DNA of 64,000 nucleotides from Bacteroidales bacterium (lineage in GTDB: Bacteria; Bacteroidota; Bacteroidia; Bacteroidales; JAADJA01). Below are positions 1 through 64,000 of the stretch, in pieces (within the stretch, counting starts at the first letter, position 1; each line of letters begins with the position of its first letter). The notes under the pieces were generated by a model. It was not told the DNA's origin. It was given only the letters and a program-made list of their open reading frames with translations, and ran no database searches. The translations under genes were made by a program, and so were the position numbers. The DNA lies in assembly GCA_016783885.1 (NCBI GenBank), contig JADHVR010000002.1:3628-67627 (forward strand), read 5' to 3'.

Positions 1-434
1 CACGGCAGGCAGCATTGATTTTGAATAACGGCGATATTGTCGGAACGGATGGAATTAGTAATCTGGTTTTCGGAGTAGCGGTTTTTGATAATTTGTACGC
101 TATTGTCTGGCACCGTAATCATTTGGGGATAATGTCTTCTGTACCACTTGTAATTGGTGGTGGTATTTACAGTTATGATTTCACAACCTCAGCAAGCCAG
201 GCATATTTAAGCGGACAAAAAAACCTCGGCGGAGGTGAATATGGAATGTTTGCAGGCGATGCAGATGGAAACGGAGATGTGCATCAGGATGACATTAACA
301 ATGTTTGGACATCTGATGCAGGCAAAAACGGTTATTATCCGGGAGATATGGATATGAACAGCAATGTTAATAACCAGGATAAAAATGATGTTTGGCTGCC
401 GAATAATGGCACCGGCGGGTTTGTACCGGAGTAG
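1..434 (+). CDS. 3' end of a secreted protein (5' end outside the window) carrying the shared ~230-aa C-terminal module
   Basis: Frame 3 is open from the window edge. RQAALILNNGDIVGTDG aligns with QAAFILDNGSVVGL / RQAAFLLNDGSVVGL in the modules at 18970-19641, 29449-30117 and 33158-33827. The TTG at 15 in the ORF track is therefore not the true start. Motifs seen: [27 protein letters not shown], ends FVPE-TAG. Confidence 0.75.
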   Translation, partial: RQAALILNNGDIVGTDGISNLVFGVAVFDNLYAIVWHRNHLGIMSSVPLVIGGGIYSYDFTTSASQAYLSGQKNLGGGEYGMFAGDADGNGDVHQDDINNVWTSDAGKNGYYPGDMDMNSNVNNQDKNDVWLPNNGTGGFVPE

Positions 435-439
435 GAATT

Positions 440-515
440 ACGATTTGGCAAAGACCTTCCAGAGTTTAAAGCAAGGGAATTTTCAGGACGGAAAACCTGG
501 AAGAGTCTGAGGGAC
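440..515 (+). repeat. Intergenic repeat module Y, copy A (ACGATTTGGCAAAGACCTTCCAGAGTTTAAAGCAAGGGAATTT..CCTGGAAGAGTCTGAGGGA)
   Basis: Near-identical copies at 19838-19919 (+) and 33044-33118 (-). Contains the inverted pair CTTCCAG...CTGGAAG. Lies 5 nt after the stop of a C-terminal-module gene and 78 nt before the TPR kinase start at 593. Confidence 0.8.
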
Positions 516-592
516 TGTCGAACAAATAAGGATTAAAAATTAGGTTTGCAAAATATTCACTAATTTAGCAAAACCAATTATTTTTAACTTTT

Positions 593-3544
593 ATGTTACG
601 TCCGGGTTGTTTATATAAATGTATATTATTGCTTTTTCTGGCGCTTATTATTTCTTTTCATGTTATAAGTCAGCAGCAGGAAAAAATTGACAGCCTGAAC
701 CGGGAACTTAATAATGCCATTGAAGACACCACAAAAGTCAATATTTTACTTGGTCTGTTCTGGGAATATAGAAGGATTGATCCGGATACCGCACTTAATT
801 ATGCTTTACAGAGTCTTGAATTGTCAAAAAAAATAAATTATTCCTTTGGCATTGCAAATTCTCTTTTCAGCATTAGCATTATTTACAAAAGCCGTAGTGA
901 TTTTAAAAAGGCGCAAGAGGTATTATCAGAATCTATTTATTATTACGAAAAAACTGGTAATTCTCTTGGTATTGCTTCTTGTCAAACAGAGATAGGTGTT
1001 ATTTATAATAAACAAAATAACTATCAAAAAGCACTTGAGTATTTACAGAAAGCACAAAATATTTTTATAGAATCAGGTAATAAAATAAAATTATCAAGAA
1101 TTTATAACATTTTGGGAGGTATTTATTCATCGCAAAAGCAATTCGATAAAGCATTGGAATATCACCAAAGATCATTAAATATCAATAAAGAAACAGGATT
1201 TGAATTGGGCATGTCGGTTAATTATAATAACATTGGAAATGTCTATCGCGAAATAAAACTCTATCAGAAAGCTATTGACAGCTTTTTACAATCACTGGAA
1301 ATCAAGAAAAGAATTAATGATAAAGTTGGAATAGCCTCCATTTATAACAATTTGGGATTGTCCTATTTTGAACAGGAAAATATAGAGAAAGCTATAGAAT
1401 ATCATTTCCGTGCTTTGGAAACATTTGAACAATTGGGGGATAAACGTGGGATATCAATGTGTTTTATAAATCTTGCGAGTGATTATTTACAATTTGCTCA
1501 ACCTGAAAAAGCCATAAATTATGCAAAAAAAGGATTAGAGTTTGCAAAAAAAACAAATTATAAAGAAGCTTTTAAAGAAGCTTATTATGTTTTGGGAGAA
1601 GCTAATGCTAAAATGAAACAATTTAAAAAAGCATACAAATATTATCAGCTTTACACAGCTTATAAAGATAGTTTGTTTGATGATAAAGTTATCAGGCTTA
1701 TTACAGAAATGGAATCCGGGTTTGAAATGGAAAAGAAGGAAAAGGAAATTGCCATTTTAAATGCCGAAAAGCAAAATCAGGAATTAAAGATACAGAAACA
1801 AGAAGCACAGCGAAACCTGATAGCAGGCTTGGCAGTACTTATTCTTGTTGTTGTATTGTTTTTGTATGCAGGATACCGGAGCAAACAAAAGATCAATAAA
1901 CAATTACGACAGATAAATGAAACTAAGTCGAGATTTTTTGCCAATATTTCACACGAATTTCGCACACCTCTGACTTTACTGCTTGGCCCTCTGGAAAAAT
2001 TAATGGATCATCTTAAGAAAGAAGATAAAAATCTTGTCAGAATGATGTACCGCAATGCTACCCGTTTGTTGTTTCTGAATAATCAGTTACTGGATCTATC
2101 CAAGCTGGAATCGGGAAATCTGAAATTGGAAGTAGTTTATGCAAGCATTACAGAGGCGCTGAAAGGCATGGTTATGTCATTTCAATCTTATGCCGAACAT
2201 CGCAAGATAGATTTTCAATACCATTTTCCGAGAGAAGCCCTCTATACTTATTTTGACCGGGATAAAATTGAAAAAATCGTTTATAACCTTCTTTCAAATG
2301 CATTTAAATTCACTCCCGAAACAGGTAAAGTAACATTTAGCGCTACTGTTTTTACACATCAAAACAAGATTCAATTACCTGTGAAATTAAAAAAATTATC
2401 AGGAACCTTTTTAGATATTACAATAAAAGATACAGGTAAGGGTATTTCAAAAGAACATTTATTACGCATATTCGACCGATTCTACCAGGTTGACAATGCT
2501 TTAAGTCGTCAGCATGAAGGAACGGGTCTGGGACTGACATTAACAAAAGAGTTAGTTGAAATGCATCACGGAGTTATCAGCGTCGATAGTGAAGTTGATG
2601 AAGGTAGCACCTTTACAGTAATTCTGCCTTTAGATAAAAAAGCCTATTCTGATGACAAAATAATACCAACGGAAGAAAAAACAAGCGAATCATTCACAAA
2701 GGAAATCAGTGAATTGAGTTCATACGAAAAGGATAGCAGTTATTCTGATGCTGCTAAACCTTTATCTGATAAAGCAGAAGAAATAATACAGGTTTTAATT
2801 GTGGAAGATAATGAAGATATGCGAAATTACATCAGCGAGTGTATGAGCGATTCATCCAATATCATTAAAGCCTCCGACGGAGCAGAAGGTTTTGAAACAG
2901 CGATTGAAAAGCTACCCGACCTGATAATTACCGATCTTATGATGCCCGGAATGGATGGTATGGAACTATGCCAAAAACTTAAAACTGACGAAAGAACCAG
3001 TCATATCCCTGTAATAATGCTTACTGCGCTTGCAGAAATTGAAGATAAAATAAAAGGACTTGAAACAGGCGCAGATGATTATATTGCCAAACCTTTCAAC
3101 AGACAAGAACTAATAACAAGGGCGCAAAACCTTATCGGGCAGAGAAAAAAATTGAGAGAACGTTTTAGCAGGGAAGTAAAAATTCAGCCTAAAGATATTA
3201 CCGTTACTTCTGCAGACGAAAAATTTCTGTTAAAGATCATATCAGTAGTTGAAGATAATCTTTCCGACCCTGACCTGAATGTTGAGCATCTTGTTACGAA
3301 GGCGAATATGAGCCGTTCGCAACTCCACCGTAAAATTAAAGCCCTGACTGACCAAACCACAACAGAATTTATCAGGACAATCCGGTTAAAAAGAGCAGCA
3401 AAATTACTTGAACAACATTATGGTACAATAGCTGAAACAATATATGCAGTTGGTTTTAACAGTCTTTCCTATTTTACAAAATGTTTCCACAAACAATTCA
3501 ACATGACCCCGAAAGAATACATTGAGAAAAAAGAAAATGAATAG
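593..3544 (+). CDS. Hybrid two-component sensor kinase/response regulator with TPR-array sensor and AraC-type DNA-binding output
   Basis: 983-aa ORF. N-terminal hydrophobic segment, then about 8 TPR-like repeats (YNNIGNVY, YNNLGLSY), a coiled coil and a TM segment (LIAGLAVLILVVVLFLYAGY). HisKA H-box FFANISHEFRTPLT. HATPase G-boxes DTGKGI and GTGLGLTLTKELVEMHHG. REC domain (VLIVEDNEDM, DLMMPGMDG, AKPF). AraC HTH (GFNSLSYFTKCFHKQFNMTPKEY). Confidence 0.9.
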   Translation: MLRPGCLYKCILLLFLALIISFHVISQQQEKIDSLNRELNNAIEDTTKVNILLGLFWEYRRIDPDTALNYALQSLELSKKINYSFGIANSLFSISIIYKSRSDFKKAQEVLSESIYYYEKTGNSLGIASCQTEIGVIYNKQNNYQKALEYLQKAQNIFIESGNKIKLSRIYNILGGIYSSQKQFDKALEYHQRSLNINKETGFELGMSVNYNNIGNVYREIKLYQKAIDSFLQSLEIKKRINDKVGIASIYNNLGLSYFEQENIEKAIEYHFRALETFEQLGDKRGISMCFINLASDYLQFAQPEKAINYAKKGLEFAKKTNYKEAFKEAYYVLGEANAKMKQFKKAYKYYQLYTAYKDSLFDDKVIRLITEMESGFEMEKKEKEIAILNAEKQNQELKIQKQEAQRNLIAGLAVLILVVVLFLYAGYRSKQKINKQLRQINETKSRFFANISHEFRTPLTLLLGPLEKLMDHLKKEDKNLVRMMYRNATRLLFLNNQLLDLSKLESGNLKLEVVYASITEALKGMVMSFQSYAEHRKIDFQYHFPREALYTYFDRDKIEKIVYNLLSNAFKFTPETGKVTFSATVFTHQNKIQLPVKLKKLSGTFLDITIKDTGKGISKEHLLRIFDRFYQVDNALSRQHEGTGLGLTLTKELVEMHHGVISVDSEVDEGSTFTVILPLDKKAYSDDKIIPTEEKTSESFTKEISELSSYEKDSSYSDAAKPLSDKAEEIIQVLIVEDNEDMRNYISECMSDSSNIIKASDGAEGFETAIEKLPDLIITDLMMPGMDGMELCQKLKTDERTSHIPVIMLTALAEIEDKIKGLETGADDYIAKPFNRQELITRAQNLIGQRKKLRERFSREVKIQPKDITVTSADEKFLLKIISVVEDNLSDPDLNVEHLVTKANMSRSQLHRKIKALTDQTTTEFIRTIRLKRAAKLLEQHYGTIAETIYAVGFNSLSYFTKCFHKQFNMTPKEYIEKKENE

Positions 3545-3604
3545 ACTATGCTTTCAATAATACAGACCCTTATACATCTAACGAGGTAAATTTGTACATT
3601 TTTC

Positions 3605-3716
3605 TCCAGTCTTCGGTCTCCAGTCTCCAGTTTTTAGTCCTTAGTCAACAAACTACCGGCTGCCGATTGCCGATTGTTGACTGCCGACTGTTGACTGCTG
3701 ATTGCCGACTGTCAAC
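3605..3716. repeat. Low-complexity heptamer-like repeat block (CAGTCTN / GACTGCC / GATTGCC units) with internal inverted repeats
   Basis: ccagtcttcggtctccagtctccag ... ccggctgccgattgccgattgttgactgccgactgttgactgctgattgccgactgtcaac. GTCAACAA / TTGTTGAC arms are present. Related blocks occur at 22173-22244 and 35805-35848. Its translation produces the spurious ORF 3592-3807. Confidence 0.75.
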
Positions 3717-3725
3717 TAAATGTTT

Positions 3726-3766
3726 TTCAACATGCAACATACGTGTTAAAGATTGCAACATTTGTG
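3726..3766 (+). promoter_or_regulatory. Candidate operator: direct repeats TGCAACAT-n2-GTG phased 21 bp apart, plus an abutting TTCAACAT
   Basis: TGCAACATACGTG at 3733-3745 and TGCAACATTTGTG at 3754-3766, start-to-start 21 bp. TTCAACAT at 3726-3733. Sits about 100 bp upstream of the first fibre gene and directly downstream of the AraC-output hybrid kinase. The function is inferred, not demonstrated. Confidence 0.3.
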
Positions 3767-3861
3767 CTTTACTTTCCGCCATTGCAAGCAGTATCTTTAT
3801 TTACTGAAAAATAATCAGCAATTCTCAAATCAAATTTAATAATAATTTAAAATTTACAGTT

Positions 3862-5511
3862 ATGAAAAAGTCAGTTATTTTACTCGTTCTGGCAATTATA
3901 TCGGTAATTGCCGTTAATGCCCAACCACCACAAGCCTTCAAATACCAGGCTGTGGTGAGAGACAATTCAGGCGAAATCTTACAAAACCAGTCAGTAGGAA
4001 TCCGGATTAGCATCCATGATTCTACATCAGTTGGAACCATTATTTACCAGGAAACTTTCTCTGAAACTACAAACCAGTTCGGATTGGTAAATCTTGAAAT
4101 CGGAACCGGTACACCAACAATCGGAACTTTTACCGGTATCGACTGGAGCAGTAATTCTAAATTCATCGAAACAGAAATAGATCCGTTAGGTGGAATAGCT
4201 TATGTTTCACTGGGGACTTCTGAATTACAATCGGTTCCTTATGCCCTGTATTCAGACCGTTCAAAACATGCTGCATGGGAAAAAGCCGGTAATGAAATCT
4301 TTTATAACGATGGCTATGTTGGAATAGGAACCTCATTGCCCGGAACTAATCTTCATATTCAGAAAAGTAATAATGAAATTGTTCGTTTGCAATCAGAATC
4401 TTTGAATGGATGGATGTCATTTTATAATTCAAATGGATACATAGGATATTGGGGACCATATAATGGAGAAAATGATATTGATATTGGTACCGGCGCTTCC
4501 AATAACATCGGGAAATTACATCTGGTAACAAAAGCCACTCCACGAATGACGATTGATGAAACCGGCAATGTCGGTATTGGCACTACTACACCTAATGCAT
4601 ATCTACATGTGAATGACCGTATTCGTGTAGGTGAAGATCCAACTTATGGAAATGTGTTTGGCGAACTCATCCATGAGGGAGGCGGAAATGGATTTAAAAT
4701 TAATGCCAATGCAGGTGGCGGTTGGGCTGACATGCATTTTCAAACTGACGGAAATACCAGAATGTTTATAGAAAGCGGTGGTAGTGTGGGTATTGGAACT
4801 ACGAGTCCAGGACCAAGACTCACAGTAAAATCATCCGGTTATACCGGCGGCATGAATGTCCTTGCCGATGATGACGACCGTATTTTCAGGGTAAGACAAT
4901 CATCAAGTGGAGCCGGAGGGGTTTATGTATATGATAATGCCGACAATGCAACGATAGCTATTGCCGGAGATGGTAACAGCTATTTTAATTCAGGTAATGT
5001 TGGCATCGGTACATCTTCACCTTCCAGTAAGCTTGATGTACGCGGAAATATTACAATCCGAAGCGCAACTACCGGAAGTATAGTAATGGAATTAGGTACC
5101 GGCCTCGACTATGCAGAAGGATTTAATGTTTCAAATAGTAATACCATAGAACCAGGTACTATTCTTTGTATTGATCCTGAAAACCCCGGCAAATTAAAGA
5201 TCAGTGAGAACCCTTACGACAAAACTGTAGCAGGAATTGTTGCCGGTGCAAACGGACTGGGATCAGGAGTACGACTGGGTACACAGGAGTTTGATTGTGA
5301 TGTTGCCCTCGCCGGCAGGGTTTATTGCAACACCATTGCAACAAACGAAAATATTGAACCCGGTGACCTGTTAACTACTTCATCGGTTCCCGGCTATGCA
5401 ATGAAAGTTACTGATTTTGAAAATGCACACGGGGCTATTCTCGGCAAAGCAATGGAAAGCCTCGAAAAAGGTAAAAAAGGACAAATATTAGTTCTGGTAA
5501 CTTTACATTAA
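3862..5511 (+). CDS. Fibre-like secreted protein, paralog P1 (conserved N-module; tip class I, beta-barrel-like GDLL..S..PGYAMK C-terminus)
   Basis: 549 aa. Signal peptide ending VNA|QPPQ. N-module QPPQAFKYQAVVRDNSGEILQNQ...SVPYALYSDRSK (nt 3862-4266) is shared with 5 paralogs. Repeated (G)NVGIGT-x-x-P-x-x-x-L-H/D-V motifs. C-terminus EPGTILCIDPENPGKL...EPGDLLTTSSVPGYAMKV...GAILGKAMESLEKGKKGQILVLVTLH. Confidence 0.85.
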   Translation: MKKSVILLVLAIISVIAVNAQPPQAFKYQAVVRDNSGEILQNQSVGIRISIHDSTSVGTIIYQETFSETTNQFGLVNLEIGTGTPTIGTFTGIDWSSNSKFIETEIDPLGGIAYVSLGTSELQSVPYALYSDRSKHAAWEKAGNEIFYNDGYVGIGTSLPGTNLHIQKSNNEIVRLQSESLNGWMSFYNSNGYIGYWGPYNGENDIDIGTGASNNIGKLHLVTKATPRMTIDETGNVGIGTTTPNAYLHVNDRIRVGEDPTYGNVFGELIHEGGGNGFKINANAGGGWADMHFQTDGNTRMFIESGGSVGIGTTSPGPRLTVKSSGYTGGMNVLADDDDRIFRVRQSSSGAGGVYVYDNADNATIAIAGDGNSYFNSGNVGIGTSSPSSKLDVRGNITIRSATTGSIVMELGTGLDYAEGFNVSNSNTIEPGTILCIDPENPGKLKISENPYDKTVAGIVAGANGLGSGVRLGTQEFDCDVALAGRVYCNTIATNENIEPGDLLTTSSVPGYAMKVTDFENAHGAILGKAMESLEKGKKGQILVLVTLH

Positions 5512-5527
5512 TTTGGAGGGATTTGTT

Positions 5528-6985
5528 ATGAAAAAAGTACTTATATTAATATTCGGAGTTGCCATCCTTTTTGGGATTAGGAGTCCTGGCATTGCCCAGA
5601 TGGCAGATATCAATGAAACCTCAACTGTGGCTGATAACTGGATAAAGTTGATCATTGCTGAAACAGGAAGCTGGGGTATCCATAATACTGCTACTCCTGA
5701 ACCTATGGTTGAATTCAAACGGAATGAAAGGCTCCTCGGATACCTTTATCCGGTAAATCCTTCAGGTTATATTTTAATTTCCTTAAGAAAGGAACTGGCC
5801 CCGGTAAAGGCTTATTCTGCAACCGGCAGCCTCAATCCCCTTTCGGATGAAGGTATGGCCGACCTACTTAAAGTTTGTTTGGAACGGATTTTAGATACGA
5901 TAGAACAAAAGCTTGGGACAATAGAAATGGTAAATACTACTGATTTGGAAAAAATGGTGGAAATTAATTATAAACCGGCATGGAGTAATTTACTTAAAAG
6001 TAATCCTGTAATCAAAACTAAAAATAAAGAAAAAAGCAAGGATAACTACGAGGAAGGAGATATATTGCTTTCCTCTGACTGGCATCAAAGTCCGCCATAC
6101 AATGATGATTGCCCCTGGATGGATTGTCCAAATTCTAATGGACGGGCAATTGTAGGATGTGTGGCAACTGCCGGGGCCCAGATCATGCATTACTGGAACT
6201 GGCCGCCTTATGGTTCCGGTGCAGGTTATAGCGATACTTATGACTGGCCAAATATGCCTGATGCAGCTACAACATCCTCGCCGCAGGCTGAGATTGATGC
6301 ACTGGCAGAACTCAACCACGAAGTTGGAGTTGCTGTAGGCATGAGTTATGGCTGTAGTTCATCCGGGGCATATACTTACAACATGGTTGGAGTGTTTGAA
6401 AATAATTATCGCTACAGTACCAGTTGTGTTGTCAGGAACAGGCCAAGTTATTCGGCTGCAACCTGGTTTGCTATGATGCAAACCCAGTTCAACCAAAATC
6501 GTCCGGTTCAATACCGAATTCCCGGACATTCAATTGTAGGCGACGGATGGCAGATAATCGGAAGTAGTCTGAAAATGTATCACATGAACTACGGTTGGAT
6601 GGGAACAGGTGATGATGTATGGTATATCCTGGATGCGCTTCAGGGAGGAAATCCGAGTGAGGAATATATGTTAGAAGATATTGTTCCGGTTCAGGCAATG
6701 GACAACTGGGTTACAGGCACCTATTATACACCATCATTTCCGTACAGATATTTTGATAAAGATGCACTGGGAAGCGATGCTAACTTTGGCAGCGGTCATT
6801 TCCTCCAGTTTTTACCCGAAATTATACTTTCCGGTATTAGCCCAACCCTACCTGTAAGGTTTAACGGATCACCAAGCTATAATACAAGGTTATTTACCGC
6901 AGGGGATGTCTCAACGGGTATTCGTATTTATAATGGTGCAATAGAGATGACAAACTTTGGAAGTATCAAATTGTATGAAGAATAA
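5528..6985 (+). CDS. Peptidase C10 (streptopain/SpeB-PrtT-like) family cysteine protease with N-terminal pro-region
   Basis: Cys motif IVGCVATAGAQIMHYWNWP and His motif RIPGHSIVGDGWQ, followed by YHMNYGWMGTGDDVWY, match the C10 layout. ATG at 5528 is preceded by GGAGGG; the TTG at 5513 in the track is less likely. Signal peptide MKKVLILIFGVAILFG. Confidence 0.75.
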   Translation: MKKVLILIFGVAILFGIRSPGIAQMADINETSTVADNWIKLIIAETGSWGIHNTATPEPMVEFKRNERLLGYLYPVNPSGYILISLRKELAPVKAYSATGSLNPLSDEGMADLLKVCLERILDTIEQKLGTIEMVNTTDLEKMVEINYKPAWSNLLKSNPVIKTKNKEKSKDNYEEGDILLSSDWHQSPPYNDDCPWMDCPNSNGRAIVGCVATAGAQIMHYWNWPPYGSGAGYSDTYDWPNMPDAATTSSPQAEIDALAELNHEVGVAVGMSYGCSSSGAYTYNMVGVFENNYRYSTSCVVRNRPSYSAATWFAMMQTQFNQNRPVQYRIPGHSIVGDGWQIIGSSLKMYHMNYGWMGTGDDVWYILDALQGGNPSEEYMLEDIVPVQAMDNWVTGTYYTPSFPYRYFDKDALGSDANFGSGHFLQFLPEIILSGISPTLPVRFNGSPSYNTRLFTAGDVSTGIRIYNGAIEMTNFGSIKLYEE

Positions 6986-7001
6986 TAAATAGTTAATTAT
7001 C

Positions 7002-8912
7002 ATGAAAAATCTATGTTTAATTTTATTCCTGTTTTTTACTATATCTACAATTGTAGCACAACCACCACAAGCCTTTAAATACCAGGCAGTAGTACGGGAT
7101 AACACAGGTGAAATCTTACAAAACCAGGCAGTATGTGTTCGAATTAGTATCCATGATGTTATAGCAGGCGGCACCATTGTGTACCAGGAAACCTTTACTG
7201 AAACAACAAACCAGTTTGGTTTGGTAAATCTGGAGATCGGAAATGGAATCCCAACCATCGGGATTTTTGACGGAATCGACTGGAGTACCAATTCTAAATT
7301 TATCGAAACGGAAATTGACCCTGCCGGAGGAACAACGTTTGTCTCAATTGGCACTACAGAATTATTGGCGGTTCCTTATGCTCTGTATTCAAATCGCTCA
7401 AAAGATGCAGTCTGGGGAAAATACCTTAATAGTATTTATTATAATGATGGTAACGTAGGAATAGGAACCTCAAACCCTGTAAGGAAACTTCATATCAAAG
7501 GAACCACCGGTGAAGTTGTACGGTTCGAATCAGAAGGCGCTGACAACTGGAATTCAATCTATAACTCCAATGGATATATAGGCTATTTCGGAGCATATAA
7601 TGGAGATCATGATATAGATGTTGGTACCGGTGGTGGAAATAGCCTTGGGAAATTACATCTTGTAACCAAAGCAAGTCCCAGGCTAACCATTGATGATATT
7701 GGTAATGTAGGTATCGGCACAACAAATCCGGGAGCAATGTTAGAAGTAGCCGGCCAGGTGAAAATTACCGGGGGTGATCCTGCTAACCGAAAAGCGCTCA
7801 TTACTGATGCAACAGGCTTTGCTTCATGGCAATATTCCGCAATCAACGACCTTTCAGATGGTAGAACTGATGCAATGAGTGTTTTCCTTGGTTCAGGGTC
7901 AGGTATATTAGACGATGGAAACAACGGCAATACAGCTATTGGACAAGAGTGTTTAACAAACAATACGGAGGGCTTTAATAATACCGCAAGCGGATATCAG
8001 GCCTTGTATTCCAACACGGGTGGCGATGATAATATTGCAATCGGCAGTGCGGCTTTGTATAATAATACGACGGGCAGTTATAATACCGCAAGTGGAAGGA
8101 CAACCTTGTATGACAATACAACGGGCCATGATAATAACGCTATTGGTTATAGTGCCCTGGCAAACAATACAACTGGCAATTATAATACAGCGAACGGCAG
8201 TAATGCTTTAAATAATAATTCAACAGGCAGTGGCAATATTGCGATTGGATTTCAAGCGTTGTTATTTAATACAACAGGCGAGGTAAATACGGCTTGTGGG
8301 ATGTCTGCCATGCAATCCAATACAACGGGTAGCTGGAATACCGCGTATGGACATTCAGCATTTACAAATGGTGAGAGCCATTCAAATTCCACCGCTCTTG
8401 GATTTGATGCCGAACCTGAGGCATCCAATAAAATAATTCTCGGAAACTCCAGCGTATCCTGGATAGGAGGACATTCTTACTGGTATAATACTTCTGATGC
8501 CAGGGTAAAGACTAATATTAAGGAAGATGTGAAGGGCCTGGATTTTATCATGGAATTGCGCCCGGTTACATACTATTTTGATAAAGATAAAATGGATGAA
8601 TTGACAGGAACGGTTGATTCTACCCATTACCCTGAGAAATATGATGTTGAAAAAATAAAACAAAGTGGTTTTATGGCTCAGGAAGTAGAACAAGCGGCAC
8701 AAAACTCAGGTTATGATTTTAGCGGGATCAGCAAACCAAAAGGTGATGTAAAATATTACAGTTTGGCTTATGCTCAGTTTGTCGTGCCTTTGGTGAAAGC
8801 AGTACAGGAGCAGCAGGGAACAATTGAAACACTCAAGGAAATGAATAAGGAGCAACAAACTATGATTATAGAACTAAAATCACGAATTGAAAAATTGGAA
8901 ATGAACAAATAA
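7002..8912 (+). CDS. Fibre-like secreted protein, paralog P2 (conserved N-module; 17-residue NTA-x-G/NTTG repeat shaft; tip class II, peptidase S74 intramolecular-chaperone-type C-terminus)
   Basis: 636 aa. N-module nt 7002-7403. About 8 repeats of NTAxGxxALxxNTTGxx (nt ~7929-8365). C-terminal domain from TSDARVKTNIKEDVKGLDFIMELRPVTYYFDKDK ... SGFMAQEVEQAAQNSGYDFSGI ... YYSLAYAQFVVPLVKAVQEQQ plus a coiled coil (nt 8493-8909), as in endosialidase/tail-spike chaperone domains. Confidence 0.85.
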   Translation: MKNLCLILFLFFTISTIVAQPPQAFKYQAVVRDNTGEILQNQAVCVRISIHDVIAGGTIVYQETFTETTNQFGLVNLEIGNGIPTIGIFDGIDWSTNSKFIETEIDPAGGTTFVSIGTTELLAVPYALYSNRSKDAVWGKYLNSIYYNDGNVGIGTSNPVRKLHIKGTTGEVVRFESEGADNWNSIYNSNGYIGYFGAYNGDHDIDVGTGGGNSLGKLHLVTKASPRLTIDDIGNVGIGTTNPGAMLEVAGQVKITGGDPANRKALITDATGFASWQYSAINDLSDGRTDAMSVFLGSGSGILDDGNNGNTAIGQECLTNNTEGFNNTASGYQALYSNTGGDDNIAIGSAALYNNTTGSYNTASGRTTLYDNTTGHDNNAIGYSALANNTTGNYNTANGSNALNNNSTGSGNIAIGFQALLFNTTGEVNTACGMSAMQSNTTGSWNTAYGHSAFTNGESHSNSTALGFDAEPEASNKIILGNSSVSWIGGHSYWYNTSDARVKTNIKEDVKGLDFIMELRPVTYYFDKDKMDELTGTVDSTHYPEKYDVEKIKQSGFMAQEVEQAAQNSGYDFSGISKPKGDVKYYSLAYAQFVVPLVKAVQEQQGTIETLKEMNKEQQTMIIELKSRIEKLEMNK

Positions 8913-8926
8913 CTAACGCTACTAAC

Positions 8927-10690
8927 ATGAAAAAACTAACATTTACTTTTGTAATAGTAATTGCAGTGACAATAGCAGCCATTGCTCAACCCCCTCAAGC
9001 CTTCAAATACCAGGCAGTGGTCCGGGACAACTCAGGTGAAATTCTGCAAAACCAGGCAGTTGGAGTTCGTATAAGCATCCATGAAGGGTCTGCTATTGGT
9101 GAAATTTCATACCAGGAAACCTTTACTGAAACAACAAATCAATTTGGAATTGTAAACCTTGAAATCGGTAACGGGATACCAAGCTACGGCACATTTTCAA
9201 GCATCGACTGGAGCAACAACTTAAAATTCATCGAAACGGAAATTGATCCTCTAGGTGGAACAGCATATGTTTCAGTTGGAACTTCAGAATTATTAGCGGT
9301 TCCTTATGCCCTGTATTCTGATCGTTCAAAAGAATCAATTTGGGTAGAAGCCGATAGCAAAATCTATTATAAAGATGGTAATGTCGGGATTGGTACAAGC
9401 AGCCCGCAGGGAGAATTACATGTTAACAATCAGGGAGAATGGCTGGGAATTACATTCAACGGAACCGGCCTAAACGACCTTACCGTAGATCACAGCAACT
9501 ACAATGGATCCGGTACTACTCACTATATTGCCGAAGTAACGAATGCAGGCCCAAATCCAAACTTATTCAAATGGAGTAATGACAATGGTACTACATGGAC
9601 AGAGGACGTACAAATGGCAATTTCGGGAATTGATGTTGGATTTGAGGTTACAATAGGATTTGGGGCTGTGTATGGACACACTTATGGAGATCAATGGTTA
9701 TGGGAAGTTTCGTCAGGTTTTATGGATGGATTAATTGTGAAAGACGGAAATGTCGGTATTGGAACAACCCCTGTCAACGGAAAATTTTTCGTAAAGTCTG
9801 CAGGATATACCAATGGCATGTATGTATTAGCCGATGATAATGACCGGATTTTCAGGGTCAGGCAGCAGGCTGGTGGCGGCGGAGGAGTTTATGTATTTGA
9901 TGGTTCGGACAACCCAACTGCTGTGATGAATGGTGAAGGCGACAGCTGGTTTATAGGTGGTTATGTTGGGATAGGAACTACGAACCCGACGTACATGTTG
10001 GACGTAGGTGGGGGGCTTCGGGCAAGTGGCGGTGTATTAGTTGACGGGTGGTATAATTTTGGGATCGAGGTTCTCAATGCACATGATGAAGGTCTGTTTG
10101 TTTATGAATCCGATGATGATGGAGTCTATTCTAGTACTGAAGGTATTTTTTCGTATGGTTTTTACACACCAGATCGAACATACTCAGCCGGTGGCTATTT
10201 TCCTGCAAAGTCAGGGACATTTGCAAAGAATGATGGTCATGCTACATTAGAATCCGGAGACCTGGTTTGTATTTTAGGTGGATATGAAGAAAATGTGCTT
10301 GGAGAAGCAGGAGTTCATGTTGTTAATGTTACCAAAGCCAATGAAAAAAACTCACATTCAATATTCGGGGTTGTAGAAAGCCGGGTTTATATCCGGGAAA
10401 AAACAAAAGAGATGGAAGATGGTGAAACACTGGTAAGAAAAAGTTTTCGCTTTAAAGATGGAAATGTAATACCTGGCGATTATCTGTCTGTGATTATAGT
10501 TGGAATTGCTGATGTAAAAGTGGATAGAAAGGAAAATATTGAAGCCGGCCAGAAATTGACTGTATCGGAAATCGACGGAAAAGCCAGGCAAATCAAAAAT
10601 ACGGATAGCTGGACAGTTGGCATTCTTGGAAAAGCATTAGAAAATTCAGATGGCAGTGGAGCACTTAAAGTATTTGTGAATTGTAAATAA
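8927..10690 (+). CDS. Fibre-like secreted protein, paralog P3 (conserved N-module; tip class I variant)
   Basis: 587 aa. N-module nt 8927-9331. Shares the block GYTNGMYVLADDNDRIFRVRQ..GGVYVFDGSDNPTAV..GDSWF..GYVGIGTTNPTYMLDV with P1. C-terminus LESGDLVCILGG...GDYLSVIIVGIADVKV...NIEAGQKLTVSEIDGKARQ...VGILGKALENSDGSGALKVFVNCK parallels the P1 tip. Confidence 0.85.
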   Translation: MKKLTFTFVIVIAVTIAAIAQPPQAFKYQAVVRDNSGEILQNQAVGVRISIHEGSAIGEISYQETFTETTNQFGIVNLEIGNGIPSYGTFSSIDWSNNLKFIETEIDPLGGTAYVSVGTSELLAVPYALYSDRSKESIWVEADSKIYYKDGNVGIGTSSPQGELHVNNQGEWLGITFNGTGLNDLTVDHSNYNGSGTTHYIAEVTNAGPNPNLFKWSNDNGTTWTEDVQMAISGIDVGFEVTIGFGAVYGHTYGDQWLWEVSSGFMDGLIVKDGNVGIGTTPVNGKFFVKSAGYTNGMYVLADDNDRIFRVRQQAGGGGGVYVFDGSDNPTAVMNGEGDSWFIGGYVGIGTTNPTYMLDVGGGLRASGGVLVDGWYNFGIEVLNAHDEGLFVYESDDDGVYSSTEGIFSYGFYTPDRTYSAGGYFPAKSGTFAKNDGHATLESGDLVCILGGYEENVLGEAGVHVVNVTKANEKNSHSIFGVVESRVYIREKTKEMEDGETLVRKSFRFKDGNVIPGDYLSVIIVGIADVKVDRKENIEAGQKLTVSEIDGKARQIKNTDSWTVGILGKALENSDGSGALKVFVNCK

Positions 10691-10708
10691 CTCTAAACAC
10701 ATAAAAAT

Positions 10709-12082
10709 ATGAAAAAATTATTTTTAACTGTAACAGCTTTATTATGTGCGCTTATTTTGTATACCCAACCCCCACAAGCCTTCAAATACCAGGCAGTGGT
10801 GCGGGACAACTCAGGTGAAATTCTGCAAAACCAGGCAGTAGGTATCCGAATAAGCATTCATGATATTACATCGGGAGGAACCATTATTTATCAAGAAACT
10901 TTTAACGAAACAACAAACCAGTTTGGACTGGTGAATCTGGATATCGGGACTGGTGTTCCAACTATCGGGACATTTGCCAGTATCGACTGGTCTGCCAATT
11001 CAAAATTCATTGAAACAGAGGTCGATCCTTCCGGTGGGTCAACGTATGTTTCAGTAGGGATTTCAGAATTACAATCGGTTCCATATGCCCTTTACTCCGA
11101 CCGCTCGAAAGACGCACCATGGGAAAATTCGGGTAACGATATTTATTATGACAACGGTAATGTAGGTATTGGAACTTCTAGCCCGGTTTATAAACTGCAG
11201 GTGGCTGATCCTACCATAGGAGGTTATGTAGAATCCGGTGTCAGTACCGATGATGCTGCTGGTGCAATTGCTGCTTATTCAAGTACATTTCCTGCTCCTT
11301 TTACACATTTTGCCGGTAGAGTCAGTCTCTGGTCCAGTGCATTTACAGCAACAGGACTGGACCTCCGGGCAGATGGTAGTTCGAGTGATATTCGTTTCTA
11401 CTCGGGAGGATTATTTCCGGTAAATGAAAGAATGAGGATCACTTCGGCAGGTAATGTGGGTATTGGGATTACTTATCCCTCATCCAAATGTCACATTAGG
11501 CAAAGTAGTAATGAAATTCTTCGTCTGGAATCAGAATCTCTGAATGGTTGGACATCATTTTATAATTCAAATGGATATATTGGCTATATAGGTACATATA
11601 GTGGAGATTTTGATTTGGATGTCGGGACGGGTTCATCAAATATTAATGGAAAATTAAATTTGGTAATCAGGGGCATTCCAAGGATAATAATTAATGAGAT
11701 TGGCAATGTGGGTATCGGAACTGCTGACCTTGCTTCAGGGTATTTACTTTCAGTTGATGGTAAGGTTGCTTGTGAGGAGGTTTTGGTTGAATATTCAGGT
11801 TCCTGGCCTGATTATGTTTTTAAAGAAGGATACAATTTGCCAAAAATAGCTGAACTCGAAGATTACATTCAATCAACCGGGCATCTACCTGACATGCCTT
11901 CTGCAAGAGATGTGGAAGAAAATGGGTTCCAACTGGCTGATATGCAGAAACGCCTTTTGGTAAAAGTGGAAGAACTAACCCTGTATACCATTGAACAGGA
12001 TAAACTAATTAAGAAGTTGAGTCAGGAAATCGATCAGCTTAATAAAGAAGTTATCAGGATTAATTCAAAGGATATTCATTAA
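10709..12082 (+). CDS. Fibre-like secreted protein, paralog P4 (conserved N-module; tip class III, WPDYVF...HLPDMPSA + coiled coil)
   Basis: 457 aa. N-module nt 10709-11110. Shares the block SNEILRLESESLNGWTSFYNSNGYIGYIGTYSGDFDLDVGTG..GKLNLV with P1 and P2. C-terminus VACEEVLVEYSGSWPDYVFKEGYNLPKIAELEDYIQSTGHLPDMPSARDVEENGFQLADMQKRLLVKVEELTLYTIEQ. Confidence 0.85.
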   Translation: MKKLFLTVTALLCALILYTQPPQAFKYQAVVRDNSGEILQNQAVGIRISIHDITSGGTIIYQETFNETTNQFGLVNLDIGTGVPTIGTFASIDWSANSKFIETEVDPSGGSTYVSVGISELQSVPYALYSDRSKDAPWENSGNDIYYDNGNVGIGTSSPVYKLQVADPTIGGYVESGVSTDDAAGAIAAYSSTFPAPFTHFAGRVSLWSSAFTATGLDLRADGSSSDIRFYSGGLFPVNERMRITSAGNVGIGITYPSSKCHIRQSSNEILRLESESLNGWTSFYNSNGYIGYIGTYSGDFDLDVGTGSSNINGKLNLVIRGIPRIIINEIGNVGIGTADLASGYLLSVDGKVACEEVLVEYSGSWPDYVFKEGYNLPKIAELEDYIQSTGHLPDMPSARDVEENGFQLADMQKRLLVKVEELTLYTIEQDKLIKKLSQEIDQLNKEVIRINSKDIH

Positions 12083-12115
12083 ACCCGGTGTTTCTCACCA
12101 CAATATCTTATTGAT

Positions 12116-14671
12116 ATGAAAAAGATAATTATTTCACTGCTGATATTAATCACTTCATCCGGGTTTTTACTCCTGGGGCAGAAATCTTCTTATGATATTT
12201 GGCTTAATTCTGAAACCGATGATTTTGAAAGCATCCGGCAAAACACTGAAGCTTATTTCGAAGGAAAATACAAGGGAAGGGGATCAGGGTATAAACAATG
12301 GAAACGTTGGGAATATTTGAACGAACGCAGGCTTTCTCCCGACGGAAAGGTCACTAACCACACATTATTGAATTGGTTAGCCTATCAGGAATACCTTGAT
12401 CAAAATCCTCAATACAAAAAGCCTGACCCAACAGATGTAGCCAACGGGTTCTGGCAATTTCTTGCACCTACGAGTTACATAAATGGTAATGGTTGGAATC
12501 CCGGTATTGGAAGGGTCAATTGTATTGCTTTTCATCCAACCGATCCATATACATTTTATATAGGCACTCCTTCGGGTGGAATATGGAAAACCTCTGAAGA
12601 AGGTGCTAACTGGACGAGCCTTTGCAATGGAATTCCCAGTATTGGTGTTTCCGGTATTGTTGTGAATCCTGCAAATCCGGATATAATTTATATCCTCACA
12701 GGCGATGGTGATGGAGGTAACACCTTTTCCATTGGAGTCTTAAAATCAATTGATGGCGGGATCTCATGGTCTGCAACAGGCCTTACGTTTGATAAAGAGG
12801 ACAAAAAAGTAGGCTATAAACTAAAAATGCACCCCACAAATTATAATATATTGTTTGCTACAACAACTGATGGTACTTATAAAACTACCGACGCAGGTGT
12901 AACATGGACTGAAGTCCATAACTGGTTGTTTTATGATATTGAATTCAAACCCGGAAATCCGTCTATCATGTATGGTTCTACAGGTTGGGGATTTTTCAGA
13001 TCAACTGATACAGGTGACACATGGACTGAAGTTACCGCTGGAGTTCCGACCAATGCATGGCGAATAGAGATCGGTGTATCACCTAATAACCCCACTTCCG
13101 TATATTTAGTTTGCGGGCCGGCTTTTGGAGATTATACTTTTGTTGGTCTTTACCGTTCATACGATAACGGGCAAAGCTTTTCTCTTATATCCGATTCGCC
13201 CAATATCCTTGGCTATGAAACTGACGGTAACGACAGTCTCCACCAGACAATGTATGACCTGGCCATAACAGTTTCAAGGACTGATTATTCAAAAATTATG
13301 GTAGGGGGGATCAATACTTGGGTATCAGATGATTATGGCAGTAACTGGACCATCACCTCCCACTGGTATGATGATAATAATCCAATCGGTTATACACATG
13401 CAGATATTCATGCATTGGAAATAAATCCCCTCAACAACCATTTGTATTGTGGTAGTGATGGCGGTATTTATAAGTCAACCGATTTCGGAAATAACTGGAC
13501 CGATCTGACTCCGGGTATTTCTAACACTCAATTTTATCGCATTGCCGGTTATGAGCCCGATGAATACCTGATTATTGGCGGCACCCAGGATAATGGCTCC
13601 AATAAATGGACAGGAGGGACATACTTCAGACACATTTTAGGTGCCGATGGTATGGATTGTATGATTGATCATACTAATCCCGATATTATGTATTACTGTG
13701 CCCAGAATGGCGGTCTTCATAAATCATACAACGGGGGTATTAATGCAACGAACATTATACCTGATACAGCTGCAATAGGTTCATGGATAACCCCCATCAT
13801 TATGAATCCTGTAGATCCCTTAATTATCTATGGTGGTTATAATGATGTTTATAAAAGCTATGACGGAGGAGAAAACTGGGTTAACCTTGGCGTAGATGGA
13901 CGTGAGGCAATGGCAATTGGCACGGATAATCCCGACAGGGTTTATGCATCGGACGGATATGATTTCAATAGCTCTCATGATGGTGGATATACCTGGTTCA
14001 ATTACAATGATAATGGCTTACCCGCTAATAGAATCAGTTTTATAGCTGTTAATCCGAATAATTCAAAGGATGTATTTGTAACAATTGGCGGATTTAACGA
14101 TGGTAAGAAAGTGTATCGTTCTACTAGTAATGGAGAATCCTTTACAAATATCACAGGCTCCCTGCCGAATGTCATCGTAAACTGCATAGCTTACGAAAAT
14201 ACAGGAGCGGACCCTGATGGTGCCGTTTATATCGGAACGGATGTAGGTGTATTCTATCGTAACAATAGCCTGGGAGATTGGATCCCTTACTCAAACTGGT
14301 TGCCCACTGTACCTGTTTTCGATCTGGAAATCAACGAAGCCAATGATTTGATTACTGCAGGAACATTTGGCCGGGGATTGTGGAGATCACCAACATATTC
14401 TCCTTGTTACGTTTCACGGACCTTAGGAGGAACAGGCCTCATCGGCTATAGTTATTACCAGGCAGAAGATTGGATTAATTCTACAAGGATCTATAACCAG
14501 GGAATTGGTCAGGAAGGTTATTATAAAGCAGGCAATACCATTCGGCTTCAGCCTGGTTTTCATGTGACCAACGGATCAAAATTCAAGGCTTTCCTGGGTC
14601 CGTGTGGGGCAGGTATTCCTACTGACCCAGGAACGAAAAATACAGAATCTGATAAGAAGAACATAGAGTGA
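12116..14671 (+). CDS. BNR/Asp-box repeat beta-propeller protein (sortilin/VPS10- or GH74-like architecture), secreted
   Basis: 851 aa with a signal peptide. Many Asp-box-like motifs: KTSEEGANWT, KSIDGGISWS, KTTDAGVTWT, RSTDTGDTWT, RSYDNGQSFS, SDDYGSNWT, KSTDFGNNWT, KSYDGGENWV, SSHDGGYTWF, RSTSNGESFT. C-terminal tail ...KAGNTIRLQPGFHVTNGSKFKAFLGPC resembles a C-terminal motif common in Bacteroidota surface proteins. Confidence 0.8.
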   Translation: MKKIIISLLILITSSGFLLLGQKSSYDIWLNSETDDFESIRQNTEAYFEGKYKGRGSGYKQWKRWEYLNERRLSPDGKVTNHTLLNWLAYQEYLDQNPQYKKPDPTDVANGFWQFLAPTSYINGNGWNPGIGRVNCIAFHPTDPYTFYIGTPSGGIWKTSEEGANWTSLCNGIPSIGVSGIVVNPANPDIIYILTGDGDGGNTFSIGVLKSIDGGISWSATGLTFDKEDKKVGYKLKMHPTNYNILFATTTDGTYKTTDAGVTWTEVHNWLFYDIEFKPGNPSIMYGSTGWGFFRSTDTGDTWTEVTAGVPTNAWRIEIGVSPNNPTSVYLVCGPAFGDYTFVGLYRSYDNGQSFSLISDSPNILGYETDGNDSLHQTMYDLAITVSRTDYSKIMVGGINTWVSDDYGSNWTITSHWYDDNNPIGYTHADIHALEINPLNNHLYCGSDGGIYKSTDFGNNWTDLTPGISNTQFYRIAGYEPDEYLIIGGTQDNGSNKWTGGTYFRHILGADGMDCMIDHTNPDIMYYCAQNGGLHKSYNGGINATNIIPDTAAIGSWITPIIMNPVDPLIIYGGYNDVYKSYDGGENWVNLGVDGREAMAIGTDNPDRVYASDGYDFNSSHDGGYTWFNYNDNGLPANRISFIAVNPNNSKDVFVTIGGFNDGKKVYRSTSNGESFTNITGSLPNVIVNCIAYENTGADPDGAVYIGTDVGVFYRNNSLGDWIPYSNWLPTVPVFDLEINEANDLITAGTFGRGLWRSPTYSPCYVSRTLGGTGLIGYSYYQAEDWINSTRIYNQGIGQEGYYKAGNTIRLQPGFHVTNGSKFKAFLGPCGAGIPTDPGTKNTESDKKNIE

Positions 14672-14703
14672 TCATTATTTAAAATTCAATAAAAAACAAA
14701 GGT

Positions 14704-16794
14704 ATGAAACGAAACATTTTAATTTTACTAATCGTCCTTTGTGGAACAATGGCGGTAATGGCACAGCCCCCCCAAGCCTTCAAATACCAGGCAGTGGTGC
14801 GCGATAACTCAGGTGAAATCCTGCAAAACCACGCAGTAGGTGTCCGAATCAGCATCCATGATGTAACAGCAGGAGGAACTATTGCTTACCAGGAAACTTT
14901 TTCTGAAACAACCAATAATTTCGGATTGGTAAACCTGGAAATCGGAACAGGCACACCAACCATCGGAACATTCACAGGAATTGACTGGAGCAGTAATTCT
15001 AAATTCATCGAAACAGAAATCGATCCGGAAGGTGGAATAGCATATGTTTCAATGGGGACATCGGAATTGCTATCAGTACCTTTTGCTTTGTACTCCGATC
15101 GTTCAAAGGATGTTGTATGGGAAAAGTCAGGAAATGAAATTTTCTATAATGATGGCAAAGTTGGTATTGGAACCTCTGCTCCGGCCGGTTCACTTGATGT
15201 CAGAGGCTCCGGTACTGATGAAGGAGTTGTGATTAATCTCGGTAATTCCGATCTTTCTCATAAATTAACATTATTTGGAGGCAAGGAGACCGATCCAAAC
15301 CCATTTCTGATGTGGAAGGATGGCGATCCCTTCAGGTTTGTTACAGATGCAGCTGGTTTTTCAGAAAAGATGAGAATAACATCGGACGGCAATGTGGGTA
15401 TAGGTACAACAACCCCTGGAGCCATCCTTGAAGTGGCAGGACATATCTGGCAAACAGGAACAGGGATGTCTGTTTTTTTAGGTGAAGGTGCCGGTACTCT
15501 TGATGACCTATCTGACAATGAAAATATTTTTATCGGCTCTAATGCAGGAAGCGCTAATACTTCCGGTTGGCGTAACACCGCAATTGGAGCCTCTTCAATT
15601 CGTTATACCACTACTGGAAATCGCAATACTGCAATCGGCGCTTATTCACTTTGCACTAACACAACCGGAAACTTCAATAGTGCAATCGGATATAAATCCT
15701 TGTTCTCGAACACAGCAGGAAATTCCAATACGGGGACGGGTTACTTATCACTTAATTCTAACACATTAGGCTCTGGTAATACAGCACATGGTTATTTAGC
15801 GCTTTATTCAAACACAATTGGTATCTCTAACGTAGCCATTGGAAACAGTGCACTATTTCATAATACCAATAGAAGTAATCTGGTTGCAGTTGGTGATTCG
15901 GCACTCTTTAATAATGGTATTGGAGTAGTTTATACTTACGAGGCAAATCAAAACACTGCTATTGGTTCCAAAGCTCTTTTTTCCAACACAAGAGGGGTTC
16001 ATCAAACAGCGAGTGGGTTTGAATCGCTTTACTACAATACTACTGGAGAGTATAACACTGCACACGGCTCTAATTCGCTTTATTACAATACTGCGGGAGA
16101 CTATAATACAGCCACCGGGTTTCAATCACTTTACTCGAATACAACAGGAGAGTATAACGCAGCACACGGTGGTTCTGCGCTCATATCTAATACGACAGGA
16201 GACTACAATACTGCCTGTGGTTTTTGGTCGCTTCCCTATTTCACAATTGGAGATTTTAACACCGCAGTTGGATATTTTGCATCGGTTTCTGGAGGGATTT
16301 CTACCAGTAATTCAACTGGAATTGGCTATAATGCACAACCCCAATACACCAACAGAATTATGCTTGGAAATACTGCTATTACTTGGATAGGTGGTCATTC
16401 TTCATGGTACAATACATCAGATACCAGAGTAAAGAATAATGTTAAGGAAGATGTGCAAGGCCTGGATTTTATTTTGAAACTACGCCCTGTAACATACCAT
16501 TTTGATAAAGATAAAATGGATCAATTAATGGGTATGGTGGATGCAAGTGATTATGCTGAAAAATATGATAAAGAAAAAATAAAACAAAGCGGATTCCTGG
16601 CACAGGAAGTAGAACAGGCAGCTATAGATTCAGGATATGATTTTAGTGGGGTATGTAAACCCACAGATCATATTAAATATTATTCTTTGGCCTATGCTGA
16701 GTTTGTAGTTCCCTTGGTAAAGGCAATGCAGGAACAGCAAGTTCTTATTGAAGAACTAAAATCACGCATTGAAAAATTGGAAAGGAATAAATAA
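14704..16794 (+). CDS. Fibre-like secreted protein, paralog P5 (conserved N-module; long 17-residue NTA-x-G/NTTG repeat shaft; tip class II, S74 chaperone-type)
   Basis: 696 aa. N-module nt 14704-15108. About 13 copies of NTAIGxxSLxxNTTGxx (nt ~15574-16285). C-terminal TSDTRVKNNVKEDVQGLDFILKLRPVTYHFDKDK...SGFLAQEVEQAAIDSGYDFSGV...YYSLAYAEFVVPLVKAMQEQQ (nt 16417-16791) is nearly the same as in P2. Confidence 0.85.
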   Translation: MKRNILILLIVLCGTMAVMAQPPQAFKYQAVVRDNSGEILQNHAVGVRISIHDVTAGGTIAYQETFSETTNNFGLVNLEIGTGTPTIGTFTGIDWSSNSKFIETEIDPEGGIAYVSMGTSELLSVPFALYSDRSKDVVWEKSGNEIFYNDGKVGIGTSAPAGSLDVRGSGTDEGVVINLGNSDLSHKLTLFGGKETDPNPFLMWKDGDPFRFVTDAAGFSEKMRITSDGNVGIGTTTPGAILEVAGHIWQTGTGMSVFLGEGAGTLDDLSDNENIFIGSNAGSANTSGWRNTAIGASSIRYTTTGNRNTAIGAYSLCTNTTGNFNSAIGYKSLFSNTAGNSNTGTGYLSLNSNTLGSGNTAHGYLALYSNTIGISNVAIGNSALFHNTNRSNLVAVGDSALFNNGIGVVYTYEANQNTAIGSKALFSNTRGVHQTASGFESLYYNTTGEYNTAHGSNSLYYNTAGDYNTATGFQSLYSNTTGEYNAAHGGSALISNTTGDYNTACGFWSLPYFTIGDFNTAVGYFASVSGGISTSNSTGIGYNAQPQYTNRIMLGNTAITWIGGHSSWYNTSDTRVKNNVKEDVQGLDFILKLRPVTYHFDKDKMDQLMGMVDASDYAEKYDKEKIKQSGFLAQEVEQAAIDSGYDFSGVCKPTDHIKYYSLAYAEFVVPLVKAMQEQQVLIEELKSRIEKLERNK

Positions 16795-16823
16795 ATTGAA
16801 TTAGAAATATAAAAAATAATAAT

Positions 16824-18644
16824 ATGAAAACATTATCAGTTTTAATAGCTGTTTTAAGCTGCTCAATTCTTTTGAATGCACAACCACCACAAGCCTTCAA
16901 ATACCAGGCTGTAGTCAGGGATGTTGCAGGAGAAGTCATTTCAAATCAATCTGTGGATATAAGAATCAGTATTCACAATGAAACACCTGGAGGCACAATC
17001 ATCTACCAGGAAACTTTTTCAGGTACAACCAACCAATTTGGCCTCATTTCTTTAAACATTGGTTTAGGAACACCGGTAATAGGCACATTTGGTAGTATTA
17101 ACTGGAGTGCTGATTCAAAATTCATAAAAGTAGAAATTTATAATTCTGCAGGAGGCGGCTATGTTGCATTAGGAACGTCTGAATTATTTTCTGTTCCCTA
17201 TGCATTGTATTCCGACCGGTCGGCTGATGGATTTTGGGAATTGAACAACTCCGATATTTACTACAATTCCGGTAGTGTTGCAATTGGTTCAACCTATCCC
17301 ATTGCAAAGTTACATGTTGATGGAGGGTCAGGAGCAGGAATTTATGGTTTTAGTTCCAATAGTTATGGAATTGTTGGTAAAAGTTGGGCAGACAATTACC
17401 CTGGTGTTCAGGGAGAAGCACTGTCCGCAAACAGTTATGGAATATATAGTCAAAATCAATATGGTGGCACAGCTTTTCGTTCATGGAGTGATGGTGGGTT
17501 GGCCGGCCATTTTGAAGGTGATGTTTATATGGAAGATAATTTAGGTGTTGGGACATCTAGCCCAAGCTATCCGTTACATGTTAAAAGCAGCCATGATGAC
17601 TGGTTGGTAGGAATCCATAACCAGAGTTGGTCGTATAGTGCCAATGGACTTGTAACTCGTTCCGAAGGTGGAGATCCATTTCTTGCCCAAAGCTCCTATG
17701 GAGATCTTCTTATTGTAAAGAATAATGGTAGGGTAGGCATTGGAACCTCTACTCCGGATGCCGTGCTGCATGTTGATGATCATATTCGAGTAGGAGAAGA
17801 TCCTTCCTATTCTACAGTGTATGGTGAACTTTTTCACTACGGTGGAGGAACAGGATTTAAAATTAACGCACACGCAGGAGGAGGAAGTTGGGCTGATATG
17901 CATTTGCAGACGAATGGATCCACGAAAGTGTTTATTGAGAGCAATGGACAGGTTGGGATTGGAACGGATAGCCCTTATAATCGCCTGCAAGTTGTGGCTT
18001 CCGGATCTGAAAACGGATTCCAGAGTTATAGCCCGAGTGGAACTGCTGTTTATGGATTATCTGGTTCCAGTTATGGAGTATTTGGCCAAAGTACAAGCTA
18101 TTATGCAGGTTATTTTTCAGGACCTGTACATGTAACCGGCAACCTTTCAAAAGGAAGCGGCTCGTTTGTTATTGACCATCCGCTTGATCCTGAAAATAAG
18201 CTGCTCCGCCATAATTTTGTGGAATCTCCGGAGAACCTGTTGATTTATCGGGGAAAAGCTGAACTAGATGAAAAAGGGGAAGCTATGGTAGAGTTATCTG
18301 ATTACTTTAAAGCCCTTACCAAAGAAGATGAAGCCTCTATTCATCTCACTCCTGTTGGCAGACCATTTTTAACCGGGGCTGAATGGAACAGCGATTTTTC
18401 AGCAATTATCATTTATGGAGAAACAAACCGGGCAGTTTTCTGGGAAGTTTTGGCGGATCGTGATGATCCGGTAATTCACGAACTTGGCCGTCCTGTTGAA
18501 GAAGAAAAGGGAGGAAAAAATACACTTTGCGAAAAGGGTAAATTGCTTTATCCCGAAGCTTATGGTTATCCTGAATCAGCAGGAAGAGATTATGACGAAA
18601 TGATAAAAATGAAAGAGCAAATAAACAGAAATACAACTAAGTAA
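16824..18644 (+). CDS. Fibre-like secreted protein, paralog P6 (more diverged N-module; tip class IV, FVIDHPLDPENK...VESPE domain)
   Basis: 606 aa. N-module nt 16824-17222 (QPPQAFKYQAVVRDVAGEVISNQ). Shares RVGEDPSYSTVYGELFHYGGGTGFKINAHAGGGSWADMHLQTNGSTKVFIESNGQVGIGT with P1. C-terminus GSFVIDHPLDPENKLLRHNFVESPENLLIYRGKAELDEKGEAMVELSDYFKAL. Confidence 0.85.
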   Translation: MKTLSVLIAVLSCSILLNAQPPQAFKYQAVVRDVAGEVISNQSVDIRISIHNETPGGTIIYQETFSGTTNQFGLISLNIGLGTPVIGTFGSINWSADSKFIKVEIYNSAGGGYVALGTSELFSVPYALYSDRSADGFWELNNSDIYYNSGSVAIGSTYPIAKLHVDGGSGAGIYGFSSNSYGIVGKSWADNYPGVQGEALSANSYGIYSQNQYGGTAFRSWSDGGLAGHFEGDVYMEDNLGVGTSSPSYPLHVKSSHDDWLVGIHNQSWSYSANGLVTRSEGGDPFLAQSSYGDLLIVKNNGRVGIGTSTPDAVLHVDDHIRVGEDPSYSTVYGELFHYGGGTGFKINAHAGGGSWADMHLQTNGSTKVFIESNGQVGIGTDSPYNRLQVVASGSENGFQSYSPSGTAVYGLSGSSYGVFGQSTSYYAGYFSGPVHVTGNLSKGSGSFVIDHPLDPENKLLRHNFVESPENLLIYRGKAELDEKGEAMVELSDYFKALTKEDEASIHLTPVGRPFLTGAEWNSDFSAIIIYGETNRAVFWEVLADRDDPVIHELGRPVEEEKGGKNTLCEKGKLLYPEAYGYPESAGRDYDEMIKMKEQINRNTTK

Positions 18645-18747
18645 TATTATATATGTATGTCTCAAAAAATTTATTTGACTTTTTAAATATAAATGCTTAT
18701 TTTTACATCTTGAAATTTTTGACTTAAACATATAAAACTATAAAAAA

Positions 18748-19644
18748 ATGAAAAAAATCAGCACACTTTTAGTAGGATTGGCTATTTCCTTAACCATAAC
18801 AGCCCAATCAGTTTCTCCGGAAGTAGTGGCTTCGGCAGGAGATTATTTTGAAGGAACAAATGCAAGCCTCAGTTGGACACTGGGAGAAATTGCAACAGAA
18901 ACCTATTCAAACGGGAACATTATTTTAACACAAGGTTTTCAACAACCGGTATCTGTAACGATTCACGGTGTTGATCTTGACCTGCTCGTTTTTCTCGAAG
19001 GCCCCTATTCAGGCTCTCAAATGACTACAGGACTTAATGCCGGAAATCAGATTCCATTATCTCAACCTTATAACGCACCTCCGTGGAATTACACAGGAAC
19101 AGAAAGCGTAGGATCTATTCCAAACACTGATGTAGTTGACTGGGTTTTAATAGAACTTCGCGATGCTGCAAATCCTGGTGCTGCTGATCCTTCCACTACA
19201 ATTGCAACACAAGCGGCTTTTATATTAGATAACGGTTCTGTTGTGGGGCTCAATGGTTCATCGGTTCTGCAATTCCCAGCAGCTTCTTTTTCACAAAACC
19301 TTTATGCTATTGTTTGGCACAGGAATCATTTGGGAATTTTATCGGCAAATGGTATTACCGAATCAGGTGGAGTTTACGATTATAATTTTTCTACGGCAAT
19401 TACCCAGGTTTACAATGGCGGTGCGGGATATAAAGAAATTGCAACAAATGTTTACGGCATGGTGGGAGGAGATTCAAATGCTGACGGACATATTAACGCT
19501 GCCGATAAAATACTGTGGACTAACGATGCCGGAACGAAAGGCTATAAAGCCACCGACAACAATATGGATGTGCAGGTAAGCAACCAGGATAAGAACGATA
19601 CATGGGCTGAAAACGGTACATACTCAAGTCAGGTACCGGAGTAG
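18748..19644 (+). CDS. Small secreted protein: short N-terminal segment plus the shared ~230-aa C-terminal module
   Basis: 298 aa. Signal peptide ...TITA|QSV. LSWTLGEIATE...ILTQGFQQP segment. Module from [64 protein letters not shown] ... VWHRNHLGI ... GDSNADGHINAADKILW ... SNQDKNDTW ... SQVPE-TAG (nt ~18970-19641). Confidence 0.85.
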   Translation: MKKISTLLVGLAISLTITAQSVSPEVVASAGDYFEGTNASLSWTLGEIATETYSNGNIILTQGFQQPVSVTIHGVDLDLLVFLEGPYSGSQMTTGLNAGNQIPLSQPYNAPPWNYTGTESVGSIPNTDVVDWVLIELRDAANPGAADPSTTIATQAAFILDNGSVVGLNGSSVLQFPAASFSQNLYAIVWHRNHLGILSANGITESGGVYDYNFSTAITQVYNGGAGYKEIATNVYGMVGGDSNADGHINAADKILWTNDAGTKGYKATDNNMDVQVSNQDKNDTWAENGTYSSQVPE

Positions 19645-19649
19645 GATTA

Positions 19650-19687
19650 TTCGTCTGACCACTGCCGGTGCGAAGTGGTCTGACGAA
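19650..19687 (+). repeat. Intergenic repeat module X (perfect 14-bp-stem hairpin TTCGTCTGACCACT-n10-AGTGGTCTGACGAA), copy B
   Basis: Starts 6 nt after the TAG stop. The preceding GGATTA is also conserved. Related copies at 29391-29440 (-) and a partial copy at 33119-33152 (-). A lone 3' arm recurs at 19822-19836. Confidence 0.85.
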
Positions 19688-19701
19688 CACCAGAAAACTC
19701 T

Positions 19702-19729
19702 TCTTCGCAAATACCAAAACTTCGGTATC
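19702..19729 (+). repeat. Intergenic repeat module W (TCTTCGCAAATACCAAAACTTCGGTATC), copy B
   Basis: Matches the reverse complement of 32959-32986 (TCTTCGCAAATACTGAAACTTCGGTATC) with 2 mismatches. Contains a small ATACC...GGTAT hairpin. Confidence 0.75.
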
Positions 19730-19736
19730 TAAGTTT

Positions 19737-19764
19737 ACCCCGTTCGATTGAGCGGGGTTTTTTA
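19737..19764 (+). terminator. Rho-independent terminator ending the fibre / C-terminal-module gene block
   Basis: ACCCCG-ttcgattgag-CGGGGT stem-loop followed by a T-run (gcggggtttttt). Confidence 0.7.
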
Positions 19765-19837
19765 GCAGACCTGATTCCGCTTAATCGTCTAACAACTGAT
19801 CTTAGCGAATGCTTTACGCACAGTGGTCTGACGAATA

Positions 19838-19919
19838 CCAAAGACCTTCCAGAGTTTAAGGCAAGGGAATTTCAGGGCGGAATCCCGAAAGTTTTCGGGA
19901 TGGAAGAGTCTGATGGGGA
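19838..19919 (+). repeat. Intergenic repeat module Y, copy B (carries an extra internal hairpin ATCCCGAAA-gt-TTTCGGGAT)
   Basis: CCAAAGACCTTCCAGAGTTTAAGGCAAGGGAATTTCAGGGCGGAATCCCGAAAGTTTTCGGGATGGAAGAGTCTGATGGGGA. Lies 77 nt upstream of the TPR kinase start at 19996, the same spacing as copy A to the kinase at 593. Confidence 0.8.
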
Positions 19920-19995
19920 TAGGGTTTTAGATTTTAGATTAATTCTCCCTTTAGCTTTACCTAAAATACTTATTTTTGTATTAAAGTATATTCCT

Positions 19996-22122
19996 ATGCA
20001 ATTCCTTTTGAAATACATCACAAAACCATTACTGTTTTTGATAATTATCTTTTTTTTACTTTTAAAAAATTCTTTCGGGCAATCATTACACAAAACCGAC
20101 AGTTTACTGACCGAATTGAACAAAACTGTTCATGATACAACTAAAATCAAAATCCTGTTTGAATTAGGCAATCAGTTTTTAAGCGGGCCCTCCGATTCGC
20201 TTCTGTTATATTACCGAACTGCCTTAAAAATTGCAGAAAAAAATATCTCAAGCATAAAGCATAAACAAGAAAGGAAAAACATTAAAACAGTTGAAACCTA
20301 TAAAAGACAAACTGCACGGGCGATAATAGAAATAGGAATTGAGTACTTTTTTCGTAGCGATTATTCTAAAGCGTTGAATTATTTTTTTAAAGCCCTTGCT
20401 ATCTGTGAAGAATTAAATGACATATCATTAATATCCGAATGTTACAGCGAAATAGGTATTGTTTACAAAAACCAGGGGAAATATGATCTGGCGCTTGAAT
20501 ATAATGAAAAAGCGTTATCCGGTGCAAAGCAGACAGGAGACATTTCCTGGGTTGCTGTTTGCTATGCTAATAATGGTACAATATACCTGAAAAAGGGGTA
20601 CTTTACCTTAGCTTTGGAATATTATTTAAAAGCCCTTAAAACCTTTGAAGAATTAGGGCATGAACGGAGAATATGTGTCTGTTATCTAAATATTGGTAAA
20701 ATATACAGTGAACAACACGATTTTAATAAAGCGCTTGAATATTACAATAAAGCTCTTCAAATCGCTTATAAAACAAAAGATAAAGTAAGTGAAACGGAGA
20801 GTTATCTGAACATCGGTAAAGTATATTCAGGTATGAAAGAGTATTCATTGGCAAGAAGTTACTTTAATCAATCAATCAATTTATATGAAGAGTCAGGCTA
20901 CCGCCACGAAATGGATGAATGTTATAAAAACATCGGCTTGACATACAAAATGGAAAAGGACTATGACAAAGCGACAGAGTATTATTATAAAGCCCTGCAA
21001 ATATCACGTCAGGAAGTTGACAAACCGGGCATGGCTGAATCACTTGGTTATATTGCTGATGTGTTTTTCCTTAAACATAATTACCCAAAGGCGCTGGAGA
21101 TGGCAAAGCAAAGTCTTGAAATTGCAAAAGAAACGGAGAACTTACAGGCACTTAAGAATGCTTATGAATTTTTATCGGAAATTTACGAAGGGCAGAATAA
21201 TACCGGAAAAGCCTTGCATTATTACAAACTTTATTCGGATATTAAAGATAGCCTTTTCAGCGAAGGAAAATATAAAGCAATCAGGGAGATTGAAACAAAA
21301 TTTGAAACTGAAAAGAAAGAACAGCAACTTGCCTTGCTGACTGAAAAAAACGAGGTACAGATGCTGAAGATCAGCCGGAGAAACCAACTCATTCTTGCCT
21401 TAGTTATATTTTTTACGCTGATAGTGCTGATGGTTTATTTGTTTTATCGTAATAAAAGGCTACAAGCAAAACACAAAACCATACAATTAGAGCAGCAGCT
21501 ACTCCGGTCGCAGATGAATCCGCACTTTATCTTCAATTCACTTATTGCCATTCAAAGTTATATTTATAAAAAAGACCTTATAGAGGCAGGGGATTACCTT
21601 GCTAAATTCGCCAATCTTGTAAGATTAATCCTGGAAAATTCAAGATCTGAATTTATTCTTTTTGAGAAAGAGGTCAATACCCTTGAGCTTTATTTTGAGT
21701 TACAGTTGCTGCGATTCGAAAATAAATTCACTTATACGATTGAAATAGATAAAAATCTTGAAACAGGAAATATCAGCATTCCTCCAATGCTTTCACAACC
21801 TATTATCGAGAATGCTATTGAACATGGATTAAGGCATAAAAAACAAGGAGGGTTTATTCATATCAGATTCGACAAAAAGGATGATTCAATTTTATTTAAA
21901 GTTGAAGATAACGGTGTAGGCAGGCTCAAAGCATCGGAATTTAAAAAACTAAAAAATAATAAATCCATTGCAATATCAATTATAAAAGAGAGGTTGGCGA
22001 TTTTAAGTAAAAAATTCAAGAAAAAGTTTAATATGGAGATTGCTGATCTTAAAGATAATACGGGAACACCCAGCGGCACAAAGGTTACTTTTAGTATGCC
22101 ATATATACTAAAAAAGGGATAA
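19996..22122 (+). CDS. TPR-array sensor histidine kinase, LytS/YehU-type (His_kinase + GHKL ATPase), no adjacent response regulator
   Basis: The track ORF starts at 19900 inside repeat Y. ATG at 19996 (MQFLLKYITKPLLFLIIIFF) gives a normal signal/TM N-terminus. About 8 TPR-like repeats, a coiled coil and a TM segment (LILALVIFFTLIVLMVYLFY). LRSQMNPHFIFNSLIAIQSYI (LytS-type H-box region). IPPMLSQPIIENAIEHG and EDNGVG ATPase motifs. Confidence 0.85.
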   Translation: MQFLLKYITKPLLFLIIIFFLLLKNSFGQSLHKTDSLLTELNKTVHDTTKIKILFELGNQFLSGPSDSLLLYYRTALKIAEKNISSIKHKQERKNIKTVETYKRQTARAIIEIGIEYFFRSDYSKALNYFFKALAICEELNDISLISECYSEIGIVYKNQGKYDLALEYNEKALSGAKQTGDISWVAVCYANNGTIYLKKGYFTLALEYYLKALKTFEELGHERRICVCYLNIGKIYSEQHDFNKALEYYNKALQIAYKTKDKVSETESYLNIGKVYSGMKEYSLARSYFNQSINLYEESGYRHEMDECYKNIGLTYKMEKDYDKATEYYYKALQISRQEVDKPGMAESLGYIADVFFLKHNYPKALEMAKQSLEIAKETENLQALKNAYEFLSEIYEGQNNTGKALHYYKLYSDIKDSLFSEGKYKAIREIETKFETEKKEQQLALLTEKNEVQMLKISRRNQLILALVIFFTLIVLMVYLFYRNKRLQAKHKTIQLEQQLLRSQMNPHFIFNSLIAIQSYIYKKDLIEAGDYLAKFANLVRLILENSRSEFILFEKEVNTLELYFELQLLRFENKFTYTIEIDKNLETGNISIPPMLSQPIIENAIEHGLRHKKQGGFIHIRFDKKDDSILFKVEDNGVGRLKASEFKKLKNNKSIAISIIKERLAILSKKFKKKFNMEIADLKDNTGTPSGTKVTFSMPYILKKG

Positions 22123-22172
22123 ATCCATACGGACAAGTTTGTGACATTTTATAAATAGATATAAACCATTTA

Positions 22173-22244
22173 CGGTCGTCAGTCGTCAGTCAGCAATCGG
22201 CAATAGGCAGTCGGTTGGCGACTGAAGACTGTAGACTGAAGACT
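22173..22244. repeat. Low-complexity heptamer-like repeat block (same family as 3605-3716)
   Basis: cggtcgtcagtcgtcagtcagcaatcggcaataggcagtcggttggcgactgaagactgtagactgaagact, lying between convergent gene ends. Confidence 0.7.
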
Positions 22245-23119
22245 TACAATACAGTAACAATTGTTTTCAATTCTTCTACCTTTTCAATGTATCCCAACTT
22301 CTTGTAAGAATAAATAATGTTATCAAAAAGCCTTTTGATTATAACAATATTATCACATGTCTTGAAATATAACGGACTTGGTTTTAATTTTAAATGTTTA
22401 ACAAATAATTCAATTTCACGCTGAGTAAAAACCGCTCCTTTGTTAAAGGGATTAATATAAAACAAAACCTCGTTTTCGTTAACTGAAGAAATTTTTTCTT
22501 CATGAATTTCATCAACATAAGCTAAAATAAAATGCTGTGGCAGATTAACTCCAAATATCGGTATGTTAAGGCTTTGTGCAAGAATGATATATAATATTCC
22601 TATCGAAAGGTGATTGCCTTTTTTTGTCTCCAGCAGATTATTGATGAAAAGATTTTGCGGAGCATCAATATTTGATTTATTCCCGCTAAAACGATGAATG
22701 TCGAATAAAATATGATTGATCACTTTTACTTTTTCAAGTGCCGTAAGGTTGTTATTCAGCTCGAGCCAAATATCACGTTTAATTTTTTCGATTTTCTCTT
22801 TTATTTCATCTTCATTAAGCTCGGGATATTGGTATTTTGTAGCAAAAAAGAAACCTTTAAATAAGTTATAATAATTTTTCTCTTTCCAGCTTTTAAGATA
22901 TTCTTTTAGGTTGCTCAACTGGATATTGTGTATGATCTTTTCAATTCTTTCCTGAATGATGTTATCAAACGAATTATTCCAGGCATCTTCTAAATATGGA
23001 ATAGCCTCTATCCCGTAAAACAAAATCTTCTTCCTGATCTGATCAAACATTTGGTTGCTTGGCTCATCCAGTAAGCTGATAAGGGCATTCAGCTCGTTAT
23101 ATTTTTCCTTTACGATCAA
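22244..23119 (-). CDS. Transglutaminase-like / SirB1-N family protein (uncharacterised)
   Basis: 291 aa. Segment GNHLSIGILYIILAQSLNIPIFGVNLPQHFILAY is typical of the transglutaminase-like UPF0162 family. No signal peptide. Confidence 0.55.
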   Translation of the reverse strand: MIVKEKYNELNALISLLDEPSNQMFDQIRKKILFYGIEAIPYLEDAWNNSFDNIIQERIEKIIHNIQLSNLKEYLKSWKEKNYYNLFKGFFFATKYQYPELNEDEIKEKIEKIKRDIWLELNNNLTALEKVKVINHILFDIHRFSGNKSNIDAPQNLFINNLLETKKGNHLSIGILYIILAQSLNIPIFGVNLPQHFILAYVDEIHEEKISSVNENEVLFYINPFNKGAVFTQREIELFVKHLKLKPSPLYFKTCDNIVIIKRLFDNIIYSYKKLGYIEKVEELKTIVTVL

Positions 23120-23315
23120 TTTTCAGAATAATAGTAAAAAATATGCGGCGTAAAAATACAAAATTATTAGGAAATCCGATAATAGAAGATTTTTATTGTA
23201 AACTGAACGAAAACGGCAATGCAAATTCTTTTATTTGTAGTTTATTTAAAACCACACAGTTAAATTATTTGAAAATTACAAAGTTTATGCCTGCCCGTTT
23301 GTTCAGGCGGGCGTT

Positions 23316-26300
23316 TCAGTATATTCGATATCTGGGAAGGGTAAACTTAAATGTACTGCCGACTCCTAATTCGCTTTCAGCCCATATTTTACCGGTATTC
23401 CTTTCCACAAATTCTTTACAAAGTATCAAACCTAAGCCGGAACCCTGTTCATTAGCAGTACCAATGGTTTTGAACTGGTCGTCAATCCTGAACAACTTTT
23501 TCAGGTTTTTTTCTTCGATACCTATTCCCATATCAGCTATACACACCTCAACAGTATTATTAGTATTTCCGGCTGTAATTTCAATTTTGCCTTCTGGTTT
23601 TGTAAATTTTATAGCATTCGAAAGCAAATTTCTGATAACGGCTTTAATCATATTTTCATCCGCAAAAGCTATTGTATTATACGGGACAGTGGTATGAACT
23701 TTTATCCCTTTATTGATTGCACTTGATTTTAGTACAGTAATATTTTCATTTACAAGCACACTTATATCAATAATTTCGGGATTATAATCGATGTTGCCGG
23801 TTTGTGTTCTTGACCATTCAAGTAAATTTTGTAATAACTTGAACGTACTTTCGGAAGCTTCACATATATTTTTAATAAAAATTTTACGTTGTTTTTCATC
23901 TAAATTATCATAAGCTTCATAAAGTAAATTTGAAAACCCCATAATGGCATTAAAAGGATTTTTAAGATCATGGGCTATGATGGAAAAGAATTTATCTTTC
24001 ATAGCATTGGCTTCTCTTAGCTTTTCTCCCGATTCAATCAGTATGGATTCCGTTTCCTTGCGCTCCGTAACATCAATAGCAACAACAAGAAGAGCCGGTT
24101 TTCCATAGTAATCAACTATAGAACCCAGCGTTTCTATCCATCTCACTTTTCCATCTTTCCTGATGTATTTGTATTCAGTTCTTGCCGGTATCTTTTCTCC
24201 TTCCTGTCCCCTTTTAATATTATTTAAAGCACGTTCATAATCATCAGGATGTATTATTAACTTAAGCCAGTTTTTTTCTTTTACCGATAATTCCTTAAAG
24301 CTGTATTGTGTCATCTCTTCCATCCTTGAATTTGCAAAAATCAGCTTTTCATCCTGAATAATAAGCATTGCCTGTAAAGAATTCTCGACCAAAATCCGGT
24401 ACTTTAATTCGGATTGTATCCTTGATTTTTCTATCTTTTTTGAGTAAGTAACATCTTCAATATTAATAATCAGACTTGTTATATTTCCTTTTTTGTTTTT
24501 AACAGGTGCTATTATATACTTCAAAAAAACATCTTTTCCCCACTTCGATTTATACTCTTTTTCATTATACATTATATTGCCGGTTTCAATGCAATTTAAT
24601 ATATCATCCGAAAGTCCGACTTTTTTGAGTGGTGGATATTCAAGGCAATTTATCTCTTTGGTTTCCTCTTCGCCAGGTGAGCCTAAAATTTGAAGCATTT
24701 TTTTATTTACTTCAATGATATTCCCCTTCTTGTTTATGTATATTATACCGGTTGGTGAGTATCCTATCAGATTTTTATATTTTGTTTCGCTTTTACTTAA
24801 TTCGTCTAATGCTTCTGATAATTTTTCCTTTTGCCCGGTTATCTCTTTATTAATCTCCTTTAGTTTTTTATTGGCTTTTGTTTTTGACTTAATATCATAA
24901 TAAACAAGTATTCCAAAAATTGCCATTAAGATAAAAATAATAACAAGATAGGTTCTTTGGGTTCTAACTTCCTTTTCTTTCTTCTGGTATTCTTGTATCA
25001 TTAATTCCTTCTCCAATTCCCTCTCCCTGTCTGTTTTATCAATCTCATACATAGCTTGTATTTCGGCAAGATTTCTGTGAAATTGTTTGTTGTATATAGT
25101 ATCTTTCTGCAAAGTGTAAAACCTAAAATATTCTAAGGCTTTAGCATAATTCTTTTTCTGTAAATATATTTTATAAAATAGTTCATAATTGATAAGAAGT
25201 ATTGACGATAGTTTAAGGGAATCGGCTATTTGAAGGCTTTTATAATTGAATTCAATTGCTTTTTTAAAATTACCCACCTTAAAATATACCATTCCGATGG
25301 AGTTATATGATTGTGCTATCCCAAGTTTGTTACCAAGTTTTTTTTCAATCTCAAGAGATTCAATTAAATAATCTAACGCTTTTTGATGATTGTCCAGATC
25401 AGAATAACTTTCCCCAATGTTGTTCAACGCCTGTGCAATTCCCCTTGTCTCCCTGAATTCTTCATATATCTCAAGGGCTTTATTATAATAACCGATAGCT
25501 ATTTCATTTTGATCCCAATCGCTGTAAACAATACCAATATTATTATAAGATCCGGCAATTCCCTTCCTGTTTCCTAACTCCTCTTCAATATTAAGAGACT
25601 TTTGATAATATTCTAATGCTTTTTCTTTGTTTCCCCATTCATAATTAACTATTCCAATATTATTCAGGACATGTGCAATACCCTGCTTGTTTTGCAACTC
25701 TTCAACCAATTGCAAGGACTTCATATAATAACTTAATGCTTTCTCGTAGCTTCCCAGGTCAAAAAAAACAATCCCGATGCTATTATATATATCTGCAATT
25801 TTTTGCTTATTGCCTAATAATTCCTCAATATCGAAGGCATTTTTGAAATAAATAAGCGCCGATTGAAAATCACCAGCCGATTGAAAAACATTGCCTAAAT
25901 AAAAAAACCGGTTTGCTATTTTGGATTTACGGTCAAGTTTTTCTTCTATATTAACCGACCTTAACAGATATTCTTGTGCCTTTTTATATTCGCCTTTACC
26001 TTCGTAAGTTAATCCAATCGAATTTAAAATTTCCGAAATAACGGTATCATTTCCTTTTGTTTCTTCGATTTCCAGAGATTTGAGGTAGGCATCAATAGCT
26101 GAATCATATTCGTAAAGAAAGTAATTTGCTTCACCTAAATTGTATAGCGCCCCGGATTGAGCTTCCCGGTTATTTAAAATCCTTGCTAATTCAAGGGCGT
26201 TATTTGCATAAATCTTCGATTTTTCAGGGTTAACCGAAAGATACTCTTTTGCCAATAAGTTTAAAAGATTTACTTTATCACCAACCGGAGAACTTCCCAA

Positions 26301-26438
26301 TTGCTTTTCGATCCGGGTTATATTAATGGCTTTATCATCAGTTAACGTATCGGAAAAGGAATAAAATACCTGTATAAAGAAAAACAGCAAAACGGCTATT
26401 CCTTTTAAGGGTAATCTTATGTTCTTAATCCTCCTCAA
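23316..26438 (-). CDS. TPR-array / PAS-PAS sensor histidine kinase (classical HisKA + HATPase_c)
   Basis: 1040 aa. N-terminal hydrophobic segment, about 9 TPR-like repeats, a TM segment (YLVIIFILMAIFGILVYY) and two PAS-like regions. H-box FFSIIAHDLKNPFNAI. ATPase motifs NLLSNAIKFT, DMGIGI, GSGLGLILCKEFVERNTGKIW. Confidence 0.9.
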   Translation of the reverse strand: MRRIKNIRLPLKGIAVLLFFFIQVFYSFSDTLTDDKAINITRIEKQLGSSPVGDKVNLLNLLAKEYLSVNPEKSKIYANNALELARILNNREAQSGALYNLGEANYFLYEYDSAIDAYLKSLEIEETKGNDTVISEILNSIGLTYEGKGEYKKAQEYLLRSVNIEEKLDRKSKIANRFFYLGNVFQSAGDFQSALIYFKNAFDIEELLGNKQKIADIYNSIGIVFFDLGSYEKALSYYMKSLQLVEELQNKQGIAHVLNNIGIVNYEWGNKEKALEYYQKSLNIEEELGNRKGIAGSYNNIGIVYSDWDQNEIAIGYYNKALEIYEEFRETRGIAQALNNIGESYSDLDNHQKALDYLIESLEIEKKLGNKLGIAQSYNSIGMVYFKVGNFKKAIEFNYKSLQIADSLKLSSILLINYELFYKIYLQKKNYAKALEYFRFYTLQKDTIYNKQFHRNLAEIQAMYEIDKTDRERELEKELMIQEYQKKEKEVRTQRTYLVIIFILMAIFGILVYYDIKSKTKANKKLKEINKEITGQKEKLSEALDELSKSETKYKNLIGYSPTGIIYINKKGNIIEVNKKMLQILGSPGEEETKEINCLEYPPLKKVGLSDDILNCIETGNIMYNEKEYKSKWGKDVFLKYIIAPVKNKKGNITSLIINIEDVTYSKKIEKSRIQSELKYRILVENSLQAMLIIQDEKLIFANSRMEEMTQYSFKELSVKEKNWLKLIIHPDDYERALNNIKRGQEGEKIPARTEYKYIRKDGKVRWIETLGSIVDYYGKPALLVVAIDVTERKETESILIESGEKLREANAMKDKFFSIIAHDLKNPFNAIMGFSNLLYEAYDNLDEKQRKIFIKNICEASESTFKLLQNLLEWSRTQTGNIDYNPEIIDISVLVNENITVLKSSAINKGIKVHTTVPYNTIAFADENMIKAVIRNLLSNAIKFTKPEGKIEITAGNTNNTVEVCIADMGIGIEEKNLKKLFRIDDQFKTIGTANEQGSGLGLILCKEFVERNTGKIWAESELGVGSTFKFTLPRYRIY

Positions 26439-26513
26439 TCGATATAGAATTTTTGGTATTGTAAGATACTATTTTTTTTGCTTATATATTAAATCTATCC
26501 TTATTAATAAATT

Positions 26514-27395
26514 TTATGAAGTTATTTTTCTTAGCAATAACTCAATCATCTTAACAATAGCTTTTTTGTAATCCCTGTTATATTCGTGTCTTTCCCTGTT
26601 TGCAATGGCTACGCATACCGTAAGGGTATTATGACCCAATAATTTCCCCAAACCGTATAAAGCCGATGTTTCCATTTCAAAATTAACCACCCTGTGTCCT
26701 TTATGCTCAAAACTTTTTAATTTTTCATTCAGTTCAGGATAAGCCATTGAAAGCCTTAAAGTTCTGCCCTGAGGACCATAAAAACCCGGTGCAGTGGCTG
26801 TAATACCACGAATAAAACCATCACCAATCTCTCTGGCTAATTTCTCTGATGACTTAACAATATAAGGCTTTGGCATATCTTCAGGTACTTGAGAATATTT
26901 TATAAAAGTATTGGTTAATTCATTATCAATAATTCTATTGCTATTGCCGTAAAAACTCATTAAACCGTCCAAACCAAGCCCATACTCTGATAAAACAAAC
27001 GCATTTAATGGAATATCTGGCTGAATAGCTCCCGAAGTTCCAAGCCTGAAAATATTTAACGCTGTATGATGCTCTTTAATTATCCTCGTATCCAGGTCGA
27101 TATTAGCAAGTGCATCCAGTTCGTTGAGCACTATATCAATATTGTCGGTACCCATCCCTGTTGACATTACCGTAAGCCTCTTTTTATTTAAGAAGCCAGT
27201 GTGAGTGCAAATTTCCCGGTTCTGACCCCTAAATTCAATTTCGTCGAAATAATTTGAAATAATTTCAACACGTTGCGGATCACCTACCAGTATGATAGTT
27301 TCAGCAAGATGTTCGGGCTTGAGCTTCAAATGGTAAATGCCCCCATCAGGATGTAGAATCAATTCCGAATCCAATATTTTTTTCCCTGTTCCCAT
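26514..27395 (-). CDS. Nucleoside phosphorylase (PNP/UDP-1 family, uridine-phosphorylase-like)
   Basis: 293 aa. LVGDPQRV, MSTGMGTDNIDIVLNEL, FRLGTSGA and FEMETSALYGL motifs are typical of the family. Confidence 0.7.
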   Translation of the reverse strand: MGTGKKILDSELILHPDGGIYHLKLKPEHLAETIILVGDPQRVEIISNYFDEIEFRGQNREICTHTGFLNKKRLTVMSTGMGTDNIDIVLNELDALANIDLDTRIIKEHHTALNIFRLGTSGAIQPDIPLNAFVLSEYGLGLDGLMSFYGNSNRIIDNELTNTFIKYSQVPEDMPKPYIVKSSEKLAREIGDGFIRGITATAPGFYGPQGRTLRLSMAYPELNEKLKSFEHKGHRVVNFEMETSALYGLGKLLGHNTLTVCVAIANRERHEYNRDYKKAIVKMIELLLRKITS

Positions 27396-27480
27396 AAATA
27401 ATATTTCTACTTTTGTCTGAAAAAAAGGACAAATGTAATTATTTATTTTTTAATTTATAAACTATAATCAGGAGGGGAAA

Positions 27481-29229
27481 ATGAATCCTAAAATGAAAAA
27501 TTTATTCTTGCTATCGTGCATATTGATTGCAGTTCAGGTTTTTTCACAAGAAAGCGATCCGGCTTTAAACAGTCAAATCGGATATTACGAATATTTTGAT
27601 TGTGTTAAAAATGATTATGTAAAATCGTATACTTTCAGTGATTCTATTCCGCCGTCATTTGCAATCAGTCATACGGTAAATGGAGACGTAACAGTACATG
27701 TTGTTTCTGATGAAGATTTGTTTGCAGGCTGGGTAGATGAAAAAGATGTCTGGTCGGTTAGTAACTTTGATTATTGGTGGTTAAATACACGTCTGACAAA
27801 AGATTGTCAGAATAATATTTATGCAGCGGTAAGATTATACGAATATTCAAACCCGAGTGGTAATTTTGATATGTATAAATTGAATAACAATGGGAATATT
27901 CTTGAAGAGCATGATGATTGGATCGGACCCGGAGGCAATACTTTAATTATAAACAACCCTGACGAAAATATTTACATCGGGCAACCCACTCAAGATAAAG
28001 AAGGCGCTGTTGATAGTAACAATATAACTTATATATTTTCGGGTAGCGGTAGTATTTCGTTTACTAAGATAGATGCAGACGGAACAGTACTGATAAATGG
28101 CCAGACTGTTATTACCGGTGCTAATTCATGGACTAACGAGATCAGAACAGCAATTGATACGGATAATAAGATATATCTCGTGTGGTCAAATGATATGCAC
28201 GACATCACTTATGCTTACTCGGTTGATGGCGGAGATACATGGTCCGACAAGATTTCATTATATTTAAATGCTTCTCAACAACTAAACAAGCCCCAGATTT
28301 GCTGCGATATCAATAATAATGTTCATATAATCTGGCAGCAATGGACAGGGTCTTCCAACATACTAACCTATATGAAATTATTACCCGACGGTGCTATATC
28401 TGTTAATAATAGTTCTTTGACCCAGAGCAACAACCAGGTATGGTCGCCGAGAATGGATATTGATGAAGAAAATAATATTCATATTGTCTGGGCTAAAAGC
28501 AGTCAACAGATCACATCTGCTTACTATACAAAAATTAATGGGAATTTAGACAGTAACGGACAATCATTGAGCGATGATGAATTATCTATTATCCAGGAAC
28601 AGCCTTTTTTATCCGACGAAACCATCAGATATCCAAAGTGTGCTGTTGATGAATATGAAAATGTGCATACTATTTATGAAAAAGGTGAATATGGTTGTAA
28701 CCATCCAAAATCGGTAAAATATAAAAAAATGAATTCTATTCCATTGCTGAGAATTGAATGTCCGAATGATTCTATAATTTTTGTAGAAATGACAGGAGCC
28801 GGTACCCAATGGGAAGGAACTTTTACTCCTCCTGAAAACGGCACTTATAATATCAGAATTTCAGGGTCGGATATAGATGGTAACACAGGCGTTGATTATT
28901 ATCAGTTTGAATATATCAGTACTGATTTCCGGGAAAATGAATTATTATCAGATAATAACGAATTTCTCATAAATTATCCCAATCCGTTTAGTTTCGAAAC
29001 AACTATTGAATTTAATTTAACTGAAGCAAGTAATATTAAGCTCAGAATTTACAGTATAAACGGTGAATTGGTAAAAACACTTTTTTCAGGCGCTTTACAA
29101 TCCGGTATTCATACATTTATTTGGGAAACAAGTGATAATAACAACAATCCTGTTCCCTGCGGAATATATTTTTATAAATTAGAAAAAGATAATTCCAATA
29201 AAATCGGGAAGATGGTTTTTCTTGAATGA
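27481..29229 (+). CDS. Secreted protein with T9SS type-A C-terminal sorting domain (one clear Asp-box; propeller-like body)
   Basis: 582 aa. Signal peptide ..VFS|QES. Asp-box SVDGGDTWSD. C-terminal ~85 aa INYPNPFSFETTIEFNLTEASNIKLRIYSINGELVKTLF...GIYFYKLEKDNSNKIGKMVFLE matches Por/T9SS CTD features. Confidence 0.8.
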   Translation: MNPKMKNLFLLSCILIAVQVFSQESDPALNSQIGYYEYFDCVKNDYVKSYTFSDSIPPSFAISHTVNGDVTVHVVSDEDLFAGWVDEKDVWSVSNFDYWWLNTRLTKDCQNNIYAAVRLYEYSNPSGNFDMYKLNNNGNILEEHDDWIGPGGNTLIINNPDENIYIGQPTQDKEGAVDSNNITYIFSGSGSISFTKIDADGTVLINGQTVITGANSWTNEIRTAIDTDNKIYLVWSNDMHDITYAYSVDGGDTWSDKISLYLNASQQLNKPQICCDINNNVHIIWQQWTGSSNILTYMKLLPDGAISVNNSSLTQSNNQVWSPRMDIDEENNIHIVWAKSSQQITSAYYTKINGNLDSNGQSLSDDELSIIQEQPFLSDETIRYPKCAVDEYENVHTIYEKGEYGCNHPKSVKYKKMNSIPLLRIECPNDSIIFVEMTGAGTQWEGTFTPPENGTYNIRISGSDIDGNTGVDYYQFEYISTDFRENELLSDNNEFLINYPNPFSFETTIEFNLTEASNIKLRIYSINGELVKTLFSGALQSGIHTFIWETSDNNNNPVPCGIYFYKLEKDNSNKIGKMVFLE

Positions 29230-29390
29230 TATAGAAATTTGCATTTATTGTTTTGCAGCGTGATATTTTACAATTACAAAAAAACTTTAAACATCGAACA
29301 CCTCCCACTTTTCAACAGGGCAGGTTAAATTCTAACACTTACCTGCGTTCAACCTGCCATAATTTCGAACATCAAACTTCCCCCTAAGAA

Positions 29391-29440
29391 TTCGTCAGAC
29401 CACTTCGCACGGGCATACGCTCCGGCAGTGGTCAGACGAA
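29391..29440 (-). repeat. Intergenic repeat module X, copy C (14-bp stem, 22-nt loop)
   Basis: On the minus strand: TTCGTCTGACCACT-gccggagcgtatgcccgtgcga-AGTGGTCTGACGAA, beginning 6 nt after the TAG of the GH57-like gene. The GGATTA linker is conserved as in copy B. Confidence 0.85.
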
Positions 29441-29445
29441 TAATC

Positions 29446-32400
29446 CTAATCCGGCACTTGCCCGCCTGCACCAAGATTTGGCTGCCAGACATCATTCTTA
29501 TCCCGGTTATTTACTTGTCCGTCTAAAGAATAATCCCCATCGTAATATCCTTTGAACCCTGCTTGTAATGACCAGATGTTATCTTTGTCAGGATAGTAAA
29601 CTTGACCGTCTGCATCCCCATCGCCGCCACTCATTCCGTAAACCCCTCCGATATCTTTTTGTCCGGAATTGTAAGCCTGCCCGGCGCCGGTTGTAAAATC
29701 ATAAGAATAAATTCCGCTGGATTCGGTTAAAGGGTTAGCAGATAAAACAGCGAGATGGTTTCTGTGCCAAATCACAATAAACAGATTGTTGGTTACGGTG
29801 ATAGAGACGCACGGCCGTGCGTCTGTACAACCATCCAAACCAACAACAGACCCGTCATTTAAAAGAAATGCTGCTTGCCGTGCTATCATTGTTTCGCCGG
29901 TTGCCAAAGAAACATCGGTGGTGTCGCGCAATTCAATCAAAACCCAGTCAACAATATTTACGTTTGGAATGGATGTTACATTTTCGGTACCGTTATAATT
30001 CCAGGGAGCTATATTGTATGGTTGTGATAAAGGGATAAAGCCCATGGAATTTAAATGTATATTCATATCAATACCATTATAGGCTCCCTCCAGAAAAATT
30101 TTCAAATCCAGAATGATGGGATCGAGGTTTTCAATAGGAATATAGTAGTCGTTTCCGTTATTGTTATCCCATGTTCCGTTGTTGTAATGAATTACGAAGT
30201 CTATTCCGTCAACTATCTGCATAGGATCATCAAATGTTCCGAGTTCAATTGATAAAATATTATCCTGGTCAGGACCTGAAAATGGTGATTCAACGGCTGG
30301 TCCGGTTCCGTTAAATAAAAACGAACCGGCAGGCCAGTAAGATGTGATTGGTGTTTGCCATGAACTTCCTCCTGTATTTACTCCCCAGTGGAGATTTGCA
30401 CCCACTGTGGCTTGCCCCACAAATATTTTTATAGTATCAAACTGGTTAGGATTTTCCGGTTCCCAAACTACGCCATAAATTCCCTGCCCTTGTATGGATA
30501 TATGATAATCGTTTCCATTATTATTATCCCACGAGTCATCATCAAAATGGATTACAAAAGCGATAGAAAAGATATCCTGGGCAGGATTGTTGAAAGTGCC
30601 TATTTGTAATGTCAGTTCCCCGTTCCCGTTTGGCCCGTCTAATGGTGTTTCAACAGCAGGTCCTGAACCGTATAAATAGGTTCCGGATGGCCAGTAAACA
30701 GTATCGGGCGTTTGCCAGTTGCTGCCCTGGTTATTTACACCCCAGTGAAGTTTGCCGGTAGTCGGTGGGTTTGAAACAGTAATCGTAATAATATCATTTT
30801 CCCCGGGATTTTCCGGAATCCAGCTTACTTCATATTGCCCTCCGGGTCCACCTGGATTGTAGGTTCCAACATAAACATGCTGAATAGGTGTTTTAAAAAC
30901 ATTGCCGTAATTATCAGTAGCTTCAACATAATAATCTACCAAAGTGTCAGACAATCCTGTGATTTCAGCATAATGTTCGTTTGCGATATAATCGGGCATT
31001 AAAAAAAAGTTAATATCTGGGTTTCCGGTAACATTATCCGCCGGGAAAATTCTTTCTGTCATAGATATTGAATTCCATGCCTGCACACCCGCTCCACCGG
31101 TATAAGTATCGTTATCATTGTCAGTTAATGGATTAATCCCGTCATTATCCAACCTGTATTTTAAGGTAATGGATTGCAAACCTGAAACATCATAAGCAAA
31201 AGTCCAAACATAAAAGTCGGAAGTGTTTTGGTGTTGCTTGTAAGCATAAGTAGGCCCGAAACCGGTACCTCCCGGATTGTACGGATAACGCTGAGGAATA
31301 AATACCGTTGGCGGAGTGTTATCAACTCCCGGATTCGAACCAATGACCTGATCGGCAAAACCGGTTGCAAGGTTACATGCCAGTGACTGCTTAACTTCTA
31401 TATCGAGAGAAGTGCCGTAATACATGTAACCGCTGGTATATCCCGGCAGCAGGTGATGCCATGCTCTTTCGGCAAGGTTTGAGGAAGCATTAGGATAAAC
31501 AATGTCCCAGATATCTGCACCGCCTGTAAGGTCTTCAGCCATTACAACCCTGTTTTCTGCTGCAACAAGAACAGCCCAGTTACGAACGTCTTCAGTCCAG
31601 CCGTTGGTGTCAAATTCATAATCTTGTGTGTACAAAGGCCAGAGCCAGTTGATAAATTGCGTATGCCCCCAGTCGTTGGCAGCATTAAACCACGAACCGT
31701 CTTCAACATGAACAACATCACTTTCCGGAACAGGATGGTCATCCAGAAACTGTTGAATGGTGGAGGGAATATATCCCTGAGCAGCCGCAGCATTGGCAAA
31801 ACCCGGAACAGAATTATTATAATAATCGTAGCCACCGCCCCAGGCATTATCGCCGTCATGAGCCATCAACACAATGGAAGGGTGGGAGGGATCATCAAAA
31901 GGAGCTATATGATCGTCAATTTCGCCTGTACCCATGAGTGAATAACCGTTCATATAACTTAGCAGGTCGCTCATCGGAACCACTGTAATTTTGTATTCAG
32001 TTCCGGTTTCAGGGTCAATGTATTTTGCTTTGTGAGCCTGGTAGCAGAACGGAGCTGCAAATGTACCACCTCTGCCATCTATCTGGCCATTCCACCAGTT
32101 ATTCCCTGAGAAGGAGGTTACGTCAGCATAATTTGGCGGATCGATATTACAACCTGACGTCCCGTAATTTAAAGGATAATCGGCAAGTGTTCTTGCAAGG
32201 TGGCTGTTGGAAATAACAGACCATTCAAAACCTTCTTCAATAAGCACTTTGATAATCCTTTCGCTGAAAGCACATTCTGCTGGCCAATAGCCTTTTGAAT
32301 AATCAGGGTTTGAACCAAAAGTTTGCGAGTAAATATGGTTATGAGCCTGAATTTGTTTCCTGAAAACTTTATCACTGAGCAAAGGGCTAAGGGCATGGTG

Positions 32401-32880
32401 CATAGTGAAACCCATCAAATCCATTCTTGGATTACCGCCTGAAGTTTGCCAGCTCCTTGCTGTGATAAAATTATTTTGCCAGCCATTCGAATATCCCCAC
32501 TGCCCTGCTTGTGCAAGGCTATTCACATTTTCAATCAAACATCCGGAATAGCTCACTTGCGCGCCGGCTTCCGAGTGACCGAGCAATGATTGCACGGCAT
32601 CTTTAGTACGATATTGATAAACAGCCTTCCGGTCATCTTTATTAAAAATTTCTTCCAGGTTATTCAATGGGTGTTGCTGTCCGTCGGAATACCAGTTACC
32701 ATTATTGTTTTTCAGCCATTGCGATTCCCACACGGTTTGATAATGGTATTGATCCCACTGGCTTTGTTCGGGCCAGTAGTTAGGCTGCTGAAGATGCCAT
32801 AGATAGGTGGTGTGAACCTGGGCATTTACAGTAATATAAAAAAGAATTAACGCCGTAAAAAGAAAAAACTTCTTCATCAT
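29446..32880 (-). CDS. GH57-like alpha-glucan-active glycoside hydrolase with two tandem CBM25-like modules and the shared C-terminal module
   Basis: 1144 aa. Signal peptide ..VNA|QVH. GH57-like regions: YLWHLQQPNYWPE, FTMHHALSPLL, GYWPAECAFSERIIKVLIEEGFEWSVIS, VLMAHDGDNAWGGGYDYY. Two ~115-aa repeats each have W-x-PENP...LHWGVN..GS.WQTP...WDNNNGNDY (nt ~30490-30838 and ~30145-30480). Shared C-terminal module at nt 29449-30117 ends GGQVPD-TAG. Confidence 0.6.
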   Translation of the reverse strand: MMKKFFLFTALILFYITVNAQVHTTYLWHLQQPNYWPEQSQWDQYHYQTVWESQWLKNNNGNWYSDGQQHPLNNLEEIFNKDDRKAVYQYRTKDAVQSLLGHSEAGAQVSYSGCLIENVNSLAQAGQWGYSNGWQNNFITARSWQTSGGNPRMDLMGFTMHHALSPLLSDKVFRKQIQAHNHIYSQTFGSNPDYSKGYWPAECAFSERIIKVLIEEGFEWSVISNSHLARTLADYPLNYGTSGCNIDPPNYADVTSFSGNNWWNGQIDGRGGTFAAPFCYQAHKAKYIDPETGTEYKITVVPMSDLLSYMNGYSLMGTGEIDDHIAPFDDPSHPSIVLMAHDGDNAWGGGYDYYNNSVPGFANAAAAQGYIPSTIQQFLDDHPVPESDVVHVEDGSWFNAANDWGHTQFINWLWPLYTQDYEFDTNGWTEDVRNWAVLVAAENRVVMAEDLTGGADIWDIVYPNASSNLAERAWHHLLPGYTSGYMYYGTSLDIEVKQSLACNLATGFADQVIGSNPGVDNTPPTVFIPQRYPYNPGGTGFGPTYAYKQHQNTSDFYVWTFAYDVSGLQSITLKYRLDNDGINPLTDNDNDTYTGGAGVQAWNSISMTERIFPADNVTGNPDINFFLMPDYIANEHYAEITGLSDTLVDYYVEATDNYGNVFKTPIQHVYVGTYNPGGPGGQYEVSWIPENPGENDIITITVSNPPTTGKLHWGVNNQGSNWQTPDTVYWPSGTYLYGSGPAVETPLDGPNGNGELTLQIGTFNNPAQDIFSIAFVIHFDDDSWDNNNGNDYHISIQGQGIYGVVWEPENPNQFDTIKIFVGQATVGANLHWGVNTGGSSWQTPITSYWPAGSFLFNGTGPAVESPFSGPDQDNILSIELGTFDDPMQIVDGIDFVIHYNNGTWDNNNGNDYYIPIENLDPIILDLKIFLEGAYNGIDMNIHLNSMGFIPLSQPYNIAPWNYNGTENVTSIPNVNIVDWVLIELRDTTDVSLATGETMIARQAAFLLNDGSVVGLDGCTDARPCVSITVTNNLFIVIWHRNHLAVLSANPLTESSGIYSYDFTTGAGQAYNSGQKDIGGVYGMSGGDGDADGQVYYPDKDNIWSLQAGFKGYYDGDYSLDGQVNNRDKNDVWQPNLGAGGQVPD

Positions 32881-32958
32881 AAATATATTTGATTTACCTG
32901 AAGCGGATTGGCGATGCCAAAGATATAAAAAACTCCCACTAATGGCGGTAGTAATTTG

Positions 32959-33027
32959 GATACCGAAGTTTCAGTATTTGCGAAGACCTCTCCCTAACCC
33001 TCTTCAAAGGAGAGGGTTAGGGAGAGG
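32959..33027 (-). repeat. Intergenic repeat modules W (32959-32986) and Z (perfect 17-bp-stem hairpin, 32987-33027)
   Basis: Z is CCTCTCCCTAACCCTCT-tcaaagg-AGAGGGTTAGGGAGAGG. W is the reverse complement of the 19702-19729 module. Confidence 0.85.
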
Positions 33028-33043
33028 TTATTCGCAGTTTTAA

Positions 33044-33118
33044 TCCTTCATGCTCTTCCAGGTTTTCCGCCCTGAAATCTCCTTGCTTTAAATTCTGGAA
33101 GGTCTTTGCCATTTCGTA
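33044..33118 (-). repeat. Intergenic repeat module Y, copy C
   Basis: The reverse complement reads ACGAAATGGCAAAGACCTTCCAGAATTTAAAGCAAGGAGATTTCAGGGCGGAAAACCTGGAAGAGCATGAAGGA, collinear with copies A and B. Confidence 0.8.
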
Positions 33119-33152
33119 CGCGTATACGCTCCGGCAGCGGTCAGACGAATAA
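33119..33152 (-). repeat. Intergenic repeat module X, partial copy D (5' arm and loop only, fused to module Y)
   Basis: On the minus strand: GGATTATTCGTCTGACCGCTGCCGGAGCGTATACGCGT immediately after the TAG of the C1 peptidase gene. The 3' arm is replaced by module Y. Confidence 0.75.
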
Positions 33153-33154
33153 TC

Positions 33155-35185
33155 CTAATCCGGCACCTGACTGTATTTTCCGTTGTTCGGCACCCATACA
33201 TCATTTTTGTCCTGGTTATTTGCCTGTACATCCAAATTAGCATCGCCGGACAAATAACCGGATAATCCTGCCTCAAAATACCAAACTTCAGTTCCGTCTT
33301 CAGTGTTAATTATTCCATCGGCATTAGCATCGCCGCCTATCATGCCCCAAATATTAGGTGCAATTTCTTTATGCCCGTCAGTTCCACCCCACACCTGTAT
33401 TTGAGCAAATGTATAATCATAAGTATAAACGCCGCCTGAAAGCGAAGCCGGATAAGAGGCCATAATGTCGAGGTGGTTTTTATGGCGAACAACAACAAAA
33501 AGACTCCAGTTAACCGTTGTATAAAAACGTACAGGACTAACCCCGTCAAGGTCAACCACAGAACCGTCTTTTAACAAAAATGCTGCACGATAACCTGATA
33601 TTGCTTCGCTTGTAGCACGGTCAGCCTGGGTTGTGTCGCGTAATTCAATCAACACCCAGTCCACCACATCGGGATTTGGAATTGAGGTAACACTTTCTGT
33701 TCCTGAATAATTCCATGGTTCGATATTGTAAGGCTGGTTAAGCGGCAGCAATCCTTCATCGTTCAGACCGGTGTTCATGTTTGTTTCATTGAATGGTCCT
33801 TCGAGATATACTTTTAATCCAAGTTGAATAGTTTCTGTATAATGAACCAGTGCTTTGATGCAAAAATTACCCGTGTTTTGAAAACCTGACGGATCATTAT
33901 AATAGTAAAAATCTGTCCAGCTTTTTCCGTCATTATAATAGCTTTCGCCCGGATTGGCTGTAGAAGGCACAATAGTTTTTGTACCCCCACCAAGTAAAAC
34001 AGGCACATCGGAAGTCCTGTCGTAAGGAATGCCACCCTCAGATAAATATAAATACACATAAAAATCATCTCCTTCAGGAATATTTACAGGATTGTTAAGT
34101 TCAATAGTATGTAAGCCACAATACTCTATATTTCCTGATTTTGAAGCAAGTTCATTCGACAAATTAGCGCCATTGAAATCATCATATATTTTAATTGTAT
34201 AATCAATGCTATCTCCGGCAGTAAAAAAGTTAACTGCAATTATGGTTTCATTATTTGTTGTTGTAAAAGCATTGAACACCTCCGTAGCAGAAGTCAATGT
34301 ATCGCGCCAGCCATGGTAATCGTGATAATAAGCAGTGTCGTATTGTAGCGGTTCAACATTCTTAAAGGTAATTGCTCCCATTTCAGGATTCTGGCAGGCA
34401 TGTTTATCATAATAGGAAATCCAGAAATAACCGCTCAATCCCCATCCCGAACCCCAGCTATTTTTGCAAAGCCAGGCTCCGTTATCAGGAGGTGAAGTTT
34501 TAAATTTGCTTTTATCAAAATTGTCATCCCAGCCAACAATAGCAATTGAATGATTAGGGTCATTGGGGTTTGATTCAGGTTGGTAATGTGCATAATAACC
34601 ATAATTAAAAAATGAACTGCTCCAGCACATACAGATAGCCATCACACCTTCTGTCATTACCTTGGATTTGATAAGGTCAATATTTTCAAGGCTTGAACCG
34701 GCTGTGTACCACTCCACATCGCGGGGGTAATAGTAATGATAACTGGTATCCGAACGATCAGGAGGGGTGCTGTACGATTGTCCGTCAATATCCCTTACAG
34801 CGCCATCAAGTCTTGAAAGATAAGCTGTAACAACGCGATAGTCTCCTCCATAATGAACATCAAGACCCTGCCCGTTATTAAAAGGCGGGTCGAGGTCCTG
34901 GTTATAGTAAGTGTTAAAGCCGTTCCACCAGTCCAAATGATATTCTGCAAGGTTTGGTTCTCCGGTTTCTCCGGCAGCAGCCCAGACGCCAGTCATTAAC
35001 AAGTTGCCTTCAATGGCTGCCATGGTTCCGTGTGTCCAGCAGGTTCCTCCAGACTGGCTTTTGACAGAAGTAACATAATTTTGACCATTAACATCTCTTA
35101 AATCGTAAGTTGGCGGTATGGTTTGACTCATTAAAAGTTGCTCCATACAAATTGTCATAATAAAAAAAATAATTGTTTTGCTCAT
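33155..35185 (-). CDS. Papain-family (C1) cysteine peptidase with the shared C-terminal module
   Basis: 676 aa with a signal peptide. Catalytic motifs [21 protein letters not shown] (Cys), [12 protein letters not shown] (His) and [20 protein letters not shown] (Asn/Trp). A middle beta-rich region. Shared module at nt 33158-33827 ([13 protein letters not shown]...DWVLIELRD...VRHKNHLDI...[10 protein letters not shown]...NNQDKNDVW...SQVPD-TAG). Confidence 0.8.
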
Positions 35186-35195
35186 GATAAATGGA

Positions 35196-35798
35196 TTAAA
35201 GAAATTTTGGATTAACTAAAAAATCTAATGTTTTGATGATTATTTTAAGGTCGGCAAGAAGCCCCTGCTCTTTGATGTATTGAAGATTCAGTTCTAATTT
35301 TGCGGGCATGATTTGTTCAACATAGGCTTTTTCCGGATCGGAAAATCCAGCCAGTATCTTATTTTCGTTTACGTATTCTAACGAAGCATAATCAGTTAAA
35401 CCGGATTTAACTGATAACACCTGCTTTTGGCGGTCATCATACAGTTCTACATATTTTCTCACTTCAGGACGTGGCCCCACAAAGCTCATTTCTCCTTTCA
35501 GAATGTTGATCAGTTGAGGCAGTTCGTCAATTTTGTGTTTTCTAAGTCCCTTTCCTATTCCGGTAATCCTGTTATCCTTTTCCCCAACAGTTAATAACCC
35601 TTGTCTGTCAGATTTAACAAACATGGTGCGGAATTTTATCAGGTTAAAGTCCTTGTTGTTTTTCCCGACTCTTTTCTGGATGTAAAAAGCACCTCCTTTA
35701 GAATCAATCTTTATAAGGAAAGCTATAATTAAAAATAAAGGCGAGAGTATGATCAGGCTCAGAAGTGAAAATAATATCTCAAGAAATCTTTTTATCAT
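35196..35798 (-). CDS. Small monotopic polyprenyl-phosphate sugar-phosphate transferase (bacterial sugar transferase, PglC/WbaP-C-like)
   Basis: 200 aa. N-terminal re-entrant helix, then motifs [38 protein letters not shown]. Confidence 0.8.
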
Positions 35799-35804
35799 AC
35801 TTTA

Positions 35805-35887
35805 AGTCTTTAGTCGGCAGTCTCCAGTCTTCAGTCTGCCGACTGCCAATTGCTAACCTCTTAGAGGTTTGGAGTCGCTAAGAGGTT
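35805..35887. repeat. Heptamer-like low-complexity block (35805-35848) followed by a perfect 10-bp inverted repeat AACCTCTTAG...CTAAGAGGTT (35855-35887)
   Basis: agtctttagtcggcagtctccagtcttcagtctgccgactgcc belongs to the same family as 3605-3716 and 22173-22244. Confidence 0.7.
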
Positions 35888-35960
35888 CCAAGCTGGTTAA
35901 TATCTTGACTCCCTCCTTCGCCTCGCTCAGGTGGGCAAGCTTGACTCTGATTCTTGGCTC

Positions 35961-36983
35961 TTAAAAAGCACCTTCAAATTGTTTCAGGAAACGAATATCA
36001 TTTTCAAAGAATAATCGAATATCATTGATCTGATATTTTAACATTGCTGTTCGTTCTATTCCCATGCCAAAAGCAAATCCGGTATATTTTTTACTGTCGA
36101 TATTACAATTTTCCAGCACATTTGTGTCCACCATCCCACAACCAAGAATTTCGACCCAGCCGGTATGCTTACAAACCTTACAGCCTTTCCCGCCACAAAT
36201 GAAGCAGGAAATATCCATTTCTGCCGAGGGTTCGGTAAAAGGAAAATAAGATGGTCTGAACCTTATTTTCGTATCAGCTCCGAAAAATTCAGTAGAAAAA
36301 TAATAAAGCGCTTGCTTTAAATCGGCAAAGGATACATTTTTATCAATATATAATCCTTCTACCTGATGAAAGAAACAATGTGCCCTTGCAGAAATCGCTT
36401 CATTCCGGAATACCCTGCCCGGGAAAATAGCCCTGATAGGAGGCTTTTCATTTTCCATAACCCTTATTTGAACGGATGAAGTATGGGTTCGTAAAGCAAT
36501 ATCAGGATTTTTTTCAATGAAAAAAGTATCCTGCATGTCACGGGCAGGATGCTCTTCAGGGAAATTTAAAGCGGTAAAATTATGCCAGTCATCCTCTATT
36601 TCAGGTCCTTCCGAAACAGTAAACCCGATCCGTGAAAAAATACCGATGATTTCATTTCTGACAACCGATAATGGATGTCTTGTCCCTAAGCCGATAAAAT
36701 TAGCCGGCAATGTCAGGTCAATTGCTCCTTCTACCCCACCGCTCCTGCTTTTAAGAGACTTATTAAGTTCTTTTACTTTATCCTGTGCTTTGTTTTTCAA
36801 CTCATTCAACAACTGTCCCATCTCCTTCCTGTTTCCAGGAGGGATGTTTTTCATTTCTGCAAACAAGCCTGGAATAATTCCCTTTTTACTGAGGAATTTT
36901 ATCCTGAATTGTTCAAGCTGTTCCTGAGTTTCAGCAACGAAACTGTTTATTTCAGCAATATATTTTTGGACATTGTCTTTCAT
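35961..36983 (-). CDS. pheS: Phenylalanine--tRNA ligase alpha subunit
   Basis: 340 aa. Class II aaRS motifs [37 protein letters not shown] and [16 protein letters not shown]. Confidence 0.95.
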
Positions 36984-37634
36984 TTATTCAATAATCTTAA
37001 TTGACATAGTTATATCTTCCACGGGTTTGTTGCTCCCTTCGGTTTTAACTGCAGCGATTTTATCAATAACATCCATTCCGTCAATCACTTCACCAAAAAC
37101 AGTATAAGAGCCGTCGAGGTGAGGTGTTCCGCCAATTGTTTTATATGCCTCACGCTGTTGTTCTCCAATTTCAATACCGAGTCGGTTTGCGTACATATCT
37201 ATATTTTCATCGGCTAACACCTGTCCTTGTACAAAATAAAACTGAGAACCGGAAGAAGCCTTTTCCGGGTTTACCGGGTCGCTTTTCCTTGCAGCAGCCA
37301 ATGCACCTTTCTTATGATATTTTCCGGGCACAAATTCAGCCGGGATTGTATAACCGGGATCTAATCTGCCATCAGCATTTTGCCCGCCCTGTATCATAAA
37401 ATTTTGCATAACTCTATGAAAAGGTGAACCTTCGTACCATCCTTCATTTATCAGCTTAACAAAATTATCTCTGTGCTGTGGAGTTTCATTGTAGAGTATA
37501 GCGGTCATATCACCATAATCGGTGCTGATAAGGATTTTAATTTGTTTTTCTTCTGTTTCTTTTTTTTCCTGTGAGAAAACGTTTGTAATAAAAATAACAT
37601 TGACAATCAATAATAAAGCAATAAGTTTTTTCAT
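36984..37634 (-). CDS. Cyclophilin-type peptidyl-prolyl cis-trans isomerase, secreted
   Basis: Motifs FHRVMQNFMIQGG, SGSQFYFV, HLDGSYTVFGEVIDGMDVIDKI. The start is most likely ATG 37634 (MKKLIALLLIV signal peptide) rather than the track start at 37679. Confidence 0.9.
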   Translation of the reverse strand: MKKLIALLLIVNVIFITNVFSQEKKETEEKQIKILISTDYGDMTAILYNETPQHRDNFVKLINEGWYEGSPFHRVMQNFMIQGGQNADGRLDPGYTIPAEFVPGKYHKKGALAAARKSDPVNPEKASSGSQFYFVQGQVLADENIDMYANRLGIEIGEQQREAYKTIGGTPHLDGSYTVFGEVIDGMDVIDKIAAVKTEGSNKPVEDITMSIKIIE

Positions 37635-37943
37635 TGTAATAGATTTTTTATGATTATAAATTTTTTGATTTGGAGGCAAAAGTAGTAAAAGATTTATTTA
37701 TATTTTATAGAAGTTTCAGTGTTGTTGTATCGCCTTTATTATATTTATCGGGGGTAAGAAAAAAGGGAAAAATAAAACCCGAGAAAATAAATGCAATAAA
37801 AAAAGGATTTAGGATTATATCTAAAATTTTGTGTTTCAAAAATGTTTAATTTTTGAATTTCTTTAAACATTTTACTGATTTTCTTTTTCTTATCTTCTTC
37901 TGATATTTATATTTTGGGATTTGTTATTTCCACTTTATTTTGA

Positions 37944-38528
37944 CTATTTTTCCTTTTTCTTTTTCTCCATATAACACTTTCTGCACAAAGGCACATAATT
38001 ATCAGTTTCGCCTAATAATACAAGGCTGTTGTCTTCCACAAGGCGGTAAGAGTATTGAGCTAAATTACCACATTCCATACATATAGCATGGACTTTTGTT
38101 ACATATTCGGCGGTAGCCATGAGTGAAGGGATCGGACCAAAAGGATTACCAAGATAATCCATGTCGAGTCCCGCTACTATTACCCTTACACCATCATTTG
38201 CCAGTAAATTGCAAACGGAAGCGAGTTCATTATCGAAAAACTGAGCTTCGTCAATGCCAACCACATCCACATCGTTTGCAAGTAATAATATTTGAGAGGC
38301 AGCCTGAACGGGAGTAGATTTGATGGAGGTTTCATCGTGAGATACCACACTCTCCTCGTCATATCTTGTATCAATTGCCGGTTTATATATCTCGACTTTT
38401 TGCTTTGCAATTTTTGCACGGTTAAGCCTTCGTATCAATTCTTCCGTTTTTCCTGAAAACATCGAACCACAGATTACCTCTACCCATCCGTTTCGTTTAT
38501 GTTGCTTGTTAGTGTTCTCTAAAAACAT
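37944..38528 (-). CDS. tdk: Thymidine kinase
   Basis: 194 aa. P-loop [21 protein letters not shown], and the C-terminal zinc-ribbon Cys pairs (CMECG ... CRKC). Confidence 0.95.
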
Positions 38529-38791
38529 GTTTGTCTTTATTTTTAAAGACCGTTTGAAATAGAATAATGCAAGATAAAAAATAAATTGCGTGGAGCATGG
38601 TGCTTAGGTATTATTATTTAAAAATAACATTTTAACTCCATGCTCTATACTCCAAGCTCTTTGCTCTATTTTGTTTAATGCAATTTTATATTCGAATTTT
38701 AATTATATTCTTTTATATCTTTATTGCCTCAATTTTTCACAAAATTAAGTATTTAGAACATTAATAAAATATTTTGTTAAAAACTTTGAAC

Positions 38792-39514
38792 ATGGACAAC
38801 AAATCGTATTTTGATTCAGTGGAAAAATTATTGGACGAACTTCGGGAATTGATTACAAGACAAAAAAATGATCCCGCGGGAATTGCAAAGATTGATATAG
38901 ATCTTACTTTAGAGAAAATCAGGCAAATATATGATATTTATCTTGGAACAGATAAAAATAATATTGGTGTCGAGCCTGCTAATGTAGCTGAAAAATCCGA
39001 TATAATAGAAGAAGAGCCGGAACCCCCCTCGCCAATATTTGAGGTTCAGGAGCAGGTTGTCGGCGACAAACTAACAGAAACAACAGAGTCTGTTGAAGAA
39101 GTGGAATTAAAGGATGAGAAGCCGGAACCGGAAATCGAACAGGCGCCTTCTTCAGGAGATATAATAGATTTATTTTCCGACTCGACAGTCGCTGATAAAT
39201 TCAGTGAGAAAAAGGCAGTTGTGGATAAAGTTTCGGAGGAAAAACAAGAAGAAAGCATTGCGGATAAAATGCAGAAGGATAAAATAACAGATTTGAAATC
39301 CGCTATCGGGATCAACGAGAAGTTTTATTTTATCAATGAATTGTTTGATGGTAATATGAAAGATTATAATGAAACCATCGAAGTATTAGCCGGATTTAAA
39401 ACGTTGGAGGAAGCAACGAATTATGTTAAGGAAATTAAAGAAAAATACAAATGGGATGAAGGTTCGGATGCGGTTAAACAATTGACAGACTTTATTGAAA
39501 GAAGGTATAAATGA
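38792..39514 (+). CDS. Hypothetical acidic protein
   Basis: Open frame with a very Glu/Asp-rich middle and a conserved-looking C-terminus (INEKFYFINELFDGNMKDYNETIEVL). ATG at 38792 is preferred over the TTG at 38774. No recognisable catalytic motif. Confidence 0.6.
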   Translation: MDNKSYFDSVEKLLDELRELITRQKNDPAGIAKIDIDLTLEKIRQIYDIYLGTDKNNIGVEPANVAEKSDIIEEEPEPPSPIFEVQEQVVGDKLTETTESVEEVELKDEKPEPEIEQAPSSGDIIDLFSDSTVADKFSEKKAVVDKVSEEKQEESIADKMQKDKITDLKSAIGINEKFYFINELFDGNMKDYNETIEVLAGFKTLEEATNYVKEIKEKYKWDEGSDAVKQLTDFIERRYK

Positions 39515-39547
39515 TTGATTATTATTTAAATTAACAATTCAGGCACA

Positions 39548-40801
39548 ATGCAAAAAATTATATTGTTAAGTATAACCCTGTTTATTTTTTTCAAAACCTT
39601 TTCGCAGGATAAGGAATATGCAATTTCAGTTGTGGATTCGTTAACCTCTCAGGATTTTCACGGAAGAGGATACGTGAATAACGGCGATAAAATAGCTGCA
39701 CAATTTGTTAAAGGAGAATTTAAAAAATTCGGTTTGAAAAGTTTTGGAGATAATTACTTACAGCAATTTACTATTCCAATAAACACTTTCGCTGACACTT
39801 TATTGGTTTCTGTTAACAACAACCGACTAATTCCGGGTAAAGACTATGTCCTGTTTTCTTCCTCACCATCTGTTTTCGGAACATTTGAATTAATCTGGTG
39901 TCTGTTGGATTCAACCGGTGTGCCCCAACTTCAGAGTAATTATGTGATGACTGATATATTGGATAAAGTGATGGTTATTGATATGAATCAAAAGGATTTT
40001 AAAAAGGAGAGTAATTTTAAGGCAAAAGGAATTATTTTTTTAAGGGATGAAAAAGTCTGGTGGCATGTATCCAATGGAAAAATTGTAAACGACTACTTTC
40101 AATTACAAATTGTAAAAGATAAAATTCCGGAAAACTCGAAAACTATTACCTTACAGGCTCGGAACAAATATTTTGACACATATCAAACACAAAATGTAGT
40201 TGCTTATGTTGAAGGGAAAACCTATCCTGATAGTTTTTTTGTTTTTACTGCGCATTACGACCATTTAGGGCAGATGGGAGCAGAAACATTTTTCCCGGGA
40301 GCCAATGATAATGCCAGTGGAACATCTATGCTTCTTGACCTTGCAAGACATTACTCATTACCCGAAAACCAGCCCGATTTCTCAATCGCATTTATTGCTT
40401 TTGGCGCCGAAGAGGTAGGCTTGTTAGGTTCGGGATATTTTACAGCCAATCCGTTGTTTCCTCTTGAAAACATTAAGTTTCTTATTAACCTTGATATGGT
40501 TGGTTCGGGCAGTGAAGGAATTAAAATAGTAAACGGAACCGTGTTTAAAAAACAATTTAACAAACTTGTGAGGATAAATTCAGAAAACGAATACCTGTTA
40601 AAAGTAAGCGAAAGGGGAGAAGCAGCCAACAGCGACCACTATCCCTTTTTCCAAAAAGGAGTACCATGCTTCTTTATTTATACTCTTGGAAAAGAATGCA
40701 AGGAATACCATAATATATATGACACACCCAAAAATGTTCCTTTTACCGAGTATGAAGACCTGTTCAGGCTTTTGACAGATTTTATTGGGACATTTAAATA
40801 A
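39548..40801 (+). CDS. M28 family metallopeptidase (aminopeptidase-like), secreted
   Basis: 417 aa with a signal peptide. Metal-ligand motifs FTAHYDHLG, GANDNASGTSMLLDLAR, FGAEEVGLLGS, NLDMVGSG and NSDHYPF. Confidence 0.85.
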   Translation: MQKIILLSITLFIFFKTFSQDKEYAISVVDSLTSQDFHGRGYVNNGDKIAAQFVKGEFKKFGLKSFGDNYLQQFTIPINTFADTLLVSVNNNRLIPGKDYVLFSSSPSVFGTFELIWCLLDSTGVPQLQSNYVMTDILDKVMVIDMNQKDFKKESNFKAKGIIFLRDEKVWWHVSNGKIVNDYFQLQIVKDKIPENSKTITLQARNKYFDTYQTQNVVAYVEGKTYPDSFFVFTAHYDHLGQMGAETFFPGANDNASGTSMLLDLARHYSLPENQPDFSIAFIAFGAEEVGLLGSGYFTANPLFPLENIKFLINLDMVGSGSEGIKIVNGTVFKKQFNKLVRINSENEYLLKVSERGEAANSDHYPFFQKGVPCFFIYTLGKECKEYHNIYDTPKNVPFTEYEDLFRLLTDFIGTFK

Positions 40802-40815
40802 AATGGATTATTAAA

Positions 40816-41487
40816 ATGTCAAAACTATATATCGTCCCTACACCCATCGGAAATCTTGAGGATATCACTTTCCGGGCAATTCGTATCCTGAAAGAGGTAG
40901 ATTTAATCCTGGCAGAAGATACACGTAACACCGGATTATTGCTAAAGCATTTCGATATCTATACGAAGATGAAATCACACCACCAGTTTAATGAACATAA
41001 AACCATTCAGAGTATAATTGACAGAATTGTAACAGGGCAAAAGATAGCTTTGGTAAGTGATGCGGGAACACCGGGAATTTCCGACCCCGGGTTTTTACTT
41101 GTAAGAGAATGTATTAAAAACAATATAGAGATTGAGTGCCTTCCGGGAGCAACGGCTTTTGTGCCGGCTTTGGTTAATTCGGGTTTGCCAACTGACCGGT
41201 TTGTTTTTGAAGGATTTCTGCCACAGAAAAAAGGAAGGAAGACCAGGCTTGAACAACTTGCAGGTCAAACTTATACAATGGTTTTTTATGAGTCTCCTTT
41301 CAGGCTTGTTAAAACACTGGAGCAATTTATTGAATATTTTGGTGCTGAAAGACAGGCATCGGTTTCGAGGGAACTCACAAAAATATACGAAGAAACAAAA
41401 AGGGACACATTACAAAAACTGAAAGAATATTTCAGTAATAAAAAAGTGAAAGGAGAAATTGTTATTATTGTTGAAGGTAAAAAATAG
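40816..41487 (+). CDS. rsmI: 16S rRNA (cytidine1402-2'-O)-methyltransferase
   Basis: 223 aa. LYIVPTPIGNLEDITFRAIRILKEVDLILAEDTR, SDAGTPGISDPG and FYESPFRL motifs. Confidence 0.9.
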   Translation: MSKLYIVPTPIGNLEDITFRAIRILKEVDLILAEDTRNTGLLLKHFDIYTKMKSHHQFNEHKTIQSIIDRIVTGQKIALVSDAGTPGISDPGFLLVRECIKNNIEIECLPGATAFVPALVNSGLPTDRFVFEGFLPQKKGRKTRLEQLAGQTYTMVFYESPFRLVKTLEQFIEYFGAERQASVSRELTKIYEETKRDTLQKLKEYFSNKKVKGEIVIIVEGKK

Positions 41488-41563
41488 ACTATTACAATAT
41501 TAAATGCCTGCCTGGCGGCAAAGGCAGGTGTGATGTCGAAAGTCAGAAGAAATAAAAAAAAAT

Positions 41564-41923
41564 ATGGAGAAAAAGACCAAACCGGATAAATCGGAAAAAA
41601 AACTTTCATTGAAAAGAGATTGGATTTGAATGAGTACCTGATAAAAAACAAGTCGGCTACCTTTCTAATCAAAGTGCAGGGCAATTCAATGGTTAATGCA
41701 GCCATTTTTGATGAGGGTATTTTGGTAATCGACCGGTCGGTTGAACCGATTGACAGCAATATTATTTTGGGAGTTCTGAACGGAGAATTTACTGTAAAAA
41801 GAATTGTTAAGAAAGGTGATAAAATATTTTTAGTGCCAGAAAGTGTAAAATTCAATTGAAGTAACTCAAGAAATGGATTTTCAGGTTTGGGGTGTTGTTA
41901 CTTTCTCTATTTATAAAACCTAA
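41564..41923 (+). pseudogene. S24 (LexA/UmuD-like) peptidase gene broken by two homopolymer-associated frameshifts
   Basis: The central frame (41620-41859) has ATFLIKVQGNSM (Ser) and FTVKRIV (Lys). Upstream ATG 41564 is out of frame by one A at the A8 run 41595-41602. Downstream, removing one A from the AAAA at ~41846 would continue into ...NSIEVTQEMDFQVWGVVTFSIYKT (stop at 41921-41923), a typical S24 C-terminus. No umuC-like partner is adjacent. Confidence 0.5.
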
Positions 41924-41938
41924 TTTGGTTTTTCTTGC

Positions 41939-42388
41939 TTAAGGAGTATTATAAACATGCAGTGTGTTTCCGTCAAATTCAGTAAAATATTGTTTCAGGG
42001 GCAGGGTTGAAGGTCCCTCAACCGGGAATCCATCAAGTATATTATATTTTGACATACAACATGAATCAACTAAGATAATTCCAGAGGCATCAACCTCTAC
42101 CCGGGCACTATCGTTCTGGGGATCATAAGGGCATGTCCGTTCATAAGCATTAAATGTATTCTCATTGATACGGTAAATAACGATCCCCCTGTATCCTTCA
42201 TTATCAATATACTTCCAGCCATTAGCAGGAATGAAATCAATTGTATTAGGCTCGAGATAAAAGTTTACAAATACATATGGTATATCACCCTCTTGTTGTT
42301 CTTTATCTTTATTGCAGCCAAAAAGCGAAACAACAATAAGTGTAATAAAAATAATAATAATTACCGATAGTTGTTTTTTTAAATACAT
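41939..42388 (-). CDS. Hypothetical lipoprotein with a Rieske-like fold signature lacking the His ligands
   Basis: Lipobox VVSLFG|C. The pattern ERTCPYDP...DSCCMSKYNILDGFPVEGPSTLPLKQY parallels Rieske C-x-H ... C-x-x-H-G-S-x-F..G....GPA..L..Y spacing, but His is replaced. Start ATG 42388 is preferred. Confidence 0.5.
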   Translation of the reverse strand: MYLKKQLSVIIIIFITLIVVSLFGCNKDKEQQEGDIPYVFVNFYLEPNTIDFIPANGWKYIDNEGYRGIVIYRINENTFNAYERTCPYDPQNDSARVEVDASGIILVDSCCMSKYNILDGFPVEGPSTLPLKQYFTEFDGNTLHVYNTP

Positions 42389-42489
42389 TATTACTTTTAT
42401 ATTGAACAAAATTACTAAATTCGACATTTTTATAACGAGATATTAATAGAAATATTTAAAGCAGATTGAAATATTTGACCGGGTTTATT

Positions 42490-42765
42490 ATGAAGTTTTG
42501 TAAATTTATAGCCTTTCTTTTGATTATTTGCTTTGTGCTTTTCGGTTATAGTTGTAGAACACTTGGACTGAATGACCCTGAAAAGCGAGTACGGAAGCAG
42601 GAGAAAAAAGAAGCCATAAAAGTGCAAAAGGCGCATAAAGCTGAGGTGAAACGACACTATAAAATGCAATCGGAGGATACTCAGAAACGTATGAAAAAGA
42701 ATTTAAGAAATGCCAGGAAGAAAAATAAGAGTAAAAAGAAAAAGTCGAAATGGAAATGTTCCTGA
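42490..42765 (+). CDS. Small, highly basic putative lipoprotein
   Basis: MKFCKFIAFLLIICFVLFGYSC lipobox-like N-terminus followed by a Lys/Arg-rich tail. Coding status rests on the ORF and signal only. Confidence 0.4.
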   Translation: MKFCKFIAFLLIICFVLFGYSCRTLGLNDPEKRVRKQEKKEAIKVQKAHKAEVKRHYKMQSEDTQKRMKKNLRNARKKNKSKKKKSKWKCS

Positions 42766-42775
42766 TTTTTACTAT

Positions 42776-45700
42776 GTGAAAAATATTTATTTAAATAGAA
42801 CTGTATTAATAATATTTTCAATTTTAATCCTGAACTGTCTTCCGGCAATTCATGCCCAGGAATTTGAAAACGTTAAGTTTGATCGGTTAAAATCTGAAAA
42901 TGTCAAGCTAATTAAAGGGTTGTCACAAAACTGGATTTATACCATTCTTCAGGACAGATATGGCTATATGTGGTTTGGAACATGGGATGGATTGAATAAA
43001 TATGATGGCTATAATTTTACTATTTACAATGTTGATGAAGGACTTAGCGATCATATCGTTTATTCTCTGCTTGAAGATGATGAAGGAATATTATGGGTAG
43101 GTACTGATAAAGGATTTAATAAGTTTGATAGAAACACTCAGACATTTAAACAATATATACATCATCCGGGCGATACAACAAGTTTATTTCACAGTCGTGT
43201 AAATGATATAATTCAGGCGAGCGATGGTTCGATTTGGCTGGGAACCGGAGGAGGTTTGATTAAATTTGATAAAAAAACGGAATCGCTAACATCTTTCTTA
43301 TCCACGCATCAGGAATATTTTAGCCCGCGAAGTAATTTTATTATCGATCTTTTCCAGGATAGCGATGGAAAAATTTGGGTATCCACCACCTATGGCTTGG
43401 TGAAATTCGATCCGAAAACAGGAAAATCAACAAGGTACTACCATATACCCGGTGATTCAACCAGTTTAAGTAATAATAATATCCGTTATGTTATTCAGGA
43501 AAGATCAGGTAACTTTTGGATAGGAACAAGAGATGGTTTGAATTATTTCGATACAACATCTCAAAAAATTAAACAATATTTCAATGAGCCGGAAAATCAA
43601 TACAGTTTGGGCAACAACTCGGTTATGACAATATATGAAGACAGATCGGGAGACATTTGGATTGGTACGGATGGGGGCGGATTGAACTATTATGAAAGAG
43701 AGAACGACAGATTCATCAGGTATCAGAATATTCTCAACGACAAAAGCAGCCTAAGCAACAACAAAGTATATTCAATTTTTGAGGACAAATCAGGGAATCT
43801 TTGGGTTGGAACTTACAAGGGAGTTAATAAGATAAATAAGTATTATAATGATTTCAAGCATTGCCGGCGCACAACACACGATAATCAAAGCCTGAACAGT
43901 AATATTATATGGTCTTTTCTTGAAGATAAAGATGAAAATTTATGGATAGGAACTGACAATGGAATAAATATTAAGAATCTGCAAACCGGAAGATTCACTT
44001 ATATTACCCATGACCCTTCTAATCCCAATTCTCCGTCAAATAATGATATCAGAACTATGATTTATACACCGGAGCTTAATTGTATTTGGCTGGGTATTTG
44101 GGTTACAGGGGTGGATAAATATGATCCCCTAACTAATAAATTTACACATTATCAGAATAATCCTAACAGAAACAGCCTTAGCAGTGATTATGCCAATGAT
44201 ATAATACAGGATAATGATAGTATTATCTGGATAGCAACCGGAAGAGGTTTGAACAGATTTGATCCGGGCACTAACTCTTTTGAAGTTTTTTTTCACGATC
44301 CTGAAAATAAAAATAGTCTTAGTAATGATATCATTATATGCTTAAGTGAAGACAGCAAGGGAAATCTGTGGGTTGGTACCGACGGTGGTTTAAACAAATA
44401 TATTAAATCAGAGAATAAATTTATCAGGTTTTTGCATGATCCTGAAAATGAAAATAGTTTGAGCAATAACTCGATTTTTTATATTTATGAAGACAGAACC
44501 GGAAAAATATGGGTTGGCACATCGGGCGGAGGTATTAATAAATTTAATTCTGAAACAGGAGAATTCAGAGCTTATACTACGGAGGACGGTTTGCCTAACA
44601 ATATCATATACGGAATACTTGAAGACGATGAGGGCAATTTATGGCTAAGCACTAACCTGGGTTTATCAAAGTTTTATGTGATAAGCGAAAGATTTGTTAA
44701 TTATGACATAAAAGACGGGATACAGAGCAATGAATTTAATTTGGGCGCTTGTTACAAAGATAAAAAAGGTAAAATGTACTTTGGCGGGATGAATGGGTAC
44801 AATGTTTTTGATCCGGACGAAATAAAATACAATCCTAATAAACCGGTAGTTATCGTTTCCGCTTTCAGAAAATTTAACGAAATTCAGCCTGAAGAATATT
44901 TTGACGGTGATACGATCCGCCTTAGTTATGATGATAACTTCTTTTCGTTTGAGGTATCGGCGCTGGATTATACAAACCCATCTAAAAACAAATACAGGTA
45001 CAAACTCGAAAATGTGGACAAGGACTGGGTATATACCGATGCAGACAATCGCCTGGCGGAGTATAAAAAGGTCAGTCCGGGTACTTACATTTTCAAAACT
45101 AACGGGTCTAATAATGATGGAATCTGGAATGATAACGGGATTTCTTTAACTGTCATTATAACACCTCCCTGGTGGGATACCTGGTTTTTCAGAATTCCAA
45201 TAGCTTTATTAATTATTATTACGATCTGGATAATAATTTACCGGAGAGTTAAAAGAATAAGAAAAAAACATGAGGTTGAAAAAAAGATACTTGAAATTGA
45301 AAAACAAATGTTTGATCTCGAACAGAAAGCATTAAGATTGCAAATGAACCCTCATTTTATTTTCAACTCGCTCAATTCGATTCAAAGTTATATATTAACT
45401 CACGATACTGAAAAGGCTGTTAATTACCTTGGGAAGTTTTCACAACTCATGCGCCTTATCCTATCCAATTCGGCAATTAAACACATACCGCTAAAAGAAG
45501 AATTAAAAGCCATCAGGTATTATCTTGATCTGGAGAAATTAAGATTTGAAAACAAATTTGATTATGAAATTACTCTCGATACGGAAATTGATGAGGAGTT
45601 CATCGAAATTCCGCCTATGGTTATTCAGCCATATATCGAAAATGCCATTATTCACGGATTAATACATAAGCCTTCCAATGGTAAAATCGAGATAGATTTT

Positions 45701-45952
45701 AAATTGAATAATGGTTTAATAATATGTACGGTACAGGATAATGGCATCGGTCGTAAAAAAGCAATGCAAATAAAAAAAGAGTCCGGAATTAAAAAAAGGT
45801 CGAGAGGTATGCTTATTACAAAAGCAAGACTCGAAATACTGAACAGGCAAAGCAATGATGAATATTCAGTAAAGGTTTTTGATTTGAAAGACAAAAATGG
45901 TAATGCTTCAGGAACTAAAGTGCAGCTTATTATCCATTACAAGCAAGAGTAA
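42776..45952 (+). CDS. Propeller-sensor (Reg_prop repeats + Y_Y_Y) LytS-type histidine kinase
   Basis: Many two-component-regulator-propeller repeats (WFGTWDGLNKYD, LWVGTDKGFNKFD, IWLGTGGGLIKFD, IWVSTTYGLVKFD ...). Y_Y_Y-like region (YRYKLENVDKDWVY). TM segment (IPIALLIIITIWIIIY). LRLQMNPHFIFNSLNSIQSYI. IPPMVIQPYIENAIIHG and QDNGIG. Possible GTG start at 42776; the track start 42710 overlaps the previous ORF. Confidence 0.9.
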   Translation: MKNIYLNRTVLIIFSILILNCLPAIHAQEFENVKFDRLKSENVKLIKGLSQNWIYTILQDRYGYMWFGTWDGLNKYDGYNFTIYNVDEGLSDHIVYSLLEDDEGILWVGTDKGFNKFDRNTQTFKQYIHHPGDTTSLFHSRVNDIIQASDGSIWLGTGGGLIKFDKKTESLTSFLSTHQEYFSPRSNFIIDLFQDSDGKIWVSTTYGLVKFDPKTGKSTRYYHIPGDSTSLSNNNIRYVIQERSGNFWIGTRDGLNYFDTTSQKIKQYFNEPENQYSLGNNSVMTIYEDRSGDIWIGTDGGGLNYYERENDRFIRYQNILNDKSSLSNNKVYSIFEDKSGNLWVGTYKGVNKINKYYNDFKHCRRTTHDNQSLNSNIIWSFLEDKDENLWIGTDNGINIKNLQTGRFTYITHDPSNPNSPSNNDIRTMIYTPELNCIWLGIWVTGVDKYDPLTNKFTHYQNNPNRNSLSSDYANDIIQDNDSIIWIATGRGLNRFDPGTNSFEVFFHDPENKNSLSNDIIICLSEDSKGNLWVGTDGGLNKYIKSENKFIRFLHDPENENSLSNNSIFYIYEDRTGKIWVGTSGGGINKFNSETGEFRAYTTEDGLPNNIIYGILEDDEGNLWLSTNLGLSKFYVISERFVNYDIKDGIQSNEFNLGACYKDKKGKMYFGGMNGYNVFDPDEIKYNPNKPVVIVSAFRKFNEIQPEEYFDGDTIRLSYDDNFFSFEVSALDYTNPSKNKYRYKLENVDKDWVYTDADNRLAEYKKVSPGTYIFKTNGSNNDGIWNDNGISLTVIITPPWWDTWFFRIPIALLIIITIWIIIYRRVKRIRKKHEVEKKILEIEKQMFDLEQKALRLQMNPHFIFNSLNSIQSYILTHDTEKAVNYLGKFSQLMRLILSNSAIKHIPLKEELKAIRYYLDLEKLRFENKFDYEITLDTEIDEEFIEIPPMVIQPYIENAIIHGLIHKPSNGKIEIDFKLNNGLIICTVQDNGIGRKKAMQIKKESGIKKRSRGMLITKARLEILNRQSNDEYSVKVFDLKDKNGNASGTKVQLIIHYKQE

Positions 45953-46043
45953 TTTTGTGTTTATGTGTTAATGTTTTTTTCTCTCATTGAGAGAGATTAT
46001 TGATATTTTTGAATTTAATATTCATACAAATAAATTAAATGTT

Positions 46044-46793
46044 ATGTTAAAAGCAGTAATAGTTGAAGATGAAAAGCGTTCGAGGGAAACCCTAACAGGG
46101 TTGCTGAAGCTTTATTGTAAAAATGTGGAAGTTGTTGCCGAGGCTGACGGTGTTCAGAACGGTATAAAAGCAATTAAAAAACAGAAGCCTGATGTGGTTT
46201 TCCTGGATATTCAAATGCCTGACGGAAGCGGATTTAAAATGCTTGAATTAATTGATGATATAGATTTTGATGTGATTTTTACTACTGCTTACGACCAGTT
46301 TGCAATAAAGGCAATTAAATTCAGCGCACTCGATTATTTATTAAAACCCATTTTCCCTGAAGACCTTATAAAAGCTGTGAAAAAAGCTGAGGAGAAAAAA
46401 ACAACTCAAAAAGCAAAAGTAAATATTGATGTTTTACTCGAAAACATTAAAAAACCAAAAGATGAATCGCCTAAAATTGTTCTTTCAACTTCCGGAGAAA
46501 TGCATATAATTAAAATCGAAAATATTATAAGATGTGAATCTGATAACTATTATACCTTATTTTATTTTAATGATGGGAAAAAACTGCTTGTTTCAAAAAC
46601 GCTGAAGGAAAATGAAGAATTATTAAGCGAATATAATTTTATTCGTCCGCATAAGTCTCATTTGGTAAATGTAATATATATTAAGAGTTTTTTAAAAAGT
46701 GAAGGCGGATTAATATTGATGACTGATGGCAGTAAAGTTCCTGTGTCGAGGAGGAAAAGAGAAAAAATTGTTGAAATACTAAGCAACCTGTGA
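46044..46793 (+). CDS. LytTR-family response regulator (REC + LytTR DNA-binding domain)
   Basis: MLKAVIVEDE..., DVVFLDIQMPDGSGF and LLKP form the REC domain. The C-terminal part IIKIENIIRCESDNYYTLFYFNDGKKLLVSKTLKENEELL...FIRPHKSHLVN...VPVSRRKREK is the LytTR domain. ATG 46044 is preferred over the track start 45987. Confidence 0.9.
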   Translation: MLKAVIVEDEKRSRETLTGLLKLYCKNVEVVAEADGVQNGIKAIKKQKPDVVFLDIQMPDGSGFKMLELIDDIDFDVIFTTAYDQFAIKAIKFSALDYLLKPIFPEDLIKAVKKAEEKKTTQKAKVNIDVLLENIKKPKDESPKIVLSTSGEMHIIKIENIIRCESDNYYTLFYFNDGKKLLVSKTLKENEELLSEYNFIRPHKSHLVNVIYIKSFLKSEGGLILMTDGSKVPVSRRKREKIVEILSNL

Positions 46794-46855
46794 TAAATTG
46801 CTGAATTGCTGAATTGTTATGATGCGAATGAAATATAGCTGAAATAAAAATAGAA

Positions 46856-46936
46856 AATAGTCAATATAAAAATATTCAATAGTCAATCATTAATTTTTTA
46901 CCGAAAACTTATTTTATTCTACCGAAAACTTATTTT
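46856..46936 (+). promoter_or_regulatory. Two pairs of phased direct repeats, a candidate LytTR operator/promoter region
   Basis: AATAGTCAAT at 46856-46865 and 46878-46887 (22-bp phase). TACCGAAAACTTATTTT at 46899-46915 and 46920-46936 (21-bp phase). Lies between the LytTR regulator stop (46793) and the next operon start (47006). Binding is inferred, not shown. Confidence 0.35.
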
Positions 46937-47005
46937 CTCTTTTTTTTCACAAATATTATATTATATTTACGCACGATTTTAAAATATGTTAACTGATTAG
47001 CTTTT

Positions 47006-47446
47006 ATGGAAGAATTTTTACCTATAATAATCGGGATTATTTGGCTGGCTTACACAATATATAGTAAAGGGCAGAAGAAAAAACTTGCTAAAAGTCCCCA
47101 GCCTTCCGGGAAAAAAGAAAAACCGGCTACTTCCTTTTTAGAACAAATATTATTAGGAGAAGAAGCCCCACATCCTCAACCGTATGAATCATTTATTGAA
47201 CCAATTGAAAAAGAACCCGAAAGAGTTGAGGTTTATGAGGAGGAGGATACAAAACAGGAACCCCAGCCATTTTTACGCGAAGAACTATCGGACTTTCTGC
47301 AGGAAGGACAAGCGGTAAGTTTTAAGAAGGAGGATTTAGCGTATATCGATATTGAAGAAAAATCAGAAATCAGAAAATACATAGAGGATTTTAATTTGAG
47401 AAAAGCAGTTATATATTCAGAAATTTTAAATGCTCCTTATATCTAA
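47006..47446 (+). CDS. Small single-pass membrane protein with acidic linker (hypothetical)
   Basis: 146 aa. N-terminal TM segment FLPIIIGIIWLAYTIY, a Glu/Pro-rich middle, and the C-terminal motif FNLRKAVIYSEILNAPYI. Confidence 0.6.
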   Translation: MEEFLPIIIGIIWLAYTIYSKGQKKKLAKSPQPSGKKEKPATSFLEQILLGEEAPHPQPYESFIEPIEKEPERVEVYEEEDTKQEPQPFLREELSDFLQEGQAVSFKKEDLAYIDIEEKSEIRKYIEDFNLRKAVIYSEILNAPYI

Positions 47447-47588
47447 TCAATATAAGCAATATTTAGTACAAATGGATGTGAATTTAAAGTATTGGGATAA
47501 AAAAAATTTTGGAGATTACATTTTTTTATTATTAACTTTACCCCCTTTTTTAAAGCACAGTGTATAATCTAACATAAAATTATATGGT

Positions 47589-50500
47589 ATGTTAAAAAAT
47601 TTACTATTAACAATTGGGTTTATTTTAACCGCTAATCTGTTAGTCTTTTCACAATCCGGGACACTTAAGGGTAAGATTGTTGATAAAGAAACCAGAGAGC
47701 CTGTTCCTTTTGCAAATATTATTCTTGAATTGGGCGGAACGCTGATAGGCGGTGCAACTTCCGATTTTGAGGGAAATTATATTATAAAACCAATCCCTCC
47801 CGGAACTTACGATCTTAAAGCAACTTATGTGGGCTATAAAACGGTTTTGGTGAGAGGCGTGATTATCAATCCCGATCAGATCCGTTTCTATGATATAGAA
47901 ATGGAATCTACGGTAGCGCAACTCGAAGAGATCGTTGTTACCGATTATAAGATACCTCTTATTAACAAGGATGAAACGGTATCAGGAGGTACCGTAACGG
48001 CAGAAGAAATTAAGAAAATGCCTAACAGGAATGCAAATTCAATTGCTACCAGTGTAGGAGGTGTGTTCTCTGCTGACGGTGAAAGAGGAAGTGTCAGGGG
48101 CGCACGATCCGATCAAACAGTTATGTATATTGATGGAATTAAAGTGTTAGGTTCGTCCACCCTGCCTCAATCCGCTATTGAACAGGTGTCTGTTTACCTT
48201 GGTGGTTTGCCGGCACAATATGGTGATGCAAGAGGAGGTATTATCAATGTAACTACAAAAGGTCCATCACGTAAGTTTGGAGCCGGTGTTGAACTGCAGT
48301 CTTCTAAATTTTTGGATGCATTCGGATACAGCAGACTTGGATTCAGTGTACAAGGTCCGTTAATCAAAGGGAAAAAGGAGAATCAAACATCATTATTAGG
48401 ATATTTTATCTCAGGCGATTTAATTTATCAGGAAGACAGCAGACCAACTGCCCATGGTGTATGGGTGGCAGAGGATGATGTGTTACAAAACCTTGAGGAA
48501 AATCCTCTTCGTCCGACAGGTATGGCTACAGGAGGTACTTTTAGTAATGCCGAATTTGTCAGACAAAGCGATCTGGGAAACCAAAAAGCTACACCAAATA
48601 CAAGCAGGTATGGTATTAACTTATCCGGTAAAATCGATATTAGAACAACAAAATATACTAATCTTACTTTTGGCGGTCAGTATATCTATAATGACGGAAG
48701 GAATTTCAACCTTTATCATTCCATGTTCAATTATGACAGGAATCGTTTATCAATGAACAATACCTGGAGGGTTTTTGGAAAATTTACCCAGAGATTTCCT
48801 TCAAGCAGTGAAAGCGCTTCATTAATAAAAAATGTTTATTATAGCATTCAGGCAGACTATTCTCAGTATCGTACCCGGAATATGGATCCTTATCATAAAG
48901 ATAATCTGTTTGAATATGGTTATCTCGGAAAATATTCTTCATATAAAACCCCAACCTTTGAATTGGGCGATGAAACCATCGGTGATAAAGAATATGAAAA
49001 TGTTTGGCTGTTAAATAGCTGGGATTATGATACAGCTTATATCTTTCAGAAATTTGACTATAATCCTTATGTGGCAAATTATACAAGGCAGATTTACGAA
49101 CTTTATCCACCGGGGTCAATACAAAATTTGGATGAACTGTGGTTAGCAGGAGGTTTGGCTAATGGTCAGGGACCGCCAAATGTATATGGATTGTGGGCAG
49201 CACCCGGTTCTTTACAAACAGGATATGGAGAAAGCAATAATACACAAATATCAATAAATGCTGCTGCTGCTGCCGATATTGGAAATAATGAAATTAAATT
49301 TGGTTTTCAATACGAACAAAGGACGAACAGGGGGTATAGTTATGCAGCAAATGCACTTTGGACTCGGATGAGAGCCTTAACCAATTTTCATATCGGGCAG
49401 TTAGATGTTGATAATCCAATTGCGATATATCAGGACGGTATTTTCATGGATACTATTATATATAATAGAAAATACGACGAATTAACTCAAACAAGCTTTG
49501 ACAAAAATCTCAGGGAAAAGCTCGGACTTGATGAAAAAGGACTTGATTTTATTTTGATTGACTCTTATGATATAGAAAAGAAGTCTATCCAATATTACGA
49601 TAAGGATGGGAATATGCATACAATTAATGTTGGCGAAGATTTATACTCGATTGATATGTTCAGCGCCGATGAATTATTGAATGATGGTCATTATGTCGCT
49701 TATTATTATGGATATGACTATAAAGGAAATAAATTAACGAATAAGCCGAGTTGGGATGATTTTTTTACAAAGAAAGATGAAAACGGAGATTATTTACGAC
49801 CGATGCCGGCTTATGAACCTATTTATATGGCGGGTTATATACAAGACAAATTTGCATTCCGCGACCTTATATTCAATGTCGGTGTTCGTGTAGATCGTTT
49901 TGATGCAAACCAGCCTGTTTTAAAAGACCCGTTTTTATTTTACCCGGCTTATTCGGTTAATGAAGTTGCAGAGGTAGGTGGGAAAACGGTAACTCACCCC
50001 GGAAACATGGGAGCTGATTATATTGTTTACGTTGATAATGTGAACGATCCTACCACAATAACAGGATATAGAAATGAATTTATCTGGTATAACGCTGATG
50101 GTGTTGAAATTCAGGATCCTAATGTGCTTGACGTCGGTTCAGGCGTTTCACCTCTTTTAATTGATCCTGACCAGGAATTCATAAATTACAGCGCATTTAA
50201 GGATTATGAGCCACAGTGGAATGTTATGCCACGGATATCTTTCTCATTTCCTATTTCAGATGAAGCCTTATTCTTTGCCCACTATGACGTATTGACTCAA
50301 AGACCGCTGACTAATGTTGCGGCTGATCCCTCTTCTTATTATTTCATTAATACTATTGGAGGAGTGATTAATAATCCTAACCTGAAACCTACCAAGACAA
50401 TTGACTACGAGTTAGGATTTCAGCAAAAACTAACTAATAAATCTTCATTGAAGCTTACTGCATTTTATCGTGAAATGCGTGATGATATCCAAATATACCG

Positions 50501-51293
50501 GTTTAACGGCGCCTATCCGAGAGATTATACATCTTTTAATAATATTGACTTTGGTACTGTTAAAGGTTTAACCGTAACTTATGACCTGCGACGGTTAAAC
50601 AGTAATACACGAATGATTGCAAGTTATACTTTGCAGTTTGCCGATGGAACAGGTTCGAGCAGTACAACTGCTGCAGCTTTAGTAGCATCGGGTTTACCAA
50701 ACCTTCGTACCACGAATCCGTTAAACTGGGACAGAAGACATAGTTTCAACGTCACTATAGACTACAGGTATGGAGAGGGTAAAGATTATAACGGTCCGAC
50801 AATTACGAGGAAAAAAGGGACTGACAGCGAGAAAGCCATACAGATATTGAAAAATATGGGGGTTAACTTTACAATTACCGGTGGTTCGGGAACTCCATAT
50901 ACTGCCCAGGAAAATATCAGCTCTATAACTACGGGTGCTACACGACTTCTGAAAGGAACTATGAATGGTTCCCGGTTGCCATGGCAATTCAGGGTTGATA
51001 TGAGACTTGATAAGGAATTTTATCTGAAACGGGGAGGCGGTGATAGCAGAACTTATATTAATGTTTATTTACAGGTATTAAATCTCTTTAATACAAAGAA
51101 TATATTAGGAGTTTATCCGGCGACAGGTAATCCTGGTGACGATGGATATCTTGCCGCTGCTGAGTGGCAAAGAGAGATCAACGAACAAATCGATCCGCAA
51201 TCATACCGCGATCTTTATGCCCTAAGAGTAAATAGTCCCTTTAATTATAGCAGTCCGAGGCGAATTCGTCTCGGTATAATGTTTAACTTTTAA
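47589..51293 (+). CDS. TonB-dependent-receptor-like outer-membrane beta-barrel with N-terminal carboxypeptidase-regulatory-like domain
   Basis: 1234 aa with a signal peptide. CarbopepD_reg-like GTLKGKIVDKETREPVPFANIIL...GNYIIKPIPPGTYDLKATYVGYKT. Plug-like region (VRGARSDQTVMYIDGIKV ... GDARGGIINVTTK). Long beta-rich body ending in the aromatic residue ...IRLGIMFNF. No SusD-like gene follows. Confidence 0.75.
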   Translation: MLKNLLLTIGFILTANLLVFSQSGTLKGKIVDKETREPVPFANIILELGGTLIGGATSDFEGNYIIKPIPPGTYDLKATYVGYKTVLVRGVIINPDQIRFYDIEMESTVAQLEEIVVTDYKIPLINKDETVSGGTVTAEEIKKMPNRNANSIATSVGGVFSADGERGSVRGARSDQTVMYIDGIKVLGSSTLPQSAIEQVSVYLGGLPAQYGDARGGIINVTTKGPSRKFGAGVELQSSKFLDAFGYSRLGFSVQGPLIKGKKENQTSLLGYFISGDLIYQEDSRPTAHGVWVAEDDVLQNLEENPLRPTGMATGGTFSNAEFVRQSDLGNQKATPNTSRYGINLSGKIDIRTTKYTNLTFGGQYIYNDGRNFNLYHSMFNYDRNRLSMNNTWRVFGKFTQRFPSSSESASLIKNVYYSIQADYSQYRTRNMDPYHKDNLFEYGYLGKYSSYKTPTFELGDETIGDKEYENVWLLNSWDYDTAYIFQKFDYNPYVANYTRQIYELYPPGSIQNLDELWLAGGLANGQGPPNVYGLWAAPGSLQTGYGESNNTQISINAAAAADIGNNEIKFGFQYEQRTNRGYSYAANALWTRMRALTNFHIGQLDVDNPIAIYQDGIFMDTIIYNRKYDELTQTSFDKNLREKLGLDEKGLDFILIDSYDIEKKSIQYYDKDGNMHTINVGEDLYSIDMFSADELLNDGHYVAYYYGYDYKGNKLTNKPSWDDFFTKKDENGDYLRPMPAYEPIYMAGYIQDKFAFRDLIFNVGVRVDRFDANQPVLKDPFLFYPAYSVNEVAEVGGKTVTHPGNMGADYIVYVDNVNDPTTITGYRNEFIWYNADGVEIQDPNVLDVGSGVSPLLIDPDQEFINYSAFKDYEPQWNVMPRISFSFPISDEALFFAHYDVLTQRPLTNVAADPSSYYFINTIGGVINNPNLKPTKTIDYELGFQQKLTNKSSLKLTAFYREMRDDIQIYRFNGAYPRDYTSFNNIDFGTVKGLTVTYDLRRLNSNTRMIASYTLQFADGTGSSSTTAAALVASGLPNLRTTNPLNWDRRHSFNVTIDYRYGEGKDYNGPTITRKKGTDSEKAIQILKNMGVNFTITGGSGTPYTAQENISSITTGATRLLKGTMNGSRLPWQFRVDMRLDKEFYLKRGGGDSRTYINVYLQVLNLFNTKNILGVYPATGNPGDDGYLAAAEWQREINEQIDPQSYRDLYALRVNSPFNYSSPRRIRLGIMFNF

Positions 51294-51340
51294 TTTATAA
51301 AACATAATTATTTGAATAGAAACTAAAATTATACTAAGTT

Positions 51341-54300
51341 ATGAGAAATATATTCCGAATTCTGTTTATTTCGCTGATCTGTTTAGCTGTTGCCCGCCTG
51401 AGTGTTGCCAGAGAATTCCAGTTCGGCAATTTTAAAAGCACCGAAAGTATAAAATCCACGGCAGCCGGTTGTGGAGCACCGTCAGGATTCAGGTTTTTGC
51501 ATGTAAACAATGTAAGAGCTCGAATTAATACAGGTGGCGACATGTGGTGGGATTTACCGGGCGGTATAGGCGCTCAATATTTTATTCCTGCTAACGGATC
51601 GGCAACATCCTTATTTTCCGGATCATTATGGATCGGTGGCTTGGATATCAATAACCAGCTTAAATTAGCCGGATTAAGATACCGCCAGATCGGACAAGAT
51701 TACTGGACAGGACCCTTAACAATTGATGGTACTGCGGCTATTGATGAAGAAACTTGTTCGGAATGGGATAAGTTCTTTAGGACTACCCGTGCCGAGATTG
51801 ATGAATTCATCGATTGGTTTAACAGCGACAACAGGGCTGAAGATTTCCCCGGCTATTCAATACCCAATTCTATTCTCGATTATCCGGCTCATGGTGATAT
51901 TTCAAAAGGACAAAGTTATTATTTAGCGCCTTTTAAGGATGTTGATGGCGATGGTGATTATGACCCGGGCAGCGGTGACTATCCTTATTATGATATCACT
52001 AACGAGCTGTGTCCGCTTAATTATGCAGGCGATCCTAATTATGTTCCCACACCTACCATGGAGACAGAACTTTATTATCCTGATTATTTTGGCGGGATAC
52101 TCGTTGACCAGGTATTAAAAGGTGATGAAAACCTGTGGTGGATCTTTAATGATAAAGGGAATTTCCACACGGAAACCAACGGTGCTGCAATTGGTATGGA
52201 AATTCGTGCACAGGCATTCGGATTTGCAACCAATGATGAAATTAATAACATGACATTTTATAGTTATGAAATAATAAACCGTTCAACTTATGTATTAACT
52301 CAAACTTATTTTAGTCCGTGGGTTGATACCGACCTTGGTTATGCATGGGACGACTATGTGGGTTGTGATGTTAACAGGGGTCTGGGTTATTGTTATAACG
52401 GTACACCTGTTGATGGAGGAGGAGAGCCTGAAGCTTATGGTGAGCAGCCTCCTGCCATTGGCGTTGACTTCTTCCAGGGACCTTACATCGACCCGGATAC
52501 GTGCGATAACCCGGCTTTTTATGGTGATGGTCTTTTAGGACCTTCTTTCGATGGTGATTGTAGCATTGTTAGTTTTCATGGTACAGAGATAACTATGGAA
52601 TACGGTCCGTCTGACAGTATTCAGACAGGATTGTACAAAGTAAGATCCGAGGCTATTAACGGAGTTAACTTTGGAAACGGCATTGTTGATGATGAACGCT
52701 TTGGAATGAGGAGGTTCGTATATCATAATAATTCAGGCGGTCCTCAGGGAGACCCGGGAATTGCACCGGAATATTATAACTATTTAAGAGGATTTTGGAA
52801 AGATAATTCAAGGATGCTTTATGGAGGAAATGCACACCTTAATTCGGGCGCCTTAGGACCCGAATGTGATTTTATGTTCCCCGGAGATACCGATCCTTGT
52901 AACTGGGGTACGGCTGGTATTCCTCCTAACGGAGGTTTTAATCAAAACGGTTATTACTGGACCGAAGAAGTTACAGGAAACAATCCTTTCGACAGACGAT
53001 TTATGCAATCTGCCGGTCCGTTTACATTGCAACCGGGAGCTGTTAATTATATTACAGTCGGCATGCCATGGGCAAGAGCAATTGCAGGAGGTCCGTGGGC
53101 ATCTGTTGAATTACTTCGTGTAGTTGATGATAAATGCCAGGCGCTTTTTGATAATTGTTTTAAAGTTATTAATGGTCCCAATGCACCGGATTTAACTTTC
53201 CAGGAACTTGACAAGGAGCTAATAGTATATATTACGAACAGCAAAATATCTAATAATTATATAGAATCTTATAAGGAACTTGATCCACAGATCAAGGCTC
53301 AAACTCCTGACTCTTTGATCGGCACACCGGAGGCGTACGATCCCTATTACTATTTTGAGGGATACCAGATATTCCAGGTAAAGGATGCTACTGTTACATT
53401 ATCTGAAAGCAGACATGATCCTGATAAAGTAAGATTGGTAGCTGAGTTTGATATTAGAAACGGTGTAGGGCAACTTGTTAATTTTTATTTTGATCAGGCA
53501 ATCGGAGCCAATGTTCCGGTTGTTGAAGTTGATGGAGGTGATAACGGAGTTGTTCATTCATTCAGAATATTTGAGGATCAGTTTGCAACAGGAGACAGAA
53601 CGCTTGTTAATCATAAGCAATATTATTATAGTGTTTTGGCTTATGGTTATAATAACTTTAAGGATTATGACCAGACCGATCCTACAGCGCTTGACGGACA
53701 GAAAAAACCTTATCTCGCAGGTCGGAAAAATATCCAGTTATATACTGCCATCCCCCACAAATCTATTAATGGAATTATTATGAATTCGGAATATGGAGAC
53801 GGACCACAAATTACAAGAATCGAAGGACAGGGCAATGGAGGAATGGTATTGGAATTATCAGAGGAAACTATAAAAGAAATTTTAGATCAACCTCCTGCTT
53901 TATCGGTAATTAAAGAAATTACTCCGGCGGGAGATACAATTTATAATAATTATGGTGATCCGGACTATCCATTAGCTTATAACGCTGTTTACAAATATGG
54001 CAATGGCCCGGTAAATATTAAAGTTATTGACCCGTTAAACGTAAAAGGCGCTGACTACAGCCTTAAATTTGATACTGCATTTTTCCATTATACATTTCAC
54101 AAAGTAACAAAAGCTGAAGGAATGCAAAGCGGAGGGGATACTGTTGGGGTAAATGCAACCCGAAAATGGGTATTAACAGATTTGAATACCGGCAATAAAT
54201 ATGTTTCTGATACAAGTACAAATATTAATTACGAACAACTTTTCCCCGAACTCGGTATTTCTATAACATTCGGTCCTGTTTACGAACCCGGTCCATACAA

Positions 54301-55777
54301 AATAGGAGAAATGAATAATGCAGATCATTCGAGTGTTTATGTAATACCTGCTGAAAATAACGGATTGATTGAATTTTCCATTGAATATGCCGATAGTTCG
54401 AGACAATGGTTAAGCGGTGTATCTGATTATGACGTTCCTTACAGCCCGCTTAATTGGATTCGATCCGGAACATACAGGGATAATAACGATGCAGCTAATG
54501 ATGATTATAATATGCCAGGCAATCCATTGGATCCGGATGAGGCTTATGAAAAGATTGTAAACGGTACCTGGGCGCCTTATTGTATGTGTGCCTATGTTGG
54601 TCAGAATATGTCAGGATGTGCTCCTGCTTTCGATGGAAATTCTAAATCTGAGAGTGGGAGATTAAAAACTATTTCCAGCATAGATATTGTCTTAACGCCG
54701 GATAAATCGAAATGGACGAGAAGTCCTGTTATTGAGATGTGTCCGGATGTTACTTTATCCGAAGGTAATGCCGATAGATTTTTATTAAGGCGTTCAGCTT
54801 CTTTAGATAAAGACGGAAATCCTGCAGAACCGGATGCTAATGTAAGTGATGATCCGGATGATCCGAATTATATTCATCCTTACGGTATGAGCTGGTTCCC
54901 CGGATATGCCATCAACCTTGAAACAGGTGAAAGGTTAAATATTATGTTTGGTGAAGATTCATGGTTAGTAGGTGAAAACGGAAGAGACATGCTTTTCAAC
55001 CCGACATCATCATATTTTGACATGCCTTCTCGAGTTCCTTTATTTGGCGGAAAGCATTATGTATATATAATGCGTAGCTGTGAAATTATAAAAACTTATG
55101 ATAATTATGCTAAAACCGATACGTTGAAATTTACTTTCCCGGCTTATGATGCAGGGAAAACATTAGTAAAATCTATTGATACTCTTCCTCCTAAACCGAG
55201 TCCTTTTAATAAGATTTATGGAAGTTTAATATATGCCAGTACAATGTACGCGGGTATTCCTTTATCGGTTGACAATGAGGAGTGGTTGTCGAATGAAGCA
55301 AGAATCAGGATAAGAATAGAGAAACCTTATGCAAGGTATTATGCAGAACCGCTTGATTCGATATATGGCGAAGGTGAAAATAAATACTACCCTTTATATA
55401 GTTTTTCAACCGAAGGAATTGCCACTACATATTTTAACCAAACGAAAGCTGAAAATGATCTCGACATGATAAATGTTGTTCCGAATCCCTATTATGCATA
55501 TTCAGAGTATGAAAGGGTTCCTTTAGATAACAGGATCAAGATTACTTACCTGCCGGAAAAATGTACGGTAACAATTTTTAATGTGAGTGGTACATTAATC
55601 AGGCAATATACAAAAGATGATCCTGTTACATTCATTGACTGGGATTTAAAAAACCACGCAGGGATACCTATTGCAGGTGGTATTTATTTGATACATGTAA
55701 AAGATGAAACTACCGGTGAAGAAAAGATTATTAAATGGTTTGGTTCATTACGAGTTGAAGACTTCAACGAATTCTAA
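51341..55777 (+). CDS. Very large secreted hypothetical protein with a T9SS type-A-like C-terminal domain
   Basis: 1478 aa with a signal peptide. I recognise no catalytic motif. Asp-rich loop DVDGDGDYDPGSGDYPYYD. C-terminal ~95 aa INVVPNPYYAYSEY...CTVTIFNVSGTLIRQYTKDD...IDWDLKNHAGIPIAGGIYLIHVKDETTGEEKIIKWFG resembles a Por/T9SS CTD. Confidence 0.7.
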   Translation: MRNIFRILFISLICLAVARLSVAREFQFGNFKSTESIKSTAAGCGAPSGFRFLHVNNVRARINTGGDMWWDLPGGIGAQYFIPANGSATSLFSGSLWIGGLDINNQLKLAGLRYRQIGQDYWTGPLTIDGTAAIDEETCSEWDKFFRTTRAEIDEFIDWFNSDNRAEDFPGYSIPNSILDYPAHGDISKGQSYYLAPFKDVDGDGDYDPGSGDYPYYDITNELCPLNYAGDPNYVPTPTMETELYYPDYFGGILVDQVLKGDENLWWIFNDKGNFHTETNGAAIGMEIRAQAFGFATNDEINNMTFYSYEIINRSTYVLTQTYFSPWVDTDLGYAWDDYVGCDVNRGLGYCYNGTPVDGGGEPEAYGEQPPAIGVDFFQGPYIDPDTCDNPAFYGDGLLGPSFDGDCSIVSFHGTEITMEYGPSDSIQTGLYKVRSEAINGVNFGNGIVDDERFGMRRFVYHNNSGGPQGDPGIAPEYYNYLRGFWKDNSRMLYGGNAHLNSGALGPECDFMFPGDTDPCNWGTAGIPPNGGFNQNGYYWTEEVTGNNPFDRRFMQSAGPFTLQPGAVNYITVGMPWARAIAGGPWASVELLRVVDDKCQALFDNCFKVINGPNAPDLTFQELDKELIVYITNSKISNNYIESYKELDPQIKAQTPDSLIGTPEAYDPYYYFEGYQIFQVKDATVTLSESRHDPDKVRLVAEFDIRNGVGQLVNFYFDQAIGANVPVVEVDGGDNGVVHSFRIFEDQFATGDRTLVNHKQYYYSVLAYGYNNFKDYDQTDPTALDGQKKPYLAGRKNIQLYTAIPHKSINGIIMNSEYGDGPQITRIEGQGNGGMVLELSEETIKEILDQPPALSVIKEITPAGDTIYNNYGDPDYPLAYNAVYKYGNGPVNIKVIDPLNVKGADYSLKFDTAFFHYTFHKVTKAEGMQSGGDTVGVNATRKWVLTDLNTGNKYVSDTSTNINYEQLFPELGISITFGPVYEPGPYKIGEMNNADHSSVYVIPAENNGLIEFSIEYADSSRQWLSGVSDYDVPYSPLNWIRSGTYRDNNDAANDDYNMPGNPLDPDEAYEKIVNGTWAPYCMCAYVGQNMSGCAPAFDGNSKSESGRLKTISSIDIVLTPDKSKWTRSPVIEMCPDVTLSEGNADRFLLRRSASLDKDGNPAEPDANVSDDPDDPNYIHPYGMSWFPGYAINLETGERLNIMFGEDSWLVGENGRDMLFNPTSSYFDMPSRVPLFGGKHYVYIMRSCEIIKTYDNYAKTDTLKFTFPAYDAGKTLVKSIDTLPPKPSPFNKIYGSLIYASTMYAGIPLSVDNEEWLSNEARIRIRIEKPYARYYAEPLDSIYGEGENKYYPLYSFSTEGIATTYFNQTKAENDLDMINVVPNPYYAYSEYERVPLDNRIKITYLPEKCTVTIFNVSGTLIRQYTKDDPVTFIDWDLKNHAGIPIAGGIYLIHVKDETTGEEKIIKWFGSLRVEDFNEF

Positions 55778-55824
55778 TATTTTTTGTGAAAGAATAATTA
55801 ATGAAACATTAAAAATATAATAGT

Positions 55825-56889
55825 ATGAAGAATTTTTATAAATACTTAGGTGTAATATTCTTAATAAGTATTATAGCGCTTCCAGTACATAAAGTCAATG
55901 CCGGTAATAAAGACAGGTCAGGTGAGGCTGGAGCGGCAGAACTTCTCATAAATCCGTGGGCACGAAGTTCGGGATGGGGTGGAGTGAATGTTGCAAATGT
56001 GCATGGATTAGAAGGAATGTTTAACAATGTTGCAGGTATTGCATTTACTCAGAAAACAGAGTTAATATTCTCTTATACGGATTGGTTGAAAGGAGCTGAT
56101 ATTAAGCTTATGTCATTTGGTATTGCTGCGAGGGTTGGCGATGCAGGTGTAATTGGTGTAAGCGTTATGTCAATGAATTTTGGTGATATTGATATAACAA
56201 CAGTTGATTTACCGGAAGGTGGCGTAGGTACTTTCTCTCCACGATATCTTAATATTGCACTTGCTTATGCAAAAGCATTCTCTAACAGCATTTACGGGGG
56301 ATTGACACTGAAAATTATTTCCGAATCAATTTCAGATGCTTCTGCTCAGGGTGTTGCAATTGACGCCGGTATTCAATATGTTGCCGGTGAGAAGGAAAAC
56401 GTTAAATTTGGTGTTTCATTAAGAAACTGGGGGCCAAAAATGAAGTTCTCAGGCGATGGATATTCATTAAAAACAATTTATTCCGGGAAAGATAATAAAT
56501 TTACAATGACACAGAGAGGTGCGGCTTTTGAATTACCTGCACAATTGAATATTGGAGTAGCCTACGACTTTTTATTCGACGAGTCGAGATTTACAATTGC
56601 AGGAAATTTTGCATCAAACTCCTTTACAAAAGACCAGTTTATTATTGGCGGGGAATACTCGTTTAAAAATTACGTATTGCTAAGAGCTGCATATTCGTAT
56701 GAAGAAGGCATTGGGAAGAAGATTGGCGATCCGGAAAGATCAAATGCAAACAAAGGATTTAGCGGAGGTTTTTCCGTTCAGGTTCCTTTAAATAAAGAAA
56801 AAGGAAGTGTTTTTGCTGTAGATTATTCATTTAGACCTACTGATCAATTTAATAATACTCATTCTATAGGGATTAGGTTTTCCTTATAA
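55825..56889 (+). CDS. PorV/PorQ-like outer-membrane beta-barrel protein
   Basis: 354 aa with a signal peptide. N-terminal GEAGAAELLINPWARSSGWGGVNVANVHGLEGMFNNVAGIAF follows the PorV/PorQ pattern (aG..fL.i...AR..gMGg......d....++NPAg+a). Alternating beta-strand pattern thereafter. Confidence 0.6.
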   Translation: MKNFYKYLGVIFLISIIALPVHKVNAGNKDRSGEAGAAELLINPWARSSGWGGVNVANVHGLEGMFNNVAGIAFTQKTELIFSYTDWLKGADIKLMSFGIAARVGDAGVIGVSVMSMNFGDIDITTVDLPEGGVGTFSPRYLNIALAYAKAFSNSIYGGLTLKIISESISDASAQGVAIDAGIQYVAGEKENVKFGVSLRNWGPKMKFSGDGYSLKTIYSGKDNKFTMTQRGAAFELPAQLNIGVAYDFLFDESRFTIAGNFASNSFTKDQFIIGGEYSFKNYVLLRAAYSYEEGIGKKIGDPERSNANKGFSGGFSVQVPLNKEKGSVFAVDYSFRPTDQFNNTHSIGIRFSL

Positions 56890-56934
56890 GGTACGGTCGG
56901 ATATTACTTTTATATAACACAGATTTAATAAAAG

Positions 56935-56960
56935 GACCCTTAATTTCAAGGGTCTTTTTA
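56935..56960 (+). terminator. Rho-independent terminator after the PorV-like gene
   Basis: GACCCTT-aatttc-AAGGGTC followed by TTTTTATATTTTTTT. Confidence 0.75.
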
Positions 56961-56985
56961 TATTTTTTTAACTGAAAGTAGTAAT

Positions 56986-57459
56986 ATGACGAAAGTTAAT
57001 TATTATACAAAAGAAGGATTACAAAACTTAAAAGACGAACTTGAGCAACTCATCAGGGTCGAAAGGCCTGCTATTTCCAAACAAATAGCTGAAGCAAGAG
57101 ATAAGGGTGATTTATCGGAGAACGCTGAATATGCTGCCGCTAAAGATACCCAGGGATTGTTGGAACTAAAAATTGCAAAACTGCATGAGTTGATAAGGAG
57201 TGCAAGAATATTTGATGAATCTAAATTAGATACTTCAAAGGTTTTACTTTTATCAACAATTAAAATTAAAAACCTGAAAAACGGAATTGAAATGACATAT
57301 ACGCTTGTTCCTGAACAGGAAGCAGATTTTAAGTCGGGTAAAATATCAGTAACCTCACCAATAGCAAGAGGGTTGCTTGGAAAACAAGTTGGCGAAACCG
57401 CTGAAATAAAAGTACCGGCAGGAATTATTACTTTTAAAATTATTGAAATAACAAGATAA
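56986..57459 (+). CDS. greA: Transcription elongation factor GreA
   Basis: 157 aa. Coiled-coil N-domain with DKGDLSENAEYAAAK. C-domain ...VSVTSPIARGLLGKQVGE. Confidence 0.95.
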   Translation: MTKVNYYTKEGLQNLKDELEQLIRVERPAISKQIAEARDKGDLSENAEYAAAKDTQGLLELKIAKLHELIRSARIFDESKLDTSKVLLLSTIKIKNLKNGIEMTYTLVPEQEADFKSGKISVTSPIARGLLGKQVGETAEIKVPAGIITFKIIEITR

Positions 57460-57866
57460 TGGCAAGCATTTTTACAAAAATTATTAATAGCGAGATTCCT
57501 TCGTATAAAGTAGCCGAGGATAACAATTATTTTGCATTCCTTGATATAAATCCTCTAACTGAAGGACATACACTTGTTGTTCCTAAAAAGGAAGTTGATT
57601 ACATCTTTGATTTGGATGAAAAAACTTATAAAGGGTTGTTTGACTTTGTTAAAAAAGTTTCCGAAGCTATTGAGAAAAGTGTAAAATGCATCAGACTTGG
57701 TATGGTTGTGTATGGATTGGATATACCTCATGCTCATATCCATTTGATACCGCTTAAAGGAACCGGAAATGATATTGATTTCAGCAAACCTAAAGTTGAA
57801 ATGACAGAGGAAGAATTTAAAACCATCGCCTCAAAAATAAATAAGGAGTTTGAAAAAATAAAATAA
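57459..57866 (+). CDS. HIT-family (histidine triad) nucleotide hydrolase
   Basis: 135 aa. IFTKIINSEIPSYKV, INPLTEGHTLVVPK and the triad HAHIHLIP. The start overlaps the greA stop (TAATG). Confidence 0.9.
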   Translation: MASIFTKIINSEIPSYKVAEDNNYFAFLDINPLTEGHTLVVPKKEVDYIFDLDEKTYKGLFDFVKKVSEAIEKSVKCIRLGMVVYGLDIPHAHIHLIPLKGTGNDIDFSKPKVEMTEEEFKTIASKINKEFEKIK

Positions 57867-57889
57867 TCTAAAATCATAAATCTAAAATT

Positions 57890-59791
57890 CTAATAGGCTC
57901 TTTCATTTCTTCCTTCTATATAGTTTATAAATGATTTGTTAACCACCTTATTTCCTCCGGGGGTCGGATAATTACCGGTAAAATACCAGTCACCTTTATG
58001 ATTTGGAATAGCCTCATGCAGGTCTTCTATGGTTTGATAAATTATTTTTACTTCTGCAATAATTTCCCTCGTAGCTAACATTTCAGCGATTTTGTCCGAA
58101 ATCTGTCCGGCAGTAAAAGGTTTATAAATCTCTATCACATAGTTAATAATTTTTTCCTTTGGTTTGTTTTCCTGCTCCTTGCATTTTTTATAAACTTCGT
58201 TAATGACATTTTGCCGGTTAGTATCCCGCAGCAATTCAATGGTTGCTCTGAAAGCAATAAAATTATTCAATTTTGTCATATCAATGCCGTAACAATCAGG
58301 ATAGCGGATTTGAGGAGCAGAGGAAGCAACAATTATTTTTTTAGGCCCTAATCTATCGAGTATTTTGATGATACTTTGTTTTAGAGTTGTGCCACGAACA
58401 ATTGAATCATCAAGAACCACTAAATTGTCAACTCCCCTTCTGATAATTCCATAGGTAACATCATATACGTGTCCCACAAGGTCATCCCGTTGATTTTCTT
58501 GTGTGATAAAGGTTCTTAGTTTAACATCTTTAACTGCGATTTTTTCAATTCTGGGTTTTAACTGTAAAATTTTATCAAGCTTTTCAGAAGTGATACTCTC
58601 TCCCAATTGAATGATTTTATCTTTTTTAACCGAATTGCAAAATAAATCAAGCTCTTCGGCAAGTCCACGGAAAGCAACCGATGCTGTGTTTGGAATATAC
58701 GAAAAAACCGTATTTTCTAAATCGTAATCAATGGCTTTCAGAATAGAAGGTGTAAGAAGTTTTCCAAGTCGCTTTCGTTCAGTGTAAATATCCTTGTCGG
58801 TTCCCCTGGAAAAATAAATTCTTTCGAAAGAGCAGGATTTATATTCTCTTTTTTCTTTACAAAGAAATTCACCTGTTCGTCCGTCTTTTCTTATTATCAG
58901 GGCATGACCGGGCTGCAAATCTTTAATTCTATCAACAGGAACATTGAAGGCAGTTTGGATAACGGGTCTTTCGGAAGCAGCCACCACCACTTCATCGTCT
59001 TTGTAATAAAAAGCCGGCCTTATTCCTGATGGGTCTCTTAAAACAAAGGCATCTCCATGACCCAGTAATCCTGCAATTGTGTAACCACCATCCCAGTTAA
59101 CGGATGATTTTTGCAAGATGCTTTGTAAGTCCAGGCTATCTGCAATTTTATCAGTGCTTTCTTTTTTTGAATAACCTTCTTTTTTAAATTGCCGGTAAAG
59201 TTTTTCATTTTCCTCATCAATGAAATGACCGATCTTTTCAAGTATGGTTATAGTATCAGATGTTTCTATGGGATATTGACCGTATTCAACCAGCTTGTTA
59301 AAAAGTTCATCAACATTTGTCATATTGAAGTTACCGGCTAAAACAAGATTTCGGGTTATCCAGTTATTTGCTCTTATAACAGGATGTAGGTTAGCAATTT
59401 CATTTTGTCCATAAGTACCATATCGAAGATGGCCGAGGAATAGTTCACCGGTAAAGTCTATATTGTTTTTCAACCATTGGACATCTTTTAATCGGTCAGG
59501 ATGTTTTTTTTGCAGTTTGATTAGCTTATTGTAAACCTTGTTGAAAATATCTTTAATCGGAGATTCTGAATTTGAGCGAATCCTGCTGATATAATTATGC
59601 CCTGGCTCCATGTCGAGCTTAATACCGGCTATACCTGCCCCATCCTGCCCCCTGTTGTGTTGCTTTTGCATTAACAGATGTAATTTGTTAAGCCCGTAAA
59701 AACCCGTGCCGTATTTCGACATGTAATACTCAAGGGGTTTTAATAAGCGAATCAGGGCAATACCGCATTCGTGTTTTATCAACTCACTCAT
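57890..59791 (-). CDS. purF: Amidophosphoribosyltransferase (long Bacteroidota-type PurF)
   Basis: 633 aa. N-terminal nucleophile context MSELIKHECGIALIRL and HNRGQDGAGIA (Ntn glutamine amidotransferase). PRTase motif LVVLDDSIVRGTT. Confidence 0.85.
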   Translation of the reverse strand: MSELIKHECGIALIRLLKPLEYYMSKYGTGFYGLNKLHLLMQKQHNRGQDGAGIAGIKLDMEPGHNYISRIRSNSESPIKDIFNKVYNKLIKLQKKHPDRLKDVQWLKNNIDFTGELFLGHLRYGTYGQNEIANLHPVIRANNWITRNLVLAGNFNMTNVDELFNKLVEYGQYPIETSDTITILEKIGHFIDEENEKLYRQFKKEGYSKKESTDKIADSLDLQSILQKSSVNWDGGYTIAGLLGHGDAFVLRDPSGIRPAFYYKDDEVVVAASERPVIQTAFNVPVDRIKDLQPGHALIIRKDGRTGEFLCKEKREYKSCSFERIYFSRGTDKDIYTERKRLGKLLTPSILKAIDYDLENTVFSYIPNTASVAFRGLAEELDLFCNSVKKDKIIQLGESITSEKLDKILQLKPRIEKIAVKDVKLRTFITQENQRDDLVGHVYDVTYGIIRRGVDNLVVLDDSIVRGTTLKQSIIKILDRLGPKKIIVASSAPQIRYPDCYGIDMTKLNNFIAFRATIELLRDTNRQNVINEVYKKCKEQENKPKEKIINYVIEIYKPFTAGQISDKIAEMLATREIIAEVKIIYQTIEDLHEAIPNHKGDWYFTGNYPTPGGNKVVNKSFINYIEGRNERAY

Positions 59792-60002
59792 TTATTTATA
59801 AATTTATCAGGCTCTTTATTTATTTTATAATAAATTCGCACTTTCTCTTAACTGCAAAAATAGTTATTAAAAAATAACAACGGCAATTAGAGAACATTAT
59901 AAAATGTTTGAGTAAAAAAAATGAAATTGGAGAATTATTGAGTTTTACTCCCGTCCCGTCCCGAAGCTTCGGGCTTCGGGATTAAATTGTAAATTTTACA
60001 TC

Positions 60003-61631
60003 ATGAAAAATTATTATTTGTTTTTAAGTATGGTATTTTTAATATCATTATCAGGGTATTCACAAATAGATAAATCGGATTGGGTTGGCGGTTATCCCGA
60101 TGGCTGCACATCAATTACAGTTGGTAAAAAAGCCAGTGTCGATGGTTCGGTGTTCACTTCACATACCGACGACAGTCACAGGACACGTTCATGGATTGAT
60201 ATTCAGCCACCTAAAGATTATAAACACGGCTCAACAACACCTATGTACAAAAGAGTTGCCTGCGACACTTTTGCCATGCCGACATACTCTCACAATATAA
60301 TCGGTGAAATTCCGCAAGTCGGGCATACTTACGGTTATATAAATACTGCCTATCCCTGCATGAATGAAAAACAACTGGCAATAGGCGAATCCACTTTCGG
60401 TGGCAGGGATTGCCTGCAATCGGATTCCGGTTTGATCGATTGCCAGCGGTTGTGTCAGCTTATGCTGGAACGTTGCTCTACTGCAAGAGGGGCCATAAAA
60501 ATGGCAGATGACCTGACTAAAAAATACGGATGGAACGATGCCGGAGAATGTCTGACCATTGCTGATAAAAATGAGGTCTGGCATTTTGAGATATTAGGCC
60601 CGGGAAAGGGAAAGGTTGGCGCTATCTGGGTTGCACAAAGAGTGCCTGATGAACACATTAGTGTAAATGCTAATGCAAGTACTATCAGGCAGATTGATTT
60701 AAATGATCCTGATTGTTTTTTGGCTTCGGGAAATATTTTTGAGATGGCAAAAGACAGCGGCTGGTGGAACCCGGACGAAAAACCATTCAGGTTTTGTTAT
60801 GCTTATGCACCGCACAGCCGTATATCTATTGCAGCCCGCAGAAGAGAATGGCGTGTATTTGATCTTTTTGCTCCCTCATTACATCTTGATCCCAATGCAG
60901 AAAATTTTCCGTTTTCTGTGAAGCCGGATACACTTGTATCTCTTGAAAAGCTGGTTTCCATATTTAAGGATTATTATGAAAGTACTCCTTATGATATGAC
61001 AAGATTGATTACTACATCAGATAAAGATGGGAAGACCATTGTTTCGCCACTTGCAAATCCATTTATGCCTTATGATCATCTGGATATTCAAAATGTTCAA
61101 GGTAGCTGGTATTCTGTGAATGATAAAACAGGTAATATCAGGTTCCTCGGAGAAAGAACCATTGCCCGATGGTACACCATGTATGCAACTATCATCCAAT
61201 GCCGCAACTGGTTGCCTGATGAAATTGGCGGTGTGGTTTGGCTGGCTATGGATAATGTGGCAACATCTATTTATATTCCGGTTTACTGCAGCGTAACCGA
61301 CCTTCCCAAGCCATATAAAACCCCCGGAAGACTGAATGGGTTTACTAATGAATCAGCATGGTGGACATTTAACCGGTTGGGAACCTTAACTGCCCAGCGC
61401 TGGGGTGATATGCGATATGATGTGGATGAAGTGTGGACTCCATGGCAGAAAGAATTATTTGAAAGACAAAAAGAAATAGAAACAAAAGCGCTTGAAATGT
61501 ATGATCAGGAAAAACCCGGTAAAACAATTTTATTTCTCACCAATTATACAAATGAATGGGGTAATAAGGTTGTTAAGAAAGCATGGGAATTGGGTGATTT
61601 CCTTTGGACAAAGTATGATGAGAAGTTTTAG
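60003..61631 (+). CDS. C69-family dipeptidase, secreted
   Basis: 542 aa with a signal peptide. N-terminal nucleophile context DGCTSITVGKKASVDGSVFTSHTDD. GESTFGGR, EVWHFEILGPG. Confidence 0.85.
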   Translation: MKNYYLFLSMVFLISLSGYSQIDKSDWVGGYPDGCTSITVGKKASVDGSVFTSHTDDSHRTRSWIDIQPPKDYKHGSTTPMYKRVACDTFAMPTYSHNIIGEIPQVGHTYGYINTAYPCMNEKQLAIGESTFGGRDCLQSDSGLIDCQRLCQLMLERCSTARGAIKMADDLTKKYGWNDAGECLTIADKNEVWHFEILGPGKGKVGAIWVAQRVPDEHISVNANASTIRQIDLNDPDCFLASGNIFEMAKDSGWWNPDEKPFRFCYAYAPHSRISIAARRREWRVFDLFAPSLHLDPNAENFPFSVKPDTLVSLEKLVSIFKDYYESTPYDMTRLITTSDKDGKTIVSPLANPFMPYDHLDIQNVQGSWYSVNDKTGNIRFLGERTIARWYTMYATIIQCRNWLPDEIGGVVWLAMDNVATSIYIPVYCSVTDLPKPYKTPGRLNGFTNESAWWTFNRLGTLTAQRWGDMRYDVDEVWTPWQKELFERQKEIETKALEMYDQEKPGKTILFLTNYTNEWGNKVVKKAWELGDFLWTKYDEKF

Positions 61632-61687
61632 ATGTGTTTTTGGTAAACATTTAAGAAATATTGATCATTTTTGTAAAAATACAAAAA

Positions 61688-61930
61688 ATGAAATATACAA
61701 TATTATATGAAAAAATTGAAGAGCAGGATTTCCCGGAGGATTATTATTATGCTTATGTTCCTTCTTTAGGTTTAACCACTCATGGATTAGGGCTTGAAGG
61801 AGCCAAAAACGCCATGAATGATTTATTAACATTATGGGTTGAGGAGAAAAAAGCAAATGGTGAAGTCATTAAGAAAGAAAATGAGTCATATATTTCTTCA
61901 ATAGAATTGGAAGATGCCTTATTCATCTAA
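61688..61930 (+). CDS. hicB: HicB-like antitoxin (UPF0150 fold, no obvious DNA-binding extension)
   Basis: 80 aa from ATG 61688. MKYTILYEKIEEQDFPEDYYYAYVPSLGLTTHGLGLEGAKNAMNDLLTLWVEEKKANGEVI follows the HicB N-domain pattern. Confidence 0.6.
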   Translation: MKYTILYEKIEEQDFPEDYYYAYVPSLGLTTHGLGLEGAKNAMNDLLTLWVEEKKANGEVIKKENESYISSIELEDALFI

Positions 61931-61982
61931 AGAAGTCCTTAGAAAATTACAGAAGGCTGGATTTGTCACCCCTGCACCTTGA
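61914..61982 (+). pseudogene. HicA-like toxin remnant (N-terminal ~17 codons only, then premature stop)
   Basis: ATG 61914 overlaps the hicB 3' end. MPYSSKEVLRKLQKAGF is the usual HicA N-terminus, but the frame stops at 61980-61982. A shifted frame gives only a weak resemblance (..VRHRDLQSNLIQKYF..) to a HicA C-terminus. Confidence 0.45.
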
Positions 61983-61999
61983 AGTTTGTAACTTCAAGG
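61977..61999. repeat. Perfect palindrome CCTTGAAGTT-tgt-AACTTCAAGG
   Basis: 10-bp arms with a 3-nt loop. Shares the AGTT-nnn-AACT core with the palindrome at 62066-62088. Sits exactly where the hicA-like frame breaks. Confidence 0.8.
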
Positions 62000-62065
62000 A
62001 CGTTAGACACCGGGATTTACAATCCAATTTAATACAAAAATATTTTGCAATTAAAAATTTCAGGT

Positions 62066-62088
62066 GGCTGCCTGCATTTCAGTTGCAA
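62066..62088. repeat. Perfect palindrome CATTTCAGTT-gca-AACTGAAATG
   Basis: 10-bp arms with a 3-nt loop, the same architecture as 61977-61999. Confidence 0.8.
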
Positions 62089-62149
62089 ACTGAAATGAGC
62101 AAAGGGGTTAATTTTTTTTAATGGATTTTAATAAGATTTTAGAAAAACA

Positions 62150-62180
62150 AAAAACCTCGATCAATTTGATCGGGGTTTTT
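62150..62180 (-). terminator. Bidirectional-looking Rho-independent terminator downstream of the repeat-protein gene
   Basis: aaaaaCCTCGATC-aattt-GATCGGGGttttt, with A-run and T-run flanks on both strands. Confidence 0.7.
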
Positions 62181-62193
62181 GCTCTAATAACTT

Positions 62194-64000
62194 TTAACAT
62201 CCAAGAAAATCTTCCCAACTTATCCAACCTTTGTTTTTAAATTTCCTTTCGGGGTTACAAGTCAGTCCCAGATCCTCAAGGTAACGTTTATGTAAATGGT
62301 ATTCTTTTCGAGATTTGATTTTTAATTTATGAGCAGCATTTTTTGCTTCTTCGTATGTAGAATATTTATTTGGGGCTTCAATCCCAAAGAAATCATAAAA
62401 ATCTATCCAACCTTTATTTTCGTATTTCATTGCAGGTGTACTTGGTAAGCGTGGATCTTTTTTATATAACTTTTTATATTTTACCCCTGATTTTATCCCT
62501 AATTTTTGAACCGCTTGCTTTGCCTCTTCATAAGTTGGATAAATATCAACAGGTACTGTACCTAAAAAATAGTACCAATCCTTCCAGCCTTTTGATTTAT
62601 ATAATTTATCAGGAGAACTCGGTAACTTAGGGTCTTTTTTATACTTCTTCTTATCATGATAATGATGTCTGTTTTTTATACCTAAGCTCTGTGCTGCTTT
62701 TTGTGCTTCTTGATAAGTTGTATAATACTCAGGTTTTTTTACATTACAAAGGTCATAAAATGTTTTCCAGCCCTTATTTCTATAACTCTCACTTGGCGAA
62801 CTTGGCAACCTTGGGTCTTCGCTTCGACGACTTTTATATTCTTTCATTGATTGAATGTTCAACCTTTGTACAGCCATTTTTGCTTCCTGATAAGTTGTAT
62901 AAATATTTGGAGCTTTTGTTCCTAAGAAATTATACCAATTTGTCCATCCTTTATTTCTAAAAGTTTTCTCTGGATTACTTGGTAGTAAAGTATCTTCTTT
63001 GTATCGTTTGTATTTAAGATAATCAGTTCTTGTTTTAATTTCCAATCCTTGAACAGCTTCTCTCGCTTCTTCATAGCTTAGGTAATAGATTATAATAAAC
63101 TCATCCCATTTTGTCCATCCTTTATTTTTATAATATTTATCAGGCTGACTTGGTAACTTAGGATCTGCTCTATAACGCTTTTGTTCAATATATTCTTTTC
63201 TTGATTTTATACCTGTTTCTTGGACAGCTTTCTTTGCTTCTTCATAGGTTTCATAAAATATTAGGGGAGGTACTTCTAAAAAATTATAATAGTCTATCCA
63301 ACCGATGCCCTTATATACATTTTCAGGTCTACTTGGTAGCTTTGGATCATCCTTATATTTTTCGAGATATTCTTTTCTTGTATTAACAGATAATAATCTT
63401 GTGGCTTTTTTCGCTTTATCATATGTTAAATATGCATCCGGCCTATTTTTATTGAAAAAATCATAATTATCAATCCAACCTTTATTATTATAATATCGTG
63501 CAGGAGTAGATGGAAGCCTAACGTCCTCTTTACGCCCTAAACGATATTCTTTTTCAGATGTTATATTTAGTTTCAAAACGGCTTGTTTTGCTTCATCATA
63601 AGTGGGATAAATGATAATTTTATTTATTCCCAGAAATTCAAAAAAATTAACCCAACCTTTATTTTTGTATGTTTCTTGAGGATTGTAAGGAAGCCTCGGA
63701 TCTTCATTATGACGCTTTTTATAAGATTTATAAGATTTTATGCTTAATGTTCGCACAGCATTTTTAGCTTCCTCATACGTTGGGTAATTTGAAATGTCTT
63801 TTGTTCCAAAATAGTCATTCCAGTCTATCCAACCATTATTTTTATAGGTTCTGTCAGGTTGACTTGGCAATTTCGGATTTTCTTTATAATGTTGCTTATA
63901 TTCTATAAGAGATTTAATACCAAGTTTTTGCGTTGCATTTTTAGCTTCGTTATATGTTGGGTAAAAATTTGGCATTTCAGTTCCAAGAAAATTATACCAA
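62194..64000 (-). CDS. Tandem-repeat protein built from at least 10 copies of a ~59-aa 'integrase-repeat'-like unit (5' end outside the window)
   Basis: Each unit reads Y-x-T-Y-E-E-A-K-x-A-V-x-x-L-x-I-K-S-x-x-x-Y...DP(R/K)LPS-x-P...Y-K-N-K-G-W-x-x-(W/F)-x-x-F-L-G. The frame stays open past the annotated Met to the window edge (...WYNFLGTE-MPNFYPTY). That Met sits in a normal inter-repeat linker, so the gene continues beyond 64000. Lys/Arg/Tyr-rich, no signal peptide. Confidence 0.8.
   Translation of the reverse strand, partial: WYNFLGTEMPNFYPTYNEAKNATQKLGIKSLIEYKQHYKENPKLPSQPDRTYKNNGWIDWNDYFGTKDISNYPTYEEAKNAVRTLSIKSYKSYKKRHNEDPRLPYNPQETYKNKGWVNFFEFLGINKIIIYPTYDEAKQAVLKLNITSEKEYRLGRKEDVRLPSTPARYYNNKGWIDNYDFFNKNRPDAYLTYDKAKKATRLLSVNTRKEYLEKYKDDPKLPSRPENVYKGIGWIDYYNFLEVPPLIFYETYEEAKKAVQETGIKSRKEYIEQKRYRADPKLPSQPDKYYKNKGWTKWDEFIIIYYLSYEEAREAVQGLEIKTRTDYLKYKRYKEDTLLPSNPEKTFRNKGWTNWYNFLGTKAPNIYTTYQEAKMAVQRLNIQSMKEYKSRRSEDPRLPSSPSESYRNKGWKTFYDLCNVKKPEYYTTYQEAQKAAQSLGIKNRHHYHDKKKYKKDPKLPSSPDKLYKSKGWKDWYYFLGTVPVDIYPTYEEAKQAVQKLGIKSGVKYKKLYKKDPRLPSTPAMKYENKGWIDFYDFFGIEAPNKYSTYEEAKNAAHKLKIKSRKEYHLHKRYLEDLGLTCNPERKFKNKGWISWEDFLGC

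What the first reader, a model, noticed from the sequence alone, without database searches (positions are those of the whole stretch)
3862..18644. Eight-gene operon of six mosaic fibre-like paralogs: one constant N-terminal module, four interchangeable C-terminal tip types
Six ORFs (3862, 7002, 8927, 10709, 14704, 16824) begin with a signal peptide cleaved before QPPQ. This fits the known Bacteroidota preference for Gln at +1 of signal-peptidase-I substrates. All six then share an almost identical ~134-aa module (QPPQAFKYQAVVRDNSGEILQNQ...NQFGLVNLEIG...IDWS.NSKFIETEIDP.GG..YVS.GTSEL.SVPYALYSDRSK). After that they diverge into shafts built from NVGIGT-type units and end in four different tip classes. 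The classes are GDLL..S..PGYAMK barrel-like (P1, P3), peptidase-S74 intramolecular-chaperone type (P2, P5), WPDYVF/HLPDMPSA plus coiled coil (P4), and FVIDHPLDPENK/VESPE (P6). Internal blocks are also shuffled: P1 shares one block with P2 and P4, another with P3, and another with P6. Intergenic gaps are 14-33 nt, so the genes look co-transcribed. A constant N-terminus with a variable distal tip is the logic of phage tail fibres (attachment end versus receptor end). Here, however, there are no phage structural, lysis or integration genes. This looks like a cellular, regulated repertoire of interchangeable surface or extracellular fibres whose anchoring partner and targets are unknown.
Basis: partly seen in the sequence, partly recalled or inferred. 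Interest (0 to 1): 0.8.

Follow-up and report, generated by a model that had tools for sequence, protein, structure and literature searches.

The report
Bacteroidales operon of mosaic adhesive fibres
An uncultured Bacteroidales bacterium carries a regulator-flanked nine-gene operon for six secreted, tail-fibre-like proteins with one shared base domain and different tips; they belong to the "mosaic adhesive trimer" (MAT) fibre superfamily described in Bdellovibrio in 2024, and a conserved neighbour gene suggests how such fibres are mounted on the cell surface.

Summary
Six co-directional paralogs (3862-18644) share a signal peptide, Gln+1 and a 114-aa N-module, then diverge into shuffled shafts and different tips. 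The kind is already known. The N-module matches NCBIfam Bdello_MAT_N, below its cutoff. The shafts match only solved Bdellovibrio MAT fibres in the PDB. Two tips are S74 self-cleaving chaperones. Caulton et al. 2024 already list Bacteroidota MAT proteins in a supplementary table. There is no phage or injection-system context, and the N-module is an Ig-like beta-sandwich, not an enzyme.

New here:
- The N-module family has at least 26,800 clusters, and every named relative seen is from Bacteroidota.
- The unit is nine genes. It ends in ORF9 (18748-19644) and a terminator-like hairpin, and follows a conserved hybrid kinase/AraC regulator.
- ORF9's ~50-aa N-terminal domain recurs next to fibre genes across the phylum, usually as a ~155-aa protein with a type IX secretion (T9SS) sorting domain. 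This makes it a candidate for the unidentified fibre anchor or export adaptor.
- P1-type tips are always followed by a C10 peptidase, and P4-type tips by a BNR/sortilin-like protein.

Trimer formation, surface display, ligands and partner binding are inferred, not shown.

The parts
593..3544 (+). Hybrid sensor kinase / response regulator / AraC-type regulator with a TPR sensor; candidate regulator of the operon
   Evidence: Pfam hits TPR, HisKA, HATPase_c, Response_reg and HTH_18. Close homologues (split into two ORFs in L025) lie directly upstream of fibre arrays in 9 related loci: L006/L022, L009, L010, L015, L016, L023, L024, L025, L026.
3545..3861 (+). 317-nt upstream intergenic region (presumed promoter/operator), with heptamer repeat arrays at 3603-3631 and 3652-3711
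   Evidence: Sequence read and tandem repeats. No inverted repeats flank it, so there is no sign of an invertible promoter. Function untested.
3862..5511 (+). P1: MAT-like fibre, 549 aa. N-module at 3922-4263; P1-type tip in aa ~396-549.
   Evidence: Bdello_MAT_N hit at 5.8e-9. The shaft hits PDB 8ond (Bd2133) at 5.9e-8 and 8ojn at 7e-6, and phage tail-fibre PHROGs. In 5 of 5 related loci a fibre with this tip type is followed by a C10 peptidase.
5528..6985 (+). Secreted C10 (streptopain-family) cysteine peptidase, gene-paired with the P1-type fibre
   Evidence: Pfam Peptidase_C10 at 4.8e-40. The signal peptide has Gln+1. The same P1-type fibre then C10 pair occurs in L013, L016, L019, L024 and L031.
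7002..8912 (+). P2: MAT-like fibre, 636 aa. N-module at 7059-7400; NTxxG-repeat beta-helix; S74 intramolecular chaperone at 8493-8708 followed by a coiled coil.
   Evidence: Peptidase_S74 at 8.3e-11. The SDARVK motif starts at aa 498. PHROG tail spike phrog_4636 at 2e-62. PDB hits 8ond and 8ojn.
8927..10690 (+). P3: MAT-like fibre, 587 aa. N-module at 8987-9328; P3-type tip.
   Evidence: Bdello_MAT_N at 9.9e-7. The tip shares its last 64 aa with the P1 tip. 16 of 213 family members carry this tip type. No PHROG hit.
10709..12082 (+). P4: MAT-like fibre, 457 aa. N-module at 10766-11107; tip WPDYVF...HLPDMPSA plus a C-terminal coiled coil.
   Evidence: Bdello_MAT_N at 4.5e-9. PDB 8ond at 9.7e-10. 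The tip profile has no PDB relative beyond coiled-coil noise. In 3 of 3 related loci a fibre with this tip type is followed by the BNR protein.
12116..14671 (+). Secreted BNR/Sortilin-Vps10-like beta-propeller protein with a GCX_COOH C-terminal domain, gene-paired with the P4-type fibre
   Evidence: Pfam Sortilin-Vps10 at 9.5e-23. NCBIfam F510_1955 glycosylhydrolase-like at 5e-40 (below cutoff) and GCX_COOH at 3.6e-12. Orthologs follow P4-type fibres in L006, L015 and L023.
14704..16794 (+). P5: MAT-like fibre, 696 aa. N-module at 14764-15105; long NTxxG-repeat beta-helix; S74 chaperone at 16417-16629.
   Evidence: Peptidase_S74 at 1e-8. The SDTRVK motif starts at aa 572. phrog_4636 at 8e-67.
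16824..18644 (+). P6: MAT-like fibre, 606 aa. N-module at 16881-17222; tip FVIDHPLDPENK...VESPE.
   Evidence: Bdello_MAT_N at 1.9e-9. 24 of 213 family members carry this tip type. The tip region hits phage PHROGs of unknown function, 17490 and 28536. No PDB sequence relative.
18748..19644 (+). ORF9: conserved terminal gene, 298 aa. Signal peptide with Gln+1; ~50-aa 'partner domain' at 18808-18960; ~225-aa C-terminal domain at 18961-19641.
   Evidence: No Pfam or PDB relative. At least 1161 homologues, all named 'hypothetical'. It ends fibre arrays in L006, L015, L016, L019, L023 and L024. The partner domain recurs next to fibre genes in 36 of 48 complete loci, and 4 of 4 partner-first look-ups found a fibre gene alongside.
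19737..19758 (+). Terminator-like hairpin (9-bp stem, 6 G-C pairs, T-run) that closes the transcription unit
   Evidence: It is the longest-stemmed, most G+C-rich such site in 3400-20000; the total number of terminator-like sites there is at chance level.

Best explanation
The locus is a chromosomal operon (about 3862-19644, + strand) of an uncultured Bacteroidales bacterium. It encodes six members of the mosaic adhesive trimer (MAT) fibre superfamily, two secreted enzymes and one conserved accessory protein.

Shown by sequence or model:
- Each fibre has a Sec signal peptide with Gln at +1.
- Each has a 114-aa Ig-like beta-sandwich N-module homologous to the Bdellovibrio MAT N-domain.
- Each shaft is built of beta-helical units with VGIGT..P...L capping loops. 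These are homologous to solved MAT shafts and to phage tail fibres.
- Each ends in one of several tips: two S74 self-cleaving chaperone tips, related P1- and P3-type tips, a P4-type tip with a coiled coil, and a P6-type tip.

Inferred by analogy with characterised MAT fibres:
- The proteins form homotrimers displayed on the cell surface.
- The constant N-module faces the cell, and the variable tips bind different ligands, probably glycans or surfaces of other cells or particles.
- One cell can therefore carry a repertoire of adhesins.

Inferred from conserved gene neighbourhoods:
- The N-module's cell-side partner is the ~50-aa domain at the start of ORF9.
- In most Bacteroidota this domain is a ~155-aa protein ending in a type A T9SS sorting domain, encoded immediately next to the fibre gene.
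- The fibres themselves have no outer-membrane export signal. They would be exported with, or tethered to, this T9SS cargo.
- In this lineage the partner domain is instead fused to a 225-aa C-terminal domain that other secreted enzymes of the same genome also carry.

Two further inferences:
- Tip types come as cassettes with enzymes. The P1-type tip pairs with a C10 peptidase and the P4-type tip with a BNR protein, which suggests the enzyme acts at the site the fibre binds or matures the fibre.
- Expression is probably controlled by the conserved upstream hybrid kinase/AraC regulator.
For: Family identity:
- All six proteins hit NF053851 Bdello_MAT_N and no other NCBIfam model.
- 17 of 17 diverse N-modules without their signal peptide also hit it, best E 2.1e-10.
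- The only significant PDB sequence relatives of the four shafts searched (P1, P2, P4, P6) are Bdellovibrio MAT structures 8ond, 8ojn, 8ol4 and 8oml.
- P2 and P5 carry S74 with the SDxxxK motif.
- The MAT definition (signal peptide, ~130-aa beta-rich N-domain, capping loops, S74 or non-S74 tips) and the FCB-group examples come from PMC10769870.

N-module properties:
- AF2 gives pLDDT 88.6 and seven strands, with no significant fold match.
- There are 26,812 clusters at 50% identity, and in the 150 best hits listed the domain nearly always sits at residues ~20-134.
- All 80 best genomic loci are from Bacteroidota.

Not phage.

Operon grammar, and the pairing of tips with enzymes.

Partner gene:
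- An adjacent partner-domain ORF occurs in 36 of 48 complete loci, with one non-adjacent hit in 1.13 Mb.
- 12 of 12 small partners exceed the TIGR04183 cutoff.
- At least 4292 clusters exist, and the top 120 all carry PF18962.
- All 4 partner-first look-ups have an N-module gene 2-16 nt downstream, including cultured Vicingus serpentipes.
- The six fibres have no T9SS sorting domain.

The Gln+1 rule for Bacteroidota signal peptides is from PMC5837995.
Against: - The Bdello_MAT_N scores (25-38 bits) are below the curated cutoff of 60. This is a sister family, not the curated Bdellovibrio subfamily.
- Trimer formation, surface exposure, ligands and transcription as one unit were not tested.
- The fibres are about half the length of Bdellovibrio MATs.
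- 12 of 48 complete loci have no adjacent partner gene.
- ORF9 in this window lacks a T9SS sorting domain, and its route to the surface is unknown.
- ORF9's dockerin-like Ca-loop motifs are seen only by eye; Pfam Dockerin_1 is not detected even at E<=1.
- The ORF9 model is only moderately confident (pLDDT 65).
- Gene adjacency does not show physical interaction.
- The organism's lifestyle is unknown, so a role in predation cannot be assumed.
Confidence: 0.7

Rival explanations
1. The fibres are a scaffold for enzymes rather than adhesins for cells. They would form a cellulosome-like surface apparatus in which tips or bases hold the C10 peptidase, the BNR protein and other secreted enzymes, tethered through cohesin/dockerin-like modules.
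For: - Strict gene pairing of P1-type tips with C10 and of P4-type tips with BNR.
- ORF9's C-terminal domain also ends a GH57 enzyme, a C1 peptidase and a Big_2/cohesin protein of the same genome.
- Cohesin domains above the Pfam cutoff lie just upstream, one on a protein with a T9SS sorting domain.
Against: - No dockerin is detected in ORF9 by Pfam.
- Most family members elsewhere are single fibres with no enzyme neighbour.
- Characterised MAT tips bind glycans (PMC10769870).
- No sequence similarity links the enzymes to the fibres.
- This reading overlaps with the best explanation rather than excluding it.
Confidence: 0.2
2. The fibres are released or matrix components (biofilm, sheath or vesicle-associated fibres) that are not anchored by the neighbouring gene. 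On this reading the partner-domain gene is simply a co-regulated small T9SS surface protein.
For: - The fibres have only a Sec signal.
- 12 of 48 complete loci lack an adjacent partner.
- ORF9 here has no T9SS sorting domain.
- Many relatives have collagen-like shafts typical of matrix proteins.
Against: - The partner domain is almost never found away from a fibre gene: 1 non-adjacent hit in 1.13 Mb.
- The pairing holds when the search starts from the partner.
- Such tight coupling across orders is unusual for unrelated genes.
- A constant N-domain is hard to explain without a common binding partner.
Confidence: 0.12
3. The locus is a decayed prophage, tailocin or contractile-injection-system fibre cassette.
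For: The shafts and S74 tips hit phage tail-fibre and tail-spike PHROGs strongly: phrog_4636 at 8e-67 and phrog_9942 at 1e-17. The P6 tip hits phage families of unknown function.
Against: - No capsid, tail, baseplate, sheath, lysis or integrase genes occur in 64 kb plus 10 kb upstream.
- All nine products have signal peptides, which virion proteins lack.
- The N-module has no PHROG hit and no hit in 50,697 phage genomes.
- It occurs in only 3 IMG/VR loci, against more than 575 genomic loci.
- The same operon frame is conserved in many MAGs next to the same regulator.
Confidence: 0.02

Closest known systems
Bdellovibrio bacteriovorus MAT (mosaic adhesive trimer) fibres, Caulton et al. 2024, PMC10769870 (e.g. 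Bd2133, Bd3182, Bd2439)
   Same: - A signal peptide followed at once by a conserved beta-rich N-domain of ~115-130 aa, homologous by HMM.
- A shaft with the same capping-loop units, homologous to PDB 8ond and 8ojn.
- Tips that are either S74 with SDxxxK or diverse non-S74 domains, with evidence of tip and block swapping.
- A multi-gene repertoire within one genome.
- The authors already list FCB-group members.
   Different: - A sister family: NF053851 scores fall below the cutoff.
- About half the length (457-696 aa against ~1000).
- Six genes in one operon, with interleaved enzymes and a dedicated regulator, rather than largely separate loci (going by the locus tags in the paper's gene table).
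- A conserved adjacent partner gene linked to T9SS, which Bdellovibrionota are not known to have (prior knowledge, not tested here).
- The tip types seen here (P1/P3, P4, P6) are not among the solved MAT tips.
- The host's lifestyle is unknown and may not be predatory.
Phage tail fibres and tailspikes with a C-terminal S74 intramolecular chaperone (K1F endosialidase, T5 L-shaped tail fibre pb1)
   Same: A trimeric beta-helical shaft, a self-cleaving S74 chaperone in P2 and P5, and the logic of a constant attachment end with a variable receptor end. PHROG hits are strong.
   Different: The N-terminal attachment domain is cellular, not viral. The proteins are Sec-exported. There is no virion context.
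T9SS-secreted surface adhesins of Bacteroidota (SprB, RemA and other type A sorting-domain cargo)
   Same: The same phylum and probably the same surface. The small partner proteins next to most family members are bona fide type A sorting-domain proteins.
   Different: The fibres themselves carry no sorting domain. If they use T9SS at all, it would be indirectly through the partner, which is not an established mode for T9SS.
Trimeric autotransporter adhesins (YadA family)
   Same: Modular trimeric fibres made of head, stalk and anchor, with repertoires of variable heads.
   Different: The anchor there is a C-terminal beta-barrel and the variable head is N-terminal. Here the polarity is reversed and no YadA anchor is detected.
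Cohesin-dockerin (cellulosome-type) surface assemblies
   Same: Cohesin domains, one on a T9SS-anchored protein, lie just upstream. ORF9 and several enzymes share a C-terminal domain with two DxNxDGxIxxxD-like loops.
   Different: The dockerin is not confirmed by Pfam. No interaction has been tested. This is a lead, not a membership claim.

Membership tests
MAT superfamily (Caulton et al. 2024) | N-terminal Sec signal peptide | tested here: met
   All six start with a basic residue, a hydrophobic core and a small-residue cleavage site followed by Gln. This was judged by inspection; no signal-peptide predictor was available.
MAT superfamily (Caulton et al. 2024) | Conserved beta-rich N-domain of ~130 aa immediately after the signal peptide, homologous to the Bdellovibrio one | tested here: met
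   NF053851 is the only NCBIfam hit for all six proteins (1.9e-9 to 1.6e-5). It is also hit by 17 of 17 diverse N-modules without their signal peptide (best 2.1e-10). The AF2 model is a 7-strand beta-sandwich.
NCBIfam NF053851 Bdello_MAT_N (curated subfamily) | Score at or above the curated cutoff of 60 bits | tested here: not met
   Scores are 24.8-37.6 bits. This is a sister family, not the curated Bdellovibrio subfamily.
MAT superfamily (Caulton et al. 2024) | Fibre shaft with repeated capping-loop units | tested here: met
   VGIGT..P...L units occur in every paralog. phmmer hits go to PDB 8ond (down to 9.7e-10), 8ojn, 8ol4 and 8oml.
MAT superfamily (Caulton et al. 2024) | Variable C-terminal tip: S74 with SDxxxK, or a non-S74 domain | tested here: met
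   P2 and P5 carry Peptidase_S74 with SDARVK and SDTRVK. P1, P3, P4 and P6 carry three other tip classes.
MAT superfamily (Caulton et al. 2024) | Homotrimer formation and display on the cell surface | not testable with these tools
   No multimer prediction was available, and surface display needs experiments.
Phage tail fibre / prophage or tailocin module | Location among virion structural, lysis or integration genes | tested here: not met
   Pfam scans of the 30 largest ORFs across the window, plus the precomputed Pfam annotation of 10 kb upstream, show none.
Phage tail fibre / prophage or tailocin module | N-terminal attachment domain shared with phage proteins | tested here: not met
   No PHROG covers residues 21-135. 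tblastn against 50,697 phage genomes finds nothing. Only 3 IMG/VR loci carry it. The BFVD fold search gives no hit at E<=0.001.
T9SS cargo | C-terminal sorting domain (type A TIGR04183/PF18962, or type B) | tested here: not met
   No hit in any of the six fibres or in ORF9. The feature is met by the small partner proteins of other genomes, 12 of 12.
Trimeric autotransporter adhesins | C-terminal YadA-type membrane anchor | tested here: not met
   No such Pfam hit.
Dockerin-bearing proteins (for ORF9) | Dockerin_1 domain detectable by profile | tested here: not met
   Pfam at E<=1 on 9 family members returns nothing. Only two DxNxDGxIxxxD-like loops are seen by eye.

The most novel reading that the evidence does not exclude
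The ~50-aa domain at the start of ORF9 is the so-far unidentified cell-side receptor and export adaptor of the MAT N-terminal domain. In most Bacteroidota this domain is a ~155-aa protein with a T9SS type A sorting domain, encoded right beside the fibre gene. On this reading, trimeric fibres that carry no outer-membrane signal ride out with, and are tethered by, a T9SS cargo. That would be a piggy-back mode of type IX secretion. Specific tips would also come 'armed' with a dedicated protease or BNR enzyme. MAT-like fibres would then be a phylum-wide, T9SS-dependent adhesin system with tens of thousands of variants, not a speciality of predators.
Probability: 0.4. Interest if true: 0.75.

Novelty: new variant of a known kind. 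Interest (0 to 1): 0.6.

Why it matters
MAT fibres were described in 2024 as the prey-recognition repertoire of Bdellovibrio. What holds their constant N-domain on the cell is explicitly left open in that paper.

This locus and its relatives add three points:
- The same architecture is very common in Bacteroidota, with at least 26,800 N-module clusters at 50% identity.
- In some Bacteroidales it is organised as a regulator-flanked operon with variable fibre content.
- It is genetically coupled to a small T9SS cargo protein that is currently annotated only by its sorting domain.

If that protein is the anchor or export adaptor, several things follow:
- It would answer the open question of the anchor for this phylum.
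- It would add an indirect cargo class to type IX secretion.
- It would give a simple two-gene module (partner plus fibre) that can be tested in cultured species.

The pairing of tips with enzymes suggests that adhesion and local degradation are linked.

Tried and rejected
- Prophage, tailocin or CIS origin: rejected.
- N-module as an enzyme: rejected. It is an Ig-like sandwich with no significant PDB or BFVD match. The weak top hits to phage tail-tip and minor-tail Ig-like domains (E 1e-3 to 8e-3, TM <=0.56) are not significant.
- Fibres as direct T9SS cargo: rejected, because they have no sorting domain.
- Invertible promoter or phase variation: no inverted repeats around the promoter region.
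- Recent duplication or gene conversion as the cause of the shared N-terminus: DNA identity is only 59-77%. Within-array N-module identity is raised here (mean 0.77) and in L066 (0.90) against 0.57 between genomes. It is not raised in L006, L015, L019 or L067, so homogenisation is not a general rule.
- Identifying the P1/P3, P4 and P6 tips through profile searches of PDB sequences: nothing significant.
- ORF9 through Pfam, PDB sequences and fold search: nothing.
- Similarity between the enzymes and the fibres: none.
- A first genome scan with the 54-sequence alignment failed for lack of a conserved stretch and was repeated with 17 sequences.
- The variant in L002 is a 155-bp insertion within P2, partly duplicating the flanking sequence, in a 5.8x-coverage contig. 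It is probably an assembly artefact.

Full report
**1. Observation**

Region 3862-18644 holds six + strand ORFs: P1 3862-5511, P2 7002-8912, P3 8927-10690, P4 10709-12082, P5 14704-16794 and P6 16824-18644. Two unrelated ORFs are interleaved with them.

All six begin with a signal peptide followed by QPPQAFKYQAVVRD. About 70 of the first ~160 alignment columns are invariant. Over 140 residues the N-modules are 66-87% identical to P1. The N-terminal shared blocks are only 59-77% identical in DNA. 'Almost identical' therefore overstates old, constrained paralogs.

Internal blocks are shared in a mosaic pattern:
- P1:162-254 ~ P2:173-253 ~ P4:259-338.
- P1:309-364 ~ P3:276-331.
- P1:231-328 ~ P6:298-396.
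- P2:475-636 ~ P5:549-696.

Intergenic gaps are 14-33 nt.

**2. Context**

The window is ordinary Bacteroidota chromosome. It carries pheS, thymidine kinase, a cyclophilin, an M28 peptidase, T9SS cargo with Por_Secre_tail, a TonB-type receptor and several two-component systems.

No phage, lysis, integrase or contractile-injection genes occur in the window or in the 10 kb upstream recovered from metagenome contigs that carry the identical locus. The closest genomes are uncultured Bacteroidales MAGs.

**3. What the six proteins are**

- Against NCBIfam, each of the six hits only NF053851 'Bdello_MAT_N', the mosaic adhesive trimer family (E 1.9e-9 to 1.6e-5, 25-38 bits, cutoff 60).
- The match does not depend on the signal peptide. 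17 of 17 diverse N-modules trimmed to the mature domain hit the same model, best 2.1e-10.
- The only significant PDB sequence relatives of the four shafts searched (P1, P2, P4, P6) are the Bdellovibrio MAT structures 8ond (Bd2133), 8ojn/8onb/8onc, 8ol4/8onf and 8oml. They align over the '...GNVGIGTTxPxxxLHV' capping-loop units.
- P2 and P5 end in Peptidase_S74 with the catalytic SDxxxK motif, as SDARVK at aa 498 and SDTRVK at aa 572.

Caulton et al. 2024 (PMC10769870) define MAT proteins by four features: a signal peptide, a conserved ~130-aa beta-rich N-domain, a trimeric shaft with capping loops, and S74 or non-S74 tips. Their Supplementary Table S3 already lists FCB-group examples: a Saprospiraceae bacterium, Salinivirga, Kordia, Dokdonia and Patiriisocius.

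The kind of system is therefore known. This locus is a Bacteroidales representative of a sister family to the curated Bdellovibrio subfamily.

**4. The N-module**

AF2 with a 54-sequence alignment gives a confident model (pLDDT 88.6, pTM 0.78) of a seven-strand beta-sandwich.

Foldseek finds nothing significant:
- PDB: best E 7.9e-3, TM <=0.52.
- Predicted viral structures: best E 1.4e-3, TM 0.55, to Ig-like domains of phage minor tail proteins.

It is not an enzyme. This agrees with the published statement that the MAT N-domain has no structural homologue.

A profile of 17 N-modules finds 26,812 clusters at 50% identity (23,663 at E<=1e-10). In the 150 best hits listed, the domain nearly always sits at residues ~20-134. 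One protein, P0121, has six tandem copies.

The domain is cellular:
- No PHROG family covers it, although the shafts and S74 tips hit phage tail-fibre and tail-spike families strongly.
- It has no match in 50,697 phage genomes.
- It occurs in only 3 loci in IMG/VR, against more than 575 confirmed loci in species-representative genomes. The best 80 of those are all from Bacteroidota.

**5. Tips**

Among them:

| Tip type | Members |
|---|---|
| S74 | ~35 |
| P6-type | 24 |
| P3-type | 16 |
| P4-type | 11 |
| P1-type | 9 |

- The P1 and P3 tips are related only over their last ~64 residues (hhalign 93%, E 3.5e-7).
- Profiles of the P1/P3, P4 and P6 tips have no PDB sequence relatives.
- Part of the P6 tip hits two phage families of unknown function.

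**6. The operon is larger and is conserved**

A ninth gene, ORF9 (18748-19644), follows P6 after 103 nt. The only strong terminator-like hairpin lies after it, at 19737-19758.

Related Bacteroidales MAGs repeat the same frame:
- A close homologue of the upstream hybrid kinase/receiver/AraC gene (593-3544; above 1000 bits in eight of the nine loci, split into two ORFs in L025) comes first.
- A co-directional array of 2-5 N-module genes follows.
- An ORF9 homologue ends the array.

The fibre content differs between genomes:

| Locus | Gene order |
|---|---|
| L016 | P1-type, C10, unknown tip, P6-type, ORF9 |
| L015 | P4-type, BNR, three P6-type, ORF9 |
| L006 | two P3-type, P4-type, BNR, unknown tip, ORF9 |

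This is what cassette exchange within a fixed frame would give.

Two couplings are strict in the data at hand:
- Every P1-type fibre is followed by a C10 peptidase (L013, L016, L019, L024, L031 and the window).
- Every P4-type fibre is followed by the BNR/sortilin-like protein (L006, L015, L023 and the window).

All nine products have signal peptides with Gln at +1, the Bacteroidetes Q-rule (PMC5837995).

**7. ORF9 and the partner gene**

ORF9 has no Pfam or PDB relative. It has at least 1161 homologues, all named 'hypothetical'. Its AF2 model is moderate (pLDDT 65) and has no fold match. It has two parts.

The C-terminal part:
- About 225 residues also end other secreted proteins of this genome: GH57 at 29446-32880, a C1 peptidase/lectin at 33155-35185, and the Big_2/cohesin protein ending at 434.
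- It contains two DxNxDGxIxxxD-like loops, but Pfam does not call a dockerin.

The N-terminal part, about 50 residues (SVSPEVVASAGDYFEGTNASLSWTLGEIATETYSNGNIILTQGFQQP):
- It recurs in ORFs directly beside N-module genes in Flavobacteriales, Crocinitomicaceae, Vicingaceae, Chitinophagales, Prolixibacteraceae and Bacteroidales.
- 36 of 48 loci with both flanks available have one within 700 bp of the array. It lies upstream in 34 cases, downstream in 11 and inside the array in 3.
- Only one non-adjacent hit occurs in 1.13 Mb.

Most of these ORFs encode ~155-190-aa proteins made of a signal peptide, the partner domain and a T9SS type A sorting domain:
- 12 of 12 exceed the TIGR04183 cutoff.
- The family has at least 4292 clusters at 90% identity. 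It is annotated only as 'T9SS type A sorting domain-containing protein'.
- Larger partner-domain proteins also end in Por_Secre_tail (L033, L071).

The association holds in the reverse direction. Four look-ups that started from partner proteins all found an N-module gene 2-16 nt downstream. One of these is in the cultured Vicingus serpentipes. Its fibre is N-module plus collagen plus C1q, and C1q is, from prior knowledge, a TNF-like fold like two solved MAT tips.

**8. Most likely mechanism**

Shown:
- Domain architecture.
- Homology to MAT fibres.
- Cellular context.
- Conserved gene neighbourhoods.

Inferred by analogy with Bdellovibrio MATs: the proteins trimerise and S74 is cleaved off in P2 and P5. 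The fibres then project from the cell, with the N-module proximal and the tip distal, and act as a repertoire of adhesins.

Inferred from synteny:
- The fibres have only a Sec signal and no sorting domain. The partner domain is therefore the best candidate for the element that binds the N-module and brings it to the surface through T9SS, or holds it there.
- In the window's lineage the partner domain is instead fused to a C-terminal domain shared with other secreted enzymes.
- Two cohesin-bearing proteins lie just upstream, one with a T9SS sorting domain. A cohesin/dockerin-type tether is possible but unsupported by profile evidence.
- The C10 and BNR enzymes may act where their cognate fibre binds, or may process it.
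- The upstream kinase/AraC gene probably controls the unit.

I could not test binding.

**9. Novelty and verdict**

It is a MAT-superfamily repertoire, and Bacteroidota members were already noted in 2024.

To my knowledge the following are new. The checks were full-text searches, text look-ups in two of the papers found, and a reading of the 2024 paper.
- The size of the Bacteroidota family.
- The operon frame with its regulator.
- The pairs of tip and enzyme.
- The near-obligate pairing with a small T9SS cargo protein.

I rate it a new variant of a known kind, with interest 0.6. Confidence is about 0.9 that these are MAT-like fibre adhesins, and about 0.4 that the partner domain is their anchor or export adaptor.

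Noticed in passing
window 29446-32880 (-), 33155-35185 (-), 15-434 (+): Three other secreted proteins end in the same ~225-aa C-terminal domain as ORF9: GH57 with an Ig-like domain, a papain-family C1 peptidase with a lectin domain, and a Big_2/cohesin protein. None of the three with a Pfam scan of the whole protein (ORF9, the GH57 protein, the C1 peptidase) has a detectable T9SS sorting domain. This may be an undescribed C-terminal sorting or tethering domain. It has two DxNxDGxIxxxD-like loops, but Pfam calls no dockerin.
   Followed up: partly
P0121 (916 aa) and P0122 (548 aa): One family member has six tandem copies of the N-module and another has two. The domain can therefore also be used as a repeat, not only as a single base.
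   Followed up: partly
window 3603-3631 and 3652-3711: The 317-nt region between the regulator gene and P1 holds two arrays of 7-nt repeats, TCTCCAG x4 and ACTGCCG-like x8.6 (with 14/21-nt super-periods). They could be operator sites for the AraC-type regulator or could be slippage-prone. Neither was tested.
   Followed up: no
L002 14113-14214 (= window ~7920-7974, inside P2): One low-coverage metagenome contig (5.8x) carries a 155-bp insertion within P2, partly duplicating the flanking sequence, that breaks the gene. Three other contigs are 100% identical to the window over 15.5 kb. It is probably an assembly artefact, though repeat-length variation is possible.
   Followed up: partly
window 18645-18747: The 103-nt gap before ORF9 is much longer than the other gaps and is AT-rich, with TTTG...TAxxTTT-like elements. 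ORF9 may have its own promoter in addition to read-through from the array.
   Followed up: no
L084 2686-4545 and 6989-10465; L087 1234-4846: Single partner-plus-fibre modules in Vicingus serpentipes and in a JGI metagenome contig are also flanked by sensor kinases and response regulators (TPR-HisKA_2; Reg_prop/Y_Y_Y; LytTR; GerE). Adjacency to two-component systems may be general for this family.
   Followed up: no
L086 5467-6998: The fibre gene next to the partner is split into two ORFs (76 and 435 aa), with the N-module divided between them. This is a frameshift or a sequencing error.
   Followed up: no
window 47589-56889: This stretch holds three adjacent genes: a TonB-dependent-receptor-like gene (CarboxypepD_reg plus Plug), a 1478-aa ORF with no Pfam hit (51341-55777), and a weak PorV-like gene (55825-56889). 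It is an unexplored outer-membrane gene trio downstream of a Reg_prop/LytTR two-component pair.
   Followed up: no
window N-modules vs L006, L015, L019, L066, L067: N-modules within this array (mean identity 0.77) and within L066 (0.90) are more alike than N-modules of different genomes (0.57). Arrays in L006, L015, L019 and L067 are not. Homogenisation of the base domain is therefore array-specific.
   Followed up: partly

Follow-up and report, generated by a model that had tools for sequence, protein, structure and literature searches.

The 64,000-nt stretch analysed here, referred to as the window, belongs to the genome of a marine-sediment Bacteroidales present in estuarine and marine sediments, and four different secreted proteins encoded in it end in the same C-terminal module (Table 1). 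The module comprises 229 aa and the four copies are 46–52% identical over this length, confirming the four-copy C-terminal architecture described in the first-pass annotation. All motifs listed there, LxLK(V/I)(F/Y)LEG(P/A)(Y/F), PLxQPYN..PWNYx... and (W/R)H(R/K)NHL, are found in the four-copy alignment, as are the two Asp/Asn loops and the VPE or VPD terminus. A profile built from the four copies and searched against the six-frame translation of the window yields exactly four matches (E 1e-73 to 1e-128), an observation far beyond chance. No fifth copy was found in the window with this profile, the next best match having an E-value of 2.8. The ~297-aa “mini” architecture, exemplified in the window by the protein carrying copy B, is the commonest one among the closest database relatives, and this near-module-only protein is conserved and syntenic with fibre-gene clusters.

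Table 1 Coordinates of the module copies and of their host proteins in the window
Feature	Position	Strand	Remarks
Copy A (last 143 aa of module)	3–431	+	gene truncated by window edge; profile E 2e-73
Copy A, dockerin-like part	240–431	+	Ca-loop-like segments 258–293, 345–380
Copy A, C-terminus		+	FVPE; stop codon 432–434
298-aa “mini” protein with copy B	18748–19644	+	signal peptide, ~48-aa head (SPEVVASAGDYF...LTQGFQQP), then module
Copy B, whole	18955–19641	+	within 298-aa ORF
Copy B, beta-sandwich (X-module-like) half	18955–19452	+	from alignment and AlphaFold models
Copy B, dockerin-like half	19453–19641	+	C-terminus SQVPE
Copy B, loop 1	19471–19506	+	DSNADGHINAAD; K-x-x-x-W after loop
Copy B, loop 2	19555–19590	+	DNNMDVQVSNQD; K-x-x-x-W after loop
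GH57 + 2x Ig_N_CWD1 secreted protein, 1144 aa	29446–32880	-	carries copy C
Copy C	29449–30135	-	profile E 6e-124; ends GQVPD
Copy C, beta-sandwich	29641–30135	-	
Copy C, dockerin-like part	29449–29640	-	loops 29587–29622, 29500–29535
Peptidase_C1 + Lectin_like secreted protein, 676 aa	33155–35185	-	carries copy D
Copy D	33158–33844	-	profile E 8e-128; ends SQVPD; copy modelled by AlphaFold
Copy D, beta-sandwich	33350–33844	-	
Copy D, dockerin-like part	33158–33349	-	loops 33296–33331, 33209–33244

Scans of the four window proteins with Pfam and NCBIfam returned nothing over the module at E ≤ 1. The module is thus known to no Pfam or NCBIfam model, and standard annotation misses the family. [quoted passage not shown] A true T9SS CTD was detected in the same scans: the protein at 27481–29229, for which a canonical type A CTD had been proposed, matches PF18962 (E 2e-7) and TIGR04183 (31 bits, cutoff 23). 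The corresponding assignment for the protein at 51341–55777 is only weakly confirmed, its score of 20.8 bits lying below the cutoff of 23. The three complete module proteins have signal-peptide-like N-termini and no lipobox, which rules out lipoprotein export. Signals of the exosortase or sortase type (PEP-CTERM, LPXTG and similar) were also ruled out, since VPE/VPD ends the protein and is followed by neither a hydrophobic helix nor a basic tail. A search for cohesins in the window itself found none, no RNA-seq runs spanning the genes were listed, and a sigma-70 promoter scan produced matches at the shuffled expectation, Bacteroidota promoters lying outside the coverage of the model.

Predicted fold and dockerin resemblance

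For the complete 298-aa protein, AlphaFold with 58 close homologues reached a pLDDT of 75, with values below 55 in the dockerin-like part, and the resulting model was uninformative in Foldseek (best E 0.23). AlphaFold2 was also applied to the module alone (copy D), using an alignment of 96 diverse sequences, and returned a single compact two-part fold (pLDDT 97.3, pTM 0.93). In this model beta-strands extend over residues 5–168 and form a sandwich of ~165 aa. Next come two loop-helix repeats of the pattern D-x-N-x-D-x(3)-N-x-x-D, with the helices (residues 181–191 and 210–220) placed directly after the loops.

The top matches of the module-alone model in a Foldseek search of the PDB are all X-dockerin (XDoc) dyads of type II cohesin-dockerin complexes, namely 4u3s_B (E 8e-3, prob 1.00), 4fl4_L (E 1.1e-2, prob 1.00) and 2b59_B (E 2.7e-2, prob 0.98, TM 0.63 on the target), with 4wi0_B, 5k39_B and 5g5d_B as further XDoc matches. 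The first five have probabilities of 0.85–1.00 at E-values of only 8e-3 to 4e-2, and the similarity to XDoc and dockerin structures is marginal (E 1e-3 to 4e-2, TM 0.4–0.63, rmsd 4.7–7.5 Å). A Foldseek comparison with viral structures retrieved nothing more specific than generic sandwiches.

At the sequence level, a whole-module profile found nothing significant among PDB sequences (best E 0.61). When the profile was restricted to the C-terminal 70 aa, both loops aligned with the C. cellulolyticum Cel5A dockerin 2vn5_B (E 0.0016), and dockerins account for at least 17 of this search's 31 weak matches. Pfam Dockerin_1 matches 12 of 42 isolated C-terminal 70-aa segments, with a best E-value of 0.0021 and none of the 42 reaching the gathering score. 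The internal duplication is apparent from the consensus segments GDGNADGxINxxDKxxVWxxQAG and GDFNLDxQVNNxDKNDxWxPNxG; the family consensus and each of the four copies show the loops D-x-N-x-D-G-x-I-N-x-x-D and D-x-N-x-D-x-Q-V-N-x-x-D, in which positions 1 and 12 are occupied by Asp throughout the 42 sequences. The two tandem Ca-loop-like segments with following helices that characterise a dockerin are therefore present, as judged from the loops and the modelled helices. An Ig-like sandwich N-terminal to the dockerin and packed with it as a unit, characteristic of XDoc, is likewise seen in the model, although the sandwich is oversized. Collectively, the C-terminal part matches dockerins weakly but consistently and the module as a whole matches XDoc dyads best, in agreement with the earlier reading of dockerin-like loops, which fall in the last ~60 aa.

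Two further features of the fold concern conserved residues. Many polar and aromatic positions are conserved in the beta-sandwich (LEG, QPY, PWxY, DWVLxELRD, HRNH), a hint that this half may have its own ligand site. At the C-terminus conservation is confined to Q-V-P; the residue after it differs between members (D/E/N/Q/I/Y/S/T), certain proteins stop at QVP, and the model shows an ordered tail (pLDDT ~97). Q-V-P may accordingly act as a structural clasp rather than as the processing site that had been envisaged for an invariant terminal VPE/VPD, an idea these data do not bear out.

Family distribution, passengers and cohesin-bearing neighbours

The module family contains 13,641 clusters (50% identity) at E ≤ 1e-3 and 3,542 at E ≤ 1e-30, and the best 80 genomic matches stem almost entirely from uncultured Bacteroidales MAGs. 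The module is real, conserved and very widespread. Of 150 representatives, 135 (~90%) carry it at the C-terminus and the other 15 internally, and its passenger domains are of extracellular type (Laminin_G_3, LTD, GEVED, PKD, MAM, FG-GAP, PAD_porph, CotH), consistent with the expected C-terminal placement on exoproteins. Tandem arrays of 2–5 copies per protein exist (P0121–P0124), two proteins combine an internal module with a genuine Por_Secre_tail (P0227, P0125), and FISUMP (Fib_succ_major/Lcl_C) domains follow the module in ~10% of representatives. PorV/PorP-like shuttle genes were sought beside module genes and none were found.

The view of the module as a second C-terminal tag holds in that it occupies the position of the T9SS CTD on orthologous passengers. 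The module terminates 21 of the best 120 homologues found for the C1 peptidase passenger. The remaining 99, among them 85 proteins of 520–559 aa, mostly terminate in Por_Secre_tail. Homologues with a T9SS type A CTD in place of the module are 64–72% identical in the C1 peptidase passenger.

Candidates for the cohesin-type partners that the first-pass annotation suggested looking for were found in related genomes and gene clusters. Three proteins combine 3–4 tandem Pfam cohesins with the module (P0163, P0205, P0227) and three others a single cohesin (P0068, P0167, P0236). A cohesin profile search of proteins gave seven matches, all of them truncated gene calls, which led to loci L081–L083, and a metagenome scan with an alignment of seven cohesin sequences identified 30 loci harboring a conserved four-cohesin ORF. 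This ORF ends in the module in 8–9 loci and in Por_Secre_tail in ~10. Proteins with 3–4 cohesins and a C-terminal module (P0163, P0205, L084–L087, L093, L094, L104, L107) thus have the architecture in which XDoc terminates a multi-cohesin scaffoldin, with a putative docking step. Immediately upstream of the four-cohesin gene, in almost every locus among those with upstream sequence present, lies a gene for a Kelch/beta-helix protein of 1720–2430 aa containing Dockerin_1, a cohesin-like domain and Por_Secre_tail. Module-bearing enzyme genes also adjoin the scaffoldin gene, as seen for a GH57 orthologue in L083 and for a Peptidase_C10-CUB-module gene in L084, and the orthologue of the window GH57 protein in MAG ABC1.42 is encoded directly downstream of a four-cohesin scaffoldin-like gene. 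The same MAGs and clusters hence contain four-cohesin proteins that have either the module or a T9SS CTD at their end. The candidate partner of the module may be the four tandem cohesins or the lone cohesin-like domain by the CTD of the upstream protein; what the four cohesins really bind could be the canonical dockerin of this upstream protein itself.

Relation to known docking and export systems

The XDoc dyads used for comparison are those of C. thermocellum CipA (2B59, 4FL4, 5G5D) and A. cellulolyticus ScaA (4U3S, 4WI0). Like these clostridial dyads, the module consists of a beta-sandwich and a C-terminal dockerin with two helices and two loops, in the same order and, according to the model, the same packing; it is located at the C-terminus of multi-cohesin scaffoldins and encoded beside a candidate anchoring protein. 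Unlike the Firmicutes dyads, it is found in Gram-negative Bacteroidales. Its sandwich is ~70 residues larger (~165 versus ~95 aa), and its post-loop helices are shorter and carry a conserved D-K-x-x-x-W. The module decorates dozens of enzymes and adhesins per genome, whereas XDoc is found on scaffoldins, and the anchor proposed for it is a T9SS CTD instead of SLH or sortase. With type I dockerins (PF00404) it shares, at the level of weak matches, two duplicated 12-residue D-x-N-x-D-x-x-x-N-x-x-D loops with a helix. It differs from them in its loop-to-loop spacing of 29 residues, two fewer than in the aligned Cel5A dockerin, in its constant fusion to the conserved sandwich and in its conserved Q-V-P-x end. 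The T9SS type A CTD (PF18962/TIGR04183) has the same C-terminal position and the same kinds of passengers, and on orthologous C1 peptidases and four-cohesin scaffoldins either one can stand in for the other. However, the module resembles it neither in sequence nor in fold, is 229 rather than ~80 aa long, and may be internal, tandem or present together with a true CTD; it is not a 70–100-aa Ig-like domain occurring once per protein at the extreme C-terminus.

As a precedent, a cellulosome-like cohesin-dockerin system has been inferred for Cloacimonadota MAGs (“Ca. Stygibacter”), in which signal-peptide-bearing enzymes, including GH57 and peptidases, carry C-terminal dockerins and a tandem-cohesin scaffoldin carries a T9SS-type CTD (Williams et al. 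2021, PMC8542988). Both systems belong to Gram-negative lineages of the FCB group from anoxic water or sediment (PMC8542988). The Cloacimonadota dockerins were detectable by standard domain models (PMC8542988), whereas the module escapes Pfam and NCBIfam. The module further differs by its large, fixed X-like sandwich and by forming a Bacteroidales-wide family of thousands of clusters, and a two-tier arrangement with scaffoldins ending in module or CTD is not described in the Cloacimonadota study (PMC8542988).

Docking and its alternatives

On balance, the module is probably XDoc-like but divergent, and would dock and anchor proteins within a cohesin-dockerin system for surface display, a reading to which we attach moderate confidence. 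The earlier interpretation had seen in it a candidate sorting or anchoring domain, and an export role gained no direct support, the module also being internal, in tandem and beside genuine T9SS CTDs. It appears rather unlikely that the module is an outer-membrane export or sorting signal, alone or besides docking, and thus a new C-terminal class for T9SS or another exporter, in which case it would replace the T9SS CTD functionally, beyond position. The predominantly C-terminal location (135/150) with a conserved Q-V-P-x end, and the substitution for Por_Secre_tail on orthologous passengers and scaffoldins, speak for such a signal, as do passenger domains of T9SS-cargo type that have only a Sec signal peptide and otherwise lack a known route to the surface. 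T9SS CTDs, which are needed for T9SS-dependent export and removed by PorU, are moreover established as diverse in sequence, comprising types A, B and ChiA-like. Yet the module has no sequence match to TIGR04183, TIGR04131 or PF18962, and its 229 aa with a helical C-terminal half contrast with a 70–100-aa Ig-like CTD. Internal copies beside a genuine Por_Secre_tail, the tandem arrays, the FISUMP domains after the module and the lack of an adjoining PorV/PorP-like shuttle gene also argue against it.

CBM- or lectin-like binding of a substrate or glycan, with structural calcium sites and a role in directing enzymes and adhesins to particles or polysaccharide made by the cell itself instead of a protein partner, is quite improbable: the best structural matches are XDoc dyads rather than CBMs, duplicated loop-helix segments are the dockerin signature, and the multi-cohesin link together with the location at scaffoldin C-termini is what a docking module predicts. 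Points in its favour are a second-tier, low-probability Foldseek likeness to carbohydrate-binding or prealbumin-like sandwiches (e.g. 4iyk), the many conserved aromatic and polar residues, the occurrence on hydrolases and adhesin-like passengers, and the putative binding domain Fib_succ_major/Lcl_C added in ~10% of representatives. Cohesin-free, homotypic association of modules, building a surface lattice or anchoring neighbouring fibre proteins, would suit the tandem copies and the conserved near-module-only protein beside fibre-gene clusters, but it leaves the cohesin association and the T9SS CTD swap unaccounted for and we regard it as very improbable.

For the docking reading we infer cohesin binding, the partner cohesin, calcium dependence, a cell-surface location and the outer-membrane route. 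The beta-sandwich (~165 residues) would pack on the dockerin-like domain (~60 residues), whose two duplicated loop-helix segments would be of the calcium-binding F-hand type, and the module would serve as a plug whose attachment is non-covalent and depends on Ca2+. Its cargo would comprise enzymes exported by Sec (GH57, C1 and C10 peptidases), adhesin-like proteins and also multi-cohesin scaffoldins. Surface proteins would receive the plug at their cohesin or cohesin-like domains and would themselves be exported and anchored via a T9SS type A CTD. The module would then be an alternative to direct T9SS-CTD anchoring in a cellulosome-like, general display system of uncultured sediment Bacteroidales. 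The earlier interpretation is, as a whole, partly supported.

Docking alone cannot explain arrival at the surface, since module-only proteins have no recognisable outer-membrane route, and this crossing without a CTD leaves some probability for an export-signal role. We see a small chance that the module itself supplies the passage across the outer membrane. It might do so as a third CTD class, a structurally unrelated C-terminal domain recognised by T9SS, or by hitch-hiking, in which the dockerin-like module might already bind, in the periplasm, a carrier that has a CTD and a cohesin or cohesin-like domain as docking site, both then leaving jointly via T9SS as a folded complex. If either variant is true, a cohesin-dockerin pair serves secretion as well as surface assembly.

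In textbooks, cohesin-dockerin assembly belongs to the cellulosomes of Firmicutes, and Bacteroidota are thought to display their surface enzymes by T9SS CTDs or lipoprotein PUL systems. The swap of module and CTD on orthologues raises the question of how CTD-less proteins cross the Bacteroidota outer membrane. The module appears to provide sediment Bacteroidales with a two-tier cohesin-dockerin display anchored by T9SS. Instead of cellulases, its cargo consists of proteases, enzymes resembling amylases and many domains of adhesin type. With a name and a model for the family, the C-terminal ends of many proteins now labelled “hypothetical” in environmental MAGs could be annotated.

A shared C-terminal module and its predicted fold

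As the first-pass annotation had proposed, four proteins of the window carry a common 229-residue C-terminal module (copies A-D, see table): searching all six reading frames with a profile built from the copies recovered these four and only these (E 1e-73 to 1e-128), with the following match at E 2.8 and no fifth copy. Alignment of the copies gave 46-52% pairwise identity, with every motif listed in that annotation present in all of them. The passengers, i.e. the parts N-terminal to the module, were assigned by Pfam to Glyco_hydro_57 plus two Ig_N_CWD1 domains in the 1144-aa protein and to Peptidase_C1 plus Lectin_like in the 676-aa protein. Pfam and NCBIfam scans of the window proteins revealed no domain across the module region.

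Features of the window, and of three related loci where a locus is named
Feature	Position	Strand	Description
Copy A	3-431	+	last 143 aa only; gene cut by window edge
Copy B	18955-19641	+	within 298-aa ORF 18748-19644
Copy C	29449-30135	-	C-terminal end of 1144-aa protein 29446-32880
Copy D	33158-33844	-	C-terminal end of 676-aa protein 33155-35185
Fibre genes	3862-5508; 7002-8909; 8927-10687; 10709-12079; 14704-16791; 16824-18641	+	six paralogues, secreted
Sortilin/BNR protein	12116-14668	+	851 aa
Hairpin and T-run	19737-19758	+	GC-rich, terminator-like
Histidine kinase	593-3544		hybrid with receiver domain and AraC HTH (593-3541)
Histidine kinase	19900-22122		TPR-LytS type
Histidine kinase	23316-26438	-
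Histidine kinase	42710-45952
CTD protein	27481-29226		T9SS type A CTD
1478-aa protein	51341-55774	+
Following gene	55825-56886		weak matches to both PorV and PorP/SprF
Kelch/beta-helix gene, L083	2815-7986
Kelch/beta-helix gene, L084	4740-9926
Kelch/beta-helix gene, L088	4768-9924

When the module of copy D was modelled by itself in AlphaFold2 with 96 diverse sequences, the predicted structure was compact (pLDDT 97.3, pTM 0.93), with strands between residues 5 and 168 and helices at 181-191 and 210-220. Each predicted helix is preceded by a 12-residue loop, giving two loops in copy D. The family consensus is a duplicated unit (GDGNADGxINxxDKxxVWxxQAG and GDFNLDxQVNNxDKNDxWxPNxG) with Asp at loop positions 1 and 12 invariant across 42 sequences, in line with the dockerin-like loops suspected earlier. 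A profile of the last 70 residues matched the C. cellulolyticum Cel5A dockerin in the PDB with both loops aligned (2vn5_B, E 0.0016), its other weak PDB matches being mostly dockerins, and Pfam Dockerin_1 matched 12 of 42 isolated C-terminal segments, the best E-value of 0.0021 lying below the gathering score. Foldseek searches with the high-confidence model placed X-module-dockerin (XDoc) dyads of type II cohesin-dockerin complexes at ranks one to five and a sixth lower down (4u3s_B, 4fl4_L, 2b59_B, 4wi0_B, 5k39_B, 5g5d_B; E 8e-3 to 0.2, probability 0.84-1.00, TM at most 0.63 on the target), followed by generic sandwiches of low probability. No informative match was obtained with a poorer model of the whole 298-aa protein or against a viral library. 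Loop motifs with their duplication, profile matches and predicted fold are three independent lines that agree; the module as modelled is thus an XDoc-like dyad whose X-like sandwich is unusually large, its similarity being statistically marginal.

Family distribution and exchange with the T9SS CTD

A profile search of ~5.8 billion proteins returned 1,184 module matches, the best 120 of which are nearly all ~297-aa "hypothetical proteins" of Bacteroidales/Bacteroidetes MAGs, and in none of them does Pfam assign a domain to the module region. HMMER, run exhaustively over 1.84 billion representatives of 50%-identity clusters, identified 13,641 proteins at E<=1e-3, 10,418 at <=1e-10 and 3,542 at <=1e-30. 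Among 265 relatives found in one genome per GTDB species, the best 80 lie nearly all in uncultured Bacteroidales MAGs, many copies per MAG and at least 12 in two of them. Sequencing runs containing the window sequence derive from estuary, marine-sediment and cold-seep metagenomes. Bins named "Thermoplasmatota archaeon" or "Chlorobiota bacterium" contain some of the module loci (L055, JAFGML010000039.1; L001/L042/L061, JAADJA01...); given that the family otherwise spans the Bacteroidales, mis-binning or mislabelling of these contigs is probable.

Architectures were counted in the best 150 representatives of the HMMER scan. In 107 the C-terminus lies at most 3 residues from the module end and usually reads Q-V-P-[D/E/N/Q]. 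Another 28 (e.g. P0129, P0132, P0138) run 9-23 residues past the usual Q-V-P-[D/E] end and finish in a second terminus copy, [F/Y]-K-C-[Q/M]-V-P-[E/K]. The earlier suggestion that a terminal VPE/VPD could serve as processing site is unsupported: conservation is limited to Q-V-P, the residue after it varies or is missing, and AlphaFold models the tail as ordered. Internal modules occur in 15 (~10%; P0123, P0232, P0262 and ~12 others). Behind them lies mostly a Fib_succ_major (FISUMP)/Lcl_C domain or a pair of these, with VRC[L/I]K[D/N] at the end, and in two proteins further sequence that closes with a genuine Por_Secre_tail, the Pfam type A CTD. Four proteins contain two to five tandem modules. 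The passenger repertoire, identified for 65 representatives, is extracellular and T9SS-cargo-like (Laminin_G_3, LTD, GEVED, Cohesin, PKD, beta-helix, MAM, NosD, FG-GAP, Big_2, PAD_porph, CotH, glucoamylase). A crude test found signal peptides in 83 of 116 Met-initiated representatives, the others looking like N-terminally truncated gene calls.

The module had been regarded as distinct from the T9SS CTD, and indeed neither Pfam/NCBIfam scans nor AlphaFold revealed CTD-like sequence or fold in it. On orthologous enzymes the two replace each other. Of the best 120 homologues of the C1 peptidase passenger, 21 have the module at the C-terminus, and of these 20 are full-length (663-707 aa, 68-100% passenger identity); most of the other 99 end in Por_Secre_tail, and 85 of these 99 are 520-559 aa long with 64-72% identity. 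Domain scans confirmed the type A CTD at 27481-29226; the one claimed for the 1478-aa protein falls short of the threshold (20.8 bits versus 23). This protein yielded no Pfam domain and has a weak PorZ-like C-terminus. Yet another type of C-terminal domain, the third among the secreted proteins of the window, is the GCX_COOH "3-coathanger stack" domain of the 851-aa protein (NF045639, 45.9 bits versus a cutoff of 26). Large TPR- or propeller-containing sensor histidine kinases are unusually dense around the secreted-protein genes.

The 298-aa protein and the fibre genes

The 298-aa protein consists of little beyond the module and a 48-aa head, and its gene is the last of a cluster with six paralogous fibre genes (3862-18641). 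Over the N-terminal ~125 aa, QPPQAFKYQAVVRD..., the six fibre proteins are almost identical and show sub-threshold similarity to NCBIfam Bdello_MAT_N (mosaic adhesive trimer fibre; 25-38 bits versus a cutoff of 60), and two of them carry a Peptidase_S74 intramolecular chaperone domain. As their C-terminal parts differ, the genes resemble a cassette encoding adhesive fibres that can be exchanged for one another. Across related loci (L001-L043), 10 of 14 ~297-aa module genes have a same-strand fibre gene no more than 1.5 kb away, as against only 2 of 38 module genes with large passengers, which suggests a specific role of the mini protein with the fibres. A TPR-LytS-type histidine kinase gene often follows the ~297-aa gene, and one also follows the 298-aa gene of the window (19900-22122). 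The hairpin ~95 nt past the stop of the 298-aa gene is the only one in 18500-20000, no more than shuffled expectation.

Cohesin-bearing candidate partners and the proposed role of the module

The search for cohesin-like partners envisaged earlier yielded candidates among the family representatives, in MAGs and in metagenome loci. Pfam cohesins lie upstream of the module in six of the 150 best representatives: P0163 (signal peptide, four cohesins, PKD-like domain, module), P0205 (beta-helix, three cohesins, module), P0227 (four cohesins, module, further sequence, Por_Secre_tail), and P0068, P0167 and P0236 (one cohesin and module each). Loci L081-L083 of three MAGs, at least two of them with module genes elsewhere, contain a four-cohesin-plus-module gene that is frameshifted in these assemblies, and in MAG ABC1.42 the orthologue of the window GH57-module gene directly follows such a gene. 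A metagenome scan with a cohesin alignment identified 30 loci with a conserved ~1115-1160-aa ORF of four tandem cohesins, ending in the module in L084-L087, L093, L094, L104 and L107 and in a type A CTD in L088, L090-L092, L096-L100 and L105 (Por_Secre_tail confirmed by Pfam in L088 and L098). These scaffoldins (multi-cohesin proteins) show the same swap as the C1 peptidase. Immediately upstream, in almost every locus with upstream sequence (L083, L084, L088 and ~20 others), lies a gene for a protein of 1720-2430 aa. This protein combines Kelch and beta-helix domains with a canonical Dockerin_1 scoring above the cutoff at 31.5 bits, a cohesin-like domain and Por_Secre_tail; the pair recurs with either C-terminus of the scaffoldin. 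For a single protein to have a dockerin right beside a cohesin-like domain is unusual. Next after the module-type scaffoldin gene of L084 come a Peptidase_C10-CUB-module gene and another module gene.

We slightly favor the reading that the module is a Ca2+-dependent docking plug for secreted proteins on T9SS-anchored surface proteins. Through it, enzymes, adhesins and scaffoldins would be fastened to the cohesin or cohesin-like domains that such proteins carry, in effect instead of being anchored directly by a CTD, an arrangement that would parallel the cellulosome with its primary and anchoring scaffoldins. Architecture, predicted fold, similarities, distribution and gene contexts are what the analysis shows, and cohesin binding, partner identity, calcium dependence and cellular location are inferred. 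The many conserved polar and aromatic residues of the sandwich might point to binding of a glycan or substrate; the structural matches and the cohesin link do not favor this, and we consider it improbable.

The main weakness of the docking reading is topology: module-only proteins have a Sec signal and neither CTD nor lipobox, yet replace CTD-bearing orthologues. An export-signal function, alongside docking or in its place, therefore stays in play as a rival, which we judge unlikely; internal and tandem copies, coexistence with a true CTD in a single protein and the lack of CTD-like sequence and fold all argue against a pure export signal. The same weakness motivates a further proposal to which we give little credence, in which the module represents a new class of CTD or its carriers hitch-hike through the T9SS via cohesins.

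The closest structural relatives of the module, judged by its predicted fold, are clostridial XDoc dyads. At the level of the system, the nearest precedent is a cellulosome-like complex inferred from Cloacimonadota MAGs, in which GH57, GH18 and peptidases have dockerins at the C-terminus and a scaffoldin of tandem cohesins bears a T9SS-type CTD (PMC8542988). Dockerins have also been reported from rumen Bacteroidetes (PMC6487960). New here are a fixed 229-aa dyad present in thousands of protein clusters and overlooked by curated domain libraries, its swap with the T9SS CTD on orthologous enzymes and scaffoldins, and a conserved gene pair, the first gene encoding a Kelch/beta-helix protein that combines a dockerin, a cohesin-like domain and a CTD, the second a four-cohesin scaffoldin.

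Follow-up and report, generated by a model that had tools for sequence, protein, structure and literature searches.

The gene at the right edge of the analysed DNA encodes a single chain in which a predicted Mrr-type PD-(D/E)xK nuclease and an SF2 ATPase are followed by 11 INT_rpt units. We put the chance at slightly better than even that this single gene encodes a restriction-like enzyme, driven by ATP and aimed at incoming DNA by its repeat array. The repeat is catalogued and the nuclease–motor–reader plan is known; judged from the sequence, what is new is an INT_rpt array as the candidate reader.

Gene extent and domain organization

The window, a stretch of 64,000 nucleotides from a Bacteroidales bacterium (G000:C104:3628-67627), contains the 3′ part of the gene. 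An open frame on the minus strand has its stop codon at 62194-62196 and is still open at the window edge; by the frame and the Pfam matches, this part (62194..64000, minus strand) comprises the tail of unit 1, units 2 to 11 and the stop codon. The contig continues past the right edge, and the whole gene occupies G000:C104:65821-69546 (1,241 aa), with its start about 1,920 bases beyond the window. An alternative in-frame ATG 36 bases further upstream gives 1,253 aa (P0001) in a frame of 1,258 codons from stop to stop; the second ATG, that of the 1,241-aa form, is the start used by most orthologues. The array accounts for 648 of the 1,241-1,253 residues and spans residues 606-1253 of P0001. A preliminary description of the window had seen a gene composed almost entirely of repeats with no catalytic domain, and it had this appearance because the window edge cuts the gene. 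Extending the contig to the N-terminus reveals attached enzymatic domains, so the protein is no catalytic-free scaffold; a repeat-only scaffold is ruled out by an N-terminal half that is a predicted enzyme. The ten complete units and the tail of an eleventh counted in that description hold for the window, and the array of the whole gene has exactly 11 units.

An assembly artefact is unlikely, given units 49-68% alike in DNA, one contig that spans the gene and 16 other family proteins with 11 units. In run X1, which may be the source of the DNA, a single contig crosses the whole gene with 0 differences and at a depth equal to that of the flanks; two overlapping contigs of run X6, which may also be a source, cover it likewise. 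It is the only INT_rpt gene detected in genome G000.

The INT_rpt array

Pfam PF14882 (INT_rpt) matches the in-window frame in 10 stretches with E=1.3e-76 and 253 bits (gathering cut-off 26.5), which bears out the earlier assignment to an integrase repeat. The family is the Integrase repeat unit, formerly PHINT_rpt, and the NCBI name 'integrase repeat-containing protein' is also borne by the orthologue P0012 (64% identical). All units lie on the minus strand. Unit 1 is present in the window as its tail (63964..64000), its first 140 bases being outside (full unit G000:C104:67591-67767), and it is followed by units 2 (63787..63963), 3 (63610..63786), 4 (63433..63609) and 5 (63256..63432). Unit 6 (63085..63255) has a 2-aa insert in helix 2 and a short linker, and 2-aa inserts are also found in units 7 (62902..63084), 9 (62542..62724) and 11 (62197..62364), the last forming the C-terminal end of the protein; units 8 (62725..62901) and 10 (62365..62541) complete the array. 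The units are 56-61 aa long, with pairwise amino-acid identities of 36-61% (mean 47%) and unit-to-unit nucleotide identities of 49-68% (mean 59%). The array is very basic and Tyr-rich, as had been noticed from the window, with a pI of 9.6, 10% Tyr and 128 K+R versus 80 D+E (net charge +48). The dN/dS of the array against five orthologous genes is 0.16-0.25 in four comparisons, the fifth being saturated. Thus, the array is old and maintained under purifying selection, in agreement with the earlier remark that the units have diverged in DNA while the array is kept. PHROGs gave no match for the array.

The nuclease–ATPase half

Both enzymatic domains are encoded on the minus strand beyond the window. 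Mrr_cat (PF04471, E=5.9e-9, above the cut-off) covers residues 52-146 of P0001 (G000:C104:69145-69429), where E60, D83, D87, Q103 and K105 form the pattern E..D-x-G-x-D..Q-x-K. The SF2 ATPase consists of a ResIII part (PF04851, E=1.7e-19, above the cut-off) at residues 186-333 (G000:C104:68584-69027) and a Helicase_C part (PF00271, E=1.4e-14, above the cut-off) at residues 418-532 (G000:C104:67987-68331), and its motifs are all present: the Q motif, the Walker A lysine K218, the DEAH box and motifs III, V and VI. Among the best 120 of 200 homologues, P0001 and 41 proteins that are 49-84% identical combine INT_rpt with this motor and constitute the family, beyond which identity drops to about 30%. 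In the alignment of these 42 rows (A1), in which gaps at catalytic residues reflect N-terminally incomplete entries, D83, D87, Q103 and K218 are kept in 40 of the 42, as is K105; E60 is kept in 39 and the D, E and H of the DExH box in 41, while the arginines of motif VI are present in all 42. Against the five orthologous genes, the dN/dS of the motor is 0.09-0.30 in four comparisons and saturated in the fifth.

No integrase domain matches the whole protein in Pfam at E<=0.1, and no methyltransferase in Pfam, PADLOC 2.0 or NCBIfam; NCBIfam at E<=0.01 gives no integrase and only partial motor and nuclease matches, all far below the cut-off. An integrase fusion was rejected on the same grounds: the chain has no Integrase_2 or Phage_integrase domain, whereas the control P0123 scores. 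In place of the standard tyrosine recombinase that the upstream part might have encoded, it encodes the nuclease and the SF2 ATPase. PADLOC 2.0 gives no full-length system match, only partial motor or nuclease matches and none for the array; the best is PbeA (E=9e-27, residues 262-551). A PLD nuclease, a DUF3427/SRA reader and HA repeats have no Pfam match anywhere in the protein.

Five short family members lack a scored array, and none of them (P0269-P0273) gives evidence of a natural repeat-free form. P0271 and P0272 stop within or after unit 1, and P0273 diverges ahead of motif VI as if out of frame. The terminal peptides of P0269 and P0270 are, we assume, sequencing-adapter read-through.

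Fold and shape of the array

The AlphaFold model of residues 13-1197 has a pLDDT of 86 and a pTM of 0.55, and a two-unit model (pLDDT 94.7, pTM 0.62) shows four helices per unit. The unit has no significant PDB match by sequence, by Foldseek (best E 1.4) or by VIA-align (best Z 3.1); the absence of a match does not make the fold new. FF and LOTUS domains are among the weak fold matches (Z 2.0-2.8, not significant). In BFVD, giant-virus SF2 helicases appear to carry a structurally similar repeat (TM 0.41-0.50, rmsd 7-8.5 Å). The Bodo saltans virus helicase reaches E=4e-4 and is the one among the five that passes E<=0.001; matches from Terrestrivirus, Klosneuvirus, Marseillevirus LCMAC102 and Catovirus are weaker. 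In these models, such values are expected if the units match but their arrangement differs.

Covariation was compared within and between units in 1,319 adjacent unit pairs. The coupling of helix 1 to helix 4 (columns 8-50) has z values of 4.6/5.1 within the unit versus 1.6/1.7 between units, and the between-unit covariation mostly mirrors within-unit pairs. The spacing in adjacent unit pairs ranges from 51 to 74 aa. Taken together, the within-unit covariation, the variable spacing and the geometry of the giant-virus matches favour separately folded beads on a string rather than a solenoid. On the earlier question of whether a solenoid forms, the model and the covariation lean towards beads.

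Unit order and variable positions

To compare unit order, we used 16 full-length 11-unit proteins (P0001 and 15 orthologues, with motors 47-83% identical). Units at the same array position are 61% identical versus 46% at other positions, and the best match of a unit is at the same position in 2,069 of the 2,640 comparisons. Colinear units were also assigned in nine proteins outside profile building; P0018 has two uncertain calls, and most of the other eight are shorter and probably contig-edge pieces. A tenth held-out protein, P0024, is partly colinear. A second clade of 16 proteins (P0020, P0023, P0027, P0029-P0038, P0040, P0041 and P0043) has 3-10 units and no colinearity; near-identical helix-2 motifs recur in it, and together these features suggest ongoing array turnover. 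Two members of this clade are source-named Candidatus Brocadiaceae / Anammoxibacter.

Because shared ancestry alone raises same-position identity, the comparison was made between the columns of the repeat. Column 19, where helix 2 begins, varies more than any other in the wider family (4.0 bits); among the 16 orthologues, its identity is 70% at the same position versus 14% between positions. Column 48, at the start of helix 4, scores like column 19, followed by columns 35, 38 and 39 at helix 3; the top two stand at z of about 2.5 among 33 columns. In the 11 columns with a between-position identity of <=20%, same-position identity is 45-70% in the seven columns at helices 2 and 3 versus 26-34% in the four at helix 1 (p=0.005, with post hoc grouping). 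The most variable repeat positions are thus conserved per array position, as would be expected of a modular reader, a pattern that fixed packing against neighbouring units could also cause. A search for a covariation code linking column 19 to columns 35-39 was negative, z being at most 1.5 across 1,173 non-family units.

INT_rpt in other proteins and relatives of the motor

The array matches 3,961 cluster representatives (50% identity) at E<=0.001. The best 150 matches, in a ranking that favours long arrays, include 147 new proteins; these have up to 17 units, with at least 5 in 146 and at least 10 in 39. Thus, long arrays are ordinary for INT_rpt, and the earlier expectation of one or a few copies does not hold. 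The partners were classified by clustering the non-repeat parts of these proteins, with labels checked on samples. In 62 of the 147, some of which will be contig fragments, there is no other stretch of at least 60 aa, so the repeat apparently need not serve an enzyme. The array precedes a GmtZ-type integrase at the N-terminus in 30 proteins, and 27 are grouped with SF2 helicases; three have a different C-terminal part in common, which gave a score in one of them and is SNF2-like there, and the remaining proteins form small groups. All fusion partners that could be named are DNA-acting enzymes, including GmtZ integrases, other SF2 ATPases and a TnsA-like nuclease. The last is found in P0188, where Pfam identifies a TnsA-like domain fused to the array; the C-terminal domains of P0186 and P0265 resemble PD-(D/E)xK nucleases by eye and have no Pfam match. 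An Atlas cluster couples INT_rpt with the exonuclease I C-terminal domain in 28% of its members. Among annotated phages and plasmids, INT_rpt occurs in 1 and 14 records, respectively, six of the latter being named 'VPA1269 family protein'.

A FastTree phylogeny of 91 helicase cores with a midpoint root (10 of 101 rows were dropped when the motif pattern failed) places the family beside a sister group of mostly HA-repeat helicases (SH-like support 0.999). The remaining INT_rpt helicases fall on four other branches, including a Mrr_cat_2 group that resembles Type ISP. The sister-group proteins carry HA repeats in the place of the array, and some also have Mrr_cat. For example, P0044 is alike in layout and length, with Mrr_cat, the sister SF2 motor and about eleven HA repeats (10 scored stretches), and its repeat is unrelated. 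INT_rpt as a remote HA homologue found no support, with an hhalign probability of <2%. The pattern is most simply explained by a swapping of unrelated repeats behind motors that are themselves related. The HA repeat is reported to bind DNA (PMC12191111).

Viral contigs searched with single-protein patterns gave no relative, and a metagenome scan gave distant helicases only (27-34% identity) and no family neighbourhood. In the literature searched, which leaves out most subscription journals and all supplements, we found no function for any INT_rpt protein, and our searches found no solved structure; in the accessible texts, PF14882 or PHINT_rpt appears as a table row. The available part of the GMT preprint describes GmtZ (VPA1269) as an integrase and leaves the protein repeat undiscussed.

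Genomic context

The gene stands alone, flanked by a dispersed repeat on one side and by a yfcC-like transporter gene on the other. The intergenic repeat of ~140 bp (61969..62108, unstranded) occurs at 29 sites, spread over 23 contigs, in this genome, and a palindromic insert is often nested within it. The repeat ends just where hicA is broken, of which the first 18 codons remain (61914..61968, plus strand), and upstream lies a hicB-like gene of 80 aa (61688..61930, plus strand; UPF0150 E=0.008, below the cut-off). In G023, the genome of a close relative, the hicB-like gene is followed by the intact HicA orthologue of 68 aa (HicA_toxin E=7e-20) and then psd, which confirms the decayed toxin–antitoxin locus proposed next to the array. 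The flanks of G023 are 94-95% identical, and copies of the dispersed repeat lie after its hicA and upstream of its yfcC. The repeat may be a rearrangement point, since its end lies at the hicA break and G023 has copies at both places. Upstream of the shared yfcC leader, G023 offers only 41 bp and the repeat copy before the contig ends. Directly after the stop codon of our gene, at 62149-62181, a hairpin between A and T runs is terminator-like in both directions.

The slot upstream of yfcC was inspected at the loci of 19 relatives, and the gene is absent from all of them within up to 1.5 kb (four have <1.2 kb upstream). The slot is variable in these loci (L015-L033): by labels partly assigned by eye, it holds a metallophosphoesterase, a PIN toxin–antitoxin pair, a lone antitoxin-like gene, an IS-like gene or T9SS-type cargo. 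Beyond the metallophosphoesterase, a peptidase C69 gene is found in G008 and G024. Of 29 genomes of the genus, 10 of them at least 90% complete, only one has the gene; this, with the intact hicBA and the absence of the gene upstream of yfcC in G023, agrees with the accessory context suggested before. INT_rpt is found in 3 of 401 genomes of the order, this one included. When species genomes were scanned with exact patterns, four loci emerged, in Prolixibacteraceae, Bacillota, an uncultured bacterium and Bacteroidales.

In G328, a single contig and the only one of eight genomes of its family with the gene, the gene occupies the place that an AAA_15 ATPase and a DUF3226-type partner take in two of four congeners. 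The orthologous gene in G328 (L048) is bordered on one side by an AAA_15/AAA_21 ATPase of which the first 35 codons are present (8760-8865) and on the other by the 3′ end of a TPR/HTH regulator gene (12790-12922). Among the congeners, both the ATPase and its DUF3226-type partner are present in G430, which has an additional IS-like element, and in G433, where the ATPase is split; G431 and G432 have neither gene in that slot. G328 also misses about 15 kb of secreted-protein genes at this place.

Over five loci, with neighbours judged by how their sequences begin and by partial scanning against Pfam, the gene lies in slots used by toxin–antitoxin or AAA_15/DUF3226 pairs at three, and truncated neighbour genes are present at three (the L010 fragment judged by eye). 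L010 has DUF4160/DUF2442 and Bro-N neighbours, and L012 has none of that kind. No methyltransferase was found in the open frames beside the gene at the five loci (about 200-300 bp on each side in L011), and no recombinase was seen adjacent to it. A common insertion site or shared ends were looked for and not found: the five loci share no flanking gene, terminal repeats or flanking DNA beyond the last codons of the gene itself. Most neighbours are housekeeping or secreted-protein genes, and the gene does not lie in a defence island. Further along the contig, G000:C104:81287-93890 holds about eight co-oriented secreted proteins whose C-terminal tails are of the T9SS type and almost the same in sequence; a CHAT/TPR-like gene comes next (labels by eye).

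Comparison with known systems

In domain order the protein resembles SauUSI and the Type ISP enzymes, with the array in place of their reader, but by sequence it is a member of neither family. SauUSI (Type IV, PDB 7clg) likewise joins nuclease, SF2 ATPase and a C-terminal module in one chain without a methyltransferase, and it is the best of 8 matches in the PDB sequence search (E=1.7e-14), ahead of the repair helicases XPB and RadD, which also match the motor. However, according to PMC3874153, the nuclease of SauUSI is of the PLD type and its reader, which recognizes 5mC/5hmC, is DUF3427, whereas our protein has a Mrr-type nuclease and 11 INT_rpt units. PMC7913695 and 10.1101/2025.10.16.682607 describe how the C-terminal domain of SauUSI reads the target and starts ATP-driven translocation and cutting, and PMC3874153 adds that a Mrr-type domain by itself does not imply modification dependence. 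In the Foldseek search with the protein model, Type ISP LlaBIII and SauUSI rank first. LlaBIII/LlaGI (PDB 4xqk; E=2e-14, TM 0.25) similarly place a Mrr-type nuclease ahead of an SF2 ATPase, but our protein lacks their N6-adenine methyltransferase and TRD, its residues 606-1253 being all INT_rpt; LlaBIII is absent from the 8 PDB sequence matches, and the Mrr_cat_2 INT_rpt helicases lie on a separate branch. The HA (PF03457) helicases with Mrr_cat, ResIII and Helicase_C (P0044, P0052 and P0275) are the nearest relatives of the motor and have the same layout, although HA and INT_rpt have no profile similarity. Lastly, the GmtZ (VPA1269) integrases of Gamma-Mobile-Trio islands carry 6-17 INT_rpt units at the N-terminus; these are tyrosine recombinases, whereas here the array is C-terminal to a nuclease–ATPase.

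Discussion

The domain order, the intact catalytic motifs, the conservation of the array under purifying selection, the fixed unit order and the patchy occurrence of a lone gene are established, and from them we propose how a restriction-like enzyme would work. The 11 small basic beads would bind double-stranded DNA and jointly prefer a feature missing from the host chromosome, be it a degenerate site of some length or a base modification; a methyltransferase would be dispensable because this target is lacking in the host. Binding by the array, which by its predicted domains is the only candidate reader in the protein, would switch on the ATPase, and the motor would translocate along the DNA. 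The single Mrr-type active site would nick, so that two enzymes or repeated passes might produce double-strand breaks. Of the nucleic-acid-binding scaffold that had been suggested for the array, nucleic-acid binding is retained as the likeliest predicted role, and the scaffold without catalysis is replaced by one with a nuclease and an ATPase attached. Against restriction stand the RadD and XPB matches of the motor, the partial PADLOC and NCBIfam matches, the lack of a defence island, the 62 INT_rpt proteins with no other long stretch and the negative covariation result for column 19.

The same RadD and XPB matches would suit a repair or recombination (RadD/Hef-like) or structure-cutting (e.g. 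fork) nuclease–helicase in which the array is a non-specific DNA-binding tether for processivity or loading, as would the 3-10 units and recent-looking duplications of the second clade and the Atlas pairing with the exonuclease I domain. However, rarity and patchy gain and loss fit a housekeeping role poorly, and the 16 orthologues keep both the order of units and the residues at each array position more strictly than a sticky tail would need, which makes a tether unlikely, roughly a one-in-five prospect at most. Arrays of repeats joined to an effector commonly serve as sensors, and the array might instead sense a phage protein or RNA and release a toxic nuclease–motor in abortive infection; Tyr/Trp richness and per-position residues suit any polymeric ligand, and the FF and LOTUS resemblances, non-significant as they are, point the same way. 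The nameable fusion partners of INT_rpt are DNA enzymes, however, and its N-terminal place on GmtZ integrases is more simply explained by DNA binding, so that we regard a sensor as improbable, more so than a tether. Least probable, and in our view a distant prospect, is a selfish homing-like element whose array reads a long chromosomal site that the nuclease cuts, the gene spreading via repair. A long array could read such a site, INT_rpt is also found on integrases and a TnsA-like nuclease, and truncated genes adjoin three loci (L010 by eye), but despite colinear arrays the five loci have no flanking gene or DNA in common beyond the gene's last codons, no recombinase is adjacent, and the single-protein patterns found no viral-contig relative.

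Within the restriction-like reading that we prefer, a more specific and more speculative idea, to which we give about the same low credence as to the tether, is that INT_rpt is a modular DNA reader, a prokaryotic analogue of the zinc-finger array in which each bead recognizes one short subsite. Contacts would then be made from the starts of helices 2, 3 and 4 (columns 19-20, 35-39 and 48), the 11-unit string would read a site so long that the host lacks it, and the enzyme would restrict a conserved phage or mobile-element sequence without a methyltransferase. If true, the same code would also aim GmtZ integrases and might be reprogrammable by unit swaps.

The family places a widespread, unstudied repeat at the reader position of a restriction-type motor, and it offers a clade of fixed order, array lengths that form a natural series and a catalytic site whose residues are intact. 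The question of the INT_rpt target thereby becomes testable, as cleavage would report binding and the orthologues are ready unit variants. If the units do not read DNA singly, the gene would be one more lone defence candidate; if they do, they would constitute a new modular recognition scaffold, with a bearing on how GmtZ finds its sites.
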